Source: Amoebophrya sp. A120 (lineage: Eukaryota; Protista; Dinoflagellata). Taken from it: 64,000 nucleotides of DNA. The stretch is taken from the NCBI GenBank assembly GCA_905178155.1, contig CAJINV010000005.1, positions 5,665,379 through 5,729,378 on the forward strand, written 5' to 3'. Shown here piece after piece: positions 1-64,000 of this stretch; the first letter of the stretch is position 1, and each line of letters opens with the position of its first letter. The position numbers and the translations under genes were made by a program. The notes under the pieces are model-generated. The model did not search any database. It was not told the origin of the DNA and worked only from the letters and a program-made list of their open reading frames with translations.

Positions 1-3000
1 ATATCTGTCGCAGATAAAGCTGAGGAAACAGAAGTTGAAACGGATATTACCCGAATTGAGGTTCGAAGCCGGTTGCGCCGAACGGGGGAAAGCGGTGTAT
101 TGCGAAGCGGAGGTGAATATCAAGTGCAAAAATGTCTCGGTCTGGAAGATTGCCTGGTTTGTCGTGCATATTTTGCACAACCCATGATGCCTGTAATGAA
201 TGACCTAGCATCAGAGATTTTTAAAAGGGCCTTCTGGTTCTGATGCGTATTCCGCGTGAGAAATGCGGCCCTGTCCGCGTAGCACGAATGGAACTCCTCT
301 TGCTGGTCATGCAATACAGATTTTTTACCTTGTTCCAAAGACAGCATCACAAGTTACAACCTTCCAGACCCAGACATATTTGCATTCCATAGTGAACGAC
401 TTCGTGCAGTTTTCCTCGAGCCAAAATTTCTCAGGTACGACTACAGGAGGCTCTGGAACGCCCCGAGCTGCAGCAGCTGCGAATAGTACAGGAAATAGAA
501 ATCCGGGCGACATAGCGAACACAAGAATGTACTACCAGCAACACCACAGGGAAGCGGTGATTCAAGTTTGCGAAAAGATCCCGACTCTATCACAGGAAAA
601 AGTGTTATACGTTAACGGTTTTCACAGATTCTTGCAGTCATGCATCACAAATGTAGTTCAATATGCATGCTATGCATGACAAATTCTGACACGTCTTGTG
701 ATGCATTTCTGCGTCACAAATTCCGTTAACGTTAACACTTTTTCTTGTGATAGACTCTTCCCCCCATGCAGACCTGGCACAACCAGAAGGGGAGGCTGAC
801 CGCAAATCGGCCGGAGACGGTGGAGATCTCGAATCAGGTAGACAGAATCAAACACCAGATGAAAACTATCGTGCCGACCATTCACGCGGACCTGTTCACG
901 TTGTCGCAGTTAGTGACGTTGCCGTTCATGGAAGCAGAGGACAGGAGGAAGTTGGAGTTCGACGTTTTGGTTTTGCCCAACGGGGCGATTTGCTTCAAGT
1001 GCGTTTCTATCCACGATCCGGCGGACGATAGTGAAATAGATGGCGGAGAGGTCGAGGACGACGTTGATCAGGAAAGAACGGACTCGCTCTCGTTCCCGTC
1101 CAAAGCCGACCTGGCGAATTGCGAAGTGGAGGGTCCGGACGCGAGTCTGATCACAGCTTTTACGTTATCACAAGCAAAAGTGTTAAGGTTGAGGGTTTTC
1201 ACAGATTGGAGCCATGCATCACAAATTTAGCTTAGTATGCATGTTAAGCATGACAAACTTGGACGCGTTTTGGTTATGCGTTGCTGCGTCACAGATTCCG
1301 TTAATGTTACCACTTTTTCCCGTGATATACGCAGCAGGAGCTGAGGTTGAGCGGGAACGAATCCGCTGCCGCAGCGATTCTTGCGGGTTCAACATCTCCG
1401 CCGGCGCTGAAGAGACAACGCAAGGACAGCGACGACATTGCTCTTGCTGGGCAGCAAGATGAAAGAACCTCGAGCAGCGCCAGCGGCGGTGGAAGTTGTG
1501 CGATCGAAGAGGACCATCTGCATTCCCTAGCTGGTGCAAATAAAACATCAACTTCCAGCACGACGCTCCATAACACAGTCTCCCCTTCCTGGGAGCTTTG
1601 CCGGTCCCGCCTCATCCAGGCCGGTCGGGGTTCGCAGCTGTGCGCTTTCGGGCAACGGAAGACGAAAGAGGAGGCAAGTATACACTATTACGAGTTCGCG
1701 TTGAATACCCATTACATCCTGCTCGCAAAGCCCATCGAAGCGTGTTTCAAAGTCCAGAATTTACAGCACAAGCTCGACTTTGGCAAGCAGCAACCGATCA
1801 GCTTGAAGTGTATGCGGTACAAGCCGCCAAAGGTCGGGAATGCAACTAGCGCGCACCCGGAGCCGAAGTTGTATCGGAAGCAATTGCTGCAAATTTGGGG
1901 GGAAGCAATGTGGATATCACAGGAAAAAGTGTTAACGTTAACGGAATTTGTGATGCAGTGACGCATCAGAAAAGGTGCGCAAATTTGTATTGCATAGCAT
2001 GCATAGAAGGCAAAACTTGTAACGCATGACTGCCATTTGTGAAAACCGTTAACGTTAACACTTTTTTGTTTGATAGTGGATGGAGGAAAATCACAGCCAC
2101 TTGGTTTATTTTATCGACGATGGGAAAGTCATACCGAGGACAACTTCTGGCGGTAGTAGCAATAAACCTGCATCACCCGACGACCATCTCCACCCGGATT
2201 TCTATCAAATGTAAAAATGTCTGGGTCTGGAAGGTTGGAACTTGTGATGCTAACTTTGGACTCTAAAAAGATTTGTATTGCATGACCAGCAATAGGAGCC
2301 CAGTTTGTGCTACGCAGGGAGGGCATTTGTCATGCGGGATAGGCATCAGGAAGACCTCTACAAATATGTGATGCCAGACCATGCATTACAGACATCATGG
2401 CTCATGGAAAATATGCATGACAAAATCTCGCAATCTTCCAGACCCAGACATTTTTACGTTTGATAATTTCAAGCAGTTGACAAAAGAACGGATGATAACC
2501 ATCGGGAAAAATTACAATTGGAGCCGGTGCCGAGGGTTCGAATTTGTGGACAAACTATTCTCCTGGATTCATTCAGGCATGATCACTGGGCGTTGCCAGT
2601 GGCGGACGCGGTTTAAACTCTTCTGCAGTTCTACGAGGACAGATCAGCTATTCCCTGAAAATTTTTAACCACCCCCAGCCGGTCATTTTCTGCATGGCAG
2701 GCACTGAATTTACTACATGTTTTGCATGACAAATTGGAAGATTATGGGGATGGTTAATGTTTCAGGGAATATCAGCCGATTGAGACGGATCTGTGCGACA
2801 TGCTGGTCCTGCGCGGTTTAAAATACGATGAGCAGAAGCCAATGACTCGAGCACCAGTGAGCTTGAACTATTTCGGCGGGTTCTGTGATTTGAAGAAGAA
2901 CTACAAAAACGTGGGTAGTAGTACAACAGCCTCCTCTTCTATCGTACAAAAAAAGTGTTTCACTGTAAGGATCTTACAGGTTTTGCATCACAAGTTTGTT

Positions 3001-6000
3001 CTACATGACCGAGAAAATTTGCCATGCGAGGTTCCTAAAGGGAAAACACAGCGAAAAATCCACAGTCTTGCATGTGTAGCAAGACAAACGCTTGCGAGAT
3101 ACACTTTCTGCATTACAAGTTTACAGTGAAACAGTTTTTTCTGGGGATATCTTCATCTTCTGGTCAACGACTTTCCACCACCCCGACTTCCGCTGCGGCT
3201 GCTATGGAGTTCTCAAACGTTACACTCTCAACTGTTACATGCATTTGTCATGCAAAGTTGCCAACAGCCTCCACTTGATGAAGGTGCTTTAGCATGACAA
3301 ATTTTCGAAGGGCTAAGCAGCATGGTAATCTGTGGCAAAAAATCTGTGATGCGAAATATGCTGCAACGTTGCCACTTTTACTGTTGCTGTTCTTGCATTA
3401 TGTAACGTTTGAGAACGCTATAGGTGCTATGTGGCAGAGGACCCCGAGTCTCGGCAGTCAGCACCCGGGGGGATTGCTGCCGAACGAGACAATGTATGAA
3501 ATGCAAATAGGTCTGGGTCTGGAAGAATGCGACATTTGTCATGCTAGTCTGGAATGACTCTGCACTCTGTATTGCGTGGCCACCAAGCGGCCCGCTTGCC
3601 TTTCATGCGAATAAAGCGCAGTTTCTCATGCGAAATACGCATCACAGAAGCACGAAAAGAGTTGTCATGCTTGGCGGCGCAGTACAGAGCACTCTATTGT
3701 TCACGGAGTTGCATCACAAGTTTCCAGACCGCCAGACATTTTTGCGATTGAGACAATGCAGCTGCAGTTTGACACGTTAGTCAAGGAAGTACTGGACGAG
3801 GTAGAAACCATATCGCAAGAAAAAACTGTTTCGCTGTAAATTTGTAATGCAGAAACTGTATCTGAGAAGTGTTTGTCTTGCTATACATGCAAGACACTAG
3901 ATTTTTAGCTGTGTTTTCCCCTAGGAATCTCGCATGGAAAAGTTTCTCTGTGATGTAGAACAAACTTGTTTTGCAAAATAACTTACAGTGAAACACTTTT
4001 TTCGTACGATAAACCACGTCGTCAAAGGCCCCCGCCATTGTAACCGGGAAGAAGATGTCCTCGCCATCGAAACGCCCGCCGAGCGACAACAAGAAGGGCA
4101 CGACTAGCAAAGAAGATGAACCAGAAACGGCGATGAAAGTAGACGAGACCTTGGATGAAAAGCAGAAAGTCCTCGCTTTGTTCAAACAAAAACAGCAGAA
4201 AATCAAATCTCTCCCGAAGATCTACTCCACCATCAGCCCTTTCTCCCCGTATTTCCAGCTTCTCCAAGTGCCCTACGGGTGGCATTTGCGGTACTCCCGC
4301 TCCAGCAATCGGTCCTACTACGAGCACGCAACCTTCAAGCAAGAGAAAATCCAGAATTGGCAAAAGCGTGAGAAGCCGCAACTATTGGCAAAACTGGAAG
4401 AAGAGAAGAAGAAGCTCACTGAGGATGTCGCCTCGAAGAGGCAGCAAGCAAGAGTCGAGCACTACAAGAATGCGTTAAAAGCGCAGCATCCGGACAAGAT
4501 GCGATTTCACTCTTGGACGGAATTGTACAAAACACCCATTGGGTGGCAAGCGAGAATTCCTTCTGACGTGTGGAAAAACGAAATGAGTTTCAAGAAGATG
4601 CCAGATTCGGTGGAGTTTGGTAGGTTGCAGAAACTGGAAAACCAGAAGAAACCGGACCAGAGGAAACTACTCGATCCGGAGGACACGATATGCATCGCAA
4701 AAGTTTATCGTATTAGTGGATTAATTGCATTACAAATTAGCTTAGCATGACTGATGTAATTTGTCATGCTGTTTTAGCTGAGAAATGCTGAACTGCAATT
4801 AGTACACGAGTGCGATACTTTTGCAGTGGATACACGAAGTCGCGGTACGACGTGTACTTTGAGAACTCGTTTTTGGACAAGAGGTTCACCACCGGCGGCA
4901 GTACAGATATCACAAGAAAAAGTGTTAACGTTAACGGAATTTGTGATGCAGTGATGCATCAGAAAAGGTGCGCAAATTTGTATTGCATAGCATGCATGGA
5001 AGGCAAAACTTGTAATGCATGACTGCCAACTGTGGAAAGCCTAATGTTAACATTTTTTTTGTTTGATAACAGGCAGTGGCGCTTCCTCCTCCGCGGCGAA
5101 AACGACGAATAGCACGGTTATTCCGACTGACATGCAGGAGTTGCTGAGAGCGACGGACACCTTTGACAACCGGAACTTTTTCAGCTTGAAAAACTCGACG
5201 ATCAAACAGAACACTTCGCTATCCTGTGTGAGAAAAACGTCCCAACCCCGAAGTTGTCATGCAGATTTGCGATTACAGGAACATTTGTCGTGCGCATCTC
5301 CATGAAATGCATTTCAGATCGTGTTCTAAAATTTGTAATGCTGTAAACAGGATGACTGAATTGCTTTGTCATGCAGCTTCCCTTGCTGACCACACTACGC
5401 TGCAGATGGAAAGAACTTGTCATGCGCAACTCCCAAAACTTGGAGACTTGTCTAGCAGACTTGACTATGGGGTCCTCGTGGGGACGTTTTTACTCAGGAC
5501 ATTCCCTCTCCTCCGTGGACCTTCTCGCCGTGAAACTGCAAAAAGACGAGATTTCCGAAGAGGCCGTGGCGAATTATCTGAAACAGGAGGCAAATCGGTT
5601 TTACACGGCGAACGTGACGGACTGGAATTTGCCGTTTAAATCCGCAGACCAGTCGACCAGGGATTGGTTGGTCAGTCAAAACGGGATTTTTCTAGTGAGA
5701 AAGTTCGGCCACGAGAGGAGTATCAAGGATTTTACCAGTCCGGAGTTGGCGAAAGTGGATATGGACGACTGGAGACACGAAAAACGGGAACAACCAGAGA
5801 CTCTCGCTATCAAAGTGAAAAAAAAACCCTCCCCCTATCGAAACGAAGTTTCTGATGCTGGATTTGCGAACACAAATCAGATTTGTCTTGCTGGAGAGGA
5901 CTACAGACGCATAGTAATCCGGAGCAGAGCGGCTTTGGCATAGGCACTTAGCATGAAGAACGTCCGCACTGCAGGCCCAACAGCATGACAAAACGCCTGC

Positions 6001-8541
6001 AAAATGCGGCGGAGACTGTGGAGCTGCCTTCTTGCAAGACAGACGCGATCTGTGGCCACAAATCAGCAACGCAAATTGTCGAAGACGTGACCACGCGTCA
6101 ATATGTGTATGGGGAGGGGGGATTTTTCCGTGTGATACTCGTGGACGACGCGGCTGTTGAGGACGTGTTTGCTGCGCTGGATGGGAATAACGCCGGGTAT
6201 TTTCATGGGGCAGGACGAACAATGTATGGCGAGGAAGTAGACCAAGGATGGTCACTGGAGCGGGAGCTTTTTGAACAGCAGCAGGAGATAAATAACGAAA
6301 ATGGAGGCGGACCTCCTCCGCAGTTGTTCTACAACGAATCTGTACTGCAATTTCAGCAGCAAGTGCAACAGCAAATTCAGGAGTACCAGTTGCAATCTCC
6401 GAATTTTGATGTCAAAGAGGACGAGGACCAGCAGCAGCATCGTGATTTCTCACAACCGCAGGCGCACCAGCAACAAGCGCATCAACTGGAGGGCGCGCAT
6501 CAGCATCTTCAGGAGCAATACGGGTGGTGGAGCTCGCCGGAGGAACAGCAGCGTGTCGGGTGGAATAATATTACCGCTACATCGCCCTGTTCTTGTGAAG
6601 GAAACCAAAACACTTTGTTCAATGACAGTCTGCGTCTGTCCCGGTTGCAGAGGAGCTCGGAGGACTTGTTATCCACCGGGAAAAAACACCCATCCCCATC
6701 CAATTTGTCATGCACAACATGTGTATCAGTTCAACAGGGCCCGCGGTTCAACAATGTACCTACCAGTTCAATACCGCCCCGGGGCCTAAATATCCTAGAA
6801 CAAGCAGGCCATTTGATATGCTCGGCGCCAAAAACATATGCAGGTGGAGGAAGGAGTAGGGGGGGCGTTCCTGACCCAAAGGTACGCTCCTGATCTCAGT
6901 GGTACTTAGTCGACCCGGGGGGCCAGGTATTACCTGACCCCCGGTTCGGGTCTGTGCCTGCAATGCTGCAGCGAAGTCGTTTTAGATGGTGCTGCAGCAC
7001 AGCTGCGCGCACCTTGATGGGCGCCAAAGGCCCCAAGTCTGTCGCTACAGAAAACGGTAGCCATGACTGCGATCGGCCCTAGTGTTCGACCGCTTTCTGT
7101 TTGAAACCAGCGCCGCGCACACAGCTTCGGTCTTCGTGCGCCCATTGATCGGAAGCAGCGTCCCTAAATCCTACGGCCGGCAGCCGTGCCACCGTAAACA
7201 ATAGTCGCGCAGCGCTTCGCGCCTCACAAACCAAAATCGCGCGCGCGCGCGCCAAAATACAGGACCTTTTGGGGCTTGTTGCGTGCACATTCTTTTTGCG
7301 ACATATGGCGCCCGCAAGATATGCTCTGTAGCTCATCGGGATTCTTTTCTCCCGTTGCCCGCTCTTTTTTTCGGGGTTTGGCACGTGCACTACGTATGGT
7401 TCTCTTCTTTTTCGTATGCCCGGAACCTTCACGAACTAAGTAGTTCGTGAACTGGGGTACACTCTCGAACCGATTCACATGCATAAAATCCGCTAGTTGT
7501 CATGCAAAAAATGGATGGGGATGGGTGTAGAAGTCTTTTCCTAGATACTTATCTGAGGAAGAACATTTAGAAGACCGCCTGAACGACTTACTCCCGTACA
7601 GCTTCTACGGAGGGGATAGGATGAAGGACAACGGTACAACTACTAGGGGCGAACAGCAGGAGACGAACCAGCGAGCTTCAAAAATATTGCCAGACGAGCC
7701 GCGACATCATCAACATCATGACGCGGTGGAGGAACCTGTTCCGTTTAATAGCGAAGGATCCTTTTTGCTGCCTCTGGAAGTAGGAGAGACGCAGAGAATC
7801 AACGCGGAGACTACACCAGGAGGCACCGCTCGTCGTGCCAGCGAGGATCATCCTCTCCTAGAAGAGCACCAACAGGACGAGGACGAGGACGAGTATGACG
7901 AAGCGGCGGAGGCCCGGGAGCTCGCTAAGGAATTGGAAAACGGTCTCGGCGCTCTGGTGTTGGAATCGCCAGAATTGCTGGTCTCGTTGGCAGAGAGCTT
8001 GGAGAAGGAGGAGCAGGAAAAAATGAAAAAGGAGAAGGAGGAGGCTGAAGCTCAAGCTGCAAAAGTAGTAGAGGACAAAGAAAATATTATCCCCACAACT
8101 AGTACAACTGGTGGCCGTGCACCAGCTGCACAAACGAGAAGTTGTCCAGGGGCGCGGCGTCCTAGTTCTCGCGATAAAAAAGCAGCAGAAGACGACTACG
8201 ATTTTGAAGCAGAATTGCAGTCTCCCACGGATGTGACCGCGAAGAACCAGCAGGATACGACGGTAAATAACACTTCTGCAGGACGAGCGGCGTCAAGCGC
8301 CAAGGATCAACAGCAGAGTAAATATCTCAAACTGCCACTGGAGGAGCCAGACGAAGCGGGTGATGATGATGTCGAAGATGATCACGATTTGGATGACCAC
8401 TGGGATCTTCTTCGCGGGGAGGACGATGACGATCATTGGGATGGATTGAACTCGCCCGGGGCCGCTGGGGATAATTCAGAGGCTCCTGAGCACAAGAACA
8501 TCAATAAGCGAAAACTACTACACAAGCGAAAGCTTGTATGA
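1..8541 (+). CDS. Large multi-exon protein (5' end outside window) with a WW domain; 15 introner introns
   Basis: Removing each TIR element plus one 5-bp repeat joins the ORF fragments into one frame (e.g. CEAEV|NDFVQ, KIPT|LPPMQ, RSSEDL|SEEEHL) ending KRKLV* at 8541. WW-like motif VPYGWHLRYSRSSNRSYYEH at about 4265-4330. Confidence 0.75.
118..391. mobile_element. Introner, family A
   Basis: TIR TGCAAAAATGTCT(C/G)GGTCTGGAAG; TAT...ATA ends; direct repeat GTGAA/GTGAA. Confidence 0.9.
588..752. mobile_element. Introner, family B
   Basis: TIR TATCACAGGAAAAAGTGTTA..CGTTAACGG; repeat GACTC/GACTC. Confidence 0.92.
1166..1327. mobile_element. Introner, family B
   Basis: TATCACAAGCAAAAGTG...CACTTTTTCCCGTGATA; repeat TACGT/TACGC. 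Confidence 0.88.
1915..2075. mobile_element. Introner, family B (inverted relative to 588)
   Basis: Family B TIR; repeat GTGGA/GTGGA. Confidence 0.92.
2203..2465. mobile_element. Introner, family A (inverted relative to 118)
   Basis: TIR TATCAAATGTAAAAATGTCTGGGTCTGGAAG; repeat ATTTC/ATTTC. Confidence 0.92.
2649..2771. mobile_element. Introner, family M
   Basis: TATTCCCTGAAA...TTTCAGGGAATA; repeat TCAGC/TCAGC. Confidence 0.9.
2940..3149. mobile_element. Introner, family C
   Basis: TATCGTACAAAAAAAGTGTTTCACTGTAA...TTACAGTGAAACAGTTTTTTCTGGGGATA; repeat TCTTC/TCTTC. Confidence 0.9.
3203..3422. mobile_element. Introner, family F
   Basis: TATGGAGTTCTCAAACGTTACA...TGTAACGTTTGAGAACGCTATA; repeat GCTGC/GGTGC. 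Confidence 0.88.
3495..3753. mobile_element. Introner, family A
   Basis: GTCTGGGTCTGGAAG...TTCCAGACCGCCAGAC; right end AGA; repeat CAATG/CAATG. Confidence 0.87.
3811..4011. mobile_element. Introner, family C (inverted relative to 2940)
   Basis: Family C TIR; repeat AACCA/AACCA. Confidence 0.9.
4689..4832. mobile_element. Introner, family E
   Basis: TATGCATCGCAAAAGT...GATACTTTTGCAGTGGATA; repeat CACGA/CACGA. Confidence 0.9.
4908..5068. mobile_element. Introner, family B
   Basis: Near-identical to 1915-2075; repeat ACAGA/ACAGG. Confidence 0.9.
5220..5501. mobile_element. Introner, family H
   Basis: TATCCTGTGTGAGAAAAACGTCCC...GGGACGTTTTTACTCAGGACA; repeat TTCGC/TTCCC; homologous to 52084. 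Confidence 0.87.
5808..6137. mobile_element. Introner, family G
   Basis: TATCAAAGTGAAAAAAAAACCCTCCCC...GGGGAGGGGGGATTTTTCCGTGTGATA; repeat CTCGC/CTCGT; homologous to 52476. Confidence 0.88.
6670..7547. mobile_element. Introner, family D, carrying a nested insertion
   Basis: AAAAAACACCCATCCCCATCC...GGATGGGGATGGGTGT; repeat CTTGT/CTTAT; siblings at 11512 and 13153 are only 138 and 114 bp. Confidence 0.85.
6722..7477. mobile_element. 756-bp non-coding insertion nested in the family D introner
   Basis: Imperfect TIR TGTATCAGTTCAACAG / CTCTCGAACCGATTCA (12/16), flanked by CATG on both sides; absent from siblings. Confidence 0.7.
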
Positions 8542-9383
8542 TCATCCACCTCGCGGCACACTTTCATCCATTTGAATTTGCACTGTGACAAGAAACTTCG
8601 TGGTAGCTTCAAGTTGATTGTAGGAAGTTGAAGTGATAGAGTATCTGACTAACTCTAGGTCTAGATCAGCGTCACTGGGGGCTTCTTTACGAGAAGGAGA
8701 AGATGACAGAAAGGTATTAATTTTCATCGCAGCGCGTTCTCATTATCATATCATGATGTTTGCATGCGCATTTTTTGGCAACGACCATGGTGCGTCTTGG
8801 TCTTGGTTTCAGGGCAGCAGCCGTGAAGAATTTGGTATCTGCAGCTGCTGTCGTTCTTGCTGTCAGTGGTGCAGCTCCTTGCTCTGTTCATCTAAGGATC
8901 GTTTCAACATCGTGCAAGGCTTAGTTTTCAAAGTCGGCGGCGGAAAAAGAAATGCAAATAGCGTTACGCAGTGGATGGCTTCTTCGCAGTCACTGTGCGT
9001 CTGCCTGTACCTACTTTTGTGGAACAGCACGATGATTTTTATTCTTAGGACCCACATCTTTTTTGTGTTGCTGCTTTTTCGAACAATGTCTCGTGCGTTT
9101 TTGTTTTTTTTTCAAAATATAACCGTCTTGACACTTGTGCACTTGTTTTGTGATCATCTTGCTCATTGTGTTTAGTGTGCGTAACCTGTCTGTAATAGTA
9201 GATGGGCTAGAGGGCGCGCCACGATTTTCCAAAGCCTTGCTTGTTTATGTTTCGCTCAACAAAAGGAACTGCCTCAATACCTGCCTGTGCAGAGTCAACA
9301 AAGTTATCATCTGCATCACTGAAGATTGCAAGCTGCTCACCTTCAAGTCTATTCTGTTCTAGATCTAGTCTGCTTTTTGAAAA

Positions 9384-12300
9384 ATGCGCGGTTGTGACGA
9401 TCCAGCATCCGTCGCTGCTGGTCTCAACGTCGTTTCTTTCACCTACAATTGCGGTGGCGTGGAGCCCCCGCAGGAGGAAAATTTAAAGCAGAAGCTACAG
9501 GAAGAGATTCGGGAAAATCTGCTCCAGCAGAGGATTGATTGCAGTCGCAACAGTGATGGAAATGATCTTGTTGATTTTGCTGGTGCGCCTGCGGCCCATT
9601 CTGCTTATATTACCGTCGAACAACAAGCCGCAAATCCATCCACAACTGGAGGCACAACGAGGAGCGCTGGTGACCACAGTGTGTGCTTTACCCCGGACAT
9701 CGTTGTGATCAATCTGCAAGAATGTTGCCCGCTAGCCCTGGCCGCTTTAGGCAACAACGCTTCGGACTCCTACGGAAACAAATGGCGAGACGTTTTCATT
9801 GAGGCTCTGGGCTACGGGCCATTAGACCGATTGACCTGCAGGTTTTACACCCAGTTGCACGGCGGGAAGGGAGCTTCAGGAACCGACGTTGCACCTGCGC
9901 AAGAGCTCGATATAGAGGAAAAATGCGAAAATTCCGCCGGTGATCAACATGTTGTATCGAGTTGTTCTAGGGCTCATGTCGCGTCCTCGTCCTCGTCTGC
10001 GAGCGCCGTTGCGGCTGCTAGTGACGTAGCTTGTTCCAAAAAGTGCTCCTCAAAATCGTCAGTAAGCACAGCGGCCTCGTCTTCTTCTAGTTTTGTTTCT
10101 ACGGCAAGCAGCACTGGTGATTGGAAACAACTCGCAGCTTCCGCTTCGAGCTCTTCCAGGCTAGAAAGGGAAAGACAAATATGCTCATCGCCGGATAGCA
10201 ATTGCAGTTCAAATTCGAGCGCCTCGACATCATCGAGTAGCGCTTCATCCTCTTCGACATCTTCCCCGTGTTGGACTACGACGGAGCAAATCAGCCCCGC
10301 ACCTAGAGCCAGTCCACCCGACGAGAGAAGGGATGAAATAAGCCCGAAGGATCCACCAGTGTCGCCGTCGCCCGACGCATTAGTGAACGAGAAAGGCCGC
10401 CGCGATCTGTTCTTCCCACCGGCCTTATCAACATCGGGAGGGGAAGATGTAAATAAACACGCACCACAAATCGCATCAAACGGAGCGGAAGACGAGACAG
10501 TTACGACAAACAGTTGTGGTTCATCTAGCAGCTGCTTCAGCGCTTCAGCGTTATCTTCAACCGCAGTGACGCCAGGGAATTCCAGTTCGAATTCCTCTTG
10601 TTCTAGCTTTCTCCCGCCCGGCGGCGCAGGTATGGTAGTGTCAGGATCGAAATCGACAAAGTTGAAACATCAATTTGCGATGCATAAAATGCAATCCACA
10701 GAATGCCTGTCTTGCAGAGTAGGCAAGGTAGGCAGATTGTAAGCCTGATGAGGGGTAGAACTAGAAACTGAGCTGCTAAAGTAGCATGACAAAAGGGGTC
10801 TTCCTTACCCAAACAGCATGACAAACTGGATTTCGGTTCTACCCAAGTTTGTCATGCACCACTTAGAAACTGGGTTACAACTGGCATCCATTTTATGCAT
10901 GACAAACCATTAACGACTTCAATCCTGGCACTTCCATAGCAGGCAGTCGCTTTTTACAAGTTCCTCAAGCCGGGGGTGCGAAGGTGCGCAGTGCGGGAGG
11001 TCGTGCAGTTGTTGGGCAGCTGACCGCCGAGTCTTCCTCTGCGAGGACAGGCAGCATGACAACAGGAGGTGGAGGCTTTGGGTCCCGCCGGGCAACCGCG
11101 ATCACTACGAATAAGATGCAGAAAAATTATAACCGCCGGCCGACACAGCTACCGGAAGAGCTGCAGGGCGGGTCGTTTGGAAGTACTTCTAGCTGCGCTC
11201 AGACTCAGACGCCTGCTGCAGAGGGCAAACAGGACGAAATAATAATAAAAGAAGTTCTTGCAAAAGTTGGTAAAAAATCCCGACGACGGCGCGGCACAGA
11301 GAGCAGTAGCACTGGGGGCTCCTTCATCGACCTTGCTGACTACGAAGACGCAGCCTGTCGCTCTCCCTCGTCACACAGTTGCCAGCAGAACTTCTCATGC
11401 GAAACGCCGAAAGTAGTAAAGGTGAACAAGCAAGGTGGTAAAGCAGGCCCCAGCTGCTCAGGCGGTAGAATCGACGACGACCACTTTTCAACATCCGAAA
11501 CAACATCCGACTATCCAGGAAAATGAAACACCCATCCACATCCGATTTGTCATGCGAAACACGTATCAAAAAAAGAAAATTTCTGAAGATAATGCTGTGT
11601 TTGTCATGCAAAAAATCGATGCTGGGGTTGGATTTTTTTTCCGTCAATACCAACAGTAGCCTCGCTGCGGATGTGGAGCACAGTCCAAGGTGCACCGTTT
11701 TGTATCACAGGTAAAAGTGTTAACGTTAAACGCTTTTCACCGATAATTGCAGTCATGCATCACAAATGTAGCCCAATGCGCATGTTATGCATGACAAATT
11801 TTGGCACGTTTAGTGATGCATTGCTGCATCGCAAATTCCGTTAACGTCAAGAACACTTTTTCCTGTGATATTTTGAGCGCGACGGCAAGAAATTCCATAA
11901 GCAAGGCCATCAGACGGGAGGAGAGGAAGAATAAATCATCACTCCTGCTGCATCAAAAGACCACTAGCACACGGACAAAATTCAGTGGTTCGTCATCATC
12001 CACGACCGCCGCCCACACCGGGGAATGTTATCACTCCTTGGCGTTCGCCCCTATGTCGCAGCAGGTGACGACGCCTCCGAAACTAGGCTCCATCTCGTCC
12101 AAAACCGGACTTTTGCAGCCGCCCGCGCTGCTGAAAGTAGGAGCAGCTCATCCGGGAGGAGGTGCAGGCAATGCAAGTGCTTCGCCTTCGCATTCTCCTC
12201 TCAAGCACATGATCCACCAGTCACGACGCTGCCTGAGCCCCGGTCGGGTAGGACAGGAAAGTTCTCTGAACACATTGCCAAGCACGTGTAGCTATCCTGT

Positions 12301-15300
12301 GCAGAAGTATCGTACTCGTGGTAATTGCAGATATGCATCACAAATTTTTTTCTCAAGGTAAATCAGCATTACAAATTTCATTTCTCATTCTCATGCTGAG
12401 GAAATTTGTAATGCATTTATACGAGTGCGATACTTTTGCAGTTCATAGCACCACCTTCTCGACGTCCTCTTCCTCCAAAAAACTTGCAAAAGTCGCTTCC
12501 TCCCCTGGGCCGCTGCGGAGTTGTGCGGGCGGCCGGAAAAATTATATACAGCCGAAGACGTCGGGGTCAGCGCACACCAACAGCAGTGGGACGACGAGTG
12601 TTGCCGGCCGCGGTCCTGGGGCAGCTGTTCTTTCAGCTGATGTGCGGAGCAAACAGAAGAACGTGGCTTTTTCAACAGCAGGAGCGACGGGCGGAGCACA
12701 TCATCAAAACGACGCGGCGGTAATACCTTTGCAGGTCTCGTCAGAAGGTGTATTGGATTGCTCACCCAACTACGCTACCAAGGACCCGGAACAAGTTCCT
12801 CCTCCTGCGCATCAAGCTGATAAAAAGCACATGACCGAACAACAGGAAGAATCAAACAGCAGCCACCAGCCCTTGATAAACAACATGAACAAACCCCACT
12901 TACGACTGATCAAATCACACCGCATGGTGGGTTTGTTCACCCTCGTTTTCATCAACACGAAAAAAATCCCGACCTCTGCCATCCACTCTTGCACGAGTTG
13001 CCAACATAAATTAGGCTTCTTCAACGGCTTACTGGGGAACAAAGGGGCCATTTGCGTCCGCTTGACGCTGCAGATGCCCGGAGTGGTACGGACACAAGTA
13101 TTAAGACCGCTCCGCCTCGCGTTTTTCAGTTTCCATCTCCACGCCGGGGAAGTATCCAGGAAAAAACACCCATCCCCATCCAATTTGTCATGCAAAACAT
13201 GCATAATTTGCAGCGTTTTTCATTTTCATGCAAAAAATGGATGCGGATGGTTTTTTCTTCTCGATAGGATGGCTTGAACGCGTATAAACAGAGGCTGAAC
13301 GGCTTGAAAGAGGTGTTCGGGGACAAGAGTTGTATCTCCACTACCCAGGAGGGAGGCGAAGAACACGCCGAAGAGTCGCTGGTGCTCAACCGAGCGTCTG
13401 TGACGTCAGCGTCGGGCAGGACTGTAGGTAGAAGTTCTGGTGTGGTCCAGCAAGGGGCACCAGGGAGCTCAAACAACGGCGAGGGTACTCAAACAACTGG
13501 CAATCCGTTGTTTGAATACGAGCGGTCATGTGACTATCGCAGGAAAAAGCGTTAACGTTAACGGATGAATTTTTTGTATATGCAAACACGCATGCCTATG
13601 CGTGCCATTGTCATTGCCGGAAAAAATGGAACTTGTATTCGCCATTTTTGCGTAGCATGTAATGTAGTAGAGAAAATGAAAATCATCATGTCATGTCCTT
13701 TAGGCTGAAGACCGTTAATAGCGTTAGCACTTTTCTGTTTGATACTGACTTCGCGTTTTTCAGTGGGGATTTCAATTTCCGCTGTATGCCGGTTAATCAA
13801 GATTATTTGCTGCAGGAGGATCATAATTTTGAAGGAGAAGGACATCTTGAAGGGCACCAGGAGCACGTGCACGCAAGCGGCCCGGGGAGCGAAATTCACC
13901 ATGCTAGTAAAAACCTCCACCAGGTAGATCTTCAGGAAGAGGCCCTTTGCGGCTCCGCCGGTAATTTTTGCTGCTCGAACACCAGTAATTGCTGCTCCGA
14001 AAGCACGTTATCAAAGGAGACGGTAAGTGACTTCTGTGCGGTAGGCGGAGCTGGAGGTGGAGCCGCAACGACCTCAAGTTCTATCACAGGAAATAGTGTT
14101 AACGTTAACGGAATTTGTGATGCAGAAACGCATCCCAAAACGTGCCAACCTTTGTCATGCATAGCATGCATACTAGGCAAAATTTGTCATGCATTTTTGC
14201 AATCTATGAAAACCGTTAATGTTGCCACTTTTTCCTGTGATAAGTTCAGGATACGTCACATCGTCGTGTGACGAGGAACAGTCCTCCTCTTTACGACAAT
14301 GCACAACTCCCTCTCCCCATCATTTGTCATGTAAAATACCAAGTCCACCCTTTCCCCTTTTGCGCGGCTTGCATGACAGATTCCGGAAGCCGAAACAGCT
14401 CTAGAATCGGTCCCCCTTTTGTCATGCAAAAGCTGTATGTATGCCACGACTTGCGTTGCTGCTAGCTTATGCCATTCAACAAATGAGGGGGAAGGGGAGT
14501 TGTGCACTCTCATAGCCCTCTCTTCAGGATAACGACAGCAGCTGCAGCTCTCGTTTCACACTGCGGAATTACAGCACGGCAAAGTTTTTATCGCAGCCGA
14601 GATTTTCATCTGTAGCGCTCCAGAATCTCAGTGATGTGGAGCAGGAGCTAGAGCTACACTCTGCGGGTGCGGTGAATCATGCTGCACAACAACCTCGTCT
14701 CCCGCCTCTCGCGGCTGTGGTGCAGAAGAAGCACTACAAAGACGATGATAAAGAAATCGAAACGCATCCAGATCCACCACCAGCTCACCAGCACGAGCAG
14801 TCCTTGCGCGACGATGAAAACCGGCCAGGACGAGTATCCTGTGCAAAAGTATCGTATTCGTATTGCAATTATGCATTACAATTTTTTTCCGAAAGCTAAA
14901 TCCGCATTACAAATTTTGTTTCTCATGGAAATCGAAATTTGTATTGCATTTATACGAGTACTACGATACTTTTGCAGTTCATAACGAGTAGCAGGTGCCA
15001 AGAACTCAACAGAGGCAGCCGCAGCCAACCCATCTTCTGCAGACCCCCGGGCAGTGGAGGATTTTGATTTCGCATTTTTTCACGAGCTTTTTCACTGCGA
15101 GCCGGTGATTACCCCCGTTTTGAGCTCCTGGCACAAAAACTACGGGAGCAGCAGCTTTAACGACAATCACAAGAGCGCAGAACTTGTCCACAAAATCACA
15201 ATGCACGACGAGCAAGCGTTGCAAAACTTCGAAGCCGAAGACGAGACGCTGGTGAAAATCGTGGTGCCAGACTGGGTAAGCATTGCAAAAGTAGCGTTAT

Positions 15301-18300
15301 TGCATACTAGTAGAAATCGCATGACAAATTTTTCCAGAAGGAAAAACGGAATTTGAGATGCAGATTCAGATAAAAGACTAGATCTGTAATGCAGCAAGGC
15401 TACAATTTATACGAGCGCGATACTTTTGCACAGCATACTGGGTGCCGCACGCATTTCTTTTGAACTTTGCTCTGGACAAGATGCGAAAACTCGGAAAGAA
15501 CTACTTTACACTGCTACAGGAGCAGCCAGCACCGGACGAGCAGGAGGTGCTGCAAGAATATTACACACTAGAGGAGCATCCACGCAATGAACAAATAAAT
15601 GAGCAGGTAATACATCAACTAGCGGGTAGAAGTCCTCGTGAAGACAACTTAGCAATCGACGAAGAAGTCATCGAGATAATCGAAGACGACGAGGACTTTT
15701 ACAACCACGACGACCCGGTGGCCGTCGAAACAGATGACCACGGGATCCACTTTGGCCGAGCGACCCGCAGCGTGGATCATTCTTGCGCCGGTTTAGACAG
15801 TTGTTTCGCAGGAGGACCACGAAGTGGAGGTGGAATATATCATGACACGCATGACGAAAAAATGTTGAAAGAGGACAGCACGACCACCGTTTGGGCAGGT
15901 GGTAAAGAACGCGACAGGCGGTGCCGACCCGTCCGAAGCAGGCGGTCCAGCTGGGCGTCAAGCGGGGATGTAGTGCACCACGAGCCAAATGACAGCACAG
16001 AGAACGATCCGCATCGTGATGGTGCTGAGGGGATGAACCAACATGATCCGCACAAAAATACGTCGTATCCGAAGCCGCGCCGCACATCGAAGAGCAACAC
16101 GCCACAGAAAACGAAAAGTGGCGGCAGGTGGGACCACGACCAGGAGTTGCGAAACTGCAGAGCAGCGGAAGTAATAGATTTTGGCAAGAAGCCCAAGCTC
16201 CCACGGTGTAGCAACGGAAAGAAGAACCGCTGGTTTGATACTGAACGGCGGGAGGGCCGAGCTAACGGAACCGCAGGTTTGAAAAATAGTAACCTCCCAC
16301 CTCGAGGTGCTGAAAATATCAAGAACAGGCACCAAATGTTGAACAGAAGGACCACCAGCCGCGACATTTTCCTCTATCTTTCCGCCCAGCAAGGCGCTTT
16401 TTACGTCCGGGATCTGGAAAACTCCGCGGTGAAATGTATGACACCCTCAGAATAGAAATCCTCAAAGTGGAAATGATCTGTGATGCATGAAATGCAAGGC
16501 AAAAAAGACTGTATTGCAGAGGACACAATGGAGACCGACTATTGTCCTGCTAGGGGTTCAGAATTGGGCTGCTGATTAGCACGAGAGAAGGGCACCCTTT
16601 TGCCTACCTAGCATGACAGACATGCTTTGAGTGCCCGGAAAATTTGTGATGCGCCCACTAGAAATGGCGCTTCAACTGGAGTTGTTTTTTTGCATTGCAA
16701 ATTATTTCCACTTTGAGGATTTCCAACCTGAGGCTTTCATAAAATGCGCGGAAATTTTTCAGCAGCTGCAGAAAACAGCGACGTCTATTGCAGGAGGAGG
16801 AGCATCAGCTACAACAACTTCTAGATCAAGCTCATCCAAGATGAACACGAAAGGGATGAAACAAGACGACGCGGCGACGGGAGCAGTTTCTGCTCATGCA
16901 CCAGTGTCGACTATAACCACAACTGTAGGTGGAAGTCGCGGCTCTCCCAGTCCGCGCAACCTACTCAAGAACAAGAGTAAGCAGCTCATCCTGAAAGAGT
17001 ACGGAAAAAGAGACGAGTTCCGGATCGCGAGCAGCATCTTTCGAAAACAGTTTATCCAACGAAGAAGATTGTTGTAGGTGTAAGTTTGTGATGCGCAAGA
17101 ACATGTACGATGATTGCGTCTGTCATGCTCGTCATGCATTGTAGCGTTGCGTCAATTCAGCTTCTGCGTTTATTTCAGTTTCACGCGCTATCCTCGCGTG
17201 ACAGCTTGAGCTTTTTGCTGATTCATGCCAGACTGCCAGATTTGTAAAAATGCTGGCACACGACCAATAAAAAAGTTACACCTACAGTCACAGTCTTTTT
17301 TTTTCTTGGATACAGTTTCAATTTCAAGAGCCTGAGATATGCTTTCTTCCGAGCTACAAGTTCAAGATATGGATGTGTCAGGTTTGAAATCGTCAAAGTT
17401 GAAATTGTTTGCCATGCATAAAACGGATACCAGTTAGACCTACAGTCTGTAGTCGGTGCATGACAAATATTTCCGGTCCTGGAAACGAGTCTGTCATGCG
17501 GCTTAGGGCAAAAGAGCTGCCTTCTGCCATGCTACTCAGCAGTCCAACCCTTAACCCTTACCAGGGCTATAATCTGCCTCCCGTGCGTCCTCTGCAATAG
17601 AGTTGCTTTCTGTGTCGCATTTTATGCATGACAAATCATTTCAACTTTGACGATTTCAATCCTGACACCCCCATACAAGAAAACCGAACAGTACAGCACC
17701 GAACGGGCGTATGACACCCTCAGAATGGAAATCCTCAAAGTGGAAATAATTTGTGATGCATGAAATGCGACACCAAAAAGACTGTATTGCAGAGAGCGCA
17801 ACGGAGGCCGACTATTGTGCTTCTACGGGTTCAGAATTGGTCTGCTGATTAAGTAGCATGAGAGAAGGGCGCCCCTTTGCCTAACTAGCACGACAGACAC
17901 GTTTTGAGTGCCCGCGAAATTTGTCACGCGCCGACTATAAATGGTGCTCCAACTGGAGTAGTTTTTTTGCATTGCAAATTATTTTCAGTTTGCGGATTTC
18001 CAACCTGAGGCTTTCATAGGGCGCCGAGCTGGTGCGATCGGGTGCTGTATTACTGCAAGGGTGATTTGATTTCGCCAAAAAATGATTATCGTGGATTTTA
18101 CAAATACAATCCCTTCCTGTACCGTGCGGTAGAAAACGCGGAGGTTTTGCAAAGCGACCATCGGTATCAACTGCAAATAATATGCCTGGGTCTGGAAGAG
18201 TGGAACTTGTAATGCTGTCTGCGGATTCTAAAAATGTCTGTGTTGCATGAGCAGCAAGAGGAGTCAGCTCTTGGCACGCGAAGAGGGGACTTCTCATGCG

Positions 18301-19150
18301 TATTCGTATATGAGCATCAAGAAGCAGCTGAAGCTCGTCTCAAAAAATCTGTGATGCTAGCACCAGCATCACCGACCTCACGGGTCATGCAAAGTGTGCA
18401 TGACAAGCCCCGACTCTTCCAGACCCAGACATTTTTGCAATGCATAATCGGGCGGTAATTCAGTACGGAAAGCTTGAGCTAGTAGGTCGTCGTATCATGA
18501 TGGCGGCGGGGGATGTCTACAAAACGGATCAAAGTCCATCTTCGCAGCAAGCAACATCGGGAACCGGACCAAATTGTGGCCACGTAGCTCAAATAAATCG
18601 TACTAGAAGCAACCACGTCGAGCGGCAAGTGGAGCAGCGGCGTGACTTTGACCACTGTGGTGCTGCCGTAAACGAGGACAATTCTTGCCATGGAAAACAA
18701 CTTCTACAAACCGGTGAACTACGTCAAGGCAGCAGTAGTACTATCTGCGAAAATACCAGCGACAAGGACAAGGGCGGCACGAAGATAATTCCCGCAGTAC
18801 TCGGAACTGCAAAGGCTGTTCTTGCTTCTACTTGTCCAGAACAACTACACGCTGGCCAAGATGAGTCCGGTCCTCGGACGGGAACGCGTTTGCCAAAGTA
18901 TCCGAAGAACGTGCTTGGTAATAATGATCCAGTACCGCCGAAGATCCTCTCGAACAACAGCAACAACAAGCCGGAGTCAAGAAATATTAAACATAACCTA
19001 GGCTGCTCTACTACTTCGGAGGTGGAACAAATCGAACTAAGGAATAGAAACCCGGAAATAAATCTACCCACGACAAGCACGACCACTGGTCGCCGCACAG
19101 AAAGCAGCGCGACTTTCTACAAGAGTCCGCTCATTACCGTCTTGAAATAA
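9384..19150 (+). CDS. Inositol polyphosphate 5-phosphatase (EEP fold) with long low-complexity insertions; 15 TIR-bounded introns
   Basis: After splicing: VVSFTYNCGG, PDIVVINLQE, RMVGLFTLVF, GNKGAICVR, FHLHAG, FFSGDFNFR, EICFLPSYK, RAPSWCDRVLY and SDHRAV, the canonical IPPc motifs in order. Confidence 0.9.
10631..10938. mobile_element. Introner, family J
   Basis: TATGGTAGTGTCAGGATCGAAATCG...CTTCAATCCTGGCACTTCCATA; repeat GCAGG/GCAGG. Confidence 0.9.
11512..11649. mobile_element. Introner, family D
   Basis: TATCCAGGAAAATGAAACACCCATCC...; repeat CCGAC/CCAAC; frame restored. Confidence 0.82.
11703..11870. mobile_element. Introner, family B
   Basis: Family B TIR; repeat TTTTG/TTTTG. Confidence 0.92.
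12293..12447. mobile_element. Introner, family E
   Basis: Family E TIR; repeat GTAGC/GCACC (3/5); frame restored. Confidence 0.85.
13153..13266. mobile_element. Introner, family D
   Basis: Family D TIR; repeat GGAAG/GGATG; join gives FHLHAGE|GLNAYKQR. Confidence 0.88.
13535..13744. mobile_element. Introner, family B-like
   Basis: TATCGCAGGAAAAAGCGTTAACGTTAACGG...; repeat GTGAC/CTGAC; join gives SCD|FAFFSGDFNFR. Confidence 0.88.
14082..14242. mobile_element. Introner, family B
   Basis: Family B TIR; repeat AGTTC/AGTTC. Confidence 0.92.
14292..14514. mobile_element. Introner, family N (no clear direct repeat)
   Basis: About 36-bp TIR TACGACAATGCACAACTCCC.../...GGGAGTTGTGCACTCTCATA; internal GTCATGC motifs. 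Confidence 0.8.
14835..14983. mobile_element. Introner, family E
   Basis: Family E TIR; repeat ACGAG/ACGAG. Confidence 0.92.
15277..15437. mobile_element. Introner, family E
   Basis: Left end TAAGCATTGCAAAAGT; repeat CTGGG/CTGGG; join gives VPDWV|PHAFL. Confidence 0.9.
16437..16741. mobile_element. Introner, family I
   Basis: TATGACACCCTCAGAATAGAAATCC...GGATTTCCAACCTGAGGCTTTCATA; repeat AAATG/AAATG. Confidence 0.9.
17073..17286. mobile_element. TIR-bounded intron with TGT...ACA ends
   Basis: TGTAGGTGTAAGTTT / AAAGTTACACCTACA; internal TTTGTGATGC and GTCATGC; exact removal restores the frame into EICFLPSYK. Confidence 0.7.
17368..17675. mobile_element. Introner, family J (inverted relative to 10631)
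   Basis: About 37-bp TIR; repeat CAAGA/CAAGA. Confidence 0.92.
17710..18018. mobile_element. Introner, family I
   Basis: Close homologue of 16437; repeat GGGCG/GGGCG. Confidence 0.92.
18165..18446. mobile_element. Introner, family A
   Basis: Family A TIR; repeat ATCGG/ATCGG; join gives QSDHR|AVIQY. Confidence 0.92.
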
Positions 19151-19492
19151 TTTAGAAAGACTGGCGTGGATGAAGAATGAAGAGTATCGATTCATCGGAG
19201 AGTAGGAGAAGTTGTTGCACTGGACATCTCTACACATATGCAGCGTCGTTTGCACCAAATCTTGATGTCGAGTTCGAGCAAGAATACGAGGAATGTTGTT
19301 CTACAACAATTATTTCCTCATCTTTTTGTAATATTATTGCAGCGATTGCACAACGCGGCCTCCTCCCTAGATATCGATTGCGGTGTCGAGCTCGAGCTAT
19401 GCCCAGGAGCAGGACAAGCATAGGGTCGTGCTGCAGTTCTTGGAGCTGCTATTCATATACTTAGACTTTACCACTTTTAGGTCCACTCCCCT

Positions 19493-19560
19493 GAAGATCC
19501 TGCAAGTGAAAGATCCTGCAAGTGAAAGATCCTGCAAGCGAAAGATCCGGTTTGAAAGAT
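19493..19560. repeat. 16-bp tandem repeat (GAAAGATCCTGCAAGT), about 4 copies
   Basis: Seen directly in sequence. Confidence 0.8.
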
Positions 19561-19786
19561 CGTTGCCTAAAAGACAACCGCCTGAAAAATGACAATAAAG
19601 TAGATCCTGCATTTAACTAGCGTGATGAAATGCTCTGACAGGAGAGATGATGGTCCGGCGCCGGGCGCCTAGTAATAACCTGACAGGAGTACTAGAGATG
19701 AGGAAGCTATGCTCTGACAGGAGAGAAGATGAAGGGTCAATGACAATGAAGCGGCTCTGGTAGAAATACATGGATCAACAACCAGA

Positions 19787-20490
19787 ACTTTTTGTCTTTG
19801 CCTCAGCCGTTCTGCCGCCTAGGAGGGAATCGCTCCTCACCCGTGGGGAGGCGGTTTTTTTGGTTTTTGCGGTCATTTCGCAAGCAGCAGACGCTGCCCA
19901 ATTTTCAGAAATTGCAAGACTTTTTGTCTTTGCCTCAGCCGTTCTGCCGCGTACGAATCGCTCCTCACCCGTGGGGAGGCGGTTTTTTTGGTTTTTGCGG
20001 TCATGTCACAAGTAGTCGACGCTGCCCAATTTTCGGAAATTGCTAGACTTTTTGTCTTTGCCTCAGCCGTTCTGCCGCGTACGAATCGCTCCTCACCCGT
20101 GGGGAGGCGGTTTTTTTGGTTTTTGCGGTCATTTCTCAAGCAGCAGACGCTGCCCAATTTTCAGAAATTGGAAGACTTTTTGTCTTTGCCTCAGCCGTTC
20201 TGCCGCGTACGAATCGCTCCTCACCCGTGGGGAGGCGGTTTTTTTGGTTTTTGCGGTCATTTCTCAAGCAGCAGACGCTGCACAATTTTCAGAAATTGCA
20301 AAACTTTTTGTCTTTGCCTCAGCCGTTCTGCCGCGTGCGAATCGCTCCTCACCCGTGGGGAGGCGTTTTTTTTGGTTTTTGTGGTCTTTTTAAAAGCAGC
20401 CGACGCTGCCCAATTTCCAAAAGTTGCAAGATTTTTTGTCTTTTCCTCCGCCGTTCTGCCGGTTACGAATTGCTCCTCGGCCGCGGGGGT
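19787..20490. repeat. 128-bp tandem satellite, about 5.5 copies
   Basis: Unit starts at 19787, 19919, 20047, 20175, 20303 and 20431; high identity, degenerate at both ends. Confidence 0.92.
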
Positions 20491-20890
20491 GCGGTCCTAC
20501 AATGACAATGGGGGCGCAACTGTAGAGCTCGGTTTTAAGTGGTATCGTTGTAGGGGTGCTTATTACTGAGTGCGACCGACGTGACACTGGAAGTTAAATA
20601 CTACTAACACCAGAGCTACGCGCGTCATCAAGATCCCAGGTCGTGACACAAGAGCGATCACCTTCGCGAACAAAAGTCTGTAGTCAAGACCCAGCAGAGA
20701 GGGGAAAGAAGCAGCCGAGTCATCTGCCCAATGCTCCTTGTCGTCCCAGGGCCGCGCAAAAAAGGCCGAAAAGGCCGGGAGTTGTCGCTCTGGCGCCTAG
20801 AGGTGGGCCGCCGGCCGCTCCGGCGCCAGTTTGCCGTTTCCGGACCCTTTTCGGAACCCCCCACCCTGTTCATTCTTGAAAACCGCACAA

Positions 20891-21659
20891 TATGTACAAG
20901 ATGCATCACAAATTTCCTCAATTTGGAGTGTGAGACTTGTCATGCTGAACTAGGATCGAAGCCAAGTTCTGCCATGCACCAAAAACCGCATTTGTACGTC
21001 GTGTACGGGAAACTAACTGTGGATACTGTTCCAAAGTCGGCTTCAAAGTTTCCTCGACAAACTTGTTGAAGCAAAATTCCTGTTCCTCCCGCGTCGCAGA
21101 AGGGGGTAAAGATTTGTCGCAGTTCGTCGGGACGGAGTAAACGAGGGTGTGGTAGTAAATAGGTTTGTCATTGTCATTGTTGCTGCTGCTGTCATTATCT
21201 CCGGATGTAGTTGACTTCGTCAACGATCGTCGTGCTGTGGTTGTTAACTTGTTCGTCCCGAAGGCAATTTTCTGCAGAAAGAGCATCCACGCGGAATGGC
21301 GGGCGGAGGACGCAGTCCCAGTCGCTGCACTTGAACTAGTACTCGACTTGCCCAGCTGCCGCGCACGCAAAAATTCGGACTTTTCGTCGTCTGCGAGGTT
21401 GCTACTGCCGTCGCTGTTCTGCGTAGAAGATGATGAACTTTTGGTGGTTTTTTTCACCGCCGGCAGGATTTTATGCATTGCAAAAGTATCGTACTCGTAT
21501 AAATGCATTACAAATTTCCTCAGCATGAGAAATGAAATTTGTAATGCAGATTTGCCTTGGAAACAAGATTTGTAATGCAGGACTTGCATTTATACGAGTG
21601 CGAGTGCGATACTTTTGCACAGGATAGATTTTTCCCGGTCGTGACACAAGAGCGATCAT
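20891..21659 (-). pseudogene. Truncated - strand gene fragment (MIALVSRPGK|ILPAVKK...KPTLEQ)
   Basis: Frame restored across the 21472 introner; runs into a family L introner (about 20891-21025) that lacks its distal TIR; no further exon found. Confidence 0.5.
21472..21626. mobile_element. Introner, family E
   Basis: Family E TIR; repeat GATTT/GATTT. Confidence 0.92.
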
Positions 21660-35700: not shown

Positions 35701-36622
35701 CACAGGCACTGCGATTCCGGGAATGGTTGGCGTGGCGAACAACTACACGCTACGGAGAAAGTTCGGCATTCAAAGTGCGCGAACAGCAATCGAGAGAATC
35801 ACTATCGACTACCTAGGGCACAAGATCCGGATGGGGCGAGACGAGCCGGGCGAAGGAGTAGAAAAAGGGAACACGTACCGGGCTCGCTTCCCAGACGGGC
35901 GCACCGACCACCACCTGATCTACGGCAGATTGTTCACGGTCTCGGCGGGTGCGCAAGGCAACAGGCGGATGCAGCGCAGGACACTAGCCAAGCAGTGGCT
36001 CGAAATCATGGCGCGCGCGCAACTCCGGCCGGACATGACACGCAAGCAGTGGCACGAGGCGGCTACGCTCTACATTCGCAAGATTGAGGAGCAAGAGCGC
36101 CTGGCGGCGTACGCTGCGGATGGAGCAGGAAACGTCGAGAAGCGGCGCGACGAGCTGCTTGCTAGTCATGGCGTCAACGCAGGTGCGAGCGAGATACGGC
36201 TGCGGAAGAACGTACACGAAGAGGGCGAGTTGATCGCCAGCCACGCTGTTATCTCGCAGTACCGATGCCCGCACTGTTTTGTGCGTTTTCCAGACGGGGG
36301 CAGTGGCTTCAAGTCACACAAGACTAGGTGCTCCAAGGTCGATTATAGTGGTGTAGATTTTGATAATGTCATTTGTATAAGGACCTATGCAGCAGGACGA
36401 ACCCAGTTGCCATGGGGCAACCGTTGGCATTGTAAAAAGTGCGGCACTACTGGCACTGAAGGCAAGGCTACTAGTGGGCAGGGCGTTCATTGTGCATTGA
36501 AGTTGACGCAGCATGCTCAGACGTGTGACCCCGCCCAAAAGAAGGGGAGGCGGCAGGACGAGGTCCTGCAGTATATGGCTGACTTGCAGGCGTTTGATGC
36601 TGTCAACCCTATTGCTGTCTAG
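32774..36622 (+). CDS. AP-endonuclease / reverse transcriptase polyprotein with C-terminal zinc fingers
   Basis: APE motifs LTQNC, GGDFNS, TWRHPATGRWYEIDY and TDH; RT motifs NYRAIAV, QRGFR, LIDFKKAF, GMKEGGPSSP and LFADD; CPHC..H..C and CKKC..H..C. Alternative start at 32828. Confidence 0.95.
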   Translation: MLLVVISLCFLLVQHQRVMGGRRDPTRIRRPHRACNQPVAPGDWVFVLTQNCQRANFRYLEGVDQSAPLQQVQQAEKVRGVFQHIAANKAKVALLSDVQWSGARGAHIKRYEFTHGQHYVYGGGRVAIVLHKSILFAADGKSLIRPVVKFFGPRIMALFIRGTWFAVGYQPSDTVADFAELGQFLLWREKLLFATGTSSIIFGGDFNSAVSQLPRGPEDEEAGAAAAIGSAPLLEPPANPRPGHNNMRFAIDNMLCIPDTFKSIHRRGTWRHPATGRWYEIDYFYTSRQVHFGNVKTIQPKFLTDHRGKRMAVKLGLSQKDKREIRLRVMTITPSPPYEALRRDETAQTAFAAETDANLRKEQQNGGSSLASRWEKFTTVVANSATAVVPANQERGAQQYPPWLNVRKFREYKNEKEDLLYSRFLAADANERQQYNRRLRAIEKDYRAVEKLDFEDYIDRIADECQAEYGQCGRIDYARLRRTGVIFEPTAGARVRKAIPFTVEDAKKHFSKLMLRTAEVPQGFQEALERNLDQLPESVDPMWGIPDEGEIAHCVKQMKDCALGVDQIHIAHIKHLGDDSWDFLVNLVQDCFRTRTIPDAAHLVRMNALHKGKNLNPRLLDNYRAIAVATFLSKLCETILQKRLKHYLERIGFYRETATQRGFRSDCSTADLVMMLQFIADQTRTVVRESILDELVLVLIDFKKAFPSVIRELVYRILRRAGVPGTNVEFLAHFHDKATFYIMVDREPSEEWKATRGMKEGGPSSPDGYGILSEIMFRELARRLNGIKLATTGDFLSKLAAFTDEQNINPAAVRKVVALLFADDATLPTTLREAPMVESTIKDVATTFGQEVHPDKTERLLLQGPHFHYPGPRQKDGTPPIPPGFEEKVKVVGCELSTYHSAGVCLERHLKKARGAWAEWKPILLRARGRINYFKRGSLIKSNVLSHVYYNAAVRLWNERSYQEINVFINKMLRTITGTAIPGMVGVANNYTLRRKFGIQSARTAIERITIDYLGHKIRMGRDEPGEGVEKGNTYRARFPDGRTDHHLIYGRLFTVSAGAQGNRRMQRRTLAKQWLEIMARAQLRPDMTRKQWHEAATLYIRKIEEQERLAAYAADGAGNVEKRRDELLASHGVNAGASEIRLRKNVHEEGELIASHAVISQYRCPHCFVRFPDGGSGFKSHKTRCSKVDYSGVDFDNVICIRTYAAGRTQLPWGNRWHCKKCGTTGTEGKATSGQGVHCALKLTQHAQTCDPAQKKGRRQDEVLQYMADLQAFDAVNPIAV

Positions 36623-36770
36623 TTCCTAAACACGATGCTAATGCAACTTTTTTGAAAAAACTTGCTTTCTCAGTTGTTCAGAAAAAATCTCCGGTGCGTG
36701 TGTTGTTGTTCAAAGAAAATGTTAGTTTGATGATTCCAATTTGTGCGCCCATTTAAGCAAGATCTGACGC

Positions 36771-36850
36771 GTGGCGCACACACCCACGCTTGTAGTGGCG
36801 CACACACCCACTACGACTACATAGTGGCGCAAATACCCACTCCCTGTAGT
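36771..36850. repeat. Three copies of (TA)GTGGCGCA(C/A)A(C/T)ACCCAC in the LINE inter-ORF spacer
   Basis: Seen directly in sequence. Confidence 0.75.
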
Positions 36851-37039
36851 CCGTCCATGGTTCTGCTCTTCTCTTGTTTCTTCTCTGTCACTGGCCTACT
36901 GCATGTTGTTTGTTGATCGCTTGCAAATCTCGTTTTCCTGCACCCTAGCTAAAATTACTGCTGTATCTTCACCTGCTGTTGTAAGTATCTATTCCCCACC
37001 GCTGCACGACACAAAAAATCGTCTTCTCACCGTACGAAG

Positions 37040-37648
37040 ATGCAGCGTCGTGTTGAACGCATCGAGAAAGAACGATGCTTGATGGTGCAGTTCAACTCTC
37101 CGGAAATCCGCTGGCCGCGGAAAGACAATTCCCCAAATGGTGACTTTTTGACGAACTTCGACAAGGAGCAGAAGAAGACCTTCCTCCGCCTGATGGGTAC
37201 GCACTTCCAGGGTGCCCAGCCATCTCCCAAGAAGATGGAGTACCAAACCAAGGACGACGGATCGTCCGAGCTCACGGAGCTGCAGGACGACTGGTCCGAC
37301 GCCCAGAAAGCCGACTTCACCGAAAAGAAGAATGCTTTTGTCGAACTGTGGCGGTCGATTGCGGACGCCCCGGAGTTGGTCGAGTACATCAACTGGAAAA
37401 ACAACAACTGGATCCAGATCGTGTTTCACCTCGGCGAGCATCACAGTAAGGTGATGGATTTGGCCCGTGTTGTCGACAACAACCCCTACCGCAAGTACTT
37501 CAGTCGTGGTCTGAAGCTGAAGCCGATGCAGATGGGTAAGCCGAAGGATGGCGACAACGCTGGCAACGGCGGCGCCAATGGTAACGTCAAGAAGAAGGGC
37601 GGCAAGAAGGGCAAGGGGAAAAACGGGAAAAAGGGAAACGGAAAGTAA
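37040..37648 (+). CDS. 202-aa LINE-internal downstream ORF with basic K/G-rich tail (putative RNA-binding protein)
   Basis: Strong C/G third-position bias, no interruptions, lies between the RT stop and the (CAAAT)n tail; C-terminus KKKGGKKGKGKNGKKGNGK. Confidence 0.75.
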   Translation: MQRRVERIEKERCLMVQFNSPEIRWPRKDNSPNGDFLTNFDKEQKKTFLRLMGTHFQGAQPSPKKMEYQTKDDGSSELTELQDDWSDAQKADFTEKKNAFVELWRSIADAPELVEYINWKNNNWIQIVFHLGEHHSKVMDLARVVDNNPYRKYFSRGLKLKPMQMGKPKDGDNAGNGGANGNVKKKGGKKGKGKNGKKGNGK

Positions 37649-38522
37649 TGACATGATGACGCTAATTATGTCTACCTGCCAGTGCGTGAATCTCATCTAC
37701 ACTTTCTCCGACAAAATCAACCACGCGATAACGACTACCAGCAAGCACGACAGTCCTGTGCGTGATTTCGCTGGGGCGCATGTTTGAAGATTATGAAGAT
37801 TGAGAACTGGAAGAAATACATGCGTTCACAAATGAACTCCAATCACGTAATGGAGTGATGCAAACACTGATGGTGCTGCCTGGTACTACTTCAGCCAGGA
37901 GCACAAGCTGCTTGACACCTGCAGTCAAGAGCTACGACAGACAAACGCTTTGAATTACGTGCTACGCACGGCAAACAGACTGTATGTGTGCAAATCAAAT
38001 CAAATCAAATCTCACCTCGGAAAAAAAGCAGCGAGTAGAAGATCAAAATCCTCAGTGCGAAATCTTCGATGAGCCGCATTTCAAGTTTTTCCTTGTTGAT
38101 GTGGTCTACTCCCCATGACTTTTGAATTGCTCAAGCTATTCCCTTCATCGTCCTACAACAGTAGAAATGCAAGCAGCCAGATCCACTATTCTATCGCTTG
38201 ATATTGTCCACTTCTTCTTCATCCCATCGAGTTGTTAATAATAAGTAGAATCTACTCATTGCACAGATCGATTAAAACTGAAATTATTTTTACAAGAACT
38301 TGAATCCAACATCGTGTGTGCCTGTAGCGTAAAGACTTCTGAGCTGTGGTACATTGATTCTTCTACTACAATTGCCCAAGAACTAGAACCCCTCCATCAA
38401 CTACAACTCGCTTCGTAGCTTCCGGCTTGCAAAACCAAAACAGACCGTCTCTGACTACGAGCCAAAGAACTACCGAACATAGTCATAGATTAGATTCGAA
38501 GTAAAAATCGTCCACAAGAAAA

Positions 38523-41500
38523 ATGCTGACGTCCTTGTTCCTCCAGCCACTTGTGTGGCTCTTTATTACGACCTCCCCCGACCCGAATTTCTATGTTTGG
38601 GCAGCAGTAGCAGCAGCAGCAGCGTCCTCGTCCGGGGCAGTTGAGGACGCCCTCGTGGACGTCGAGACGACAGCTGCGCGCGGAAAAAGCAGGAGCGGCC
38701 GGGATGATCGTGCTAGCGGCTCTCGAATTCCTCGCCCCCGTATTGGTAGGAAAGAAATACCCAGTAAGAGTCGTACTAGAAGCAGCAAGAGCCCACTTTT
38801 GTTGACTCATAGTACCAGCATCTCCAAGAAAAACGACCTCCATGGAGCGCAAGAAGGGCTGCCCGGCACCGTGGCGCGTAGTGTTGGCAAAGTCACTTCG
38901 TCTTCTTCAAAGTCGCCTTCTTGTACGACCCCTGCGGCACAACGGGGACGATCCACAGGGCGCGGACCAGCAGCAGCACACGGTGGACCACCAGAGACGA
39001 TCCGCGAAGCGAATACTAAACCGCCCTCGAGCAGAACTACTACAACAATCCAACTGACAATCGGTCTCAGTGGGGACAAACGGCACGAAAAGCTTTATGA
39101 TTTGACAAAAACCACTGTCAATGCCTTTCTCCAAGAAAACGGCATTTCTGGCGCCTACATGGTGAAACTAGAGGGGAAATAAATATTAAGCGAGGAAAGA
39201 GCTGCTGCTAGGTTCTATTTTGAGCAGAACAAGACCTGTTGGCTCGCCACGGACCTGCTGTTCGTCCCGGGACTGCCCGATCAGTACGTAAACTTGCAGA
39301 ACGTTGGTCGGCAAGGTCGAACGGTGATTCTACCGGGAAACGCGACTTTGCAGGAGGCGATGGAAATGTGCGAAGGAGAGAGAAACGCGACCACCGGCGA
39401 ACTGTCAGACAAAAAGAAGCTCTTGTTAGCGACTAGTGCAGCTGCAGCTAGAGCTTGTTTAAATGGTAGCACATCTTCGTGGTCTACAACTTCCGGGTCT
39501 TCCTGTTGTTCCGAAGAGGTGGACCAAAATCCGGCCGAAGATAAGGCAAACGCCACTTCTCCTCCCGTCAGTATCCAGATCCCCGCGGTAAAACAGCGGG
39601 TCGACACGACCGAGCGGCTTTCTCAGTGGGTTGTCCGGTTCTTGTTTCGCGAGCAGAGTTATGAAATGTAAAAGCATCGTACTAGTAGAAATCGCATGAC
39701 AAATTCCCTCAGCATGAAAAATGGAATTTGTAGTGCGGATTTAGGTTAAGAAGGAGATTTGTAATGCATGACTGCGATTACTACGAGTGCGATACTTTTG
39801 CACAGCATAAGAGTAACAGCAACACTGCCTGCTGGGAGACGCTGCATCGCGAGCTGCGGTTGGCCGCTGAGCAGGAACGCGATAATTTTGCTTTGATGGC
39901 GGCAGCAGCTGGGGCTTCTGACGTACATGGATCATCTGCTCGTAGCAGTGCAGTAGATTTTAACAACGACGAGCAAACCGACATTGATAATACTAACACC
40001 CCGCTTCTGGATTTTCACTTCCCAAGCCCCAGAAATCTCCGAACCGAGGCGGAAGAATTCCGCTTTCCGCAGTTCGGCGCGGGTGCTGGATCCTCGAACA
40101 GGAAGCTGATCGACCTGCACAGTGCGAGAGAGGAAGCCGGAGATAACGCACACATCCACCAGCACAACAACTTGGCGCCCCTCCACATCCGCCTGCCACC
40201 CCCGGGCTTGGAAGTAGATCAAGGAGCACGGGGTGCTGGAATGCTACTACCAAGTCGCCCGAAGAACAGTGCGTTACTTATCCCGACGGAATTTTTGAGC
40301 CCACCGGCTGTACGGGGGCAAGAAGTAGATGAGCTGCTCGTGGAGCCCGGAACTTTGGAAGCCATGTTCGTCGAGCACCGACTTTCCTACGAGGATGAGA
40401 ACCATGACAGCGTGTATCTGCTGACGCTTGAACGGGAAGATGCTGAGGAGGAGGCGGAGAACGTCGACGCTTTTGATCGTAGAACAGCCCGGCGAGCTGA
40501 TCGTAGAACAGCCCGGCGAGACCACGCGGGCTGGGTTCAGCCACCTCCAACGCCGGGACCTGATCAACTTCGATTTCCAGATTTGGATTTTGACGCCTGG
40601 CTAGCGAGGAATCTTCCCGCGAAAGGGAAAGGAAAAGCGAAAGCGCTAGATCACCTGACTGAAGACAAATCGATCTCCTTCGACGCTGGGCGGGTTAATA
40701 TGGTCGACCCACAGCATCAAGACGTCGATCCTGTCGAAGTAGGATCTTCACGACCACCCGCCGACGCGTCTACCTTTTTCCCTGCTTTTTCCGACTTGCG
40801 CACGTTATTTCGCGAGGGCGGCATGTTTCACGAACTCCGGAATATCCGAAACCTCGTCTTCGGATTGCCTTTTGCGCCAGCCGGACACGACGAGAACGAA
40901 AGGTTTGAGGCCTACATCACGGCGCAGGATAGAAAAGACTTGCTCTCGACGACGTCCTCGTCCACCTACATTGACCAACAGTACCTGAACGAACTAGTGG
41001 ATGATTTCGAAGAACAGGTAATCCCGACTTTGAGCGGAATGGTGCTCGGCCGAGAACCTCTGGTCTGCCATTTGATCCAAGAGTACCTGACAAAAACAAA
41101 CTCGCATCAACGCCTCGCACTGGAATTGCTGGGGAACTTTTTGGATTTTGTCTTGAAAATAAATGTTGCCGGTACATCATCAACTGAAATTCTTGCCCGG
41201 GAGAACAAGAAACACCTGCTCCGCACGAAGAAGCTGTGCCCCACGAAACTTCCGGTTCAGGCGGGCAAGCCGTTGTTGACGGTTTTTGAAACCGTTTTAG
41301 CGTCGCAACCTCACGGCGGAGAAGACCAAAGTGCGTGGTCGAGGGTGCCCAAGCGGTTGCTGCTTTTGAAGCTTCTCGAGGACAAGCTTTTCGAGGATGA
41401 AGATCATCTGGTGGATCATCCGAAGGAGGGCGAAGTGATGTTGAAATCGACAGGACGAGCAGCGGCGCGACCAGCTAGAGGCACGGCCAGTACTAGTAGT

Positions 41501-44427
41501 ACACGTAGAACTGCTAGAAGGTCTTGCTCTCGGAACAAAGAAGGGCGCAGGAGCTCGAAGATTTCGTCGAAGCAAGGCCGCAGGAACGATCGCAGCCACT
41601 CGACTTCCTCTAGTAGAAAAAGCGCTTGCTCTTCGACAGGAGGTCGCTCGAGCCGCAGCAGCTCCGCAGATGATGCCCGGCAAACAACCGGGAAGAATCA
41701 AACCACTGTTAGTACTACCACCCCATCCGGCTTTATTGCGGCCGTGTCGCCGAAAACCTCTCATCTTGCGGACAAGATGAAAGTCAGCCTTCTACAGAAC
41801 TCCACCGTGGAACAAACATCGCCAGGCACAACTATCCGAGGACTTCCAGCGAGAATGATTTCCAGCCCGTGGGCGAGCACCACGCTCGATCTCAATCAGC
41901 CGGCCATTTGGTTTGCAAAAGCCTGGAGGGGGATTCGGCTATTCCCAAAATTGGAACCGACGAGTGACTACTTCATGCCTGTACGAGAAGCACGAGGAGG
42001 GAAGAAATCAAAGACAAGTTCTACAGAAAGAGCTGCCCAGGAGGGCTTCCTCTCCCAAGTCGACTACTTCACGGAGTTAAGCACCAACGTTTTCCAACGG
42101 TTGCTCGACTCCTCGCCAGATGCGAAAAAACTTTTCGAAACGCGCGGAACAGAGCTGGTTGCAGAGGGCCTGATGGACATGTTTCGCCCGAGGGGAGGAC
42201 GGGGAAGATTGCATCTAGAAGACGATAGTCAGAACCTCCATCAACCAGTTTTCTACTTCGCACACATCTTTTTTCTCAACGTGCTCTTCGCGGATCTGTA
42301 TCCCATCCTCGGCCACGGCCCGGACCCGGCGTTGTATTCCGTTGTGCATAAAAGAAGCAGCCAAGACGTCATTTATTTCAATGAAAAATGCCCTCATCCC
42401 CGAACTTGGGAGCATTTGTATTGCAAACCTTTCCAAATAAAACACTCGCCCTCTTGCATCTATCAACATCACAGGTTTCCAATCGTGAATAGCAAAAATT
42501 TGTATTGCAACAGACCCCAGCAAGAGCGGCGCTTGTCATGCAAGCGATGCGATACACGCCTAGACTCTGCATCAGAAGGATTCATATACATATTCCTTTC
42601 ATGCATGACAAAAAGTTTTCATTTGGCAACTTCGCACCACAAATTTTTGCAATTTCAGGGGTGGGGGGCACTTTTCACTGTAATATCATCCCGGGGGGAA
42701 TCTGTGCGGATTTGCGGCAAAGAGAGCACTTTTGCGACGGAGATCGGGCGGAGATGTTGGCGGGGGATTGTTTCGAGAGTTTTGCGAGTGACGTGGCAAG
42801 GCCGTTGCCGCAGTTCCCAATGGAAATTGATGTAAACCCGCAGGTGGAGAGTGTTGCGCAGATGATGAAAAAGCTGCATTTGAAGGTCAAGGTGGAAAAA
42901 GAAAAGAAGGAAAATGATAAACACAGTTCTTCCTCGCCTTCAGCTGGAGCCGGTGCTAGTGCTTCTTCTTCTTCGGACAGGACGCGTACTACTTGCTCGG
43001 GAACAGGAACAGGATCGGGATTTGCTGCAGCTACTTCGTCTAGAAATAAAATGGGAAGTTGTGGAGGCGTCTCCTCCAGCTCCAGCAGCTCGCCGTTATG
43101 CGGCATTTCTCCCACCAAGAAATCGACCGAACGTGGCAACACGGCCAGAAGCGCCTTTTTCTCGCTTGCAACGACTGTCGCACCGGCTGAAGACGAGAGG
43201 CCGCTTGAGATTCTCGCGGAAGATGAAAAGATGGAGGACGTTGAGGCCCTAGCCAATGACGAAATCGATGGCATGCTTGAGAACCAAGAGGAATCTTCTG
43301 CATCTGACTCCGAGAAGATGAACTACGAGGAACCGGAGCGGTCGGACGAGGAGGATATCGAAGAAGAGCCCTTCGACGACATGTTAGACCTCGGCCCAGA
43401 ACATCCATTCTGGAATCAAGGAAGACCACTTCCCGAGGACGAGCGGATGAATGCCGATGTTGACAGATGGAGAGCGCCTATTTTTAGGCTTCCTTTTCAC
43501 CTCCCGCCCGGCGGTGCAGTCAGCAACAGAACCACGCCTGGCAAAATGTGCGACCAGCTGTATTTCTCCTTGTCCGATGCGAATCTCGACCCGAGGGCAG
43601 GAGCTTCATCTACTTTGCAGCACGTGCTCTACCATCCCACATCCGGAATGCCCGTGCCGGTTGAAGAAGCCGACTTGGAAAATAGCCAAAATCCTCTCCC
43701 CCCACCCTACCACCACCCTTATACCGGAATAGACAACAGCAGTACTCTGCTAAACGCAGCTGAAAATATGCTGAAAAGAGCGGAAGTCTTGCTCCCCTAC
43801 GCTTTTCAGTGGGAGCTGCTGTTTCGCTCGATTCCCGACGTGGTCCGGGACCACCAGCCCTGGGGAAGGAGAAACGCGAGTGGAAAAGAAGTCGCGGAAG
43901 ACGTGCAAGCGAGTGGAAAATTATTGAAGCTGTTGGTGGAGACCGCGGCGCGGGTGGCGAAGGCGGAGGAGGAAAAAAAGCGGGGGGCAAGAAGTTCAAA
44001 AAAATTCGGTGGAAGTAGTAGTAGACGAGGGACATCATCATCATCTTCACAAGAGCACCACGACGACGACGAGGACAACGTCCAGCACCTCAAAAATCAC
44101 AACCAAATCAAGTACTACGTAAGCAGCTTCTTGCACGAATTGTCCGTGGCCGTCAGAGAAACGAGAGACGAAACCAACCTGCTCTGGCGGATTTGTGTTG
44201 CGCCGAGGCTACAGCTTGACAGAGGAAGTGGTAAAGAATCAGGGAAAGCACTACAAGCGCATTTGCCGGAGCACGTTCCGAGGAGGCTGCAGCTGCGGCT
44301 AGACATGCTGAATTTTATCGAAAGACATGTGTTGCAGGATAGAGGAATTGCTGCGGTGTTGATGGACGGGCACTACACAGATTCGTCGGATGGAGAAGTT
44401 GTAGCCACGTTTGCGGGTACTATTTGA
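38523..44427 (+). CDS. Large hypothetical protein with hydrophobic N-terminus, 2 introner introns and one in-frame TAA (39180-39182)
   Basis: ORFs 38523 and 39294 share a frame; joins REQS|NSNTACW and QDVI|PGGICAD restore the frame to the stop at 44427. Confidence 0.65.
39660..39809. mobile_element. Introner, family E
   Basis: Right TIR GAGTGCGATACTTTTGCACAGCATA; repeat AGAGT/AGAGT. Confidence 0.9.
42374..42685. mobile_element. Introner, family O
   Basis: TATTTCAATGAAAAATGCCCTCATCCCC / GGGGTGGGGGGCACTTTTCACTGTAATA; repeat TCATT/TCATC. Confidence 0.88.
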
Positions 44428-44457
44428 TTTTGAAGTGGCAGAAGATACTTAAAACTG

Positions 44458-45733
44458 TATCCTGAGCAAAAGTCTACCCAGGGCATAGTTGTCACGAGAA
44501 AACTTGCTTTGATTTGGTTACCAAATCACCAAAAAAAGCTCACGCATTTGGTGAGCGCCGTAGCATGCGGATTAGCATCTTATCCGTTTCCCCGTGTCGA
44601 GTTATAGACCGGGGCGGTGGAAAAAATCGCATCCCTGTCCTTTCCTTGGATGCGCAGCAGCATGCGGATTAGCTCACGGGCGTGACCCGCGAGGACAGCC
44701 ATACCATGCGGATTCAGTTTTTTTGCAAAAAGTGCCGACTTTTTTGCCCGAAAAAAGCGAAACCCGACGGCACGGCCGTGGTTTGGGTTTCGCCCACTAA
44801 ATGAATCCGCATGCTATGGGCCCCCTCGAGAGATCGGCCCAAACGCGCGAGCCGAAGGGCGCGCCATACCATCGGCAATGTGGGCACAGGCCCCCCCAAG
44901 GGGGGCCATAGCATGGCGATTCGGGCGGGCTTTTTTTTTTGTGAAGTTTTGCGATTTTTTCTGGAAAAAAACAGCAAACACGACGGCACGGCCGTGGTTT
45001 GGGATTCGCCCATTACGCGAATCCGCATGCTATGGGCCCCCTCGCAAGGTCGGGCACAAAGCGCGGGCCGGGGGGCGCGCCATGCCATCGGTTCGGGAAT
45101 GTGGGCCAGATGTGCCCATAATCAAGATGGGCGAGCTTTATGGTCAGGTCTCGCCAGATATTTGACAATATTCGGAAACACAAAACAACCAGAAAGCGAA
45201 CAGATTGCTCGCCCATCTTGATTATGGGCACATCTGGCCACAGCATGCGGGATGGCTCATTTTGGCAACGCGGCGAACTGCTTCCCCGAGTTTGTTTCAT
45301 TTTGGCAACGCATTCCCGATGGTATGGCGCGCCCCCCGGCTCGCGCGTTTGGGCCGATCTCTCGAGGGGGCCCATGGCATGCGGATTCACATAGTGGGCG
45401 AAACCCAAACCACGGCCGTGCCTTCGGGTTTCGCTTTTTTTGCGCAAAAACGTCGTCGCTTTTTGTAAAAAAACTGAATCCGCATGGTATGGCGGTCCTC
45501 GCGGGTCACGCCCCTGAGCTAATCCGCATGCTGCTGCGCATCCAAGGAAAACACAGGGACGCGACTTTTTCCGCAGCCCTGGTCTATAACTCGACACGGG
45601 GAAACGGATAAAATGCTAATCCGCATGCTACGGCGCTCACCAAATGTGTGAGCTTTTATTGGCGATTTGGCAACCAAATCGAAGCAAGTTTTCTCGTGAC
45701 AGCTATGCCCTGGGTAGACTTTTGCTCAGGATA
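44458..45733. mobile_element. Intergenic foldback non-autonomous DNA transposon with inverted arms of about 420 bp
   Basis: TATCCTGAGCAAAAGTCTACCCAGGGCATAG...CTATGCCCTGGGTAGACTTTTGCTCAGGATA; repeat AACTG/AACTG. Confidence 0.93.
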
Positions 45734-48700
45734 AACTGGCTAGGCAGTACAGTGGAGTAGATCCGAGGACTCGGAGTCCTCGCGCAAAGGGATATGATAG
45801 CACGTATGATTTTTAGAAATTTGGGGCCTTGAAAATGAAAACACGACTCCAAGATAATTAGCATGCACTACGAAATTCACATCAGACCGACCGAAGAATA
45901 AAGGCATCAAAAAACTACAAAGTATGTTGATAAAAAACACAGACGAGATGGAGCTATGCTCTCCCAGCATTTGCTGTTGCAGGAGCTGTCCCCGCTTTAT
46001 CAAGACGAAGAGATTATTTTAGCGCTTTACTCGAACCAATAGTACTGCAACTTCCGGTGCGTAACTTTCAGAAAAACTTGTAAACAGAACGACTTTGGAA
46101 AACAGTGTAAGTCCAGAAAACTTGTGTCTCATTCGGAAACTTTCCACAACGAAAGCAAGCTTTAGGATCGAAATTCAACTATAGACTTTGCGACTTGTAG
46201 ACCTTAAAACTGAAACTTTAATTTCGACAACAGTAGTGAAATTTTTTGGTTGAGCAACAACAGCAGCACGAGAAAGGACGAGGTAAAGAGTAGTAAGCGG
46301 AAACGATCAAAGCATCGTAGTTCAAGTTTCAGCGTGGGAATAGCTTTTATTTTAGCGTAAGAGTTGGTTTTTTCGGTAGCAAGCAGAGGTAGGAAAAGAG
46401 GTTTTAGCTGTTGTCTTTTTTCACAGGCTTTCGAAGCAGGGATTTTTCTTGAAATAGCGCTAGAGAAAAAAGGTGTGTAAACGCGTTCCCACCTTCCCGC
46501 ATGAGCACAAACAAACAAACAATACATGCTTCGCTGTGCCCAAGGTATAAAGTTTGTCCACGAGGAACAAAATGTAAAGAATAAAAAGTAGCCCTTCATC
46601 AACTATCCTTCTTTGCTCGCACCACCTCTAGTACTAACAGGCTACCATCAATATCTAGCGATAGCCGCTCTTTGACTTTCTGGCTTTGTTTTGACTTTCC
46701 TTTGGGATTTTACTTTCTATAAAACTGCTTACTGTTGCTTGGTTGTTTCGGAACAACTTCAGTATTTTTTGGTCGACAAAGGACACGAACTCTTTTGTGA
46801 AATAATCCAGAGAAATTCTATTTGTATTTGTCGCCCGAGGTCATTAGCCTGCAGAAGGTGATGGCGTTGCTGCGCCAATTCTGCATGGCCATGGGCCTTC
46901 TTGTTCGGAGAATATGATACAGAGTTTGTTCTCTGTGGTCGTGGCAGTCGCAGTTGTTTTTTGTGAGCATCATGGTCATCAACCCTAGACCCATTTCCGA
47001 GAAATGGAGAACGCGACAGATGTCGGATTTGTCTCTTCTGAGCGAGAAGACCAAGAGCGAGAGCAGAGCTATTACAATCGCAGTGGCGTGGTCGCCCATT
47101 GCGTCTGCGCGTTCTTTATGCAATGTCCCCGTCGCTCTTCCGGTGATCCATAGCATTTTAACCGATGGGGACATTGTGAGGGCCCGCGCTTCCCGGCTTT
47201 TTTCGGGCTTCATCGCCACCCCTTGCGGAGCTGGGCCCGGTTTTTTCGCAGTGCGCCGTAGCTGTTCCCACGGGCAAAGCCAAAGGCGCGGGGCCGCCCG
47301 GGGTCGGGCCCGCGCGCAGTGCTTGCGCGGGCGCACTACATCAATGGAACGGGTTTGGGCGACCGACGCAAGGCGACAAGCAAAAGGCAACAAAGCGACG
47401 CGCACGCGCCCGCTTTCGAGGCAAGAAATGGCGGCGGGCGCGCGCGCGCCCTGTAATTGTCTGCGGGGGGGGGGGGGGGGGGTTGGGGGGGGGCTGAGCC
47501 CTGCCCCCGTGCGTGTGCGGCCTCTGTGTTTCGCGCCGGCGGCCCCGGTCCCCGCCCGCTCGCCCCTGTGTGCCTTGGGTGGGCCGCCCTGGAACGTCAG
47601 AAGGAAAAGACAGGAAGTAGGTGCCTTGGGGTGTTTTCCCCTGCGTCGGCCCTGAGGCGCGCCGGGCCGCCGGCTTTCCCTCCTATGTATCTATGCTCGC
47701 TCTTGCACGCCCGCCCGGTACTCGCGCTGGGCACCCACCTCGGGCCATGGCGCGGCTTGTTGTCCGCGCGATGTAGATGCTACCTCAGCCGGCGCGCCTG
47801 CAGCCTGCCGGCATGGTCTTCGTTCACGTGGCGACCGGCCAATTTAGGTTTGGCTGAGGAGACTGGTATAAAAAGATAAGTATGTAATCTTGACCAACAT
47901 CGATCGCGCCACCTAGTTGTAGCTACCTCCCACGGACGTCGCACAGCTGTGCATGTGTTGGTGGAGCGTCGTGCTTTTTCCGGATAGAGGATCTCACCAG
48001 ATGACGAGAAACAGACATGGCTCTAAGGGTTGGCCATGCCTTTCTGATAAATTACGCGCGATCGAAGCTTGAGGATCTGACTCACCATTTATTACCATAT
48101 CAACCCGGCAATTACTCTGACTCTGAACGAAAATGAAGTTGAGAATCAAAATTGCAAGAACCGCGGATCTTCTCCACCACGATTGAGCAAGGCACACTCG
48201 CACGGAATTGGTTGCATAAGGAACATGGGTCAGGATCTCTCGAGGGTCTAGTAGATGACCGGAGATTAGATCGAAAGGCATGCCGTGGATGTTGCAAAAT
48301 CAAAATAATTCCACACATGAGCAGATGTTATAGCAGTTGGTCAAAATAGCGCGTGATAGTGGCAAAGGTCATCTTCGACGTGAGCAAGATCTTGACGGTG
48401 ATCGCATGCTGATCCCTCCGGTGGATCTTACCCATCCCTATCCTTGCATGCAAAGGCGATGATGAGCTTCAATTAATTTTGTTCTGCTACATCGTATTCG
48501 TATTCCATTTTCAACTTCTTCCCAAAACCACCTCCAGGTCAAGAAACACGACTTGAGCGCAAAGCCTCGGTGTGTCGTAACATTCTCGATAATTTCTATA
48601 GCAGAGCTGAGTTATAACTCTATCTGAACAAACTTTACAACAACCAATCAGCTCTAGTACCAACAACAAACAATCAAGAATAAAAATACGCACACTAGAC

Positions 48701-50971
48701 CCATAAGTCGCTTAATATTAGACCACGAGAGATTGAAAGAAATTTCGGGCGAAAAAATACACCGGAACGAAGAATATTAGGAAAAACAACTACACATTTC
48801 GAAGACAAAAAGACTCTCCTTCAATCATCTTAAGCAGACAGAAAACTATCTACTTTACATATTTTTCATTATTTACCAGTGTTGAGCTCCATCAGACGCG
48901 CTAGACTTATTTGGCTTACGAGACATTTTCACAACATTCACTACAAGTTTGTAAGACGACAAAATCTGTTTTGACTTCTGTACTAATTTCAATACCGCAG
49001 TACATCATATTTCTGTTGATTGATACTCTGAGTTAAATTTGATACTTGTGAAGGATTTCGAACAATTAAATACGCCGGCTAAAATTGCTGACAAACACGA
49101 CCACACTTCTCAACACCAACAACATTGACAATACTAAAGCGCCGCGACAAGCCTGCTCCAACAGAAAAATATCGAGGTCGAGGACTAAAACCTACGTTGT
49201 ACAATAACATAGAATTTTACGCCATCTTTTTTTTGATACAAAGGTTGCCAAGAACTACGTCCTCTTTATCGATATTTCGTCAGGCAAAATCAAAAGTAAA
49301 GCCGCAAGGTTGGTTTGGTAAAAAAACCTCCACAGCCACGCGGCCAGAGTAGACCCTCTCATCTTCGCAAGTCAGTTTTGGTTCTTACTTTAAAAAAATC
49401 CAGGGTCGTCTCCAAACGAGATTGCTGCGCTAGATTTTTTGCATTAACTCATCACTGTTGACAACCCTTGCGTATCGTAGAGAGCAAAGAGCGTCTGCTG
49501 CTGCTGGGAACATACTAACAACTACATTGAAATCTGAAAATAAGTACGAGCCTTTTTATCATAGTATCATCTCAAGAGGTGAATAATCATACTTTGTGAA
49601 TACAACAACATTTACGTTTTTCGTGATACATACCGCAATACCAATACCAAAGTAGCTTTTTTTTTGCTACCCGTAGTTTCAATATCGATGAGGAGGGGTA
49701 GCTATTACAGATATCTGTAAACAACTCTCTCGCCGTTTTGGTTCGCGTAGCATAAAATTTCGCTATTTTGCCTCTGTTTTGGAAAAAATCCAATCAGAGA
49801 GACCTTTTTTAGCAGTAGAATTCATACTTTTCTTCATCATTCCGATCCGTTACCTTTCACTACCACGGGTATCAAGAGCCGTGAGCTACAGTGAGTGATA
49901 GTCATCATTTTTTGGGAACCACGGAATAGAAAACAGTATAGTTAGTTGTCAGCTTGATATTCAAGAGTTGTTTTATTCATCAACAAGGAGCGCCAGCGCC
50001 ACTATTTTTTGGACCGACGCATTAGTTTTGGAAGTTGTACGACAGTAAAGTAGAGCATAACCGCGCCGCCGAGCAGACTCCAAACAAAAAACCCAGACAC
50101 CACAGTAGTGGTTCTGGTTCTTGTAAGTAATAAAACAATTCTTGCTTTTACAGCTGTCCCGATATCTCTACTTTCTAGCCGCTTTTTCTTCTAGAAAATC
50201 GCTCCTCGCTCTTGAGCAGCCAGCTCTGTCTCTGTCACAAGCTGTAGTAGTCACTGTTCTAGTACCAACCCACCAGCACCGTACCTTTTTTCTTTTAGAA
50301 AATAAACTGACGCTATTCAAGATTATATCCTTCTTCTTTTCCTTCTTCTAGAAGTTCCTATCGCTTAACTCCGCTACGAGACAGTACTGGAGTTGTGAGA
50401 CGGGCTTTTAAGACCTTTTTTTTACATTCGAAATTCACAACTACATTTTTGGGAACCAAACATCAAGGAACAAAATCCAGTTAACTAGACGTGGTGAAAA
50501 CCGTAGTACTAGTACGTATGCAGCAACCGTTTGAATAAATAAGTTTTCGGAACGACAAAACAGGAACAGTACAGCAACAGGTAACAGGGAGGCAAATTCT
50601 TCAACAGTTTGACCTTCGCAGCTCGGAACTACGGCAACATAATAAAAGTAGCACGCAAAGAACGATATAGATTCTTCGCCGCATTTTCCTATTTGGAACA
50701 ACAACTTTTGACAACTTTTTTTTGATTTTAGGTTTTTGAAGAGCAACCAACAACCCAGCTGAGACGGGGAATCTGAATCTTCAGATCTTCGTTTTGGTAC
50801 TAGAGCATCGAATACTATAGTCTGGGTAAATCATTCATTCATTCATAGTCTCTTTTTTTGAGTAGTGCAACAACATTCAAAACGCTAGAAGATTTTTGCT
50901 ATCGAGTTCTTCGGAGTGCATCCTCATAGTTAAAGCTAACCAGCAACTCCAGACAAAGAAATCTATCTATC

Positions 50972-53473
50972 ATGTTGGTGGATACTCGAACTTGTAACCT
51001 AATTCCGCTCTCAGGCTGCTCGGCTGCTGAAGACGGAGGGGATAATTTTGTCGAAAATATTAAAAACCCTTTTTCCGGCACTGTCAGCACCAAAGACACA
51101 AGCACCAGCTGCGACATGGAGCTGACCGATACCAGCATTGGCAGCAGCGCCGCAGAGCGGGCAGCACCACAGCCAGCTGGCTCGTGGTCGTGCACAAGGA
51201 CTCCGACGGGCCCGGGCGCAGCTTGTTTTACGGGAAAAAATAAACGGCACTTTTTCCAGCGTTGCGGGTCCTCTTCCTCCTCCCTGTTTACGTCGTATCC
51301 GGAAGATTACCAGAACCAATTATCAACTGCCTGCAACAGCCCTTATCAGGGGATGCAGGACGAAACCCCCCTGCAGTTCTTTGACCAGGAGTGTCACGCA
51401 CCAACTGCTTTCGGGTTTTGTGGGGGCGCTGGTGGAAAGGATTGTGCGGAGGCCGTCGTGCAGGACGAGGACACGCAGCACTGCTATTCCGCGCAAAGCG
51501 GGGGGCAAGAAGACAACCTCCACCAACATGAGCCGCAGACACAATTTTTTCCGCAATACAATTTCTGCAACGGCGGGCAGCAGATGCTGCTGGGCCACGC
51601 ATTTTCATCATCGCAACAGGAGAGTTTGTGCCACCTGTCGCAGCAGGGGCAGCAGTCTTTCGTGAACCAAGTGATCTATCGTCTCAACAGCGAGAATCTG
51701 TTGTCGCAGCAAAGAGAACATCAGTGCGAACAAATGCAAATGGTCGCTGAAGAAGAGGAAATTTCAGATGATGCGGATGAAGCTTTTCTCCATTTCCCCC
51801 GTCAGACGCTGAGCTGCCCGCTGCAACCCGTGCTGCCATTGTTGTTGGACGACGAGGAGCAGGGTGAGTTGACGCTAAGTGAGGACGGGAAGAACTACAC
51901 TATCCCGGGCCGCGGTTCTTTCTGTCTCGAAGGAGGAAATGATGAAGACTGCCGCACCTCCGCTGCCGGCGCTGCTTGCCCAAGCACGATAGGTACTACT
52001 ACCCGAGGACGTCAAAGAACGTCGATGAGCGCAGGAGTTCTTACAACGAGCGGCAATGAAGAAGATGACCAACTGTTATCATCTATTCCGGGTAAAAACA
52101 TCCCCACCCCAGAGTTGTCATGCAAATTTGCATGCCAAAAAAGTTTCTCATGCGAAGCCCCATGAGAAGCTTTTTCTAGTCGTGTTTTGGGATTTGTCAT
52201 GCTAGAAATAGCATGATATGCTAGATCTGCGATGCTGCTGAACTAGCTAAACAGGATTACACTACGAGGACAAACCTGTCATGCGAAACAACCAAAGTTG
52301 GCCGATTTGTCTAGCAGATTCTCCACGTTGACTCTGGTATGGGGGCGTTTTTACTCAGGATAACATCTCCTGTGCCGCCCTCCAGAACGTTTTTCAATCG
52401 CGCTCGTTCCTGCAGCGAGGGGGATCTCCGCAATTTCGCCATGAGAATTGCAGCACATGAAGAAGAAGATGAGAATATCAAAAGGAAAAATCCCCCCTCC
52501 CCACATCAAAACGAAATTTCTGATGCTGGATTTGAGTACACAAATCAGGTTTGTATTGCGGGAAAGCATTGCAGTCAGATCCCCAGGCTAGGTAGGGGCG
52601 TACGCGTCTAGTTGTTCAGCATGGCAAGCGGCTCCCCTTTAGGCTCAACAGCATGACAAATCGCTTCCATAGTGGGGCGGAAGCTTCTGCCCTTGTCTTC
52701 TTGCAATACAAATGTGATTTGCGACCTCAAATCAGCAGCACAAATTTGCGGAAACATACCTTTTCGATATGGGGAGGGGGGATCTTTGCTTTTGATAGAG
52801 AACAACAATTACGAGGACAACATCAACACCAACACGACTTTCACGCGTGAGTCCTGCGCGATGAACGTGATGATGTCGAACTCAAACTCTCCGGATAGCA
52901 GCACGACTTCCCCTATCAGCGCCTCTACCCCCGGGGTGGCCAAAACTCCTGCGGCCCTGACAATCATCAATCTGCTGGCAAAGGATCTGCAGGGACAGAA
53001 GAAGGTAGAAGTAGATACTGGCGGCCGCGGCCAACATTTGAATTTATCCCCCATTGACACGGCGACCAGCCGCACCAGTGGCCGGACGGTCAGTTCGGAA
53101 GAGGCGGGTGAGGATGGGCAATTCAACAGCTCCAGCACGAGCAATTCGGTTGTCGAGTACAACATGACAAGGACTACGTCGAGCTTCAACCTGTCCCATG
53201 GCAGCATGACAAACACCCAACTGCGGTTCCACCCCAGGAAGAACACTTTCGAAATGAACAAGAGCAAGCTGCTCTCTTCCTCGATGGACTTGGAGAATTT
53301 TGTCGTCAACAACTCCGGCCGGGTATCTACCAATCAAAACAATGATTTTTGCACGCGGCACAGCACGTATTCCGATCTATCCGCTTTCCACCCGATTCTG
53401 AATCCAGATTCGAAGGTGGTGCCGCCGGGCGAAATCGACTTTGTCATTAATAGCAGCTCGTCCTGCAGCGGAA
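50972..53473 (+). CDS. Hypothetical low-complexity protein, at least 2 introner introns; 3' end unresolved
   Basis: Joins QLLS|SPVPPS and EDE|NNNYED restore the frame; a damaged family E left end starts at 53474. Confidence 0.6.
52084..52362. mobile_element. Introner, family H
   Basis: Homologous to 5220; repeat TCATC/ACATC. Confidence 0.88.
52476..52797. mobile_element. Introner, family G
   Basis: Homologous to 5808; repeat GAGAA/GAGAA. Confidence 0.9.
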
Positions 53474-54253
53474 TATGCATTGCAAAAGTATCGTACTTTT
53501 TAGTAGTAATTGCATTACAAATTAGTTACGGCTCTGCAGGAGCATCATCATCATCATCTTCTTCTTCTTCTTCTTCTTCTTTATTTTCAGCTCGAGCTAT
53601 GTCCGCCCACCTGTACATTTATTTTATTCAGTCACTTTGCACGCATACATTGTTTCATCATGCTGGGGATCCGCATCTGCCCACTCATTTCTATCCATCC
53701 GAGTAGAAAAGGGAATCAATTCATCCAGCGAACAAGATTTGAATTTAGCTCGGGCTCGCGCGTGCGAGTTACGCCATGGCAGCGGTTTTATTTTTGAGAA
53801 GCCCTTGCACAGTGGTGCCAACACAAACGCGCATGTCCAAAGTAGTCCAACGTGTCCACGTTCAAGATGTGAGTCCAGCCTCCTTTCTTGGAGTTAGTGG
53901 TCGCTAAAAGCTACTTCGAAAAACCCACAGCGCGGGCCGCGCACGCGGCCCGGGACCCTAGTGACCCCGCTAAAAGCAGTTATCGAGAACTCGTTCTCGT
54001 ATTGCTCAAAACCTTTCCTCACGCCCGTGCATAGCACGCGCGGCGGCTGTGTGGGGTGGTGTGTGTTTTTCGGGTCAGAGACCTCAGGACTTCTCGAAAG
54101 TTTATTACCGTAGCTCGTGCTACTTCCTGCTAGTTCAGATTTCTCTGGTTAGCAGGTAGCGGCTAGTCCGCCTCACGAATTTGCAGTAGTTGTTTCATCG
54201 GCATGTTTGTCACCGGCCCTGCGAATTCCCGCTGCCAGTTTATTAGCGGCGGC

Positions 54254-56638
54254 TTATCCATGGTCGGTTGCCACATGTCGATGGCCTGCTGCAGCTTGTC
54301 GCTCGTACCTTGAAAAGGGGTCCGCGCAGTTCAGCTCGCTCTTCACGTACTCGTACCACGAGCGGCAGCTGTATTCGTGGCACCACATCGCTGCCCGCGT
54401 ACATATGTTCGTTGTCAGCAGCGAGTTGGCCGAGCATTTCACCGCGGCGTACAGCTCGCCGGTGTTGTCCACTCGGGTGAACGTTACCGAGTGGCTGAGC
54501 TCGTGTCGCCACGTCAGCTGCGCCACCCGGATCATCATCGCCTCGTAGTGTTCGATTGTGAGCGGGTGTTTGTAGTGCTCGCTCACGTCCGGGAAGTCGT
54601 ACGTGATTGCCCGGATCTGGCCTGTTCCGGTTATTAGCAGCGCCCCGCCGCATGGTCCGCCCGCCTTGGAGCCGTTGCTGCTGGCGTCCAGGTACAGCCA
54701 GTTTGTTTTCCCGTCGTGCACCTGTGGTTTTAGCACCAGGGGCTTCTGGTTTTTCAGCACTACCTGCACGCCGCGCAGGAGCACGGCCAGCCTGCGGCGC
54801 CGCGCTTTGTCCAGCACCCAGGCGTCGAACCGTTCGTCCGATCCCGTCCAGTCATATATTCCGCGGAATATTTCATTGCCTGCGCGGTAGGCGGAGTTGC
54901 AGACGATGAAGCTGGCTATGCCCAGCACGCGCTGCAGGTCCTTCATTGTCAGGCCTTGGCCCGCTTCGCACTTCTCGACGCAGTGTTTCGTTTGTGTTAA
55001 CGCCCTGTTCATGGAGTCCGCCGTCGGTTCAGCTGTGATTTTGTTCAACTCTCTTCTCCAGAAGTAGTTGATGCCCAGCGCTTTGATGGGGTTGTGCTCA
55101 CAGCTGTTTTGCGACGCTCCGGGCTTGTCGCTTATCACCAGCCCCAGCGTGCGCGCCATCTGGCGGTAGAGTTCTCGGCTAAGCATCAGCCCTTCTCGGT
55201 CCAGGGCCATGTAGTAGCCGTCGTCGATGTATATCACCGCTACCGCGTAGAAGTGGATCAAAATCGACATGCACAGCTCCGCGACCCTGCACCACGATGG
55301 AACGCTGTGCAGGTTGCCCATGTTCAGCACCAGCGCCAAGAAGTACTGGTAGGACATGGTGTGGCTTGACCACGCTGCTACCGGGTTGTGCTCCGGTATC
55401 TCACACCCGACCTGGTGGTAGGCGCCTTTGTAGTCCTCGCTGCCCAGTTCCACCAGCGGTTGTTTCGCGGTGTTGTGCGGTGTCTTTTTTATCGAGTTGT
55501 GCGCGTAGCGCGCTTCCTTTTTCACCCTGCTCACGTAGTCGCGTCCCGTCTTTTCGCCAAAGAAGGAGTCGCTGTGCGTCTGTTTTCTGTTGCGGAATTG
55601 TTCCAGGTGCTGCTGCATTTGCTCATAGACCTCCTTTTTCGAGGTGGTTGCGGGCATTCTGCAGCAGGCTTTTTCCTGTCCGACCGGTGCCATCATGGCC
55701 TGCGTCAGTTCCTGTATGACGCGGGTTCCGTAGAGCTGCAGTTTCTCCAGCAGCACCGAGTGCATGTTCTTCCTGCGCTCGTCCACGATTGGTCGTATTT
55801 TCCGAATTTCCTCTTTCGGAAATATATACGCGGGCACGCAGTGGAGCTGGTGCTCACTGATTTCCATGTTATGCCCGCGCTTGACCATCTGCATTTGTTC
55901 TTCTAGCACCGCGTCCAGTAGCTTGTCTGAGAACCCCTTAGGCTTCAGTTTGCGCAGCGTCACTCCGGCCTCGAAGAACGCGTCGATCTGTTCTTGTTCC
56001 AGCGGTTGCCTGGTTTCGTCGAGGCCCCACACGTTGGACTCGGTCTGGTTCCCGATGGTGGGGAAGCCCTTCAAGATCTGCTCTGGCAGCTTCTTGTCCG
56101 GGTGCCCGATCATCGCAGTCAAACGCCGCATCGCCGGTACGTTCCGCACCTGCCCGCTCTCGCTGACCAGCACGCGTTGCAGGTGCTTGGGCGCGTGTTC
56201 GCGTACCAGCTGGAGTGCCTCGCTCTTGGTCTCCAGCTCGATCTCCTTCAGTATTTCGATTCCTCTTCGCAGGTGGGCTTTCCACCTGCCGGGGTGCTGT
56301 TTACAGAGCTTTGCGTTTCTGTAAAGCTCCTCCCTGATGGTCTTGACCGCTCGGTCCTCTGCGATGCAGGCCTGTACGTAGCAGATGGCTTCGTGCGCCT
56401 GCACCTTGAGCTCCTCTGCCTCCGTCCAGTTCGCCGACGCGTACTGCATCTGTGCGGCCACCGGCGCTTCCGGTGGCGGTAGCTGCAGCTCTGCCGAGCT
56501 GTAGCCGAACCCACCATGCTTAGCGCGCTTAGCACGCGGCATCTGGGTGGCAGTTGGGGTGGTGGTGGGACAAACTTCACGATGTTGCCGCGCCGCAACG
56601 TTCGCGAGGTTCCCCGAGCGGAAACACCAACTAACCAA
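54254..56638 (-). CDS. Reverse transcriptase / RNase H of the DIRS-type group
   Basis: RT motifs KIRPIVD, EDYKGAYHQ, LNMGNLHS and YIDD; RNase H motifs YLDAS, HYEA, RVDN and VKSELNCADPFSR; 5' end abuts the N gap. Confidence 0.92.
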   Translation of the reverse strand: MVSWCFRSGNLANVAARQHREVCPTTTPTATQMPRAKRAKHGGFGYSSAELQLPPPEAPVAAQMQYASANWTEAEELKVQAHEAICYVQACIAEDRAVKTIREELYRNAKLCKQHPGRWKAHLRRGIEILKEIELETKSEALQLVREHAPKHLQRVLVSESGQVRNVPAMRRLTAMIGHPDKKLPEQILKGFPTIGNQTESNVWGLDETRQPLEQEQIDAFFEAGVTLRKLKPKGFSDKLLDAVLEEQMQMVKRGHNMEISEHQLHCVPAYIFPKEEIRKIRPIVDERRKNMHSVLLEKLQLYGTRVIQELTQAMMAPVGQEKACCRMPATTSKKEVYEQMQQHLEQFRNRKQTHSDSFFGEKTGRDYVSRVKKEARYAHNSIKKTPHNTAKQPLVELGSEDYKGAYHQVGCEIPEHNPVAAWSSHTMSYQYFLALVLNMGNLHSVPSWCRVAELCMSILIHFYAVAVIYIDDGYYMALDREGLMLSRELYRQMARTLGLVISDKPGASQNSCEHNPIKALGINYFWRRELNKITAEPTADSMNRALTQTKHCVEKCEAGQGLTMKDLQRVLGIASFIVCNSAYRAGNEIFRGIYDWTGSDERFDAWVLDKARRRRLAVLLRGVQVVLKNQKPLVLKPQVHDGKTNWLYLDASSNGSKAGGPCGGALLITGTGQIRAITYDFPDVSEHYKHPLTIEHYEAMMIRVAQLTWRHELSHSVTFTRVDNTGELYAAVKCSANSLLTTNICTRAAMWCHEYSCRSWYEYVKSELNCADPFSRYERQAAAGHRHVATDHG

Positions 56639-56646
56639 CAGCAGTG

Positions 56647-57461
56647 NNNNNNNNNNNNNNNNNNNNNNNNNNNNNNNNNNNNNNNNNNNNNNNNNNNNNN
56701 NNNNNNNNNNNNNNNNNNNNNNNNNNNNNNNNNNNNNNNNNNNNNNNNNNNNNNNNNNNNNNNNNNNNNNNNNNNNNNNNNNNNNNNNNNNNNNNNNNNN
56801 NNNNNNNNNNNNNNNNNNNNNNNNNNNNNNNNNNNNNNNNNNNNNNNNNNNNNNNNNNNNNNNNNNNNNNNNNNNNNNNNNNNNNNNNNNNNNNNNNNNN
56901 NNNNNNNNNNNNNNNNNNNNNNNNNNNNNNNNNNNNNNNNNNNNNNNNNNNNNNNNNNNNNNNNNNNNNNNNNNNNNNNNNNNNNNNNNNNNNNNNNNNN
57001 NNNNNNNNNNNNNNNNNNNNNNNNNNNNNNNNNNNNNNNNNNNNNNNNNNNNNNNNNNNNNNNNNNNNNNNNNNNNNNNNNNNNNNNNNNNNNNNNNNNN
57101 NNNNNNNNNNNNNNNNNNNNNNNNNNNNNNNNNNNNNNNNNNNNNNNNNNNNNNNNNNNNNNNNNNNNNNNNNNNNNNNNNNNNNNNNNNNNNNNNNNNN
57201 NNNNNNNNNNNNNNNNNNNNNNNNNNNNNNNNNNNNNNNNNNNNNNNNNNNNNNNNNNNNNNNNNNNNNNNNNNNNNNNNNNNNNNNNNNNNNNNNNNNN
57301 NNNNNNNNNNNNNNNNNNNNNNNNNNNNNNNNNNNNNNNNNNNNNNNNNNNNNNNNNNNNNNNNNNNNNNNNNNNNNNNNNNNNNNNNNNNNNNNNNNNN
57401 NNNNNNNNNNNNNNNNNNNNNNNNNNNNNNNNNNNNNNNNNNNNNNNNNNNNNNNNNNNNN
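56647..57461. other. Assembly gap (815 N)
   Basis: Run of N. Confidence 1.
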
Positions 57462-59310
57462 CACCCTTGTGCTTTATTCCATCCACTTCGCAGTCACATG
57501 CCGGGCATATCTGCGTGTTGTGGATGTAGAAGATGCCTTGGTGGCAGTACATCTCGTCTTTCTGCGCCTTGCGTAGCACCGCCGCGGGTTTCCCCTTGTT
57601 CGGGATTAGTGCTCCCGCTTTGTGTTTCTTCTGCACCACCGGCTGTTTCGGAGGCTGCTTTACTGCCGGTTTTTTCTCCTGCCCCGCGGCGTTGTCGTCC
57701 TCTTTCTGAACCAGGTTTCTGTAAGCAGGTGGGAATGCTCCCGGCGCTTTTACCCGCGGTTTCACGTCCAGCAGCTTCTTTTCCAGCGCCGTTCGCGGGT
57801 CCGGCCCCGGCTTCGGTGCGAGGAGCTTGCTTTTCTTGTTTGGCGGTGACAGCGTCTCCATGTCCTCCGCTGTCAAGTCCGTTTTTTGTGCCACCTGCTT
57901 TTTCATCTCCCGTAGCCTCTTCGTTATGCCCGGGCACTGCTCCTCCAGTTCGGAGTCGTTTTCCGTAAGGCAGTCATCGATGCTGTTTTTTAGCAGTGGC
58001 GCCACGTTACGGCTGTAGAGGTGCCCCTTGGGCGGTCGTTCGTCGCCTTGCAGCGCGTACGGCCTGATGGACGAGAGCACCGGGCAGACAGCATCTGGAA
58101 TGCTATCTTTCCACTTTTCGTAGTCGGCGCAGTAGCGGTTGTACGTGGCTAATTTTGTCCATCCGCGATCCATCATCCAGCTTGTCAAGTCGAATCTTGC
58201 GGCGTCGCTGGTCATCGCCCATCTGGCGTACAACGCCGCCGCCCTGCGTGGCGACTGCTGCGTCCAGCCGAGCCGACGCAGCAACGCGCGGCTTTCCGAT
58301 GCTCTCGTGATTGTCTCGCTGCCGTTTCCCCACATTTGTTTCGCGATCGGCAGGTCCAGTCGCGCGTGTTCCGGGTTGTGCAGGAGGCACCAGGTGCGGT
58401 TGATCTGCTGTTTCTCCCCTGGCGGTCGCACCGCCAGGCCTCCGCCGAGGTGAGGTGGTTTTTGTAGTGGCACTGCATCGTGCAGCACCATCCGCTCCCC
58501 GGTCTGCATGAAGCAGTTGCATCCGATCATGATGTCCCTGCCCTGGAATTTTCGCACTTTATCTTTGCCGACCGTCACGCAGAGGACTTCCTGGCCGTTG
58601 TGGACGCGGCGTTTCACGTCCTCCTCGTGTATCTCGTAGATGCTGCTGAAGCGCAGTCCGGTTTGGAGTGCGAAGCACATCTGCGCGAACTGGTTCGGAT
58701 ACAGCAGCTGCGTGACTGCCGGTCGCAGAATTGCTGGTTTGGCTTTGTGCGCTTCATCGCACGTCGCCGCGCGCTGCACGTCCCGCCGTGCAGCCACCAG
58801 CGCCAGCATCTCGTATCCCCACGCCGGCGCGAGGACGTGCCGCGTACTGCCATCCGGTCCTTTCGGGGGTCGGATGCACCGCAGTATCACCTGTCCCAGT
58901 ATGCCGCTCGGGTCCTTCTGCCCCGACCTGGCGAGTGTGAGGCCGTACAACCTCAAGTGTTCCACTTCGATCGCACCCGGGTATACCGGCGGGAATCTCT
59001 TTGCACACCATGCTAGGAACTGGTGGTAGTATTGTTCCCGTTTTTGTAGTGTTCCCGCGGCGTTGGCCAGCAGCCCCAGCTGGTAATCCTCCTCCTGCTG
59101 CAGTTCCATCGCCGCCTGGGCCTGTAGCAGGCCGGAGTACATCCCCGCCATGGTGGTCGCTGCTTGGTGCCCCACCGCGTACGTGGTTAGGAAGCCGGCT
59201 GCTACCACTGCTACGTTCCTCGTCGCCGTCGGTCCCGCTCGTTGGCCCGCTAGCACCACGAGGAGTAACGCAAACGCATGTACGACGTGACCTAGCATTT
59301 CATCTTGCAC
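57462..59310 (-). CDS. Tyrosine recombinase (3' end runs into the gap)
   Basis: LQTGLRFSS (catalytic R), KDK (K), QSPRR (HxxR variant), RGW...YNRY (catalytic Y). Confidence 0.85.
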
Positions 59311-59945
59311 GCAGCATCAACGATACGACAAGCCGCACAGCGCAGAACCAGAAGCATTCTCTCTCCGCTCTCTGTTCTGTTCTTCATGTCATATCCGCGT
59401 TGCATGCGTTTGGTAACAGCCCTACTCGTCTGGACCATTTCGGCGACTCTTCGGGTGGGTTTACGTGCGCGCGCACGCCCTTTTTTTTGATACGTTTTCC
59501 GTTCCGCGAACATCAGCTTGCACCTCACATTTTTATACTCACTACTCTAGACGCGGTTCCGGACCAGCATGCCTTCCTTCTTTTTTCGTTTTTCAAATAG
59601 CATGCTATTTCCTTTTCTTTTTTACACATTAGAAATTCCATAGTGCCCGTGGGGCTTTTCCTTTTCCATCTACCTGCGAACCGCAACAGCAGCTCAAGAG
59701 TAGTAATTTTTAAAAATTTTTTGATGTTTTCCTCCAACTCCTCTTCATCGATTCCCCGGTGAATCACTCGCTTTTTGGGGAGTCAAGCTCGACCCTACAG
59801 CGGAGTTTAGTTGTTATTTCGTTGTTGTCGTCCTGCTGTTTTGTATTATTTGTTGCTCTCTAACCCTGTAGTTGCCTACAGGAGGTCGTTTTGCAGCTAA
59901 TTGTTGTTTTTCCTCGTTTTCGTCAGCTGCTGTTCCCTTCGTTAT

Positions 59946-62900
59946 TTAGTTGTTTCCGCTCCGGCTCCCGGTGCTGTTCCTGCGGCCGGCACTGGGCGTG
60001 GGGTCGCGGAACTGCACTTTCTTTTCCTTGTTTTTCTTACCCGCTTTGTCCCCCATCCCGTCCGTCTGCCTGCAGTGCGACAGCAACACGTCTTTCCAGG
60101 TGACCTCGGTGCAGATCAGGTCTTCGAAGGGCGGGGAGCCTAAATCGCGGATGTTGTCCACGTGGTGGAAGCGGCACTTGCCTTCGCCCCGGTTGCAGGC
60201 ATTGCGTGCCGAATCGCGGCAGAAACAAGAGGGAGGCCCTTGGTTTGATAACCAGGCGTTTTGTACTGGGCACGGTTGTACATACCCTTGTCCGGTCACC
60301 GTCCAGAAGACGTATTTGTTCAGCTTGGTATCCCATTGACCGAGCACCTTGCACTTGGTGGCCAGCTTCCGCGAGTAGACCGGGTCTTGCTCGCTGGTGG
60401 GTCCCGCGCACAGGGCTTCCACAGCCGCTTTCGTGATGGGTTCCTTTCCAGCCAGCGCTTCCTTCTGGTCCTGGTACCCCTTCTGCGGCTGCGGGTTGAG
60501 CGTGATCTGCCCCTTGTTGGGCTTAGGCCGCTTGTCCGTTTTTCCGCGCTTCGATTCGTGGTTCACTTCCTCGCCCTGCTGCTGTCCCAGGGGGTGCAGT
60601 CCCATCTGCTGCTGCTGCTGCTGCAGGTAGTTCAGGCTATCCGGGTAGTTCGTTCCCCCCACCTGCGTGTGCGTATTGTTCTGGTTTCGCCCACCGCCAG
60701 CATGCGGATACAGCGGCAGCAATGTGTGGCCGCCCGCGGAAGTGTCGTTGTTGTTGTAGCGCTTGTTGGACTTGCGTCCAAAAGCCTGTTTCCGCTGTTC
60801 AATCATCTCGACGATCATGTGCAGACCGTGGATCAACTGCGTAGCCACTTTTGTGGTGTCCGGTTTTTGTTTCATGGTCTGCACGGCCGGCGAGTACCAC
60901 TGCGAGATCAGAATCTCCGGGCTCACCTTACACAGGTGTACCGCAACTGGCACTACGTGAAACACCATGTGCGGCATCGTGATCGCATTCATCCGGTGTT
61001 TCACTGGTTCTAACATTTCCGCGGCTTCCGCTGGTCCCGTACCGTCGAGGACAGCAATCGCGAGTTTCGCGATCTCCGCCGTGACCGGAAAACGCGCCGG
61101 GTCGCGCACAAAGGTTTCCGTGATGCACACTTCCATGTGCGTGTCCAGCGGGCTCTGGTCCACCTGCCGTTTGAGCTGTAACAGCGAGGCCACGTTGATT
61201 GCTGTTAGCAAATCCCTGTCGAAGTCCGGCGACACTCTCTCGAGTGTGCGTTTTTGCACTTCCAGCATCACCTGCAGGCACCCCGTGGTCTCGTGGGTCG
61301 TCAGCCCTTTGCCAGATTTCCAGCCTGCGATGCTGAAGCAGCTGACTACGTTGCCGTTCGGGTTGATCAGCGTGTTCTGCGGTTTCGGCAGCGGTGTTGA
61401 TGCGAGTTGGATGTCGCTCCACACCCCATTATCCCCCGCCAGCGCCATAGCAATGCGGGCGACCTCGCTTTGTTGTTCCGTACAGGTCTGGAGGAATTTG
61501 TGCATAAAGCAATTTGGCTGTTCGTGGATGTATTTCGAAATTTTTCGCAGCCTGGCAGCCCGATCGGTGTCGTCTTTGCAGCCTTGCAACGCGTTCGAGA
61601 TGCTCTGGCTGTACATTTTCGATTTCAAGTCGCTGGTGCGGCTTCCCCAGACCGGCTCGGCCCAGGCGCCCGGCGTGTTCACCCACGGCTTTTTCTTCCA
61701 CTCCGTCGTTGCTCCTTCGCGGATTCGCTGCGCCGGCGAAGCGCCGTCCTCATCTGGCATTTCGCCCTGCAAGTTCACCCATCCATAGAGCTCGAAGTAC
61801 ATCCACGGCGAGTGGGGGTTGTCTCCCCGCGCATTGAAGTGCTCCTCTTCGCCCGTTCGCCATGGTCCCTCTGGCTCCTTGGCGGAGCGGTAGTTGACCG
61901 TGTTCGTGGTTTTGTTGGCGGAAACTTCTTCACGCTCGGTTTTCACCGCGGCTAAAATTTCCTCTTTCTGCTGCCGCATGGCTCGTGTCAACTGCTGGAC
62001 GAAGTTCGGGACATTGACGTTTCCGTTGGCATCCCCCTGAAGGGCTTGGATGAGTGCGCCCATCCCGGCTTCATTTTCGCTCGCAGAAGATGCCGTTGCC
62101 TGTTTCACCTTTGTCATGTCAGATTGTTCCGGCGGCGGCGGCGGCACGCCCGCCGATCCCCCAGCAAAGGCGATTCCACTGCCCGCTGCTGCGGCGCTGG
62201 GGGCGATAACAATCGCGCTCTTGGTTGTGGTGCTGCTCTGCACCCCTGCGGTGGTCGTCGTGCCCACGAACAGCTGCTGTCCGTTTGGCACGATGGCAAA
62301 CGGGGAGGCCGTGTTCTCATTGTTCTGTTCGTCCGGCTGTGTAAAGCTGCCTCCGAGGCCCTGCTTTTCCGCCTCGGCGCCTGCGCTCACCTCCTGTTGT
62401 TCTTCTTCTTTTTCCCGTTCCAGCTGTTGTTCCTCCTCCAGCTTGCGTTGTTCCTCTCGGAGCTGTTCCACTTTGAGGCGGATTTCCTCTTTTTTGCGTT
62501 CGCGCTCAGCCTGCTGTTCCTGGCGCTGCAGTTTTTCTTCCTCCTCCAGTTTTTTCTTGCTTCTCCAGCGCGTCCTCCATTTCCTTTTTCACCATGGCCT
62601 CGTGTTCCTCCTGCGTCGGCAGCGTATCCAGCGTGGTGTCTCGCGGCAGGAGCAGTTTGTAGAGACCATGCTCATCCGGGTACATGTCATTGAGGCCTTT
62701 TTCCTCAGGGTCGGCTAGCGACCTGATCTTGTCCATGCCCTGATAGACCCGCTCTTTCAGCACGCGCTGCTCCATGTTGAAGCGTTCCCGTTCCTTTTCT
62801 TTTTCAACGCGGTCTTGTTCCTCTTTTTCCTTTCTGATGCGTTCTTCCTCCTTCCGCTGCGCTTCCACGGCGTCCGCATCAGCCATTTGCTCAAGCATCT

Positions 62901-63231
62901 GCCGCTTCGCCTCCAGCTCCGACATCTGCTCTTCCGCCTTCTTTTTCCCTTCCTCGAGCAGCGACTCCATGGACTGGAGGTTCGACTCCTTGAGGTTAAG
63001 GCTTTTCTCGCGCTCCTGGAGTTCTTTTTCCTTCAACTGCTGCAGTTCCTTCGCGCGCTTCGCTCGCAGTTTTTCCTTTTCCAACCGCGCGAAGTACTCC
63101 TCCATGCAGTCGTCTTCCTCGGAGTCGTTTTTGTCGTCTCCGAGGTCGCCGTCGTTTTTGTAGGTGAAGCACGCGCGGATGCGGACATCCCCTTCGTGGT
63201 TCGCCGTGAAGCAGATCGGCCCGTGGATCAA
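59946..63231 (-). CDS. Gag-like protein with coiled coil and CCCH zinc finger; one frameshift at about 62550
   Basis: The E/K/R coiled coil continues across the frameshift; CRDSARNACNRGEGKCRFHH near the C-terminus. Confidence 0.7.
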
Positions 63232-64000
63232 CGGGATCGGCCCCCAGTGTCATCAAAAGCAAAAAAATCATGACCCCCGCAAAAAAATTAAAAAAAAGCG
63301 GTGGCGCCCTGTTTTTCCTGCGCCCGGGGTAGTCTGGGGCGCTTTCTTCGTTCGCCTCTTGGCCCGAAGGGTCCCGGAGGTCGGCGGCTTCCTTGGGAGT
63401 TCTCCGGTCGTTGGTGTTTGGTTTTTTTTATGCGACAAAAAATCTCAAAAATCCGGCGCCTGAAAAAAGCAATGGGATTTTGCCTATATGAGAAAAAGAG
63501 CCTCGAATTAATCTTGCGACAAAAAATTTCGGGCAGTTTTCTCTTGGTTCAAATTCCCATTGGTTTTTACAGGGCCGGTTTTTATGCGACAAAAAATCCG
63601 GCTTCGGTATACCATGGGGGTGTCGACCCCCTGTCGACCCCCTGTCGCAAAATTAATTTTATTTTGCCCGTTTCTCATGTTTTGCTTGTGATTTTGGGTG
63701 GTCTGGTGTTTTTGTGCCTCGGGGTCGGCGTCCCCAAGTAAGACACCCAATTTTTATTTTTTGTCGCATCGGTGTCGCAAAATTAATTGTTTTTTGTCGC
63801 AAAATTAATTCCCGACTCTTTTTTCTTTATGGGGGTGGCAGGATATTTAGGTCGGGTCCACCCCGCAGCAGTGTGTGGACCGCAGGGCACACACCCCCAC
63901 AGGGCTCATTGGTGTGGAGTTCTAGCGGGGCGTGGCAGGCCATCCCATCTTTCTGGTGTTTGCGAATTCGTGTCCTGATTTCCTGACCACATTGAAAGGG

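Follow-up and report, generated by a model that had tools for sequence, protein, structure and literature searches.

Larvacean tunicates (Fritillaria) reportedly carry MITE-derived non-canonical introns. The core phenomenon treated here is already in print for Amoebophrya itself (Farhat 2021, PMC7789003; Gozashti 2025, PMC12130899). According to the sections of Farhat 2021 drawn on here (PMC7789003), the inverted repeats of the strain A120 introners start with TAT, followed after 7 bases by three or more A, and their direct repeats measure 3–5 nt, with 5-bp repeats drawn in a figure; U1 snRNA was not detected, and the position of the intron border "remains unknown". In the entries of Gozashti 2025 used here (PMC12130899), A120 family 38 is described as "Ginger; 5-bp TSD, TA/TA termini" with Copia/Gypsy integrase-like ORFs, and most other A120 families are classed as "TIR DNA, Unknown", their automatically called duplication lengths being 2–6 or none. 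Two other systems are relevant, as summarized from parts of their sources: the nonconventional introns of Euglena, for which knock-in genetics gave the code 5′-N3-CAG...CTG-N5-6|R (Nomura 2025, PMC12501133), and Ginger2/TDD-4 and TDD-5, cut-and-paste transposons with an integrase-like DDE transposase (Bao 2010, PMC2836005).

We analysed 64,000 nucleotides of the Amoebophrya sp. A120 genome (contig CAJINV010000005.1, positions 5,665,379–5,729,378; hereafter the window). New here are a single cut register for nine junctions with imperfect repeats, an internal motif that crosses families, and the same end rule in 204 further elements from related public contigs totalling about 0.5 Mb. On balance, we favour the explanation that the elements are the published A120 introners, likely spread by one kind of transposase and likely cut from RNA at a constant position. 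Non-coding, hairpin-ended copies of DNA transposons lie in coding exons, with TAT...ATA between 5-bp target duplications; transcripts lack the element and exactly one duplication copy. The cut in the RNA would likely always fall 1 base upstream of TAT and 4 bases downstream of ATA, and the hairpin of the inverted ends is predicted to set this position.

TAT...ATA elements carry an exact 5-bp duplication

A curated census of the window returned 39 elements in 13 sequence families, together 15.6% of its sequence, close to the 35 elements and roughly 14 families of an earlier note made from the letters alone. Their lengths are 114–330 bp, save for two of 878 bp (6670–7547) and 1,276 bp (44458–45733). 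The rule put forward in that note, TAT...ATA ends beside a 5-bp repeat, was confirmed: the ends are exact in 35 of 39 elements, the exceptions being 3495–3753 (AGA 3′ end), 5220–5501 (ACA 3′ end), 14292 (TAC start) and 15277 (TAA start), and the flanking repeats score 5/5 in 22, 4/5 in 12, 3/5 in three, 2/5 in one (14292) and 1/5 in one (20891), the last two being almost without a flanking repeat. The earlier tally of 21, 11 and 3 (5/5 to 3/5) was likewise close. A repeat length of 5 alone fits: perfect repeats occur in 22/39 elements at 5 bp versus 0–2/39 at 2–4 and 6–9 bp, and per-column identity is 32–36/39 in the five repeat columns versus 6–15/39 outside them. An end-agnostic scan for inverted-repeat pairs (at least 12/16 matching, spacing 90–700 bp) yielded 4,526 pairs in the window; 24 had a perfect 5-bp flanking direct repeat, where chance alone would give about 4, and 17 of these 24 start with TAT and end with ATA. 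These counts support the elements as real and as carrying a 5-bp target duplication. A single family can include both orientations on one gene strand.

Removal of an element plus 5 bases restores the reading frame, as the earlier note had found at the junctions it translated. Once all such segments are deleted, 38 of 39 elements lie within seven open frames (1,543, 1,849, 321, 327 (minus strand), 718, 1,590 and 721 codons). Compared with removal of 3, 4, 6 or 7 extra bases, removal of 5 gives the longest junction-spanning frame at 36/39 elements and leaves at least 100 open codons on both sides at 33/39; at element 118 the window edge restricts the test. Census and frame test agree on the plus strand for family 2 at 11703–11870 (168 bp, TTTTG 5/5), 13535–13744 (210 bp, GTGAC/CTGAC) and 14082–14242 (161 bp, AGTTC 5/5); family 3 at 11512–11649 (138 bp, CCGAC/CCAAC) and 13153–13266 (114 bp, GGAAG/GGATG); family 6 at 12293–12447 (155 bp, GTAGC/GCACC, 3/5), 14835–14983 (149 bp, ACGAG 5/5) and 39660–39809 (150 bp, AGAGT 5/5); family 7 at 52084–52362 (279 bp, TCATC/ACATC); family 8 at 52476–52797 (322 bp, GAGAA 5/5); family 9 at 10631–10938 (308 bp, GCAGG 5/5); and family 12 at 42374–42685 (312 bp, TCATT/TCATC). 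Two plus-strand family 9 elements, 17368–17675 (308 bp, CAAGA 5/5) and 17710–18018 (309 bp, GGGCG 5/5), were placed by the census and lie within the 321-codon frame. On the minus strand, family 6 at 21472–21626 (155 bp, GATTT 5/5) passes both census and frame test. The frame is also restored at the family 10 element 14292–14514 (plus strand, 223 bp) and kept at the family 11 element 20891–21025 (minus strand, 135 bp). The sole element outside the frames, the long element 44458–45733 (AACTG 5/5, from the census), has TAT...ATA ends and 423-nt inverted arms that are 93% complementary, and is found 34 bases beyond a stop codon, in no long frame.

With a 17-base word of the family 1 inverted repeat as query, 150 loci (511 kb) were retrieved from public metagenome-collection contigs. 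They contain 31,914 inverted-repeat pairs, among which 263 distinct pairs have a perfect 5-bp repeat, against about 31 expected, and 204 of the 263 are TAT...ATA elements. The query word is absent from 112 of the 204. Clustering groups the elements with 11 of the 13 families of the window and yields six further clusters that lack window members; family 2 and the 1,276-bp element have no copy among the 150 loci. No preference for particular target bases is seen in the duplications of window or related-locus elements.

Across the 78 termini of the window elements, T1, A2 and T3 occur in 76–78, G9 in 53 and A11–14 in 60–69. A terminal motif, TAT-N6-8-AAAA, is common to 10 of 13 families, as established partly by manual reading; families 5, 9 and 10 have TAT in common but not the A-run. 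An internal TGCATNACAAAT motif is also common to 10 of 13 families, and TGCAT(G/C/T)ACAAAT is found across families. The word GCAT[GTC]ACAAA is present in 32/39 elements, 52 of its 58 window matches fall inside elements, and it occurs in 85/112 and 71/92 elements of the related loci. Because the internal motif is shared across families, these are not wholly unrelated, and the earlier note's "unrelated" is an overstatement. RNA folding of 37 elements gave a median z of −5.8, with at least 10 symmetric terminal pairs in 31/37 and T1 paired with the last A in 28/37. In the minimum-energy fold, the spliced element 4908 has weak terminal pairing (5 pairs) and the spliced element 5220 has no in-register terminal pairs because of indels.

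Removal from transcripts and a proposed cut register

Contigs were examined from four putative RNA runs (X1–X4; the label is a guess) of one sample in one study. Depth in X1–X4 is zero at 9339–10005 and 19344–20000, both covered by a DNA run, which supports their being RNA. The contigs skip the element plus exactly 5 bases at 15 of 15 listed joints. By contrast, DNA-run contigs at about 26× depth (single-copy) retain the elements: the contig 3987–4935 includes 4689–4832, and 13184–14124 includes 13535–13744. In RNA contigs of the first gene, every one of the 15 introns observed is such an element, in line with the claim that they form nearly all introns, and one 3,827-base contig spans 12 consecutive element introns and no other intron, the exons summing to 3,827.

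The RNA contigs locate these plus-strand elements as follows. Family 1 lies at 118–391 (274 bp, GTGAA 5/5; a contig piece begins at 392), 2203–2465 (263 bp, ATTTC 5/5; joint 2197>2466, skip 268), 3495–3753 (259 bp, CAATG 5/5; joint 3485>3750, skip 264), where the altered 3′ end AGA creates a 9-base direct repeat, and 18165–18446 (282 bp, ATCGG 5/5; joint 18159>18447, skip 287). Family 2 is found at 588–752 (165 bp, GACTC 5/5; joint 582>753, skip 170), 1166–1327 (162 bp, TACGT/TACGC; pieces 753–1160 and 1328–1764 contiguous), 1915–2075 (161 bp, GTGGA 5/5; joint 1909>2076, skip 166) and 4908–5068 (161 bp, ACAGA/ACAGG; joint 4902>5069, skip 166). Family 3 occurs at 2649–2771 (123 bp, TCAGC 5/5; joint 2642>2771, skip 128), and its ends bound about 780 bp of other sequence at 6670–7547 (CTTGT/CTTAT; joint 6668>7552, skip 883). 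The remainder are family 4 at 2940–3149 (210 bp, TCTTC 5/5; joint 2934>3150, skip 215) and 3811–4011 (201 bp, AACCA 5/5; joint 3804>4011, skip 206), family 5 at 3203–3422 (220 bp, GCTGC/GGTGC; joint 3199>3425, skip 225), family 6 at 4689–4832 (144 bp, CACGA 5/5; joint 4682>4832, skip 149) and 15277–15437 (161 bp, CTGGG 5/5; a piece begins at 15437), family 7 at 5220–5501 (282 bp, TTCGC/TTCCC; joint 5218>5506, skip 287), family 8 at 5808–6137 (330 bp, CTCGC/CTCGT; joint 5802>6138, skip 335) and family 9 at 16437–16741 (305 bp, AAATG 5/5; a piece stops at 16431).

Usable GT-AG ends are absent. A canonical pair (GT-AG, GC-AG or AT-AC) is possible in any of six registers for 3/39 elements, upholding the statement that sliding within the repeat cannot supply GT-AG ends to most of them, and none of the 15 RNA joints can be canonical. 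The predicted scar-free, non-GT-AG removal is thus what the RNA contigs show.

Where the two repeat copies differ, the joint reports the cut. The 3′ copy supplies the final duplicated base at 1166, 4908 and 5808 in RNA contigs, and at 26788–26924 (family 11, plus strand, 137 bp, CCTCG/CCTCA) and 27869–28077 (family 4, plus strand, 209 bp, GCCAA/GCAAC) in P0001, an annotated Amoebophrya sp. A120 protein that matches a 323-residue exon at 100% identity; registers 0–4 fit P0001 at 26788 and 27869 and register 5 does not, and at 1166 the alternative register would make a TAG stop. The 5′ copy supplies base 4 at 5220 and 6670 (RNA contigs), base 3 or 4 at 27626–27805 (family 6, plus strand, 180 bp, GGTTA/GGACA; P0001) and base 2 at 3203 (RNA joint). 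At 27626 the fit to P0001 is confined to registers 3–5, which rules out the GT-AG option there (register 1). Register 4 alone fits all nine informative junctions, an outcome with a chance of about 0.015 if each intron picked randomly among six registers; the nine lie in two genes, and three come from annotation possibly built on the same RNA data. We infer a cut 1 base upstream of TAT and 4 bases downstream of ATA (N1-TAT...ATA-N4). Because the offsets 1 + 4 equal the duplication length, the pre-insertion sequence would be restored for any target.

What moves and what removes the elements

A Pfam search found no transposase or integrase domain in 99 window ORFs, nor was one found in 137 ORFs of the related contigs (511 kb). 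The earlier note had suggested a search for long TAT...ATA elements encoding a DDE transposase; three long elements obey the rule (834, 1,104 and 1,276 bp) and all are non-coding, the ORFs of 44458–45733 matching no Pfam family above cut-off. Because no transposase was found, the note's single transposase superfamily is something we still infer, from the uniform ends and duplication length. A single family likely moves all element families, and our best guess is that the enzyme would be an integrase-like DDE transposase, as hinted in print for A120 family 38. Farhat 2021, in the sections drawn on here, argued against transposase-driven spread on the ground that putative transposases turned up only in A25 (PMC7789003). 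It is also conceivable, though improbable, that several unrelated transposases act and that the removal machinery leaves in genes only insertions with fitting ends and duplication length. Survivorship could indeed shape the sample, given that 38/39 window elements are in coding frames; families 5, 9 and 10 have TAT alone in common, and the part of Gozashti 2025 cited here sorts A120 introners into a range of transposon classes and lists automated duplication lengths between 2 and 6 (PMC12130899). However, those lengths are uncurated, and the two manually inspected A120 TIR rows in the same source give 5 (PMC12130899). Moreover, the transposase, not selection, sets duplication length, which is exactly 5 in 22/39 elements and 204 more; the internal motif is common to 10/13 families, and the one out-of-frame element (44458–45733) follows the same rule.

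For removal, the hairpin may act as the ruler for the cut, and whether the catalyst is a spliceosome working without U1 seems to us evenly balanced. A possible but less probable reading keeps the anatomy and register and has a dedicated endonuclease cut and a ligase join, as in tRNA splicing, with no spliceosome. The proposed register leaves the intron with arbitrary first and last bases, which is awkward for spliceosomal catalysis; elements are removed in both orientations, and structure-reading nucleases act at a fixed distance from a helix. The bulge-helix-bulge enzyme, however, makes symmetric cuts, unlike the 1/4 offsets here. Further against this reading, U1 loss is reported in A25 and A120, the two strains with such introns, whereas a third Amoebophrya genome carries GT-AG introns (PMC7789003, in the sections drawn on here); this pattern suggests that the spliceosome itself changed. 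An altered spliceosome also handles transposon-born non-canonical introns in tunicates, as outlined in part of a preprint (bioRxiv 10.1101/2025.08.15.670264).

Two other readings deny that RNA is processed, and we consider both very unlikely. If reverse transcriptase skipped the hairpin by jumping from one 5-base repeat to the other, mRNAs would actually retain the elements; template switching classically occurs at hairpins that have short direct repeats on either side, and all RNA evidence here is cDNA-based contigs from one sample. Yet a jump made once the repeat has been copied predicts five bases from the 3′ copy, and bases 2–4 come from the 5′ copy at 3203, 5220, 6670 and 27626; for 12 successive introns of one contig, only the spliced form is listed; and the elements, up to 15 per gene, break the frame of every host gene, so no protein would be possible if they were retained. 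Alternatively, expressing cells might excise the elements from DNA and transcribe an element-free copy, much as ciliates remove TA-bounded internal eliminated sequences exactly, a scenario to which the guessed RNA label of X1–X4 lends some room. Against it, DNA-run contigs hold the elements at single-copy depth (about 26×), X1–X4 coverage is partial, with zero depth in two DNA-covered bins, and we know of no nuclear dimorphism in Amoebophrya sp. A120.

Comparison with described systems

As in Fritillaria, many small non-autonomous transposons have become introns without GT-AG ends; the tunicate introns, as partly summarized, favour certain end dinucleotides and are linked to altered U2AF and snRNA modification, whereas end bases here are arbitrary. 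The Euglena introns, in the part of the source used (PMC12501133), likewise lack GT-AG, have paired ends and are cut a fixed few bases beyond a terminal complementary motif, and in both systems the offsets sum to the target-duplication length (3 + 5 = 8 in Euglena, a probable link to 8-bp duplications; 1 + 4 = 5 here). They differ in motif (CAG/CTG versus TAT/ATA), offsets and lineage, which is unrelated, and their code comes from knock-in genetics, ours from nine junctions. With TDD-4 and TDD-5 the elements share 5-bp duplications and terminal inverted repeats, and the enzyme of those transposons is the type hinted for A120 family 38; unlike the account given there (PMC2836005), the elements begin TAT rather than TGTNR, as Ginger termini do, and show no target preference (CCGG for Ginger1, RTATAY for Ginger2).

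Set beside A120 family 38 by its description (PMC12130899, entry as cited), the window elements likewise have terminal inverted repeats, a 5-bp TSD and TA/TA termini and form introns in A120 genes; family 38 measures 808 bp with remnants of Copia/Gypsy integrase-like ORFs, and no window element has such an ORF. The closest match is the A120 introners of Farhat 2021 (PMC7789003, sections drawn on here): the same organism, inverted repeats of TAT, about 7 bases and an A-run, short direct repeats that span the exon/intron border (5 bp in one case shown in a supplement figure), a length of about 240 nt, strain-specific families, non-canonical splice sites and a predicted hairpin. The earlier note's pointing to Amoebophrya was right. 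Where those sections give repeats of 3–5 nt at variable positions, an unknown border and no family-specific motifs, the window has exactly 5 bp, one register that fits all informative junctions and a shared internal motif.

Elements, ends and families

To census the introners, the window was scanned for inverted repeats with no end sequence presumed (at least 12 of 16 bases complementary, 90–700 bp apart). Among the 4526 pairs found, 24 carried a perfect 5-bp flanking direct repeat, against about 4 expected by chance, and 17 of these 24 started with TAT and ended with ATA. A targeted list, a similarity search using the first 32 elements and inspection of the extra matches gave 39 elements, named here by start coordinate and divided by blastn into 13 families. 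Exact TAT...ATA ends are present in 35 of the 39, and the remaining four are off by one base at one end. The two copies of the flanking repeat agree at 5/5 bases in 22 elements and at 4/5 in 12, so that 34 of 39 reach at least 4/5; three show 3/5, one (14292) 2/5 and one (20891) 1/5. Perfect repeats number 22 of 39 at length 5 and 0–2 at any other length from 2 to 9, and column identity is 32–36 of 39 within the five repeat columns versus 6–15 of 39 in the adjoining ones. Five is the sole repeat length that fits. The earlier note on this DNA, which counted 35 elements (repeats 21, 11 and 3 at 5/5, 4/5 and 3/5) in about 14 families, came close to this census, and its rule of TAT...ATA ends with a 5-bp repeat is real.

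Several elements are individually unusual. Element 3495–3753 ends in AGA in place of ATA, and with this change its direct repeat takes in the four bases ahead of the duplication and reaches 9 bases; it still leaves RNA as the element plus 5 bases, that is, with one copy of the duplication (hereafter element+5). Element 20891–21025 (family 11, in a minus-strand frame) has intact TAT...ATA ends despite its 1/5 repeat, and element+5 removal keeps the frame; the nearest database protein there is an 82%-identity paralogue whose match stops exactly at both element borders. The foldback-like element at 44458–45733 (1276 bp) carries TAT...ATA ends between perfect 5-bp duplicates, and its 423-nt inverted arms are 93% complementary; it is located immediately beyond the stop of the 1590-codon frame described below and has no recognisable coding capacity. 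In an 878-bp element, 17 bases of the family-3 centre stand as a direct repeat on either side (6705–6721 and 7497–7513) of the inner ~780 bp (6722–7496). This inner segment is without TAT...ATA ends and was ruled out as a nested copy of the same kind.

The 78 termini were compared position by position. TAT is present in 76–78, C or G follows at position 4, G9 is found in 53, A11–14 in 60–69, and T stands at position 16; families 5, 9 and 10 share TAT only, the A-run being absent in three of the 13 families. An internal motif, GCAT[G/T/C]ACAAA, usually with T before and T after, has 58 matches in the window, of which 52 lie inside elements (15.6% of the window) versus 9 expected. Of the 39 elements, 32 carry it, representing 10 of 13 families; it reads in both directions, is often present two to four times and typically starts 31–55 bases from an element end. 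Repeated subterminal motifs are typical transposase binding sites, and by this analogy the repeats are candidate binding sites, a lead and not a test. The shared sequence features indicate that the families are not wholly unrelated: blastn does separate 13, but the A-run termini are common to 10 of them and the internal motif likewise to 10, so the earlier note overstated the case in calling them unrelated.

With 17 bases of the family-1 inverted repeat as query word, 150 related loci (511 kb) were retrieved from a metagenome collection; most are on contigs of a single public assembly. These contain 263 distinct inverted-repeat pairs with perfect 5-bp flanks, versus about 31 by chance, and 204 of the 263 have TAT...ATA ends. 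The query word is absent from 112 of these 204 elements, and the internal motif is present in 156. By clustering, the 204 fall in with 11 of the window's 13 families and make up six further clusters without window members; no copy of family 2 or of the 1276-bp element was found among the related loci. Several fetched loci (within L003–L075) are bacterial or phage chance matches, element-free and outside the 204, with domains including a sigma-54 activator, a terminase and a T4 baseplate. In both the window and the related loci the duplicated bases have no composition preference, hence no target consensus.

Frames, RNA junctions and a probable cut register

When element+5 is removed everywhere, open frames of 1543, 1849, 321, 327 (minus strand), 718, 1590 and 721 codons appear in stretches whose longest frames prior to removal are a few hundred codons. 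These seven restored frames contain 38 of the 39 elements, as the earlier claim of frame restoration by deleting an element and one repeat would have it; the other, 44458–45733, is outside any frame, 34 bases beyond a stop codon. With elements tested singly, the others being removed, element+5 gave the longest frame at 36 of 39 in comparison with +3, +4, +6 and +7, and the junction frame is open for at least 100 codons on either side at 33 of 39, the test being limited at element 118, which lies at the window edge, and at 17368 and 17710, which are near the start of their frame.

The records list no RNA run that contains the window, and X1–X4, four runs of one sample, are putative RNA. X1–X4 contain 37–44% of sampled words versus 74–76% in likely DNA runs. 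The runs were compared in detail over bases 1–20000, where X1–X4 have zero cover at 9339–10005 and 19344–20000, both of which are covered by the DNA run X5, and these gaps fit RNA. At all 15 joints listed or readable from pieces, X1–X4 contigs skip exactly element+5, the outcome anticipated when RNA junctions were proposed as a check. A 3827-base contig spans twelve consecutive element introns, and its exon lengths total exactly 3827, so it holds no further intron. By contrast, X5 contigs (~26-fold depth) read through elements 1166, 4689 and 13535. GT-AG, GC-AG or AT-AC ends are impossible at 15 of 15 joints across all equivalent positions, and only three of 39 elements allow a canonical pair in any of six registers, so the claim that sliding within the repeat does not yield GT-AG is confirmed. 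The elements do not have the terminal dinucleotides of standard spliceosomal introns, whether U2 (GT-AG or GC-AG) or U12 (AT-AC).

Two raw-read RNA runs, X8 and X9, placed 686 and 5 reads on the window, all partial, only on 17710–17823 and derived from another copy, and are thus uninformative on the present locus. The 686 reads of X8 (2026 RNA-seq) are 95–99% identical to this element; 583 run into one foreign flank before 17710, and 229 stop at 17823 in what we take to be a cDNA template-switch adaptor. They would come from a family-9 copy elsewhere that is abundant among RNAs and within which an RNA has one of its ends.

Protein records were also compared. Exon 28084–29052 matches a 670-residue protein named Amoebophrya sp. 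A120 at 100% identity over 323 residues, so the earlier note was right to point to Amoebophrya. The annotated A120 protein is without 32 residues (96 bases, 27406–27501) in a Pro/Lys-rich tandem repeat, where there is no element, no GT-AG and an ambiguity of 1 base only; this gap may reflect a differing length of the repeat or an artefact of annotation, and not an intron. A protein look-up with exon 9381–10625 gave no match, one with exon 21032–21466 gave only a paralogue (82–87% identity) and a fragment, and a library-wide search with exon 12453–13145 gave nothing beyond a fragment of 82 residues and a 70% relative.

A perfect duplication conceals the cut position, whereas an imperfect one makes it readable. 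We define the register as the number of 5′-copy bases retained in the exon. In the RNA contigs, base 5 comes from the 3′ copy at 1166, 4908 and 5808 (register at most 4 in each), base 4 from the 5′ copy at 5220 and 6670 (at least 4), and base 2 from the 5′ copy at 3203 (at least 2). The annotated protein excludes register 5 at 26788 and 27869 (at most 4) and registers 0–2 at 27626 (at least 3). The latter exclusion also disposes of the GT-AG option at 27626, which would need register 1. Reading frames inform the register at 1166 only, where register 5 would introduce a TAG stop. Register 4 is the only one compatible with all nine informative junctions, and it is compatible with 15 of 15 RNA joints; by our own arithmetic, random registers would give the nine outcomes in ~1.5% of cases, the nine being few and from two genes and one sample. 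We therefore consider it likely that there is one cut register, 4, with an intron of the form N1-TAT...ATA-N4, in which N1 would be base 5 of the 5′ copy and N4 bases 1–4 of the 3′ copy. In the splice columns of Dataset S2 of Gozashti 2025 (PMC12130899), the entries are compatible with 1/4 for family 160 and with 3/2 for family 183; these rows were left out because positions within perfect repeats are arbitrary.

Spread of the elements

The elements have MITE-like properties: terminal inverted repeats, a duplication of fixed length, many copies and no coding content. Pfam searches of 23 + 76 ORFs from the window and of 137 of the 148 related-loci ORFs of at least 230 codons (236 ORFs in all) gave no transposase or integrase, ORFs of the elements themselves gave no Pfam family above cut-off, and no autonomous partner was found in the 64 kb and 511 kb. 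A search for elements longer than 650 bp that combine TAT...ATA ends and a perfect 5-bp repeat with inverted repeats matching at 17/24 or better yielded only three (834, 1104 and 1276 bp), none of which codes, so the long transposase-coding elements proposed earlier did not turn up in these sequences.

The sole mobile-element domain found in the window is a reverse transcriptase (RVT_1, E 1e-11) in an uninterrupted 1306-codon frame at 32702–36619 (+), likely a non-LTR retroelement. This frame is free of introners, unlike adjoining host genes. At 54000–64000 the composition shifts (GC 0.54–0.58, AT skew about −0.3), and the long minus-strand frames that were tested (796, 606 and 880 codons) are without a Pfam family and without introners; a run of N occupies 56647–57461, with low GC around it.

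One transposase family probably spread all the element families. It would possibly be integrase-like, because retroviral-type integrases, TDD-4 and TDD-5 make 5-bp duplications and because published A120 family 38 has integrase-like ORF remnants. That the duplication is uniform and motifs are shared points to one enzyme family as the source of most of the intron load, contrary to the doubt about spread by transposase expressed in Farhat 2021 (PMC7789003).

Removal from RNA and known systems

Element+5 is missing from RNA and present in DNA, and the end bases of the intron are arbitrary. Relative to the gene strand, copies of one family are found in both orientations, so the removal signal must lie in the symmetric ends. 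Predicted RNA folds are far more stable than shuffled controls (median z −5.8), with the ends pairing in register in 31 of 37 predicted folds; in 28 of the 37, pairing begins at the first T. In the model that we propose, a hairpin would join both borders and act as a ruler, placing one cut 1 base upstream of its foot and the other 4 bases downstream. As 1 + 4 equals the 5-bp duplication, the pre-insertion sequence would be restored for any target, and insertions would thus be tolerated at any coding position. As catalyst we weakly favour a spliceosome working without U1, because U1 snRNA is reported as undetected in both strains with these introns (Farhat 2021, PMC7789003); a third Amoebophrya genome, which has GT-AG introns, is reported there as normal.

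The main rival at the catalytic step, a separate endonuclease and ligase, seems to us somewhat less likely. Two other readings would dispense with removal from RNA and are both very improbable. A jump of reverse transcriptase between the repeats, a cDNA artefact, would retain the 3′ copy throughout, which four junctions contradict, and the cell would then have no intact mRNAs. Excision at the DNA level is opposed by single-copy DNA contigs in which the elements are present, although joined forms in X5 would be masked, as its joint table is filled by cross-joins among repeat copies. In a further reading, several unrelated transposons contributed and a filter at splicing made the ends uniform. 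We regard this as improbable, if less so than the two preceding readings, since such a filter is unable to set the duplication length and the sole non-genic element, 44458–45733, follows the same rule.

Spread by one transposase family with hairpin-measured removal would explain how tens of thousands of new introns were taken up harmlessly at arbitrary coding positions. A fixed register, if true, is a testable rule that predicts each junction, would aid gene-finder annotation and narrows the search for the machinery; removal from RNA is a question stated explicitly as open by the A120 genome paper (PMC7789003). The observation in the earlier note is real and significant, and its interpretation is partly supported.

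The elements, their TAT ends, the short direct repeats and non-canonical removal are already in print, and to that extent the finding of the earlier note is a rediscovery. Farhat 2021 (PMC7789003) reports that >60% of introns are non-canonical in A120, with 29,850 repeated introns in 1954 families. It describes inverted repeats of TAT, seven less conserved bases and at least 3 A, direct repeats of 3–5 nt overlapping the borders (5-bp repeats in a supplement figure) and a predicted hairpin, and a figure legend states that the intron border position “remains unknown”. The likeness extends to the A120 genome itself, the TAT inverted repeats with A-run, the short direct repeats and the non-canonical removal, all of which are found here. 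Gozashti 2025 (PMC12130899) lists 58 A120 introner families, mostly “TIR DNA, Unknown”, with automated duplication lengths of 2 to 6 or absent; a manual note gives family 38 as “Ginger; 5-bp TSD, TA/TA termini”, and for family 19 the entry reads “5, manual inspection”. No published cut rule or transposase for Amoebophrya was found in the literature beyond the cited papers. The strict 5-bp rule across families, the cut register and the shared internal motif are refinements of this published knowledge and worth genome-wide testing.

The 5-bp duplication falls in the 4–5 bp range of the Ginger/TDD group and is as in TDD-4 and TDD-5 (PMC2836005), whereas the termini differ (TGTNR there, TAT(C/G) here). 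That group has a Gypsy-integrase-like DDE transposase, of which the only hint is in published A120 family 38. Because TGTNR termini are absent and the 236 ORFs hold no transposase, the elements are not assigned to Ginger. The nearest parallel in logic is the Euglena intron code, 5′-N3-CAG...CTG-N5-6|R, established by knock-in genetics (PMC12501133), which likewise has no GT-AG, paired ends and fixed spacers. It differs in its sequences (CAG...CTG with N3 and N5-6, versus TAT...ATA with a probable 1 and 4) and in lineage. We hold a joint reading tentatively, at somewhat less than an even chance: that A120 uses a positional splicing code, N1-TAT...ATA-N4, read from a transposon hairpin, with offsets summing to the 5-bp duplication and so erasing any insertion scar-free; that the TGCATNACAAAT internal repeats bind a single transposase or excision factor common to all families; and that excision geometry has been matched to transposase stagger independently in two distant protist lineages, the other being Euglena, with N3-CAG...CTG-N5 and 8-bp duplications.

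Follow-up and report, generated by a model that had tools for sequence, protein, structure and literature searches.

An 11-base motif recurs about 32 bases apart in nearly every transposon-like intron of an Amoebophrya sp. A120 locus

Introduction

In Amoebophrya sp. A120, introner elements number about 30,000 copies and make up 17% of the assembly, according to the accessible parts of Farhat et al. 2021 (PMC7789003). Those parts describe many families of elements of about 110–330 bp that are removed from transcripts, have non-canonical border dinucleotides, are bordered by direct repeats of 3–5 bp, and carry tips that begin with TAT, followed by seven less conserved bases and at least three A. 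The elements of the window, by which we mean the whole 64,000-nucleotide stretch of A120 DNA analyzed here, are alike in tips, border repeats, dinucleotides, size and multiplicity of families, and probably in removal from transcripts; their direct repeat measures 5 bp, against the 3–5 bp of that description. Overall, they fit the published A120 introner elements.

The text and supplement legends of PMC7789003, as far as they were available, report terminal inverted and direct repeats only, and contain no internal motif, spacing, conservation or likeness to tips. In the accessible portions of the literature on Amoebophrya introners and non-canonical introns we found no mention of an internal motif, and in our literature search we found no work linking introners with subterminal repeats. 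A literature search with four 10-mers of the motif described below matched only unrelated primers and constructs. New here are the internal motif, its 31–33 bp spacing, the conservation of its cores and its likeness to some tips.

Results

The motif comprises 11 bases, GCAT(G/C/T)ACAAAT, and is paired about 32 bases apart in nearly every transposon-like intron of the window. A preliminary description of this DNA had spoken of saturation, and the counts bear this out: on the two strands together, GCAT[GCT]ACAAA matches exactly 58 times, while 100 dinucleotide shuffles averaged 0.64 matches and never gave more than 3. The commonest non-N 8-mer of the window is GCATGACA, with 50 copies, and the commonest non-N 10-mer is GCATGACAAA, with 34. 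A relaxed search with an iterated 16-column matrix returned 177 sites, compared with 16–28 per shuffle (about 21 by chance) in a null of 20 Markov shuffles. As many as 158 of the 177 lie within TAT…ATA elements that have 5-bp target duplications and add up to 10.3 kb, and 54 of the 58 exact matches (46 in listed elements and 8 placed by reading the sequence) fall in elements with terminal inverted repeats (TIRs) or in fragments of them.

Across 38 elements and three fragments the site density is 15.4 per kb. It is 0.41 per kb, with no strong site, in 4,845 bp of RNA-supported exons, which is the chance level, and it is again at chance in positions 54000–64000; the RT ORF at 32702–36622 has no site. 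The motif had been described as essentially absent from exons and the LINE, and this stands for the RNA-supported exons and the RT ORF. It is incomplete elsewhere, as one strong plus-strand site (53201–53216) lies within the exon-like ORF 52657–53706 and three strong isolated minus-strand sites (23759, 24623 and 25225; 23759–25240) lie in intergenic-like DNA with no recognizable element. Rfam and tRNA scans found nothing.

The 38 window elements hold 153 sites, the short motif occurring in both orientations within TIR elements that have a target duplication, and 36 of them have at least two. Similarly, at least one site was present in 69 of 70 elements of an independent set of contigs (79 kb); window and contigs together amount to about 143 kb, from a genome that probably measures close to 100 Mb. 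Two apparent long elements in the independent contigs proved to be tips of different neighboring elements. In a metagenome scan, 81 of the 123 loci were unrelated tandem repeats of 16–31 bp, unlike the window elements, and these loci were set aside.

Sixteen elements are cleanly missing from RNA-like contigs (runs X3–X6, whose RNA nature is a guess); we refer to the place of such a loss as a joint, and elements carry no strand call unless one is given. Family A includes 588–752 (duplication GACTC; four sites, two of them 32 bp apart; joint 582|753), 1166–1327 (three sites, all plus strand; joint 1160|1328), 11703–11870 (duplication TTTTG; four sites) and, in inverted orientation, 1915–2075 (four sites; joint 1909|2076), 4908–5068 (four sites; joint 4902|5069) and 14082–14242 (duplication AGTTC; three sites). 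The family B elements are 118–391 (duplication GTGAA; five sites; joint 112|392), 2203–2465 (duplication ATTTC; five sites; joint 2197|2466), 3495–3745 (right tip degenerate; five sites; joint 3485|3750) and 18165–18446 (duplication ATCGG; six sites; right tip TATGCATTGCAAAAAT scoring as a site; joint 18159|18447). Family C comprises 2940–3149 (four sites; joint 2934|3150) and two inverted copies, 3811–4011 (three sites, minus strand only; joint 3804|4011) and 27869–28077 (four sites).

Family D is represented by 4689–4832 (four sites; left tip TATGCATCGCAAAAGT scoring as a site; joint 4682|4832), 12293–12447 (three sites; found by reading), 14835–14983 (duplication ACGAG; three sites), 15277–15437 (duplication CTGGG; four sites, the left tip among them), 21472–21626 (duplication GATTT; five sites, in 30–33 bp steps from the tip inward), 27626–27805 (three sites; a GAT microsatellite inserted) and 39660–39809 (duplication AGAGT; four sites), together with a left-end fragment at 53474–53530 that keeps its tip site and one internal site 35 bp further in. 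To family E belong 10631–10938 (duplication GCAGG; six sites, three in a 32-bp series), 16437–16741 (duplication AAATG; six sites), 17368–17675 (duplication CAAGA; five sites) and 17710–18018 (duplication GGGCG; five sites), and to family F 11512–11649 (two sites; found by reading) and 13153–13266 (one site). Family G consists of 5808–6137 (five sites; joint 5802|6138) and 52476–52797 (duplication GAGAA; six sites), with a G-like element at 14292–14514 (four sites), and family H of 26788–26924 (four sites; its right tip TATGCAATACAAATTT is a motif site) and a fragment without a left tip at 20893–21026 (three sites; found by reading).

Six further TIR elements are designated x1 to x6: x1 at 2649–2771 (duplication TCAGC; two sites, plus strand only; joint 2642|2771), x2 at 3203–3422 (three sites; joint 3199|3425), x3 at 5221–5501 (seven sites, six on the minus strand; joint 5218|5506), x4 at 17053–17312 (duplication CAGTT; two sites), x5 at 42374–42685 (six sites) and x6 at 52084–52362 (seven sites). 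The matrix scan found the examples singled out earlier, 5220–5501 and 42374–42685, as they had been described. What had been taken for a TGT...ACA intron at 17073 is really the inner part of the TAT...ATA element x4. A long removed element of 878 bp at 6671–7548 (joint 6668|7552) has just two sites, one lying 31 bp and the other about 40 bp in from an end, and an interior of about 790 bp without any. The earlier claim that all introner families carry the motif holds for 37 of 38 elements. The exception is a 1,276-bp element with 423-nt inverted arms at 44458–45733 (duplication AACTG), whose tip TATCCTGAGCAAAAGT is of the same type; it has no site and bears its own motif AATCCGCATG nine times in place of the common one. 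It lies just after the stop of an ORF ending at 44427, outside the coding frame.

Together the families have the appearance of a single superfamily whose tips, sites and spacing alone are under constraint. The 76 window tips have in common T-A-T, seven variable bases and then AAAA-R-T (T, A and T at positions 1–3 in 72, 71 and 70 tips; A at positions 11–13 in 63, 62 and 70). Tips from the independent contigs, which start with TAT in 136 of 136 cases by construction, have A at positions 11–13 in 105, 113 and 130. Of the 38 window elements, 22 have identical copies of the 5-bp duplication, and in 31 at least four of the five bases match. Once tips and motif cores were masked, no cross-family similarity was left, and the family interiors are therefore unrelated. 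The preliminary description was thus right to call the interiors non-homologous; its non-homologous TIRs, on the other hand, give way to a single tip consensus. Nor do we retain its view that the motif arose by convergence across non-homologous families: since the families share tips and duplication length, convergence is not needed. Shared tips, duplication length and the fixed 31–33 bp spacing are what descent of one superfamily, keeping its constrained positions only, would be expected to produce.

Adjacent sites in the window are 30–34 bp apart in 50 of 116 pairs, and the 31–33 bp spacing was found in 12 families with unrelated spacers. The independent contigs show the same spacing in 126 of 382 pairs, seed pairs excluded. 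Secondary peaks at 37–39 and 48–51 bp lie off multiples of 10.5, so that helical phasing is only partly borne out. At 56 of 74 element ends the outermost site lies 27–42 bp from the tip. In elements of up to 340 bp, sites are spread evenly through the interior with no clustering at the ends, and they face the nearer tip in no consistent orientation (63 same, 84 opposite); many multi-site transposon ends are unlike them in this.

Inverted copies of the motif might have a structural role, pairing in the transcript or in single-stranded DNA and zipping the element into an end-joining hairpin. When 36 elements were folded as RNA at minimum energy, 75% of core bases and 65% of other interior bases were paired, and 40% of core bases paired with another core. 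However, 40 of the 51 site pairs at 31–33 bp have the same orientation and hence are unable to pair mutually, core-to-core pairing is absent in 9 of the 36 elements, and 4 of the 16 removed introns carry sites in one orientation only. Moreover, pairing alone leaves the same sequence and spacing across unrelated families unexplained, and we regard such a role as rather improbable.

Some tips are themselves instances of the motif. Six of 76 tips in the window and 15 of 136 in the independent contigs reach the site threshold in one register, the best among 46, which puts TAT at motif positions −3 to −1. Tips average a score of −11.0, background sequence −28.8 (sd 10.7), and 70 of the 76 window tips fall below the threshold.

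Comparison of element copies revealed that the motif array is real and selectively kept, whether selection acted before or after insertion. Mismatch amounts to 11.2% in motif cores and 21.2% in other interior bases, the core value being the lower in 30 of 31 independent copy pairs. Among the nine pairs of at least 85% identity, the corresponding values are 6.2% and 12.9% (p = 1e-4), and in leave-one-out comparisons the cores had the higher identity in five of five families. With a mismatch of 13.0% in the 16-nt tips, the cores are at least as conserved as the tips. The five closest pairs from the window alone showed no difference (10.4% versus 12.0%, p = 0.55) and suggested neutral decay of the motif, a reading overturned by the larger sample of copy pairs. 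This comparison of the motif with neighboring bases had been proposed in the preliminary description, with decay at the neutral rate in old introns among the outcomes that would refute its reading; the copies do not decay in that way. The related proposal, a functional motif recognized by some factor that all families have in common, agrees with cores that diverge about half as fast as their neighbors.

The same comparison bears on two other explanations. Being abundant, present on either strand and confined to mobile elements, the motif could be a silencing or base-modification mark, that is, the target of small RNAs or of a thymine-modifying enzyme restraining these transposons. A harmful mark would be expected to be lost from propagating copies, yet the cores are kept better than their neighbors, and the 31–33 bp spacing and the likeness to tips would be unexplained; we find this explanation very unlikely. 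Alternatively, regular spacing and a tip-like sequence could derive from an ancestral repeat, either a tandem unit of about 32 bp or old nested tips, of which the motif would be a passive relic, functionless now. The cores, however, are more conserved in nearly all pairs and in all five families, while the spacers have diverged beyond recognition, and we give this disfavored explanation hardly any credence.

Turning to transcripts, contig cover in runs X3–X6 follows gene bodies, and DNA-like contigs retain the elements. Raw RNA runs X9 and X10 give almost no cover of the region, bar one repeat copy. In the RNA-like contigs each removed element goes together with one copy of the duplication, and the borders are ambiguous by 4–9 bases at 13 of the 15 joints listed. 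GT-AG, GC-AG or AT-AC could be read in none of the 16 removed segments at any allowed register. Within a single gene, family A copies are removed whichever way they are oriented. The 16 RNA-supported introns contain 30 plus-strand and 36 minus-strand sites, two introns having minus-strand sites only and two plus-strand sites only. With the two strands of spliced introns carrying sites equally often, a signal read from one RNA strand is unlikely, and the removal signal at the RNA level that had been put forward earlier finds no support in these counts.

On DNA or chromatin, the motif could serve as the site at which a host factor binds and marks the element for removal from the transcript. Sites would then be kept by selection on every inserted copy, as unspliced elements break the gene. 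The slower divergence of the cores, which extends to the closest pairs, is in line with this, as are the presence of at least two sites in all 16 removed introns and the position of the sole siteless window element (44458–45733), outside the coding frame and just past a stop. Likewise, the accessible parts of PMC7789003 report that neither a transposase nor U1 snRNA was found in A120. Against such a factor, the sites favor neither strand with respect to transcription, and in some introns all of them point one way. The families are not independent, given their shared tips and duplication length; the 878-bp intron is removed with just two sites; strong sites persist in the tip-less fragment and in intergenic-like DNA; and the paired tips already define the borders. 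Finally, since some tips beside the transposition cut are themselves sites, in the proportions given above, a host factor on DNA or chromatin is less economical than a transposase-type reader, and we consider it unlikely.

Discussion

We put the probability at about one half that the array consists of putative extra (subterminal) binding sites of a transposase-type protein that also recognizes the element tips. Such a reader would act on double-stranded DNA and would bind cooperatively at sites about three helical turns apart, beginning 27–42 bp inside each tip. It would presumably be the mobilizing enzyme of the elements, and selection on those copies that keep transposing would preserve tips, sites and spacing, whereas the spacers would drift to the point at which the families look unrelated. 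An integrase-like DDE enzyme would be in keeping with the 5-bp duplication.

No transposase, integrase or recombinase domain was detected in 42 window ORFs or in 24 ORFs of the independent contigs; a tyrosine-recombinase domain, by which the YR element of the preliminary description could have been recognized, was likewise absent from the 42 window ORFs, and no autonomous element with TAT...ATA tips and motif sites was seen in the window or the independent contigs. According to the available parts of PMC12130899, A120 introner families flanked by TIRs carry ORFs homologous to integrase-type regions of LTR retrotransposons; because such ORFs are in print, they offer a candidate enzyme class for the putative reader. 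Farhat et al. reported finding no transposase in A120 and argued against transposase-driven spread (PMC7789003, accessible parts). Several observations were counted against a transposase reading: the ORFs without a domain, the unfixed orientation, the even filling of the elements, the siteless element 44458–45733 and the non-scoring 70 of 76 tips. Also counted were the conservation of cores at or above that of tips and the presence of at least two sites in every one of the 16 spliced introns.

A bolder version, which we think quite improbable, would have a domesticated integrase-like protein, bound to sites three helical turns apart, both mobilize the element and flag the nascent transcript for U1-independent hairpin excision of the element with one duplication copy. 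If true, a descendant of a transposase would define introns in this parasite by reading the DNA.

The picture of these introns changes from hundreds of unrelated families to one apparent superfamily. One conserved 11-base site, paired at 31–33 bp in nearly every family, provides a concrete bait for a reader protein. The motif is also a sequence feature to which intron retention, mobility and strain differences can be related, and, if it is a docking site of the transposase type, it would open a direct route to understanding how these introns spread.

Nonconventional introns of euglenids resemble the window elements in their non-canonical borders, inverted-repeat pairing of the ends, duplication-like junction repeats and suspected MITE origin, as described in the accessible parts of PMC12501133 and PMC11282704. 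The signature given in those parts, N3-CDG ... CH'G-N5-6 with a purine, is absent from the window elements, whose tips, TAT(C/G)..., fit the A120 description instead. In the intron at 583–752, for example, reading places CAG outside the allowed +4 register. A euglenid origin was dropped on these grounds, and a diplonemid one was set aside as well.

Intronic splicing enhancers, of which the RBFOX site (U)GCAUG is an example, work on a single RNA strand. The likeness here lies in the GCATG of the commonest motif variant and in confinement to introns, whereas the two orientations are equally used in the window and the C and T variants break GCAUG. Internal eliminated sequences of ciliates are TA-bounded, transposon-derived and gene-interrupting, and are precisely removed by domesticated transposases. 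They serve as an analogy only: removal of the window elements shows in RNA-like contigs, whereas DNA-like ones retain them, with no sign of DNA elimination.

Subterminal repeats or multi-site ends are known from Ac/Ds and Hermes (hAT), En/Spm (CACTA), the P element, the IR-DR of Sleeping Beauty, Mu and Tn7. Such transposon ends carry a short motif in both orientations that is related to the terminal sequence and kept while spacers drift, in non-autonomous derivatives too. In contrast to them, the window sites have no fixed orientation to the tips, the small elements are filled throughout, the elements are also introns, and no cognate transposase was found; and compared with those ends, the strict pairing of the window sites at 31–33 bp is unusual.

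An internal motif concentrated in introner elements

The window contains 58 exact matches to GCAT[GCT]ACAAA on its two strands, compared with a mean of 0.64 and a maximum of 3 in 100 dinucleotide shuffles. Its most frequent 8-mer and 10-mer free of N are GCATGACA (50 copies) and GCATGACAAA (34 copies). A 16-column matrix, iterated from the exact matches, converged on T-(A/C)-T-GCAT-(G/C/T)-ACAAAT-T-T and, at a cut-off of at least 9 bits, identified 177 sites, compared with 16–28 in 20 first-order Markov shuffles. The enrichment noted in a preliminary description of this DNA is thus real, and the matrix scan recovered the example copies it had cited in 5220-5501 and 42374-42685.

Elements were delimited by a strict script (TA...TA ends, tips complementary at 12 or more of 16 bases, and a flanking repeat of 5 bp), which returned 26; relaxed settings and reading added more, for a final set of 38 elements and three fragments spanning 10,287 bp. 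Of the 177 sites, 158 fall within this set (15.4 per kb), with at least one site in 37 of the 38 elements and at least two in 36. The motif had been said to occur in all families, which holds except for the element at 44458-45733. This foldback-like element of 1,276 bp has an introner-type tip, a perfect 5-bp duplication (AACTG) and arms of 423 nt that are 93% complementary, but no site. It carries nine copies of AATCCGCATG, in both orientations, found nowhere else in the window. AATCCGCATG and the common motif share GCATG...ATT. The element may represent a sister lineage recognised by another reader.

RNA-supported exons (4,845 bp) contained no strong site and two weak ones. The reverse-transcriptase ORF at 32702-36622 (1,306 codons; Pfam RVT_1, E = 1.1e-11), probably the “LINE” of the preliminary description, contained none. 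The proposed near-absence of the motif from exons and the LINE therefore stands for these sequences, but one strong site, at 53201, falls in an exon-like ORF. Strong sites outside elements also occur at 23759, 24623 and 25225, in intergenic-like DNA, and site density in the last 10 kb of the window is at chance level.

Several other features were recorded along the window. The segment 54000-64000 has a strong AT skew (-0.29 to -0.38) and very long minus-strand open frames with no Pfam match, and a run of 815 N occupies 56647-57461. A coding tandem repeat at 27340-27480, encoding a proline/lysine-rich PQPKPKA-like stretch, is closely followed on its downstream side by a family D element, which itself contains a GAT microsatellite at 27660-27690. 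The exon at 12270-13277, interrupted by several introner elements, encodes an endonuclease/exonuclease/phosphatase-family 2 domain (E = 1e-9); a Pfam search of the window's other ORFs mostly gave no match.

Replication, spacing and placement of the sites

A metagenome scan seeded with two exact cores 20–24 bp apart returned 123 loci. Forty-two of these, which have one common contig-name prefix and total 79,259 bp, form set J; 41 of them match the window's element families at 65–87% identity. The remaining 81 loci gave no match to these families and are unrelated tandem repeats. Set J includes 604 sites. Its 70 elements combine TAT tips with a 5-bp duplication, and 69 of them carry at least one site. 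The sole exception (L022:1754-2077) has the tip TATGACGGTGAACAAC, a duplication matching at 4/5 bases and no internal repeated word. At L015:400-1608, a TCACGTGA palindrome cluster is flanked on one side by the left end of a family D element and on the other by a right end that bears the motif; this locus is probably composite.

Inter-site distances in the window show a sharp peak at 31–33 bp, which comprises 51 pairs, 40 with both sites oriented alike. Of 116 adjacent pairs no more than 100 bp apart, 50 are spaced 30–34 bp, and so are 126 of the 382 adjacent pairs in set J once seed pairs are left out. Pairs at 30–34 bp occur in 12 named families and in unclassified fragments, with nothing common among their spacers. 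Weaker peaks at 37–39, 48–51, 63–65 and 69–72 bp fit helical multiples only in part. At 56 of 74 element ends, 27–42 bp separate the tip from the outermost site, and in elements of at most 340 bp the sites are spread evenly through the interior, their number rising with length (Spearman 0.62).

Families share tips and duplication length

After the 16-nt tips and the motif cores had been masked, a blastn comparison (word size 7, E up to 1e-3) detected no cross-family similarity and left the 38 elements in 25 clusters, in agreement, at this sensitivity, with the earlier view that the interiors are unrelated. The same description regarded the terminal inverted repeats as non-homologous and the motif as convergent across unrelated families, and here the data point the other way. 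The 76 tips yield one consensus (T-A-T, seven variable bases, AAAA-(A/G)-T), and the two copies of the 5-bp duplication agree fully in 22 of 38 elements and match at no fewer than four of five bases in 31. A common tip consensus and duplication length indicate a single superfamily, in which a shared motif needs no convergence. The consensus corresponds to the published description of A120 introner elements, whose tips comprise TAT, seven less conserved bases and three or more A, and which have direct repeats of 3–5 nt and non-canonical borders (PMC7789003).

Some tips are themselves instances of the motif, for example TAT-GCATTGCAAA-AGT, seen in families D and B, and TAT-GCAATACAAA-TTT, seen in family H. 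The register that places TAT at motif positions -3 to -1 is the best of 23 offsets on each of two strands. In this register, 6 of 76 tips in the window and 15 of 136 in set J score at least 9, and the mean tip score of -11.0 compares with a background mean of -28.8 (sd 10.7). TAT precedes 19 of the 177 sites. The majority of tips fall below the site threshold, so only some families show a strong likeness; in others it is no more than architectural.

Apparent removal as introns and the strand of the sites

Contigs of four presumed-RNA runs revealed precise joints across 16 elements in the first 20 kb: 15 in a plus-strand gene in the first 9 kb, and 18160-18446. Each joint removes the element together with one duplication copy, and DNA-like contigs (run X1) retain the elements. 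None of the 16 removed elements could be read as GT-AG, GC-AG or AT-AC in any allowed register. U1 snRNA was not found in A120 (PMC7789003).

Two side observations concern individual elements. In the 878-bp non-canonical intron (6671-7548), the only two sites adjoin the ends, one at each. Neither the motif nor an inverted repeat was detected in its 790-bp interior, and the intron may represent an introner with captured foreign DNA. Separately, the left 114 bases of a family E element (17710-17823) are covered by about 680 raw RNA reads from run X9, with 95–99% likeness. Of these, 583 leave via the tip into a flank differing from the window's, and 229 end at 17823 and continue into extra letters, presumably the complement of a template-switch oligo. 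A family E copy elsewhere seems to be the source of an abundant RNA whose defined 5' end falls within the element.

The preliminary description allowed for a signal read at the RNA level. Among the 16 removed elements, plus sites number 30 and minus sites 36; two elements have minus sites only and two plus sites only, and family A copies are removed in both orientations. Such indifference to strand makes a reader acting on one RNA strand unlikely. A host factor that marks elements for removal by reading DNA, the surviving form of the earlier proposal, is in our view fairly unlikely. A structural role appears less probable still: predicted RNA folds pair 75% of core bases, against 65% of other interior bases, with 40% core-to-core, but core-to-core pairing is absent from 9 of 36 elements and the 31–33 bp pairs are mainly direct repeats, so that pairing leaves the motif unexplained.

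Conservation of motif cores

In a leave-one-out test, columns holding a core in one copy were compared with other interior columns by likeness among the remaining copies. Core columns were more alike in all five families (0.86/0.76, 0.81/0.68, 0.68/0.61, 0.73/0.57 and 0.89/0.86). Cores showed no difference (10.4% vs 12.0%, p = 0.55) among the five closest pairs in the window alone, a comparison of low power in which tips did differ (4.4%). Across 43 non-overlapping nearest pairs from the window and set J, cores showed 8.8% mismatch, compared with 18.6% for other interior bases and 13.0% for tips. Dropping 28 seed-holding set-J elements left 31 pairs, with corresponding values of 11.2%, 21.2% and 13.0%; core mismatch was below that of other interior bases in 30 of the 31. 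Similarly, nine pairs of at least 85% identity gave 6.2% in cores vs 12.9% (p = 1e-4).

Motif decay, which the preliminary description had proposed to compare with that of neighbouring bases, is thus non-neutral, although alignment anchoring and callable-site survivorship may inflate the effect somewhat. This counts against the motif being a passive relic, which we consider highly improbable; we consider a silencing mark only slightly less improbable. As the genome sample is very small, differences between “nearest” copies may date from propagating lineages, so that these data do not separate selection for mobility from selection acting after insertion.

Candidate transposase-type binding sites

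Our analysis favors, at a probability of roughly 0.5, the sites being putative subterminal or multi-site binding sites for a transposase-type protein. Such a protein would read a double-strand site common to one transposon superfamily, with sites at a set distance from the tip and paired about three helical turns apart. The site resembles the cleavage-adjacent tip in several families and is conserved while spacers drift. Double-strand use, placement, pairing, tip likeness and conservation together correspond to the architecture of subterminal or multi-site transposase binding. A 5-bp duplication would suit an integrase-like DDE enzyme. TIR-flanked A120 introner families were described with ORFs homologous to LTR-retrotransposon integrase-type regions (PMC12130899). 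Against the transposase reading, we found no integrase-like ORF in the window or set J, and a published search found no transposase in A120 (PMC7789003). Moreover, site orientation relative to the tip is mixed (63 same, 84 opposite), and 44458-45733 combines the same tip type with zero sites.

No mention of the internal motif was found in the main text or the supplement legends of PMC7789003, or in the portions covered of PMC12130899 and of the review PMC11282704. Literature searches found no report of it either. On our analysis, what would be new is the presence of such arrays in introner elements and their unusually strict spacing. Subterminal binding-site arrays would themselves be of a known kind; subterminal or multi-site transposase binding is familiar from Ac/Ds, En/Spm, the P element, Mu and Tn7.

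What the first reader, a model, noticed from the sequence alone, without database searches (positions are those of the whole stretch)
118..17675. The same introner works in either orientation within one gene
Seen: pairs 588/1915 (B), 118/2203 (A), 2940/3811 (C) and 10631/17368 (J) are reverse complements lying in the same + strand genes, and both orientations restore the frame. Known: spliceosomal signals (donor, branch point, acceptor) are directional. Inference: recognition is symmetric, for example a TIR stem that juxtaposes the two direct repeats plus the bidirectional motif.
Basis: partly seen in the sequence, partly recalled or inferred. Interest (0 to 1): 0.7.

Follow-up and report, generated by a model that had tools for sequence, protein, structure and literature searches.

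The report
Flip-proof introners with fixed cut offset
Two neighbouring genes, likely of the algal parasite Amoebophrya, are interrupted by 30 small transposon-like inserts without GT-AG ends that sit in either orientation; transcript-derived contigs lack those they cover, and the cut likely falls at a fixed distance from the inverted-repeat ends, which would explain why flipping does not matter.

Summary
Observation confirmed. All four named pairs are reverse complements (71–85% identity), each inside one + strand gene. Removing 15+15 TAT…ATA elements plus one 5-bp duplication gives two unbroken frames (1,543 and 2,146 codons). Transcript-like contigs lack family-B copies of both orientations, while DNA contigs keep the one spanned. 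The elements fit the published Amoebophrya A120 introners (Farhat 2021), and either-orientation introners are published for Aureococcus and Polarella. New here: four junctions with mismatched duplications fit only one fixed cut, after base 4. The intron is then N-TAT…ATA-NNNN, with U at +2 in 45 of 45. This fits Farhat's unexplained N-T donor table. No RNA-stem selection is seen (G·U 32, A·C 36), and the internal motif is dispensable. Best guess: the U1-less spliceosome reads signals in the repeat ends and measures the 3' cut (0.5). Rival: a Euglena-like stem-measuring route (0.3). Only four junctions fix the register. The scan noted related hairpin-bounded introns on other DNA, not this rule.

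The parts
2..8541 (+). Gene 1 (open at window start), 16 exons, 1,543 codons after removal of 15 elements; no convincing Pfam family
   Evidence: RNA-like contigs
9384..19150 (+). Gene 2, 16 exons, 2,146 codons; exonuclease/endonuclease/phosphatase domain (PF22669) split across exons; inositol 5-phosphatase-like (label recalled)
   Evidence: E 2.3e-9 in exon 12453-13151; 0.042 in exon 18024-18161
118..391 (.). Element, family A, orientation 1; perfect 5-bp duplication
   Evidence: removal in RNA contig record 1 only consistent by length
588..752 (.). Element, family B, orientation 1
   Evidence: RNA contig leaves the genome exactly at 753
1166..1327 (.). Element, family B, orientation 1; duplication differs at base 5, mRNA has the right copy
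   Evidence: joint 1160|1328; DNA contig 726-1942 keeps it; left copy would give a stop
1915..2075 (.). Element, family B, orientation 2
   Evidence: frame only
2203..2465 (.). Element, family A, orientation 2
   Evidence: frame only
2649..2771 (.). Element, family K, orientation 1
2940..3149 (.). Element, family C, orientation 1
   Evidence: frame only
3203..3422 (.). Element, unassigned family; duplication differs at base 2
3495..3753 (.). Element, family A, orientation 2; ends AGA
3811..4011 (.). Element, family C, orientation 2
   Evidence: RNA contig leaves the genome exactly at 4011
4689..4832 (.). Element, family D, orientation 2
   Evidence: removed in RNA contig record 3 by length
4908..5068 (.). 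Element, family B, orientation 2; duplication differs at base 5
   Evidence: removed in record 3 by length (2,503 predicted = observed)
5220..5501 (.). Element; duplication differs at base 4, mRNA has the left copy; ends ACA; weak predicted stem
   Evidence: RNA piece starts at 5506
5808..6137 (.). Element; duplication differs at base 5, mRNA has the right copy; weak predicted stem
   Evidence: joint 5802|6138
6670..7547 (.). Element, family K, orientation 2, 878 nt with a nested insert; duplication differs at base 4, mRNA has the left copy
   Evidence: joint 6668|7552
10631..10938 (.). Element, family J, orientation 1; reads as canonical GT..AG under the 4|1 cut
11512..11649 (.). Element, family K, orientation 2
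11703..11870 (.). Element, family B, orientation 1
12293..12447 (.). Element, family D, orientation 1
13153..13266 (.). Element, family K, orientation 2; duplication differs at base 4
   Evidence: no RNA joint seen
13535..13744 (.). Element, B-like; lacks the internal motif on both strands
14082..14242 (.). Element, family B, orientation 2
14292..14514 (.). Element, starts TAC; degenerate duplication (2 of 5)
14835..14983 (.). Element, family D, orientation 1
15277..15437 (.). Element, family D, orientation 2; starts TAA
16437..16741 (.). Element, family J, orientation 1
17053..17312 (.). Element, unassigned family
17368..17675 (.). Element, family J, orientation 2
   Evidence: frame only
17710..18018 (.). 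Element, family J, orientation 1
18165..18446 (.). Element, family A, orientation 2

Best explanation
These are non-coding TAT…ATA inverted-repeat elements with 5-bp target duplications, likely the Amoebophrya A120-type introners; copies of both orientations are missing from transcript-like contigs, likely cut at one fixed register (after base 4 of each duplication), and likely by a U1-less major spliceosome that reads directional signals inside the terminal repeat. Shown: elements, duplications, both orientations, open frames, removal of element+5 nt in RNA-like contigs. Inferred from four junctions: one fixed register, so that the intron is N-TAT…ATA-NNNN. Inferred, untested: the repeat supplies +2 U and +3 A of a donor with +1 free; at the other end it supplies a U-tract and two invariant A's at -7 and -5, one of which would be the branch point; the 3' cut is measured 4 nt beyond the repeat instead of read from AG. 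Because both ends carry the same repeat, a flipped copy presents the same signals. The internal TTGTNATGC repeat is likely a DNA-level transposase-binding motif, not a splice signal.
For: Register: 1166 and 5808 allow cuts 0-4 only, 5220 and 6670 allow 4-5 only; cut 5 also makes a stop at 1166. Under cut 4, donors are CT 13, GT 12, AT 11, TT 9 of 45 and acceptors are mixed. All 9 predominant A120 non-canonical pairs in Farhat's Table S4 begin N-T. This register turns NNAGG duplications into ordinary GT..AG introns (10631 and L001:552), and Farhat found this repeat layout in 15% of A120 canonical introns. A120 keeps 83 of 89 spliceosomal proteins and U2, U4, U5, U6 but no detectable U1. Sense-strand +2 T, +3 A, -7 A and -5 A are each 45 of 45. 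All 4 departures in the terminal triplets break a pair uncompensated. No G·U excess: 32 G·U against 36 A·C in 720 positions. 5220 and 5808 are cut exactly although their terminal stem is predicted at only 0.11 and 0.06. A branch A six places from the 3' end is common in Yarrowia. A tunicate spliceosome handles MITE-derived non-GT/AG introns.
Against: No directional signal beyond the offset was detected. Conservation of the 5' and 3' repeat is equal at all 18 positions (Fisher p>=0.2), and YTRAY is no commoner on the sense strand (16 vs 14 of 45). G at +1 and AG at the end are not required, and 2 GT-AG cases in 45 is about what chance gives. A at -2 (20 of 45, p=0.013) and G at exon -1 (18 of 45, p=0.044) are uncorrected and weak. 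A terminal helix is predicted in 38 of 43 and would hide the donor. Euglena's non-spliceosomal-type introns also have offset spacers, 3 and 5 nt, so an offset does not prove a spliceosome. The register rests on four junctions from assembled contigs of one run whose RNA status is a guess; a variable cut would fit all four about 8% of the time. Farhat's N-T table may be shaped by aligner preference for GT-like ends, and the paper calls the sites variable.
Confidence: 0.5

Rival explanations
1. Stem-measuring route, close to the first reader's idea and Euglena-like: the two repeats pair, and a non-spliceosomal or spliceosome-independent nuclease/ligase cuts 1 nt before and 4 nt after the stem, releasing a circle or linear hairpin.
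For: Terminal helix predicted in 38 of 43. The outermost T-A pair is intact in 45 of 45. U1 is not found in A120. Euglena precedent of a paired motif with fixed unequal spacers and circular products. End conservation is symmetric.
Against: Sense strand folds no better than antisense (38 vs 37 of 43; duplex -15.3 vs -16.1 kcal/mol, p=0.22). No G·U over A·C excess. Exact cuts at 5220 and 5808 despite weak stems. Four uncompensated changes in the terminal triplets. The register coincides with the GT..AG register.
Confidence: 0.3
2. The cut is not fixed: the machinery cuts anywhere inside the duplication, or in family-specific registers as in Polarella, and the four junctions agree by chance.
For: Farhat describes splice sites as variable relative to the hairpin. 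Polarella classes use up to five frames. Only four junctions are informative.
Against: A uniform register fits all four with probability about 0.08. The four come from four different families. Cut 4 is the only register that puts a constant T second in the intron, as in all 9 Table S4 pairs.
Confidence: 0.15
3. The elements are excised at DNA level or are absent in the strain or stage behind the skipping contigs, so this is not RNA splicing.
For: The run is only guessed to be RNA, and contigs show neither strand nor intermediates.
Against: The skipping run has zero depth over the intergenic bin 8877-9510, where the DNA-like run has 32.8. Its exons match with 0 differences, and its joints mix left and right duplication letters. 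The DNA-like run keeps element 1166 in a 1,217-nt piece with 0 differences. Farhat validated such introns by RNA-seq.
Confidence: 0.04

Closest known systems
Introner elements among non-canonical introns of Amoebophrya sp. A120 (Farhat et al. 2021, PMC7789003)
   Same: Inverted repeat starting TAT, seven looser bases, then a run of A; 5-bp direct repeats; repeated families; no GT-AG; lengths around 240 nt; co-oriented genes.
   Different: The text seen does not treat element orientation and leaves the cut position as unknown or variable. Here both orientations are shown, and one 4|1 register fits. [quoted passage not shown]
Either-orientation introners of Aureococcus anophagefferens and Polarella glacialis classes 1, 2, 3, 6, 7, 8, 10 (Roy et al. 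preprint 10.1101/2020.10.14.339549; the Aureococcus paper itself not seen)
   Same: DNA-transposon-derived introns with target duplications that create introns in either orientation.
   Different: Those recruit GT/GC/GA and AG from element or duplication, need particular target sequences, and show orientation bias. Here any 5-mer serves, and neither G+1 nor AG is needed.
Nonconventional introns of Euglena (PMC12501133; review PMC11282704)
   Same: Terminal paired motif, fixed unequal spacers to the cuts, slidable direct repeats, probable MITE origin.
   Different: CAG/CTG motif with 3 and 5-6 nt spacers and a purine at the next exon start, tested by knock-in, with circles reported. Here TAT/ATA with 1 and 4 nt spacers, no purine rule (base after the cut A10 C14 G13 T8), mechanism untested.
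MITE-derived non-canonical introns of Fritillaria borealis (review PMC11282704; PMC13326754)
   Same: TIR/TSD introns without GT-AG removed in vivo, with a U2-type spliceosome in the genome.
   Different: AG-AC/AG-AT ends dominate and U1 is kept; here ends are N-T / any, and U1 is reported missing in A120.

Membership tests
Amoebophrya A120 introner elements | 8-20 nt terminal inverted repeat starting TAT, seven looser bases, at least three A | tested here: met
   TAT in 43 of 45; A at positions 11-14 in 146 and 152 of 180; definition
Amoebophrya A120 introner elements | 3-5 nt direct repeats overlapping the exon/intron borders | tested here: met
   5-bp repeats, perfect in 27 of 45; the cut lies inside them
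Amoebophrya A120 introner elements | Repeated families, non-coding | tested here: met
   8 families with 31 of 43 short copies assigned; the same families in L001/L002
Amoebophrya A120 introner elements | Removed from mRNA with non-GT-AG ends | tested here: met
   three direct joints, three boundary departures and one length match in RNA-like contigs; 43 of 45 not GT-AG
Amoebophrya A120 introner elements | Host is Amoebophrya A120 | not testable with these tools
   no genome held, run names coded; inferred from the element description only
Canonical U2 spliceosomal introns | GT/GC donor and AG acceptor | tested here: not met
   2 of 45 under cut 4; at most 1 under any other register
Canonical U2 spliceosomal introns | Branch-point consensus upstream of the 3' end | tested here: not met
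   YTRAY in 16 of 45 sense vs 14 of 45 mirror
Canonical U2 spliceosomal introns | Lariat intermediate, spliceosome dependence | not testable with these tools
   needs experiment
Euglena-type nonconventional introns | N3CDG ... CHG N5-6 | R signature | tested here: not met
   ends are N-TAT ... ATA-N4, no purine rule
Euglena-type nonconventional introns | Terminal pairing needed for splicing | tested here: inconclusive
   helix predicted in 38 of 43, but no G·U excess and no sense advantage
MITE / non-autonomous TIR DNA transposon | TIR, constant TSD, no ORF, random orientation | tested here: met
   six of eight families hold both orientations
MITE / non-autonomous TIR DNA transposon | Cognate transposase and superfamily | not testable with these tools
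   no genome laid; hAT5-like assignment is a recollection only and was not confirmed

The most novel reading that the evidence does not exclude
Amoebophrya has a second, spliceosome-independent splicing machine, convergent with Euglena's. It recognises any paired TAT/ATA transposon end and cuts 1 nt before and 4 nt after it, so that every insertion of the element family, at any target and in either orientation, is scarlessly removed from mRNA.
Probability: 0.3. Interest if true: 0.85.

Novelty: new member of a known kind. Interest (0 to 1): 0.5.

Why it matters
How tens of thousands of GT-AG-less introns are removed in a parasite that seems to lack U1 has been open since 2021, partly because the direct repeats hid the cut. 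A fixed N-TAT…ATA-NNNN register gives exact predictions: lariat branch at -7 or -5, or a defined circle junction. It can be checked at once on existing A120 RNA-seq and would fix gene models. It would also explain why these elements invade exons freely: no target sequence or orientation is needed. The elements themselves and either-orientation introners are already published.

Tried and rejected
No whole genome is held, so genome-wide orientation bias was not measured. Local tally for the 8 families (31 copies, 12 short copies unassigned): 1:2, 5:3, 1:1, 1:2, 3:3, 2:0, 2:0, 4:1. A one-way rule is excluded; a moderate bias is not. Read evidence comes from a single laying, whose joint table was filled by the DNA-like run; only 8 RNA-contig pieces were shown, so no joint was seen for 118, 1915, 2203, 2940 or any gene-2 element. 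No RNA holder is on record as RNA. Raw RNA runs X8 and X9 did not cover the exons and were not used as evidence. Protein searches with one exon of each gene found no longer relative (0 of 3,099 and 0 of 1,039 candidates; proteins above 2,000 aa not searched), so annotated proteins could not check the register. Viral contigs: 0 matches. Metagenome contigs: 2 loci of one contig, adding 8 elements. Rejected: internal motif as branch point (missing on the sense strand in 7 of 45, including RNA-supported 3811 and 5220); fixed registers 0-3 and 5; G·U enrichment, sense-strand folding advantage and 5'/3' conservation asymmetry (none found). Rows dropped: folding left out the two copies over 400 nt and included one mis-bounded copy (L001:1399, corrected to 1398-1655). 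21472 (strand unclear) and 44458 (outside a frame) were left out of the 45. Huff et al. 2016 was not held.
Full report
Observation. A scan for inverted-repeat ends with flanking direct repeats finds 30 elements in 1-18446, of 114-330 nt plus one of 878 nt, that begin TAT and end ATA and are flanked by a 5-bp duplication. The signature occurs 25 times under strict thresholds, against a mean of 0.33 in 30 shuffles. The four named pairs are reverse complements over their interiors, with 135/167, 215/276, 178/210 and 228/322 identical columns and scores far above 200 shuffles. Removing each element plus one duplication gives one unbroken + frame for 2-8541 (1,543 codons, 15 elements) and one for 9384-19150 (2,146 codons, 15 elements). 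Keeping any one element gives a premature stop in 30 of 30. These two genes need no other intron. Gene 2 has a PF22669 phosphatase-family domain spread over exons. Three more + genes in the window (7 elements) and a gene in loci L001/L002 (8 elements) open in the same way, giving 45 introns for statistics.

Orientation. Six of eight families hold both orientations in + genes (1:2, 5:3, 1:1, 1:2, 3:3, 4:1; two families 2:0; 12 short copies unassigned). A genome-wide count was not possible.

RNA. One laying of four runs on 1-19000 gave contigs of run X1 (RNA by guess) that match exons with 0 differences. It has no depth in the intergenic bin where the DNA-like run X5 has 32.8. Direct joints: 1160|1328, 5802|6138 and 6668|7552, removing 167, 335 and 883 nt, each element+5. 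Record 3 is 2,503 nt, exactly the predicted length with 4689, 4908, 5220, 5808 and 6670 removed. Pieces also start exactly at the predicted borders of 588, 3811 and 5220. X5 keeps element 1166 in a perfect 1,217-nt piece. Family B is therefore removed in both orientations within gene 1 (1166 directly, 4908 by length). For the A, C and J pairs, both-way removal rests on the reading frame, with RNA support only for 3811.

Cut register. Where the two duplications differ, the mRNA letter tells the cut. 1166 and 5808 differ at base 5 and show the right copy (cut at 4 or less). 5220 and 6670 differ at base 4 and show the left copy (cut at 4 or more). Cutting at 5 would also create a stop at 1166. 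One fixed register fits: after base 4. The intron is then one free base, TAT…ATA, and four free bases. Donor dinucleotides become CT 13, GT 12, AT 11, TT 9 of 45 with mixed acceptors. All 9 predominant A120 non-canonical pairs in Table S4 of PMC7789003 start N-T. Caveats: four junctions; a uniform variable cut would fit about 8% of the time (my arithmetic); aligner bias could shape that table.

Does either-orientation imply symmetric recognition? No. Both ends carry the same repeat (conservation equal at 18 of 18 positions), so a flipped copy shows the same 5' and 3' text. Introners with ordinary splice sites already work both ways in Aureococcus and Polarella.

The internal motif is real: 71 of 79 exact hits lie in the 10,104 element bases of the 64-kb window. 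But it is absent in one sense from 7 of 45 introns, in the other sense from 3, and in both from 1; sense counts are 98 vs 71 (p=0.045). It is more likely a DNA-level subterminal repeat (inference). The stem is predicted in 38 of 43 sense and 37 of 43 antisense folds (one copy mis-bounded, two long copies left out). Duplex energies do not favour the sense strand. Mismatches are 32 G·U against 36 A·C. 5220 and 5808 are cut exactly with predicted stems of 0.11 and 0.06. These tests have low power against a tolerant stem.

Mechanism. I favour, at 0.5, a U1-less major spliceosome. The register places U at +2 and A at +3 as in GUA and coincides with GT..AG when the duplication is NNAGG (10631, L001:552; 2 of 45, about chance). 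Farhat reports the same layout in 15% of A120 canonical introns and a nearly complete spliceosome without U1. The two A's at -7 and -5 are invariant (45 of 45), a distance like Yarrowia's branch points. Against: no branch consensus (16 vs 14 of 45), no required G or AG, only weak uncorrected biases at -2 and -1. Euglena's introns also have unequal fixed spacers with a paired motif, which keeps the stem-measuring route at 0.3. No intermediate was observed; the machinery is inferred.

Relation to what is known. The elements meet every testable feature of A120 introners; the host name is inferred. In PMC7789003 'strand' occurs 0 times, and the 'orientation' passages shown concern gene order. Its Fig. 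[quoted passage not shown] Its figures 3, 4 and S19-S25 are images I could not see and may show more. Searches returned no paper stating orientation-independence or a fixed register for these elements; most subscription journals are not searched, and bioRxiv supplements were closed.

What I saw of each paper. PMC7789003: abstract, passages, sections 10-12 and 16, supplement passages. PMC11282704: passages and section 6. PMC12501133: abstract, passages, section 8. Passages only: 10.1101/2020.10.14.339549, 10.1101/2022.06.06.494994, PMC12130899, PMC12005148, PMC13326754, PMC12621601, PMC13309789, PMC11453091. Huff et al. 2016: not seen. The labels hAT5 and inositol 5-phosphatase are recalled. 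Earlier scan notes list similar hairpin-bounded introns in other genomes, unchecked by me; none matched this genome or this element.

Verdict. The feature is real and the kind is known. The fixed 4|1 cut is a small but sharp addition that makes the open splicing question testable. Interest 0.5.

Noticed in passing
window 6670-7547: A family-K element carries a nested insert of about 700 nt (roughly 6740-7475) with its own short inverted ends, and is still removed whole at the same register.
   Followed up: partly
window 44458-45733: A 1,276-nt TAT..ATA element with a perfect 5-bp duplication, 31-nt perfect terminal repeat and 278 of 300 end bases complementary, just after a stop codon; it lacks the internal motif; longest stop-free stretch 200 codons. 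Possibly a young or larger relative.
   Followed up: partly
window 53475-53530: Orphan 5' half of a family-D element; no 3' end found within 4.5 kb.
   Followed up: partly
window about 39180: A single in-frame TAA inside an otherwise continuous frame from about 38590 to 44432; could be a short canonical intron, an assembly error or two genes.
   Followed up: no
window 26400-29060, 39180-44432, 50960-53480: Three more + strand genes whose frames open only after removal of 3, 2 and 2 TAT..ATA elements; five of these have mismatched duplications useful for the register test.
   Followed up: partly
window 2203-2253 and 17710-17823 (runs X8, X9): Raw RNA reads hold family A and J element ends with one constant foreign flank (70 and 592 reads): copies retained in transcripts at other loci, perhaps in UTRs or unspliced.
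   Followed up: no
window 32800-36600 and 54200-63200: Long intron-free frames that look by eye like reverse-transcriptase retroelements (+ strand; - strand with an N gap at about 56650-57460); not scanned.
   Followed up: no
window 19787-20460: Tandem array of about five 128-132 nt units.
   Followed up: no
L001:1-2212, L002:1-2900: A contig filed among metagenomes holds a gene with at least eight elements of the same families; one family-B copy is 94.6% identical to window 588-752.
   Followed up: partly
window 21472-21626: Family-D element outside the + genes, possibly in a short minus-strand frame; gene status unclear.
   Followed up: partly

Follow-up and report, generated by a model that had tools for sequence, protein, structure and literature searches.

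A multicopy LINE-type retrotransposon of Amoebophrya sp. A120 with a spliced-leader copy at its 5' end and a conserved second gene behind its reverse transcriptase gene

The genome of Amoebophrya sp. A120 contains a multicopy non-LTR retrotransposon of ~5.5 kb in which the reverse transcriptase (RT) gene, ORF A, is followed by a conserved second gene, ORF B. We propose that ORF B encodes a predicted RNA-binding partner of the RT and that it is likely expressed from its own mRNA, made by spliced-leader (SL) trans-splicing in the spacer between the two genes. We assign this reading a probability of roughly 0.6. The element lies in a window of 64,000 nucleotides, the whole stretch of DNA that was analyzed (assembly GCA_905178155.1, contig CAJINV010000005.1, positions 5,665,379 to 5,729,378, forward strand). 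Its features, in window coordinates, are as follows.

32487-32494, + strand: 5' copy of an 8-nt direct repeat (target-site duplication), an exact 8-mer that recurs at 38009-38016
32492-32513, + strand: complete 22-nt dinoflagellate spliced-leader copy, read in the sequence and matched by a 21-nt pattern
32514-32773, + strand: 5' untranslated region, extending from the leader copy to the first ATG of ORF A
32774-36622, + strand: ORF A, the RT ORF, 1282 aa, with an RVT_1 match
36623-37039, + strand: spacer of 417 nt with stops in all three frames, between the RT stop and ORF B
37040-37648, + strand: ORF B, 202 aa, with homologues, coding-type composition, and cover by RNA-like contigs
37649-37990, + strand: 3' untranslated region of the element, within the multicopy unit; RNA-like contigs reach 37990 and 37995
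37991-38010, + strand: (CAAAT)4 tail, which closes the element on its 3' side, a repeat run near which a unique-flank contig begins
38009-38016, + strand: 3' copy of the 8-nt direct repeat, an exact 8-mer match to 32487-32494

The limits of the repeated unit were set by contig depth. In a DNA-like sequencing run (X1, contigs assembled with 31-letter words, 30 of 30 bins covered), summed depth was 104 to 164 in each of the eight bins between 32672 and 38007, compared to 24 to 30 in the flanking bins and 21 to 31 in unique contigs. The left unique-flank contig (31918-32558, 0 differences) spans the leader copy, and from its end at 32558 and the word length we infer that the multicopy part begins near 32529. 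The right unique-flank contig begins at 37982. Its start is 29 nt short of the tail end, as 31-letter words predict for a repeated unit that ends at ~38010. No other run of this kind occurs in the window, and none of 100 shuffles contained two matches. The direct repeat is ambiguous in its true size, from 3 to 8 nt, because the leader overlaps one end (the 5' repeat copy ends in the 3 bases with which the leader copy begins) and the tail overlaps the other. No long direct repeats (LTRs) were found around the unit. The unit, present in several copies, shows the ends, tail, and target-site duplication of a LINE-type element, and the copy described here is apparently intact, leader-headed, and bounded by the duplication on both sides.

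ORF A contains a LINE-type RT domain. Its residues 620 to 874 match Pfam RVT_1 (E = 1e-11, 45.4 bits, cut-off of 29.6), and its closest PDB sequence matches are the R2 RT (8.5e-10) and L1 ORF2p (5.5e-8). The N terminus is weakly endonuclease-like, with an Exo_endo_phos match at residues 111 to 299 that falls under the 24.5 cut-off (E = 0.002, 18.3 bits); the relative P0001 matches Exo_endo_phos_2 at an E value of 0.007, and PF03372 and PF14529 are present in remoter relatives. The C terminus is rich in Cys and His. Identity of ORF A is 49% to P0001 and 45% to a second relative, P0002. The RT relatives P0001, P0040, and P0041 are encoded on contigs of 5.2 to 6.9 kb. Searches with the RT alignment (A3) returned 0 related loci in metagenome contigs and a single unrelated locus in viral contigs (L001, 26%).

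The initial annotation had noted a codon-biased 202-aa ORF between the RT stop (36622) and the tail. This ORF is present and begins 418 nt past the stop. Its GC content at the three codon positions (0.52/0.34/0.76) is of the coding type, unlike that of the spacer (0.42/0.43/0.50). A search of 1.84 billion representatives found eight homologues of 163 to 285 aa with 31 to 38% identity (E values of 6.8e-24 to 4.1e-4); a word-based protein search with alignment A1 added only P0042, and the same search with ORF B as a single query returned nothing. Given its eight homologues, ORF B is, at the sequence level, far beyond chance as an ORF, and judged from protein conservation alone, it appears to be under purifying selection. 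The family shares an N-terminal basic motif, six invariant positions, and Gly/Lys tails (alignments A1 and A4), the tails being of this type in all nine homologues. In ORF B itself (pI of 9.7), the tail (residues 166 to 202) has 12 K+R and 13 G in 37 residues and is predicted to be disordered. The family carries no name in any source consulted. ORF B matched no Pfam family at E values up to 0.1, its family profile matched 0 PDB sequences at E values up to 10, the ESM Atlas returned only unnamed clusters with recognition under the useful range, and alignment A2 found 0 related loci in either metagenome or viral contigs.

Three further observations concern this region. An antisense ORF of 235 aa (36989-37696) was rejected; its GC content (0.71/0.36/0.53) is the reverse image of that of ORF B, and the homologues match the + frame. 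Most ORF B homologues lie on contigs of 1.1 to 2.6 kb, which have no space for an RT gene. A diverged variant of the 3' half of ORF B was found at single depth in DNA (33.9) and at depths of 303 and 212 in RNA-like runs.

The spacer has the sequence signals for trans-splicing that the initial annotation had described. A pyrimidine tract at 36861-36889 (C or T at 26 of 29 bases) lies within an AG-free stretch that measures 97 nt (36850-36946; ~95 nt had been claimed), followed by an AG at 36947-36948, and the first ATG after this AG is the start of ORF B at 37040. The candidate acceptors are this AG, a later one at 36984-36985, and the preceding one at 36848-36849, use of which would keep two upstream ATGs (36857 and 36903) in the ORF B message. 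Taken alone, neither signal is rare: the window has, on its + strand, 28 AG-free gaps of at least 90 nt, one being the N run at 56647-57461, and 52 overlapping stretches of 29 nt in which 26 or more bases are pyrimidines. The spacer also contains three direct repeats of 17 to 18 nt between 36771 and 36841 (starts at 36771, 36795, and 36824).

RNA cover of ORF B was assessed in two runs from one sample, X3 and X5, that were called RNA-like from a tool's guess and their patchy cover. Their contigs (36929-37883, 37854-37995, 36959-37332, and 37310-37990) cover ORF B and the 3' untranslated region. In the RT ORF these runs cover little more than 33614-33779, with a trace in 34673-35339, and none is listed in 36007-36673, contig gaps not being evidence of absence. 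In the raw RNA runs X8 to X10, 0 reads mapped to 32300-38300, an outcome with no weight as evidence. Contig cover starts at 36929 in X3 and at 36959 in X5. The X3 start lies 20 nt ahead of the AG at 36947-36948, which indicates either that the RNA is unspliced there or that the acceptor lies further upstream. The initial annotation had predicted a leader junction at 36949. Trans-splicing by the host is upheld in principle by the exact leader copy that opens the element, described below, and the junction itself was not recovered: no leader-bearing end was among the loose ends listed for the X3 and X5 contigs at ORF B. This says little about the junction, because Logan contigs, by our inference, keep a 22-nt leader tip poorly. 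A separate trans-spliced ORF B message is therefore plausible but unproven.

The same data bear on how else ORF B could be expressed. As a genuine gene of the element, it might be translated without internal trans-splicing, by reinitiation or internal entry on the full-length dicistronic RNA. Its transcription might instead be driven by a promoter within the spacer, with the three direct repeats as candidates. The lack of a leader junction among the listed loose ends, the RNA-like contig that contains 36929-36948 upstream of the proposed acceptor, and the position of the repeats 90 to 160 nt upstream of the X3 contig start are all consistent with such expression. There is also a precedent in L1Tc, a LINE of another trans-splicing host, for which the available part of PMC1874656 describes an internal promoter and unspliced transcripts. 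Against it stand the poor retention of the leader tip in Logan contigs, the pyrimidine tract and AG of the spacer with no ATG between that AG and the ORF B start, and the general rule, as given in the available part of PMC7789003, that dinoflagellates resolve co-transcribed genes by leader trans-splicing. On this evidence, we consider expression without internal trans-splicing rather unlikely.

ORF B is a real gene of the element and not a neighbor, since it lies inside the repeated unit. Summed X1 depth was 104 to 114 over ORF B and 110 to 164 over the RT part, ~4 to 6 times that of the flanks in both, and it was 104 in the bin that covers the 3' untranslated region (37341-38007). The depth over ORF B is thus that of the RT part, and neither of the refuting outcomes, absence of the ORF from other copies or a one-off transduction, was found. 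In another Amoebophrya proteome, an RT homologue (P0002, g4171.t1) and an ORF B homologue (P0028, g4172.t1) are adjacent by gene number, with identities to this element of 45% and 38%, respectively, which suggests that the pairing of the two genes is an old linkage. Depth, direct repeat, and paired homologues together support the proposal of the initial annotation that the ORF belongs to the retroelement in reversed order, 3' of the RT ORF. A host gene beside a LINE, or a gene recently transduced at the 3' end of one master copy, would have no role in retrotransposition. Such an origin would fit the lack of a known retroelement-linked domain in ORF B, the homologues on contigs too short for an RT gene, and the diverged 3'-half variant, whose single depth in DNA and high depth in RNA-like runs might be those of a host paralogue. 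It is largely refuted already by the position of ORF B within a repeated unit that has a direct repeat and ends at the tail, and by the recurrence of the pairing at identities that are too old for a recent transduction. We therefore regard it as very improbable.

The evidence for host trans-splicing comes from the leader copy that opens the element, which the initial annotation had not mentioned. The 21-nt leader pattern has one match in the window (32493-32513, 0 mismatches, 0.01 expected), and the leader copy abuts the 5' direct repeat, so that a DNA-encoded leader lies at the 5' end of a retroposed unit. This position implies that the template RNA was leader-capped and that the host trans-splices. 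SLACS, CZAR, and CRE of trypanosomatids are site-specific LINEs that insert into SL RNA genes, and were the element here of that kind, with the leader copy as part of such a gene, the copy would say nothing about capping of the element RNA. This reading is very improbable. In its favor, each Amoebophrya genome is described in the available part of PMC7789003 as having a single complete leader-like coding sequence of 22 nt, which does not lie in an snRNA cluster. Against it, CATC and not a GT donor comes after the leader copy, the 5' flank is at a single depth of 27.7 with no gene array, the bases that follow the tail repeat the 5' flank (direct repeat) with no continuation of an SL RNA, and an Rfam scan of 32000-38400 found no RNA gene at the leader copy, its sole match being a sub-threshold HgcE within the RT ORF. 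The last 15 nt of the leader copy are identical to the relic motif quoted in the available part of PMC12014239. The available parts of PMC7789003 and PMC12014239 describe leader trans-splicing, relic leaders, and co-oriented gene blocks in dinoflagellates, Amoebophrya included, and in the window ORFs of at least 150 aa lie nearly all on the + strand up to ~54 kb.

The structure of the ORF B protein was predicted with a 10-sequence alignment (pLDDT of 78, pTM of 0.70; pLDDT of 57 for a single-sequence model). Residues 13 to 163 form an alpha/beta core in the order beta-alpha-beta-beta-alpha-beta followed by beta-alpha-beta. The only element before the first strand is a 9-residue helix (residues 2 to 10), too short for the coiled coil that the initial annotation had read here. 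The best alpha/beta structural match is the RRM of human L1 ORF1p (2w7a_B, Z of 4.7, rmsd of 4.0, 89 of 99 residues aligned), which is within noise. A second ORF1p structure, 2yko_A, scored a Z of 4.5, level with unrelated matches, and many RRMs scored near 3. The highest Z overall came from a wide VIA search (5.0, to unrelated helical fusion partners), a second look gave a best Z of 4.7, and the tool warns that Z values under 8 may reflect a common arrangement. Foldseek with the alignment-based model found nothing at an E value of ≤0.001, and a fold search with the single-sequence model found nothing. The protein is predicted to bind RNA. As for the ORF1p-like chaperone that had been suggested, there is no coiled coil and no Pfam or PDB match, and with the RRM match at noise level the modeled likeness to ORF1p is only a lead. 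The initial interpretation as a whole is partly supported.

We propose the following scheme for the element. It would lie in the sense direction within a co-oriented gene block and be transcribed by read-through. Its 5' end would be restored by the splicing of a new leader to the terminal AG of the relic one, and a leader-capped ORF B message would be released at a further acceptor within the spacer, the AG at 36947-36948 or that at 36848-36849. The ORF B protein, with its predicted ferredoxin/RRM-like core and Gly/Lys tail, would coat or chaperone the element RNA, as the ORF1 proteins of other LINEs do. The element would thus be built as two adjacent host genes of a polycistron, in which the RNA-binding gene need not come first. 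Taken to its full extent, this scheme would describe a LINE lineage of syndinian dinoflagellates that runs entirely on the polycistron logic of its host, without a promoter, with 5' trans-splicing onto the relic-leader AG and internal trans-splicing for a 3' cistron that encodes an RNA-binding protein of a new family. This extended form is possible, and we put it forward tentatively. If it is true, the short ORF B message, which shares the 3' end of the element, could itself be retrotransposed and give rise to ORF-B-only copies, the mirror image of half-L1 elements. Such copies would account for the homologues on 1- to 2.6-kb contigs and for the highly represented diverged variant, and the leader-tagged retrogenes of dinoflagellates would be products of elements of this kind.

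Textbook LINEs either have the RNA-binding gene first and the RT gene second or have a single gene. Like LINE ORF1 proteins, ORF B is small, basic, non-enzymatic, and encoded beside the RT gene. Human L1 ORF1p consists of a coiled coil, an RRM, and a C-terminal domain. The predicted core of ORF B opens with secondary-structure elements in the RRM order, but ORF B lies downstream of the RT gene, where L1-type ORF1p is encoded upstream, lacks a coiled coil and sequence similarity to L1-type ORF1p (Transposase_22), and ends in a Gly/Lys tail instead of a folded C-terminal domain. RTE elements have a single ORF of ~1000 aa, encoding endonuclease and RT, in ~3.2 kb. The element here resembles this clade in its RT ORF with a weakly endonuclease-like N terminus, its lack of poly(A), and its tail of short repeat units, but differs in having two ORFs, a ~5.5-kb unit, and an RT ORF of 1282 aa.

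Dinoflagellate retrogenes with a relic spliced leader were reportedly described by Slamovits and Keeling in 2008, a study that PMC7789003 cites. In the available part of PMC12014239, the DNA-encoded 5' leader copy of such retrogenes is taken to show reverse transcription of leader-capped RNA, and the terminal AG of a relic leader can act as the next acceptor. The element here shares the DNA-encoded leader at its 5' end with the retrogenes covered there, but the retroposed unit is the retrotransposon itself, with its own RT gene, tail, and several copies, and its leader copy is complete (22 nt) where theirs are truncated. SymbioLINE-Dnmt of Symbiodinium, as described in the available part of PMC5890265, is likewise a dinoflagellate two-ORF LINE with an unusual acquisition as its non-RT ORF; in contrast to ORF B, which lies downstream and belongs to no known family, its ORF1 encodes a DNA methyltransferase upstream of the RT. 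L1Tc and ingi of trypanosomatids also inhabit hosts with polycistronic transcription and leader trans-splicing (PMC1874656 and PMC3383444, each available in part), but according to these sources L1Tc has a 5' internal promoter with a ribozyme and unspliced transcripts, whereas the element here carries the host leader.

In the literature searched, which included few subscription journals, we found no LINE with a conserved ORF downstream of its RT gene and no leader-headed dinoflagellate LINE. A conserved gene behind the RT gene means that the textbook order of LINE genes is no mechanistic necessity where host trans-splicing can cap internal cistrons. As accessory proteins of a retroelement, the ORF B family would be of a new type and open to characterization. 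For the abundant leader-tagged retrogenes of dinoflagellates, retrotransposons are the suspected mediators, with retroviruses still possible, in the available part of PMC12014239, and the element described here is a concrete candidate for the machinery that makes them.

On re-reading, the RT ORF, the second ORF (ORF B), and the tail lay at the coordinates that the initial annotation had assigned to them, and a complete dinoflagellate spliced-leader copy, which goes unmentioned there, was found at the 5' end of the element. The features are as follows:

32492-32513, complete dinoflagellate spliced-leader copy at the element 5' end, with 260 nt between it and the RT start codon
32774-36622, + strand, RT ORF of 1282 aa with a reverse-transcriptase domain (RVT_1, E 1e-11)
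37040-37648, + strand, ORF B of 202 aa, on the same strand as the RT ORF and 417 nt beyond it
37991-38010, + strand, (CAAAT)4 tail, 342 nt 3' of the ORF B stop and unique in the window

The RT, the tail, the duplication, and the presence of copies identify the element as a LINE. The RT ORF has a weak endonuclease match (E 0.002, under the cut-off), and neither ORF has a second copy within the window. RTE elements are defined by one ORF and a length of about 3.2 kb, a description that does not suit this element. In known dinoflagellate two-ORF LINEs, as described in PMC5890265, the extra ORF lies upstream, whereas ORF B lies behind the RT gene. In the literature searched, whose coverage was incomplete, we met neither a LINE that has a conserved gene downstream of its RT gene nor a dinoflagellate LINE headed by the leader. 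We consider it most likely that the element behaves as two adjacent host genes.

The GC content of ORF B by codon position (0.52/0.34/0.76 versus 0.42/0.43/0.50 in the spacer) is of the coding-frame type. Among 1.84 billion representative proteins, eight homologues were identified (E 6.8e-24 to 4.1e-4, 31-38% identity, 163-285 aa long), and a profile search added one further homologue (P0042). The homologues have in common a basic N-terminal motif right at the start codon and, in 9/9 cases, a Gly/Lys(Arg)-rich C-terminal tail; G74, E115, W124, N148, and K161 are invariant in the family. ORF B matches no Pfam family, and its homologues carry no descriptive name in any source examined. ORF B is thus a real, conserved gene. 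An ORF of 235 aa antisense to it (36989-37696, minus strand) is most likely no gene, because the homologues match the + frame only and the codon-position GC is a mirror image.

The sequence signals from which a trans-splice acceptor had been proposed in the spacer held up: a pyrimidine tract at 36861-36889 (26/29 bases), an AG-free stretch at 36850-36946 (97 nt) followed by the AG at 36947-36948, and no ATG from that AG to 37040. Signals of this kind are by no means rare; 28 AG-free gaps of at least 90 nt (one being an N run) occur on the window's + strand. Three raw RNA runs under the same species label gave no read on the stretch, a blank that has no bearing on expression. X3 and X5 are contig runs from one sample whose RNA status is a guess only. 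They cover a 20-kb stretch patchily, in contrast to the unbroken cover of the DNA-like run X1, and show low depth on the high-copy repeats, both of which fit RNA. Contigs of X3 (36929-37883 and 37854-37995) and X5 (36959-37332 and 37310-37990) together span all of ORF B and the 3' UTR up to the tail. The X3 start at 36929 lies 20 nt upstream of the proposed acceptor AG, which implies an acceptor still further 5' or a contribution from unspliced RNA. Were 36848-36849 the acceptor, the ORF B message would hold two upstream ATGs. No leader-bearing loose end at ORF B was among those listed for X3 and X5, contigs being ill suited to recording a leader tip of 22 nt. In the spacer, a 17-18-nt motif occurs as three direct repeats (starts 36771, 36795, and 36824), placed 90-160 nt 5' of where the first RNA-like contig begins; the repeats could be a protein-binding or promoter-like element. 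ORF B may instead be expressed without internal trans-splicing, by reinitiation or from an internal promoter near these repeats (36771-36841), an alternative that we regard as unlikely.

X1 covers 30/30 bins of the 20-kb stretch and behaves as DNA. Its depth is 21-31 in the unique contigs around the element, while its summed contig depth is 104-164 in 8/8 bins from 32672 to 38007 (114 and 104 in those with ORF B and its 3' UTR), falling to 30 and then 26 in the next two bins. This excess of copies is flanked by unique X1 contigs on the left (31918-32558) and on the right (beginning at 37982). With 31-letter words, these limits imply that the repeated part runs from about 32529 to about 38011, the latter coordinate marking the tail end. 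An identical 8-mer (32487-32494 and 38009-38016) exactly brackets the unit; as a target-site duplication it measures between 3 and 8 nt, since its 5' copy shares bases with the start of the leader copy and its 3' copy with the end of the tail. Among labelled relatives of the RT, the nearest is P0002 (45% identity across the RT region), which corresponds to g4171.t1 in the EukProt proteome of Amoebophrya sp. AT5.2, and an ORF B homologue (P0028, 38% identity) is g4172.t1 of the same proteome. These consecutive numbers suggest that the two genes are neighbours and hence that the linkage of RT and ORF B is old. Since ORF B lies inside the repeated unit and is apparently paired with an RT gene in AT5.2, it belongs to the element, as initially proposed, and is not a one-off transduction, the outcome that the initial annotation had named as refuting its reading; that it is a host gene or a recent transduction is very improbable. 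A diverged variant of its 3' half and 3' UTR (37387-37906), possibly a paralogue or an ORF-B-only copy, has joints that skip 37545-37728 and 37765-37872 and six additional bases behind 37742. In X1 it has a depth of 33.9, near that of unique contigs, and in the two RNA-like runs depths of 303 and 212.

The leader copy directly follows the 5' direct repeat and ends in the 15-nt relic motif that PMC12014239 quotes. No GT donor stands behind it, the element flank is single-depth, and the sequence beyond the tail repeats the 5' flank. Therefore, the copy is what remains of a template RNA capped by the leader, and an SL RNA gene struck by a site-specific element was rejected as its source; site-specific insertion into such a gene is very improbable.

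The rest of the window agrees with the long co-oriented ORF blocks, mostly orphan proteins, and very high-copy short inverted-repeat elements described in PMC7789003 for Amoebophrya genomes. Window ORFs form long co-oriented blocks, and 13/14 large ORFs lack a Pfam match; the sole match outside the element is an Exo_endo_phos2 domain (E 9.1e-10) in a 314-aa ORF at 12333-13277. Short inverted-repeat-ended elements at 27336-28002, 39342-40008, and 42010-42676 (summed X1 depth 22,000-40,000 versus ~25 for unique sequence) match the window repeat families D12, D13, D17, I4, and I6 and resemble the introner or MITE-like elements of the same publication. Other features are a tandem array of a 128-nt unit at 19699-20623 (six overlapping 285-nt copies, 61-95% identity), an ATG/CAT trinucleotide microsatellite at 31871-31917, ~600 nt upstream of the element 5' end and passed over as repetitive in the read mapping, and a large inverted repeat at 44458-45733 (arms of 423 nt, 93% complementary, spaced 430 nt). 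An 815-nt N run occupies 56647-57461; ORF calls that span it (56248-59298, minus strand) are unreliable.

The initial annotation had described the ORF B product as an ORF1p-like protein with a short coiled coil, a folded core, and a basic tail. The tail was borne out (pI 9.7 for the protein; 12 K+R and 13 G in 37 residues), and the coiled coil was not, the N-terminal helix of the model being only 9 residues long. The model, from a 10-sequence alignment (pLDDT 78, pTM 0.70, 98 residues at pLDDT of at least 90), predicts a strand at 13-18, a helix at 42-58, strands at 64-70 and 76-84, a helix at 87-108, strands at 114-119 and 124-129, a helix at 133-143, a strand at 158-163, and a disordered tail. 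The first six predicted elements follow one another as in an RRM or a ferredoxin-like fold. Foldseek gave no match at E ≤0.001. The best hits of a wide structural search were helical fusion partners (Z 5.0), and the best alpha/beta match was the central (RRM) domain of human L1 ORF1p (2w7a_B, Z 4.7, rmsd 4.0, 89/99 aligned; 2yko_A, Z 4.5); in a second search, numerous RRMs scored about Z 3. Against the search's own yardstick, such scores do not rise above noise, so the proposed likeness to ORF1p is a lead, not a result.

If the element behaves like a pair of neighbouring host genes, the precursor would come from transcription that reads through the co-oriented block. Trans-splicing of a fresh leader to the AG at the end of the relic leader would restore the full-length capped RNA that serves as template and RT message, another acceptor within the spacer would give a short capped ORF B message, and the ORF B product may bind the element RNA.
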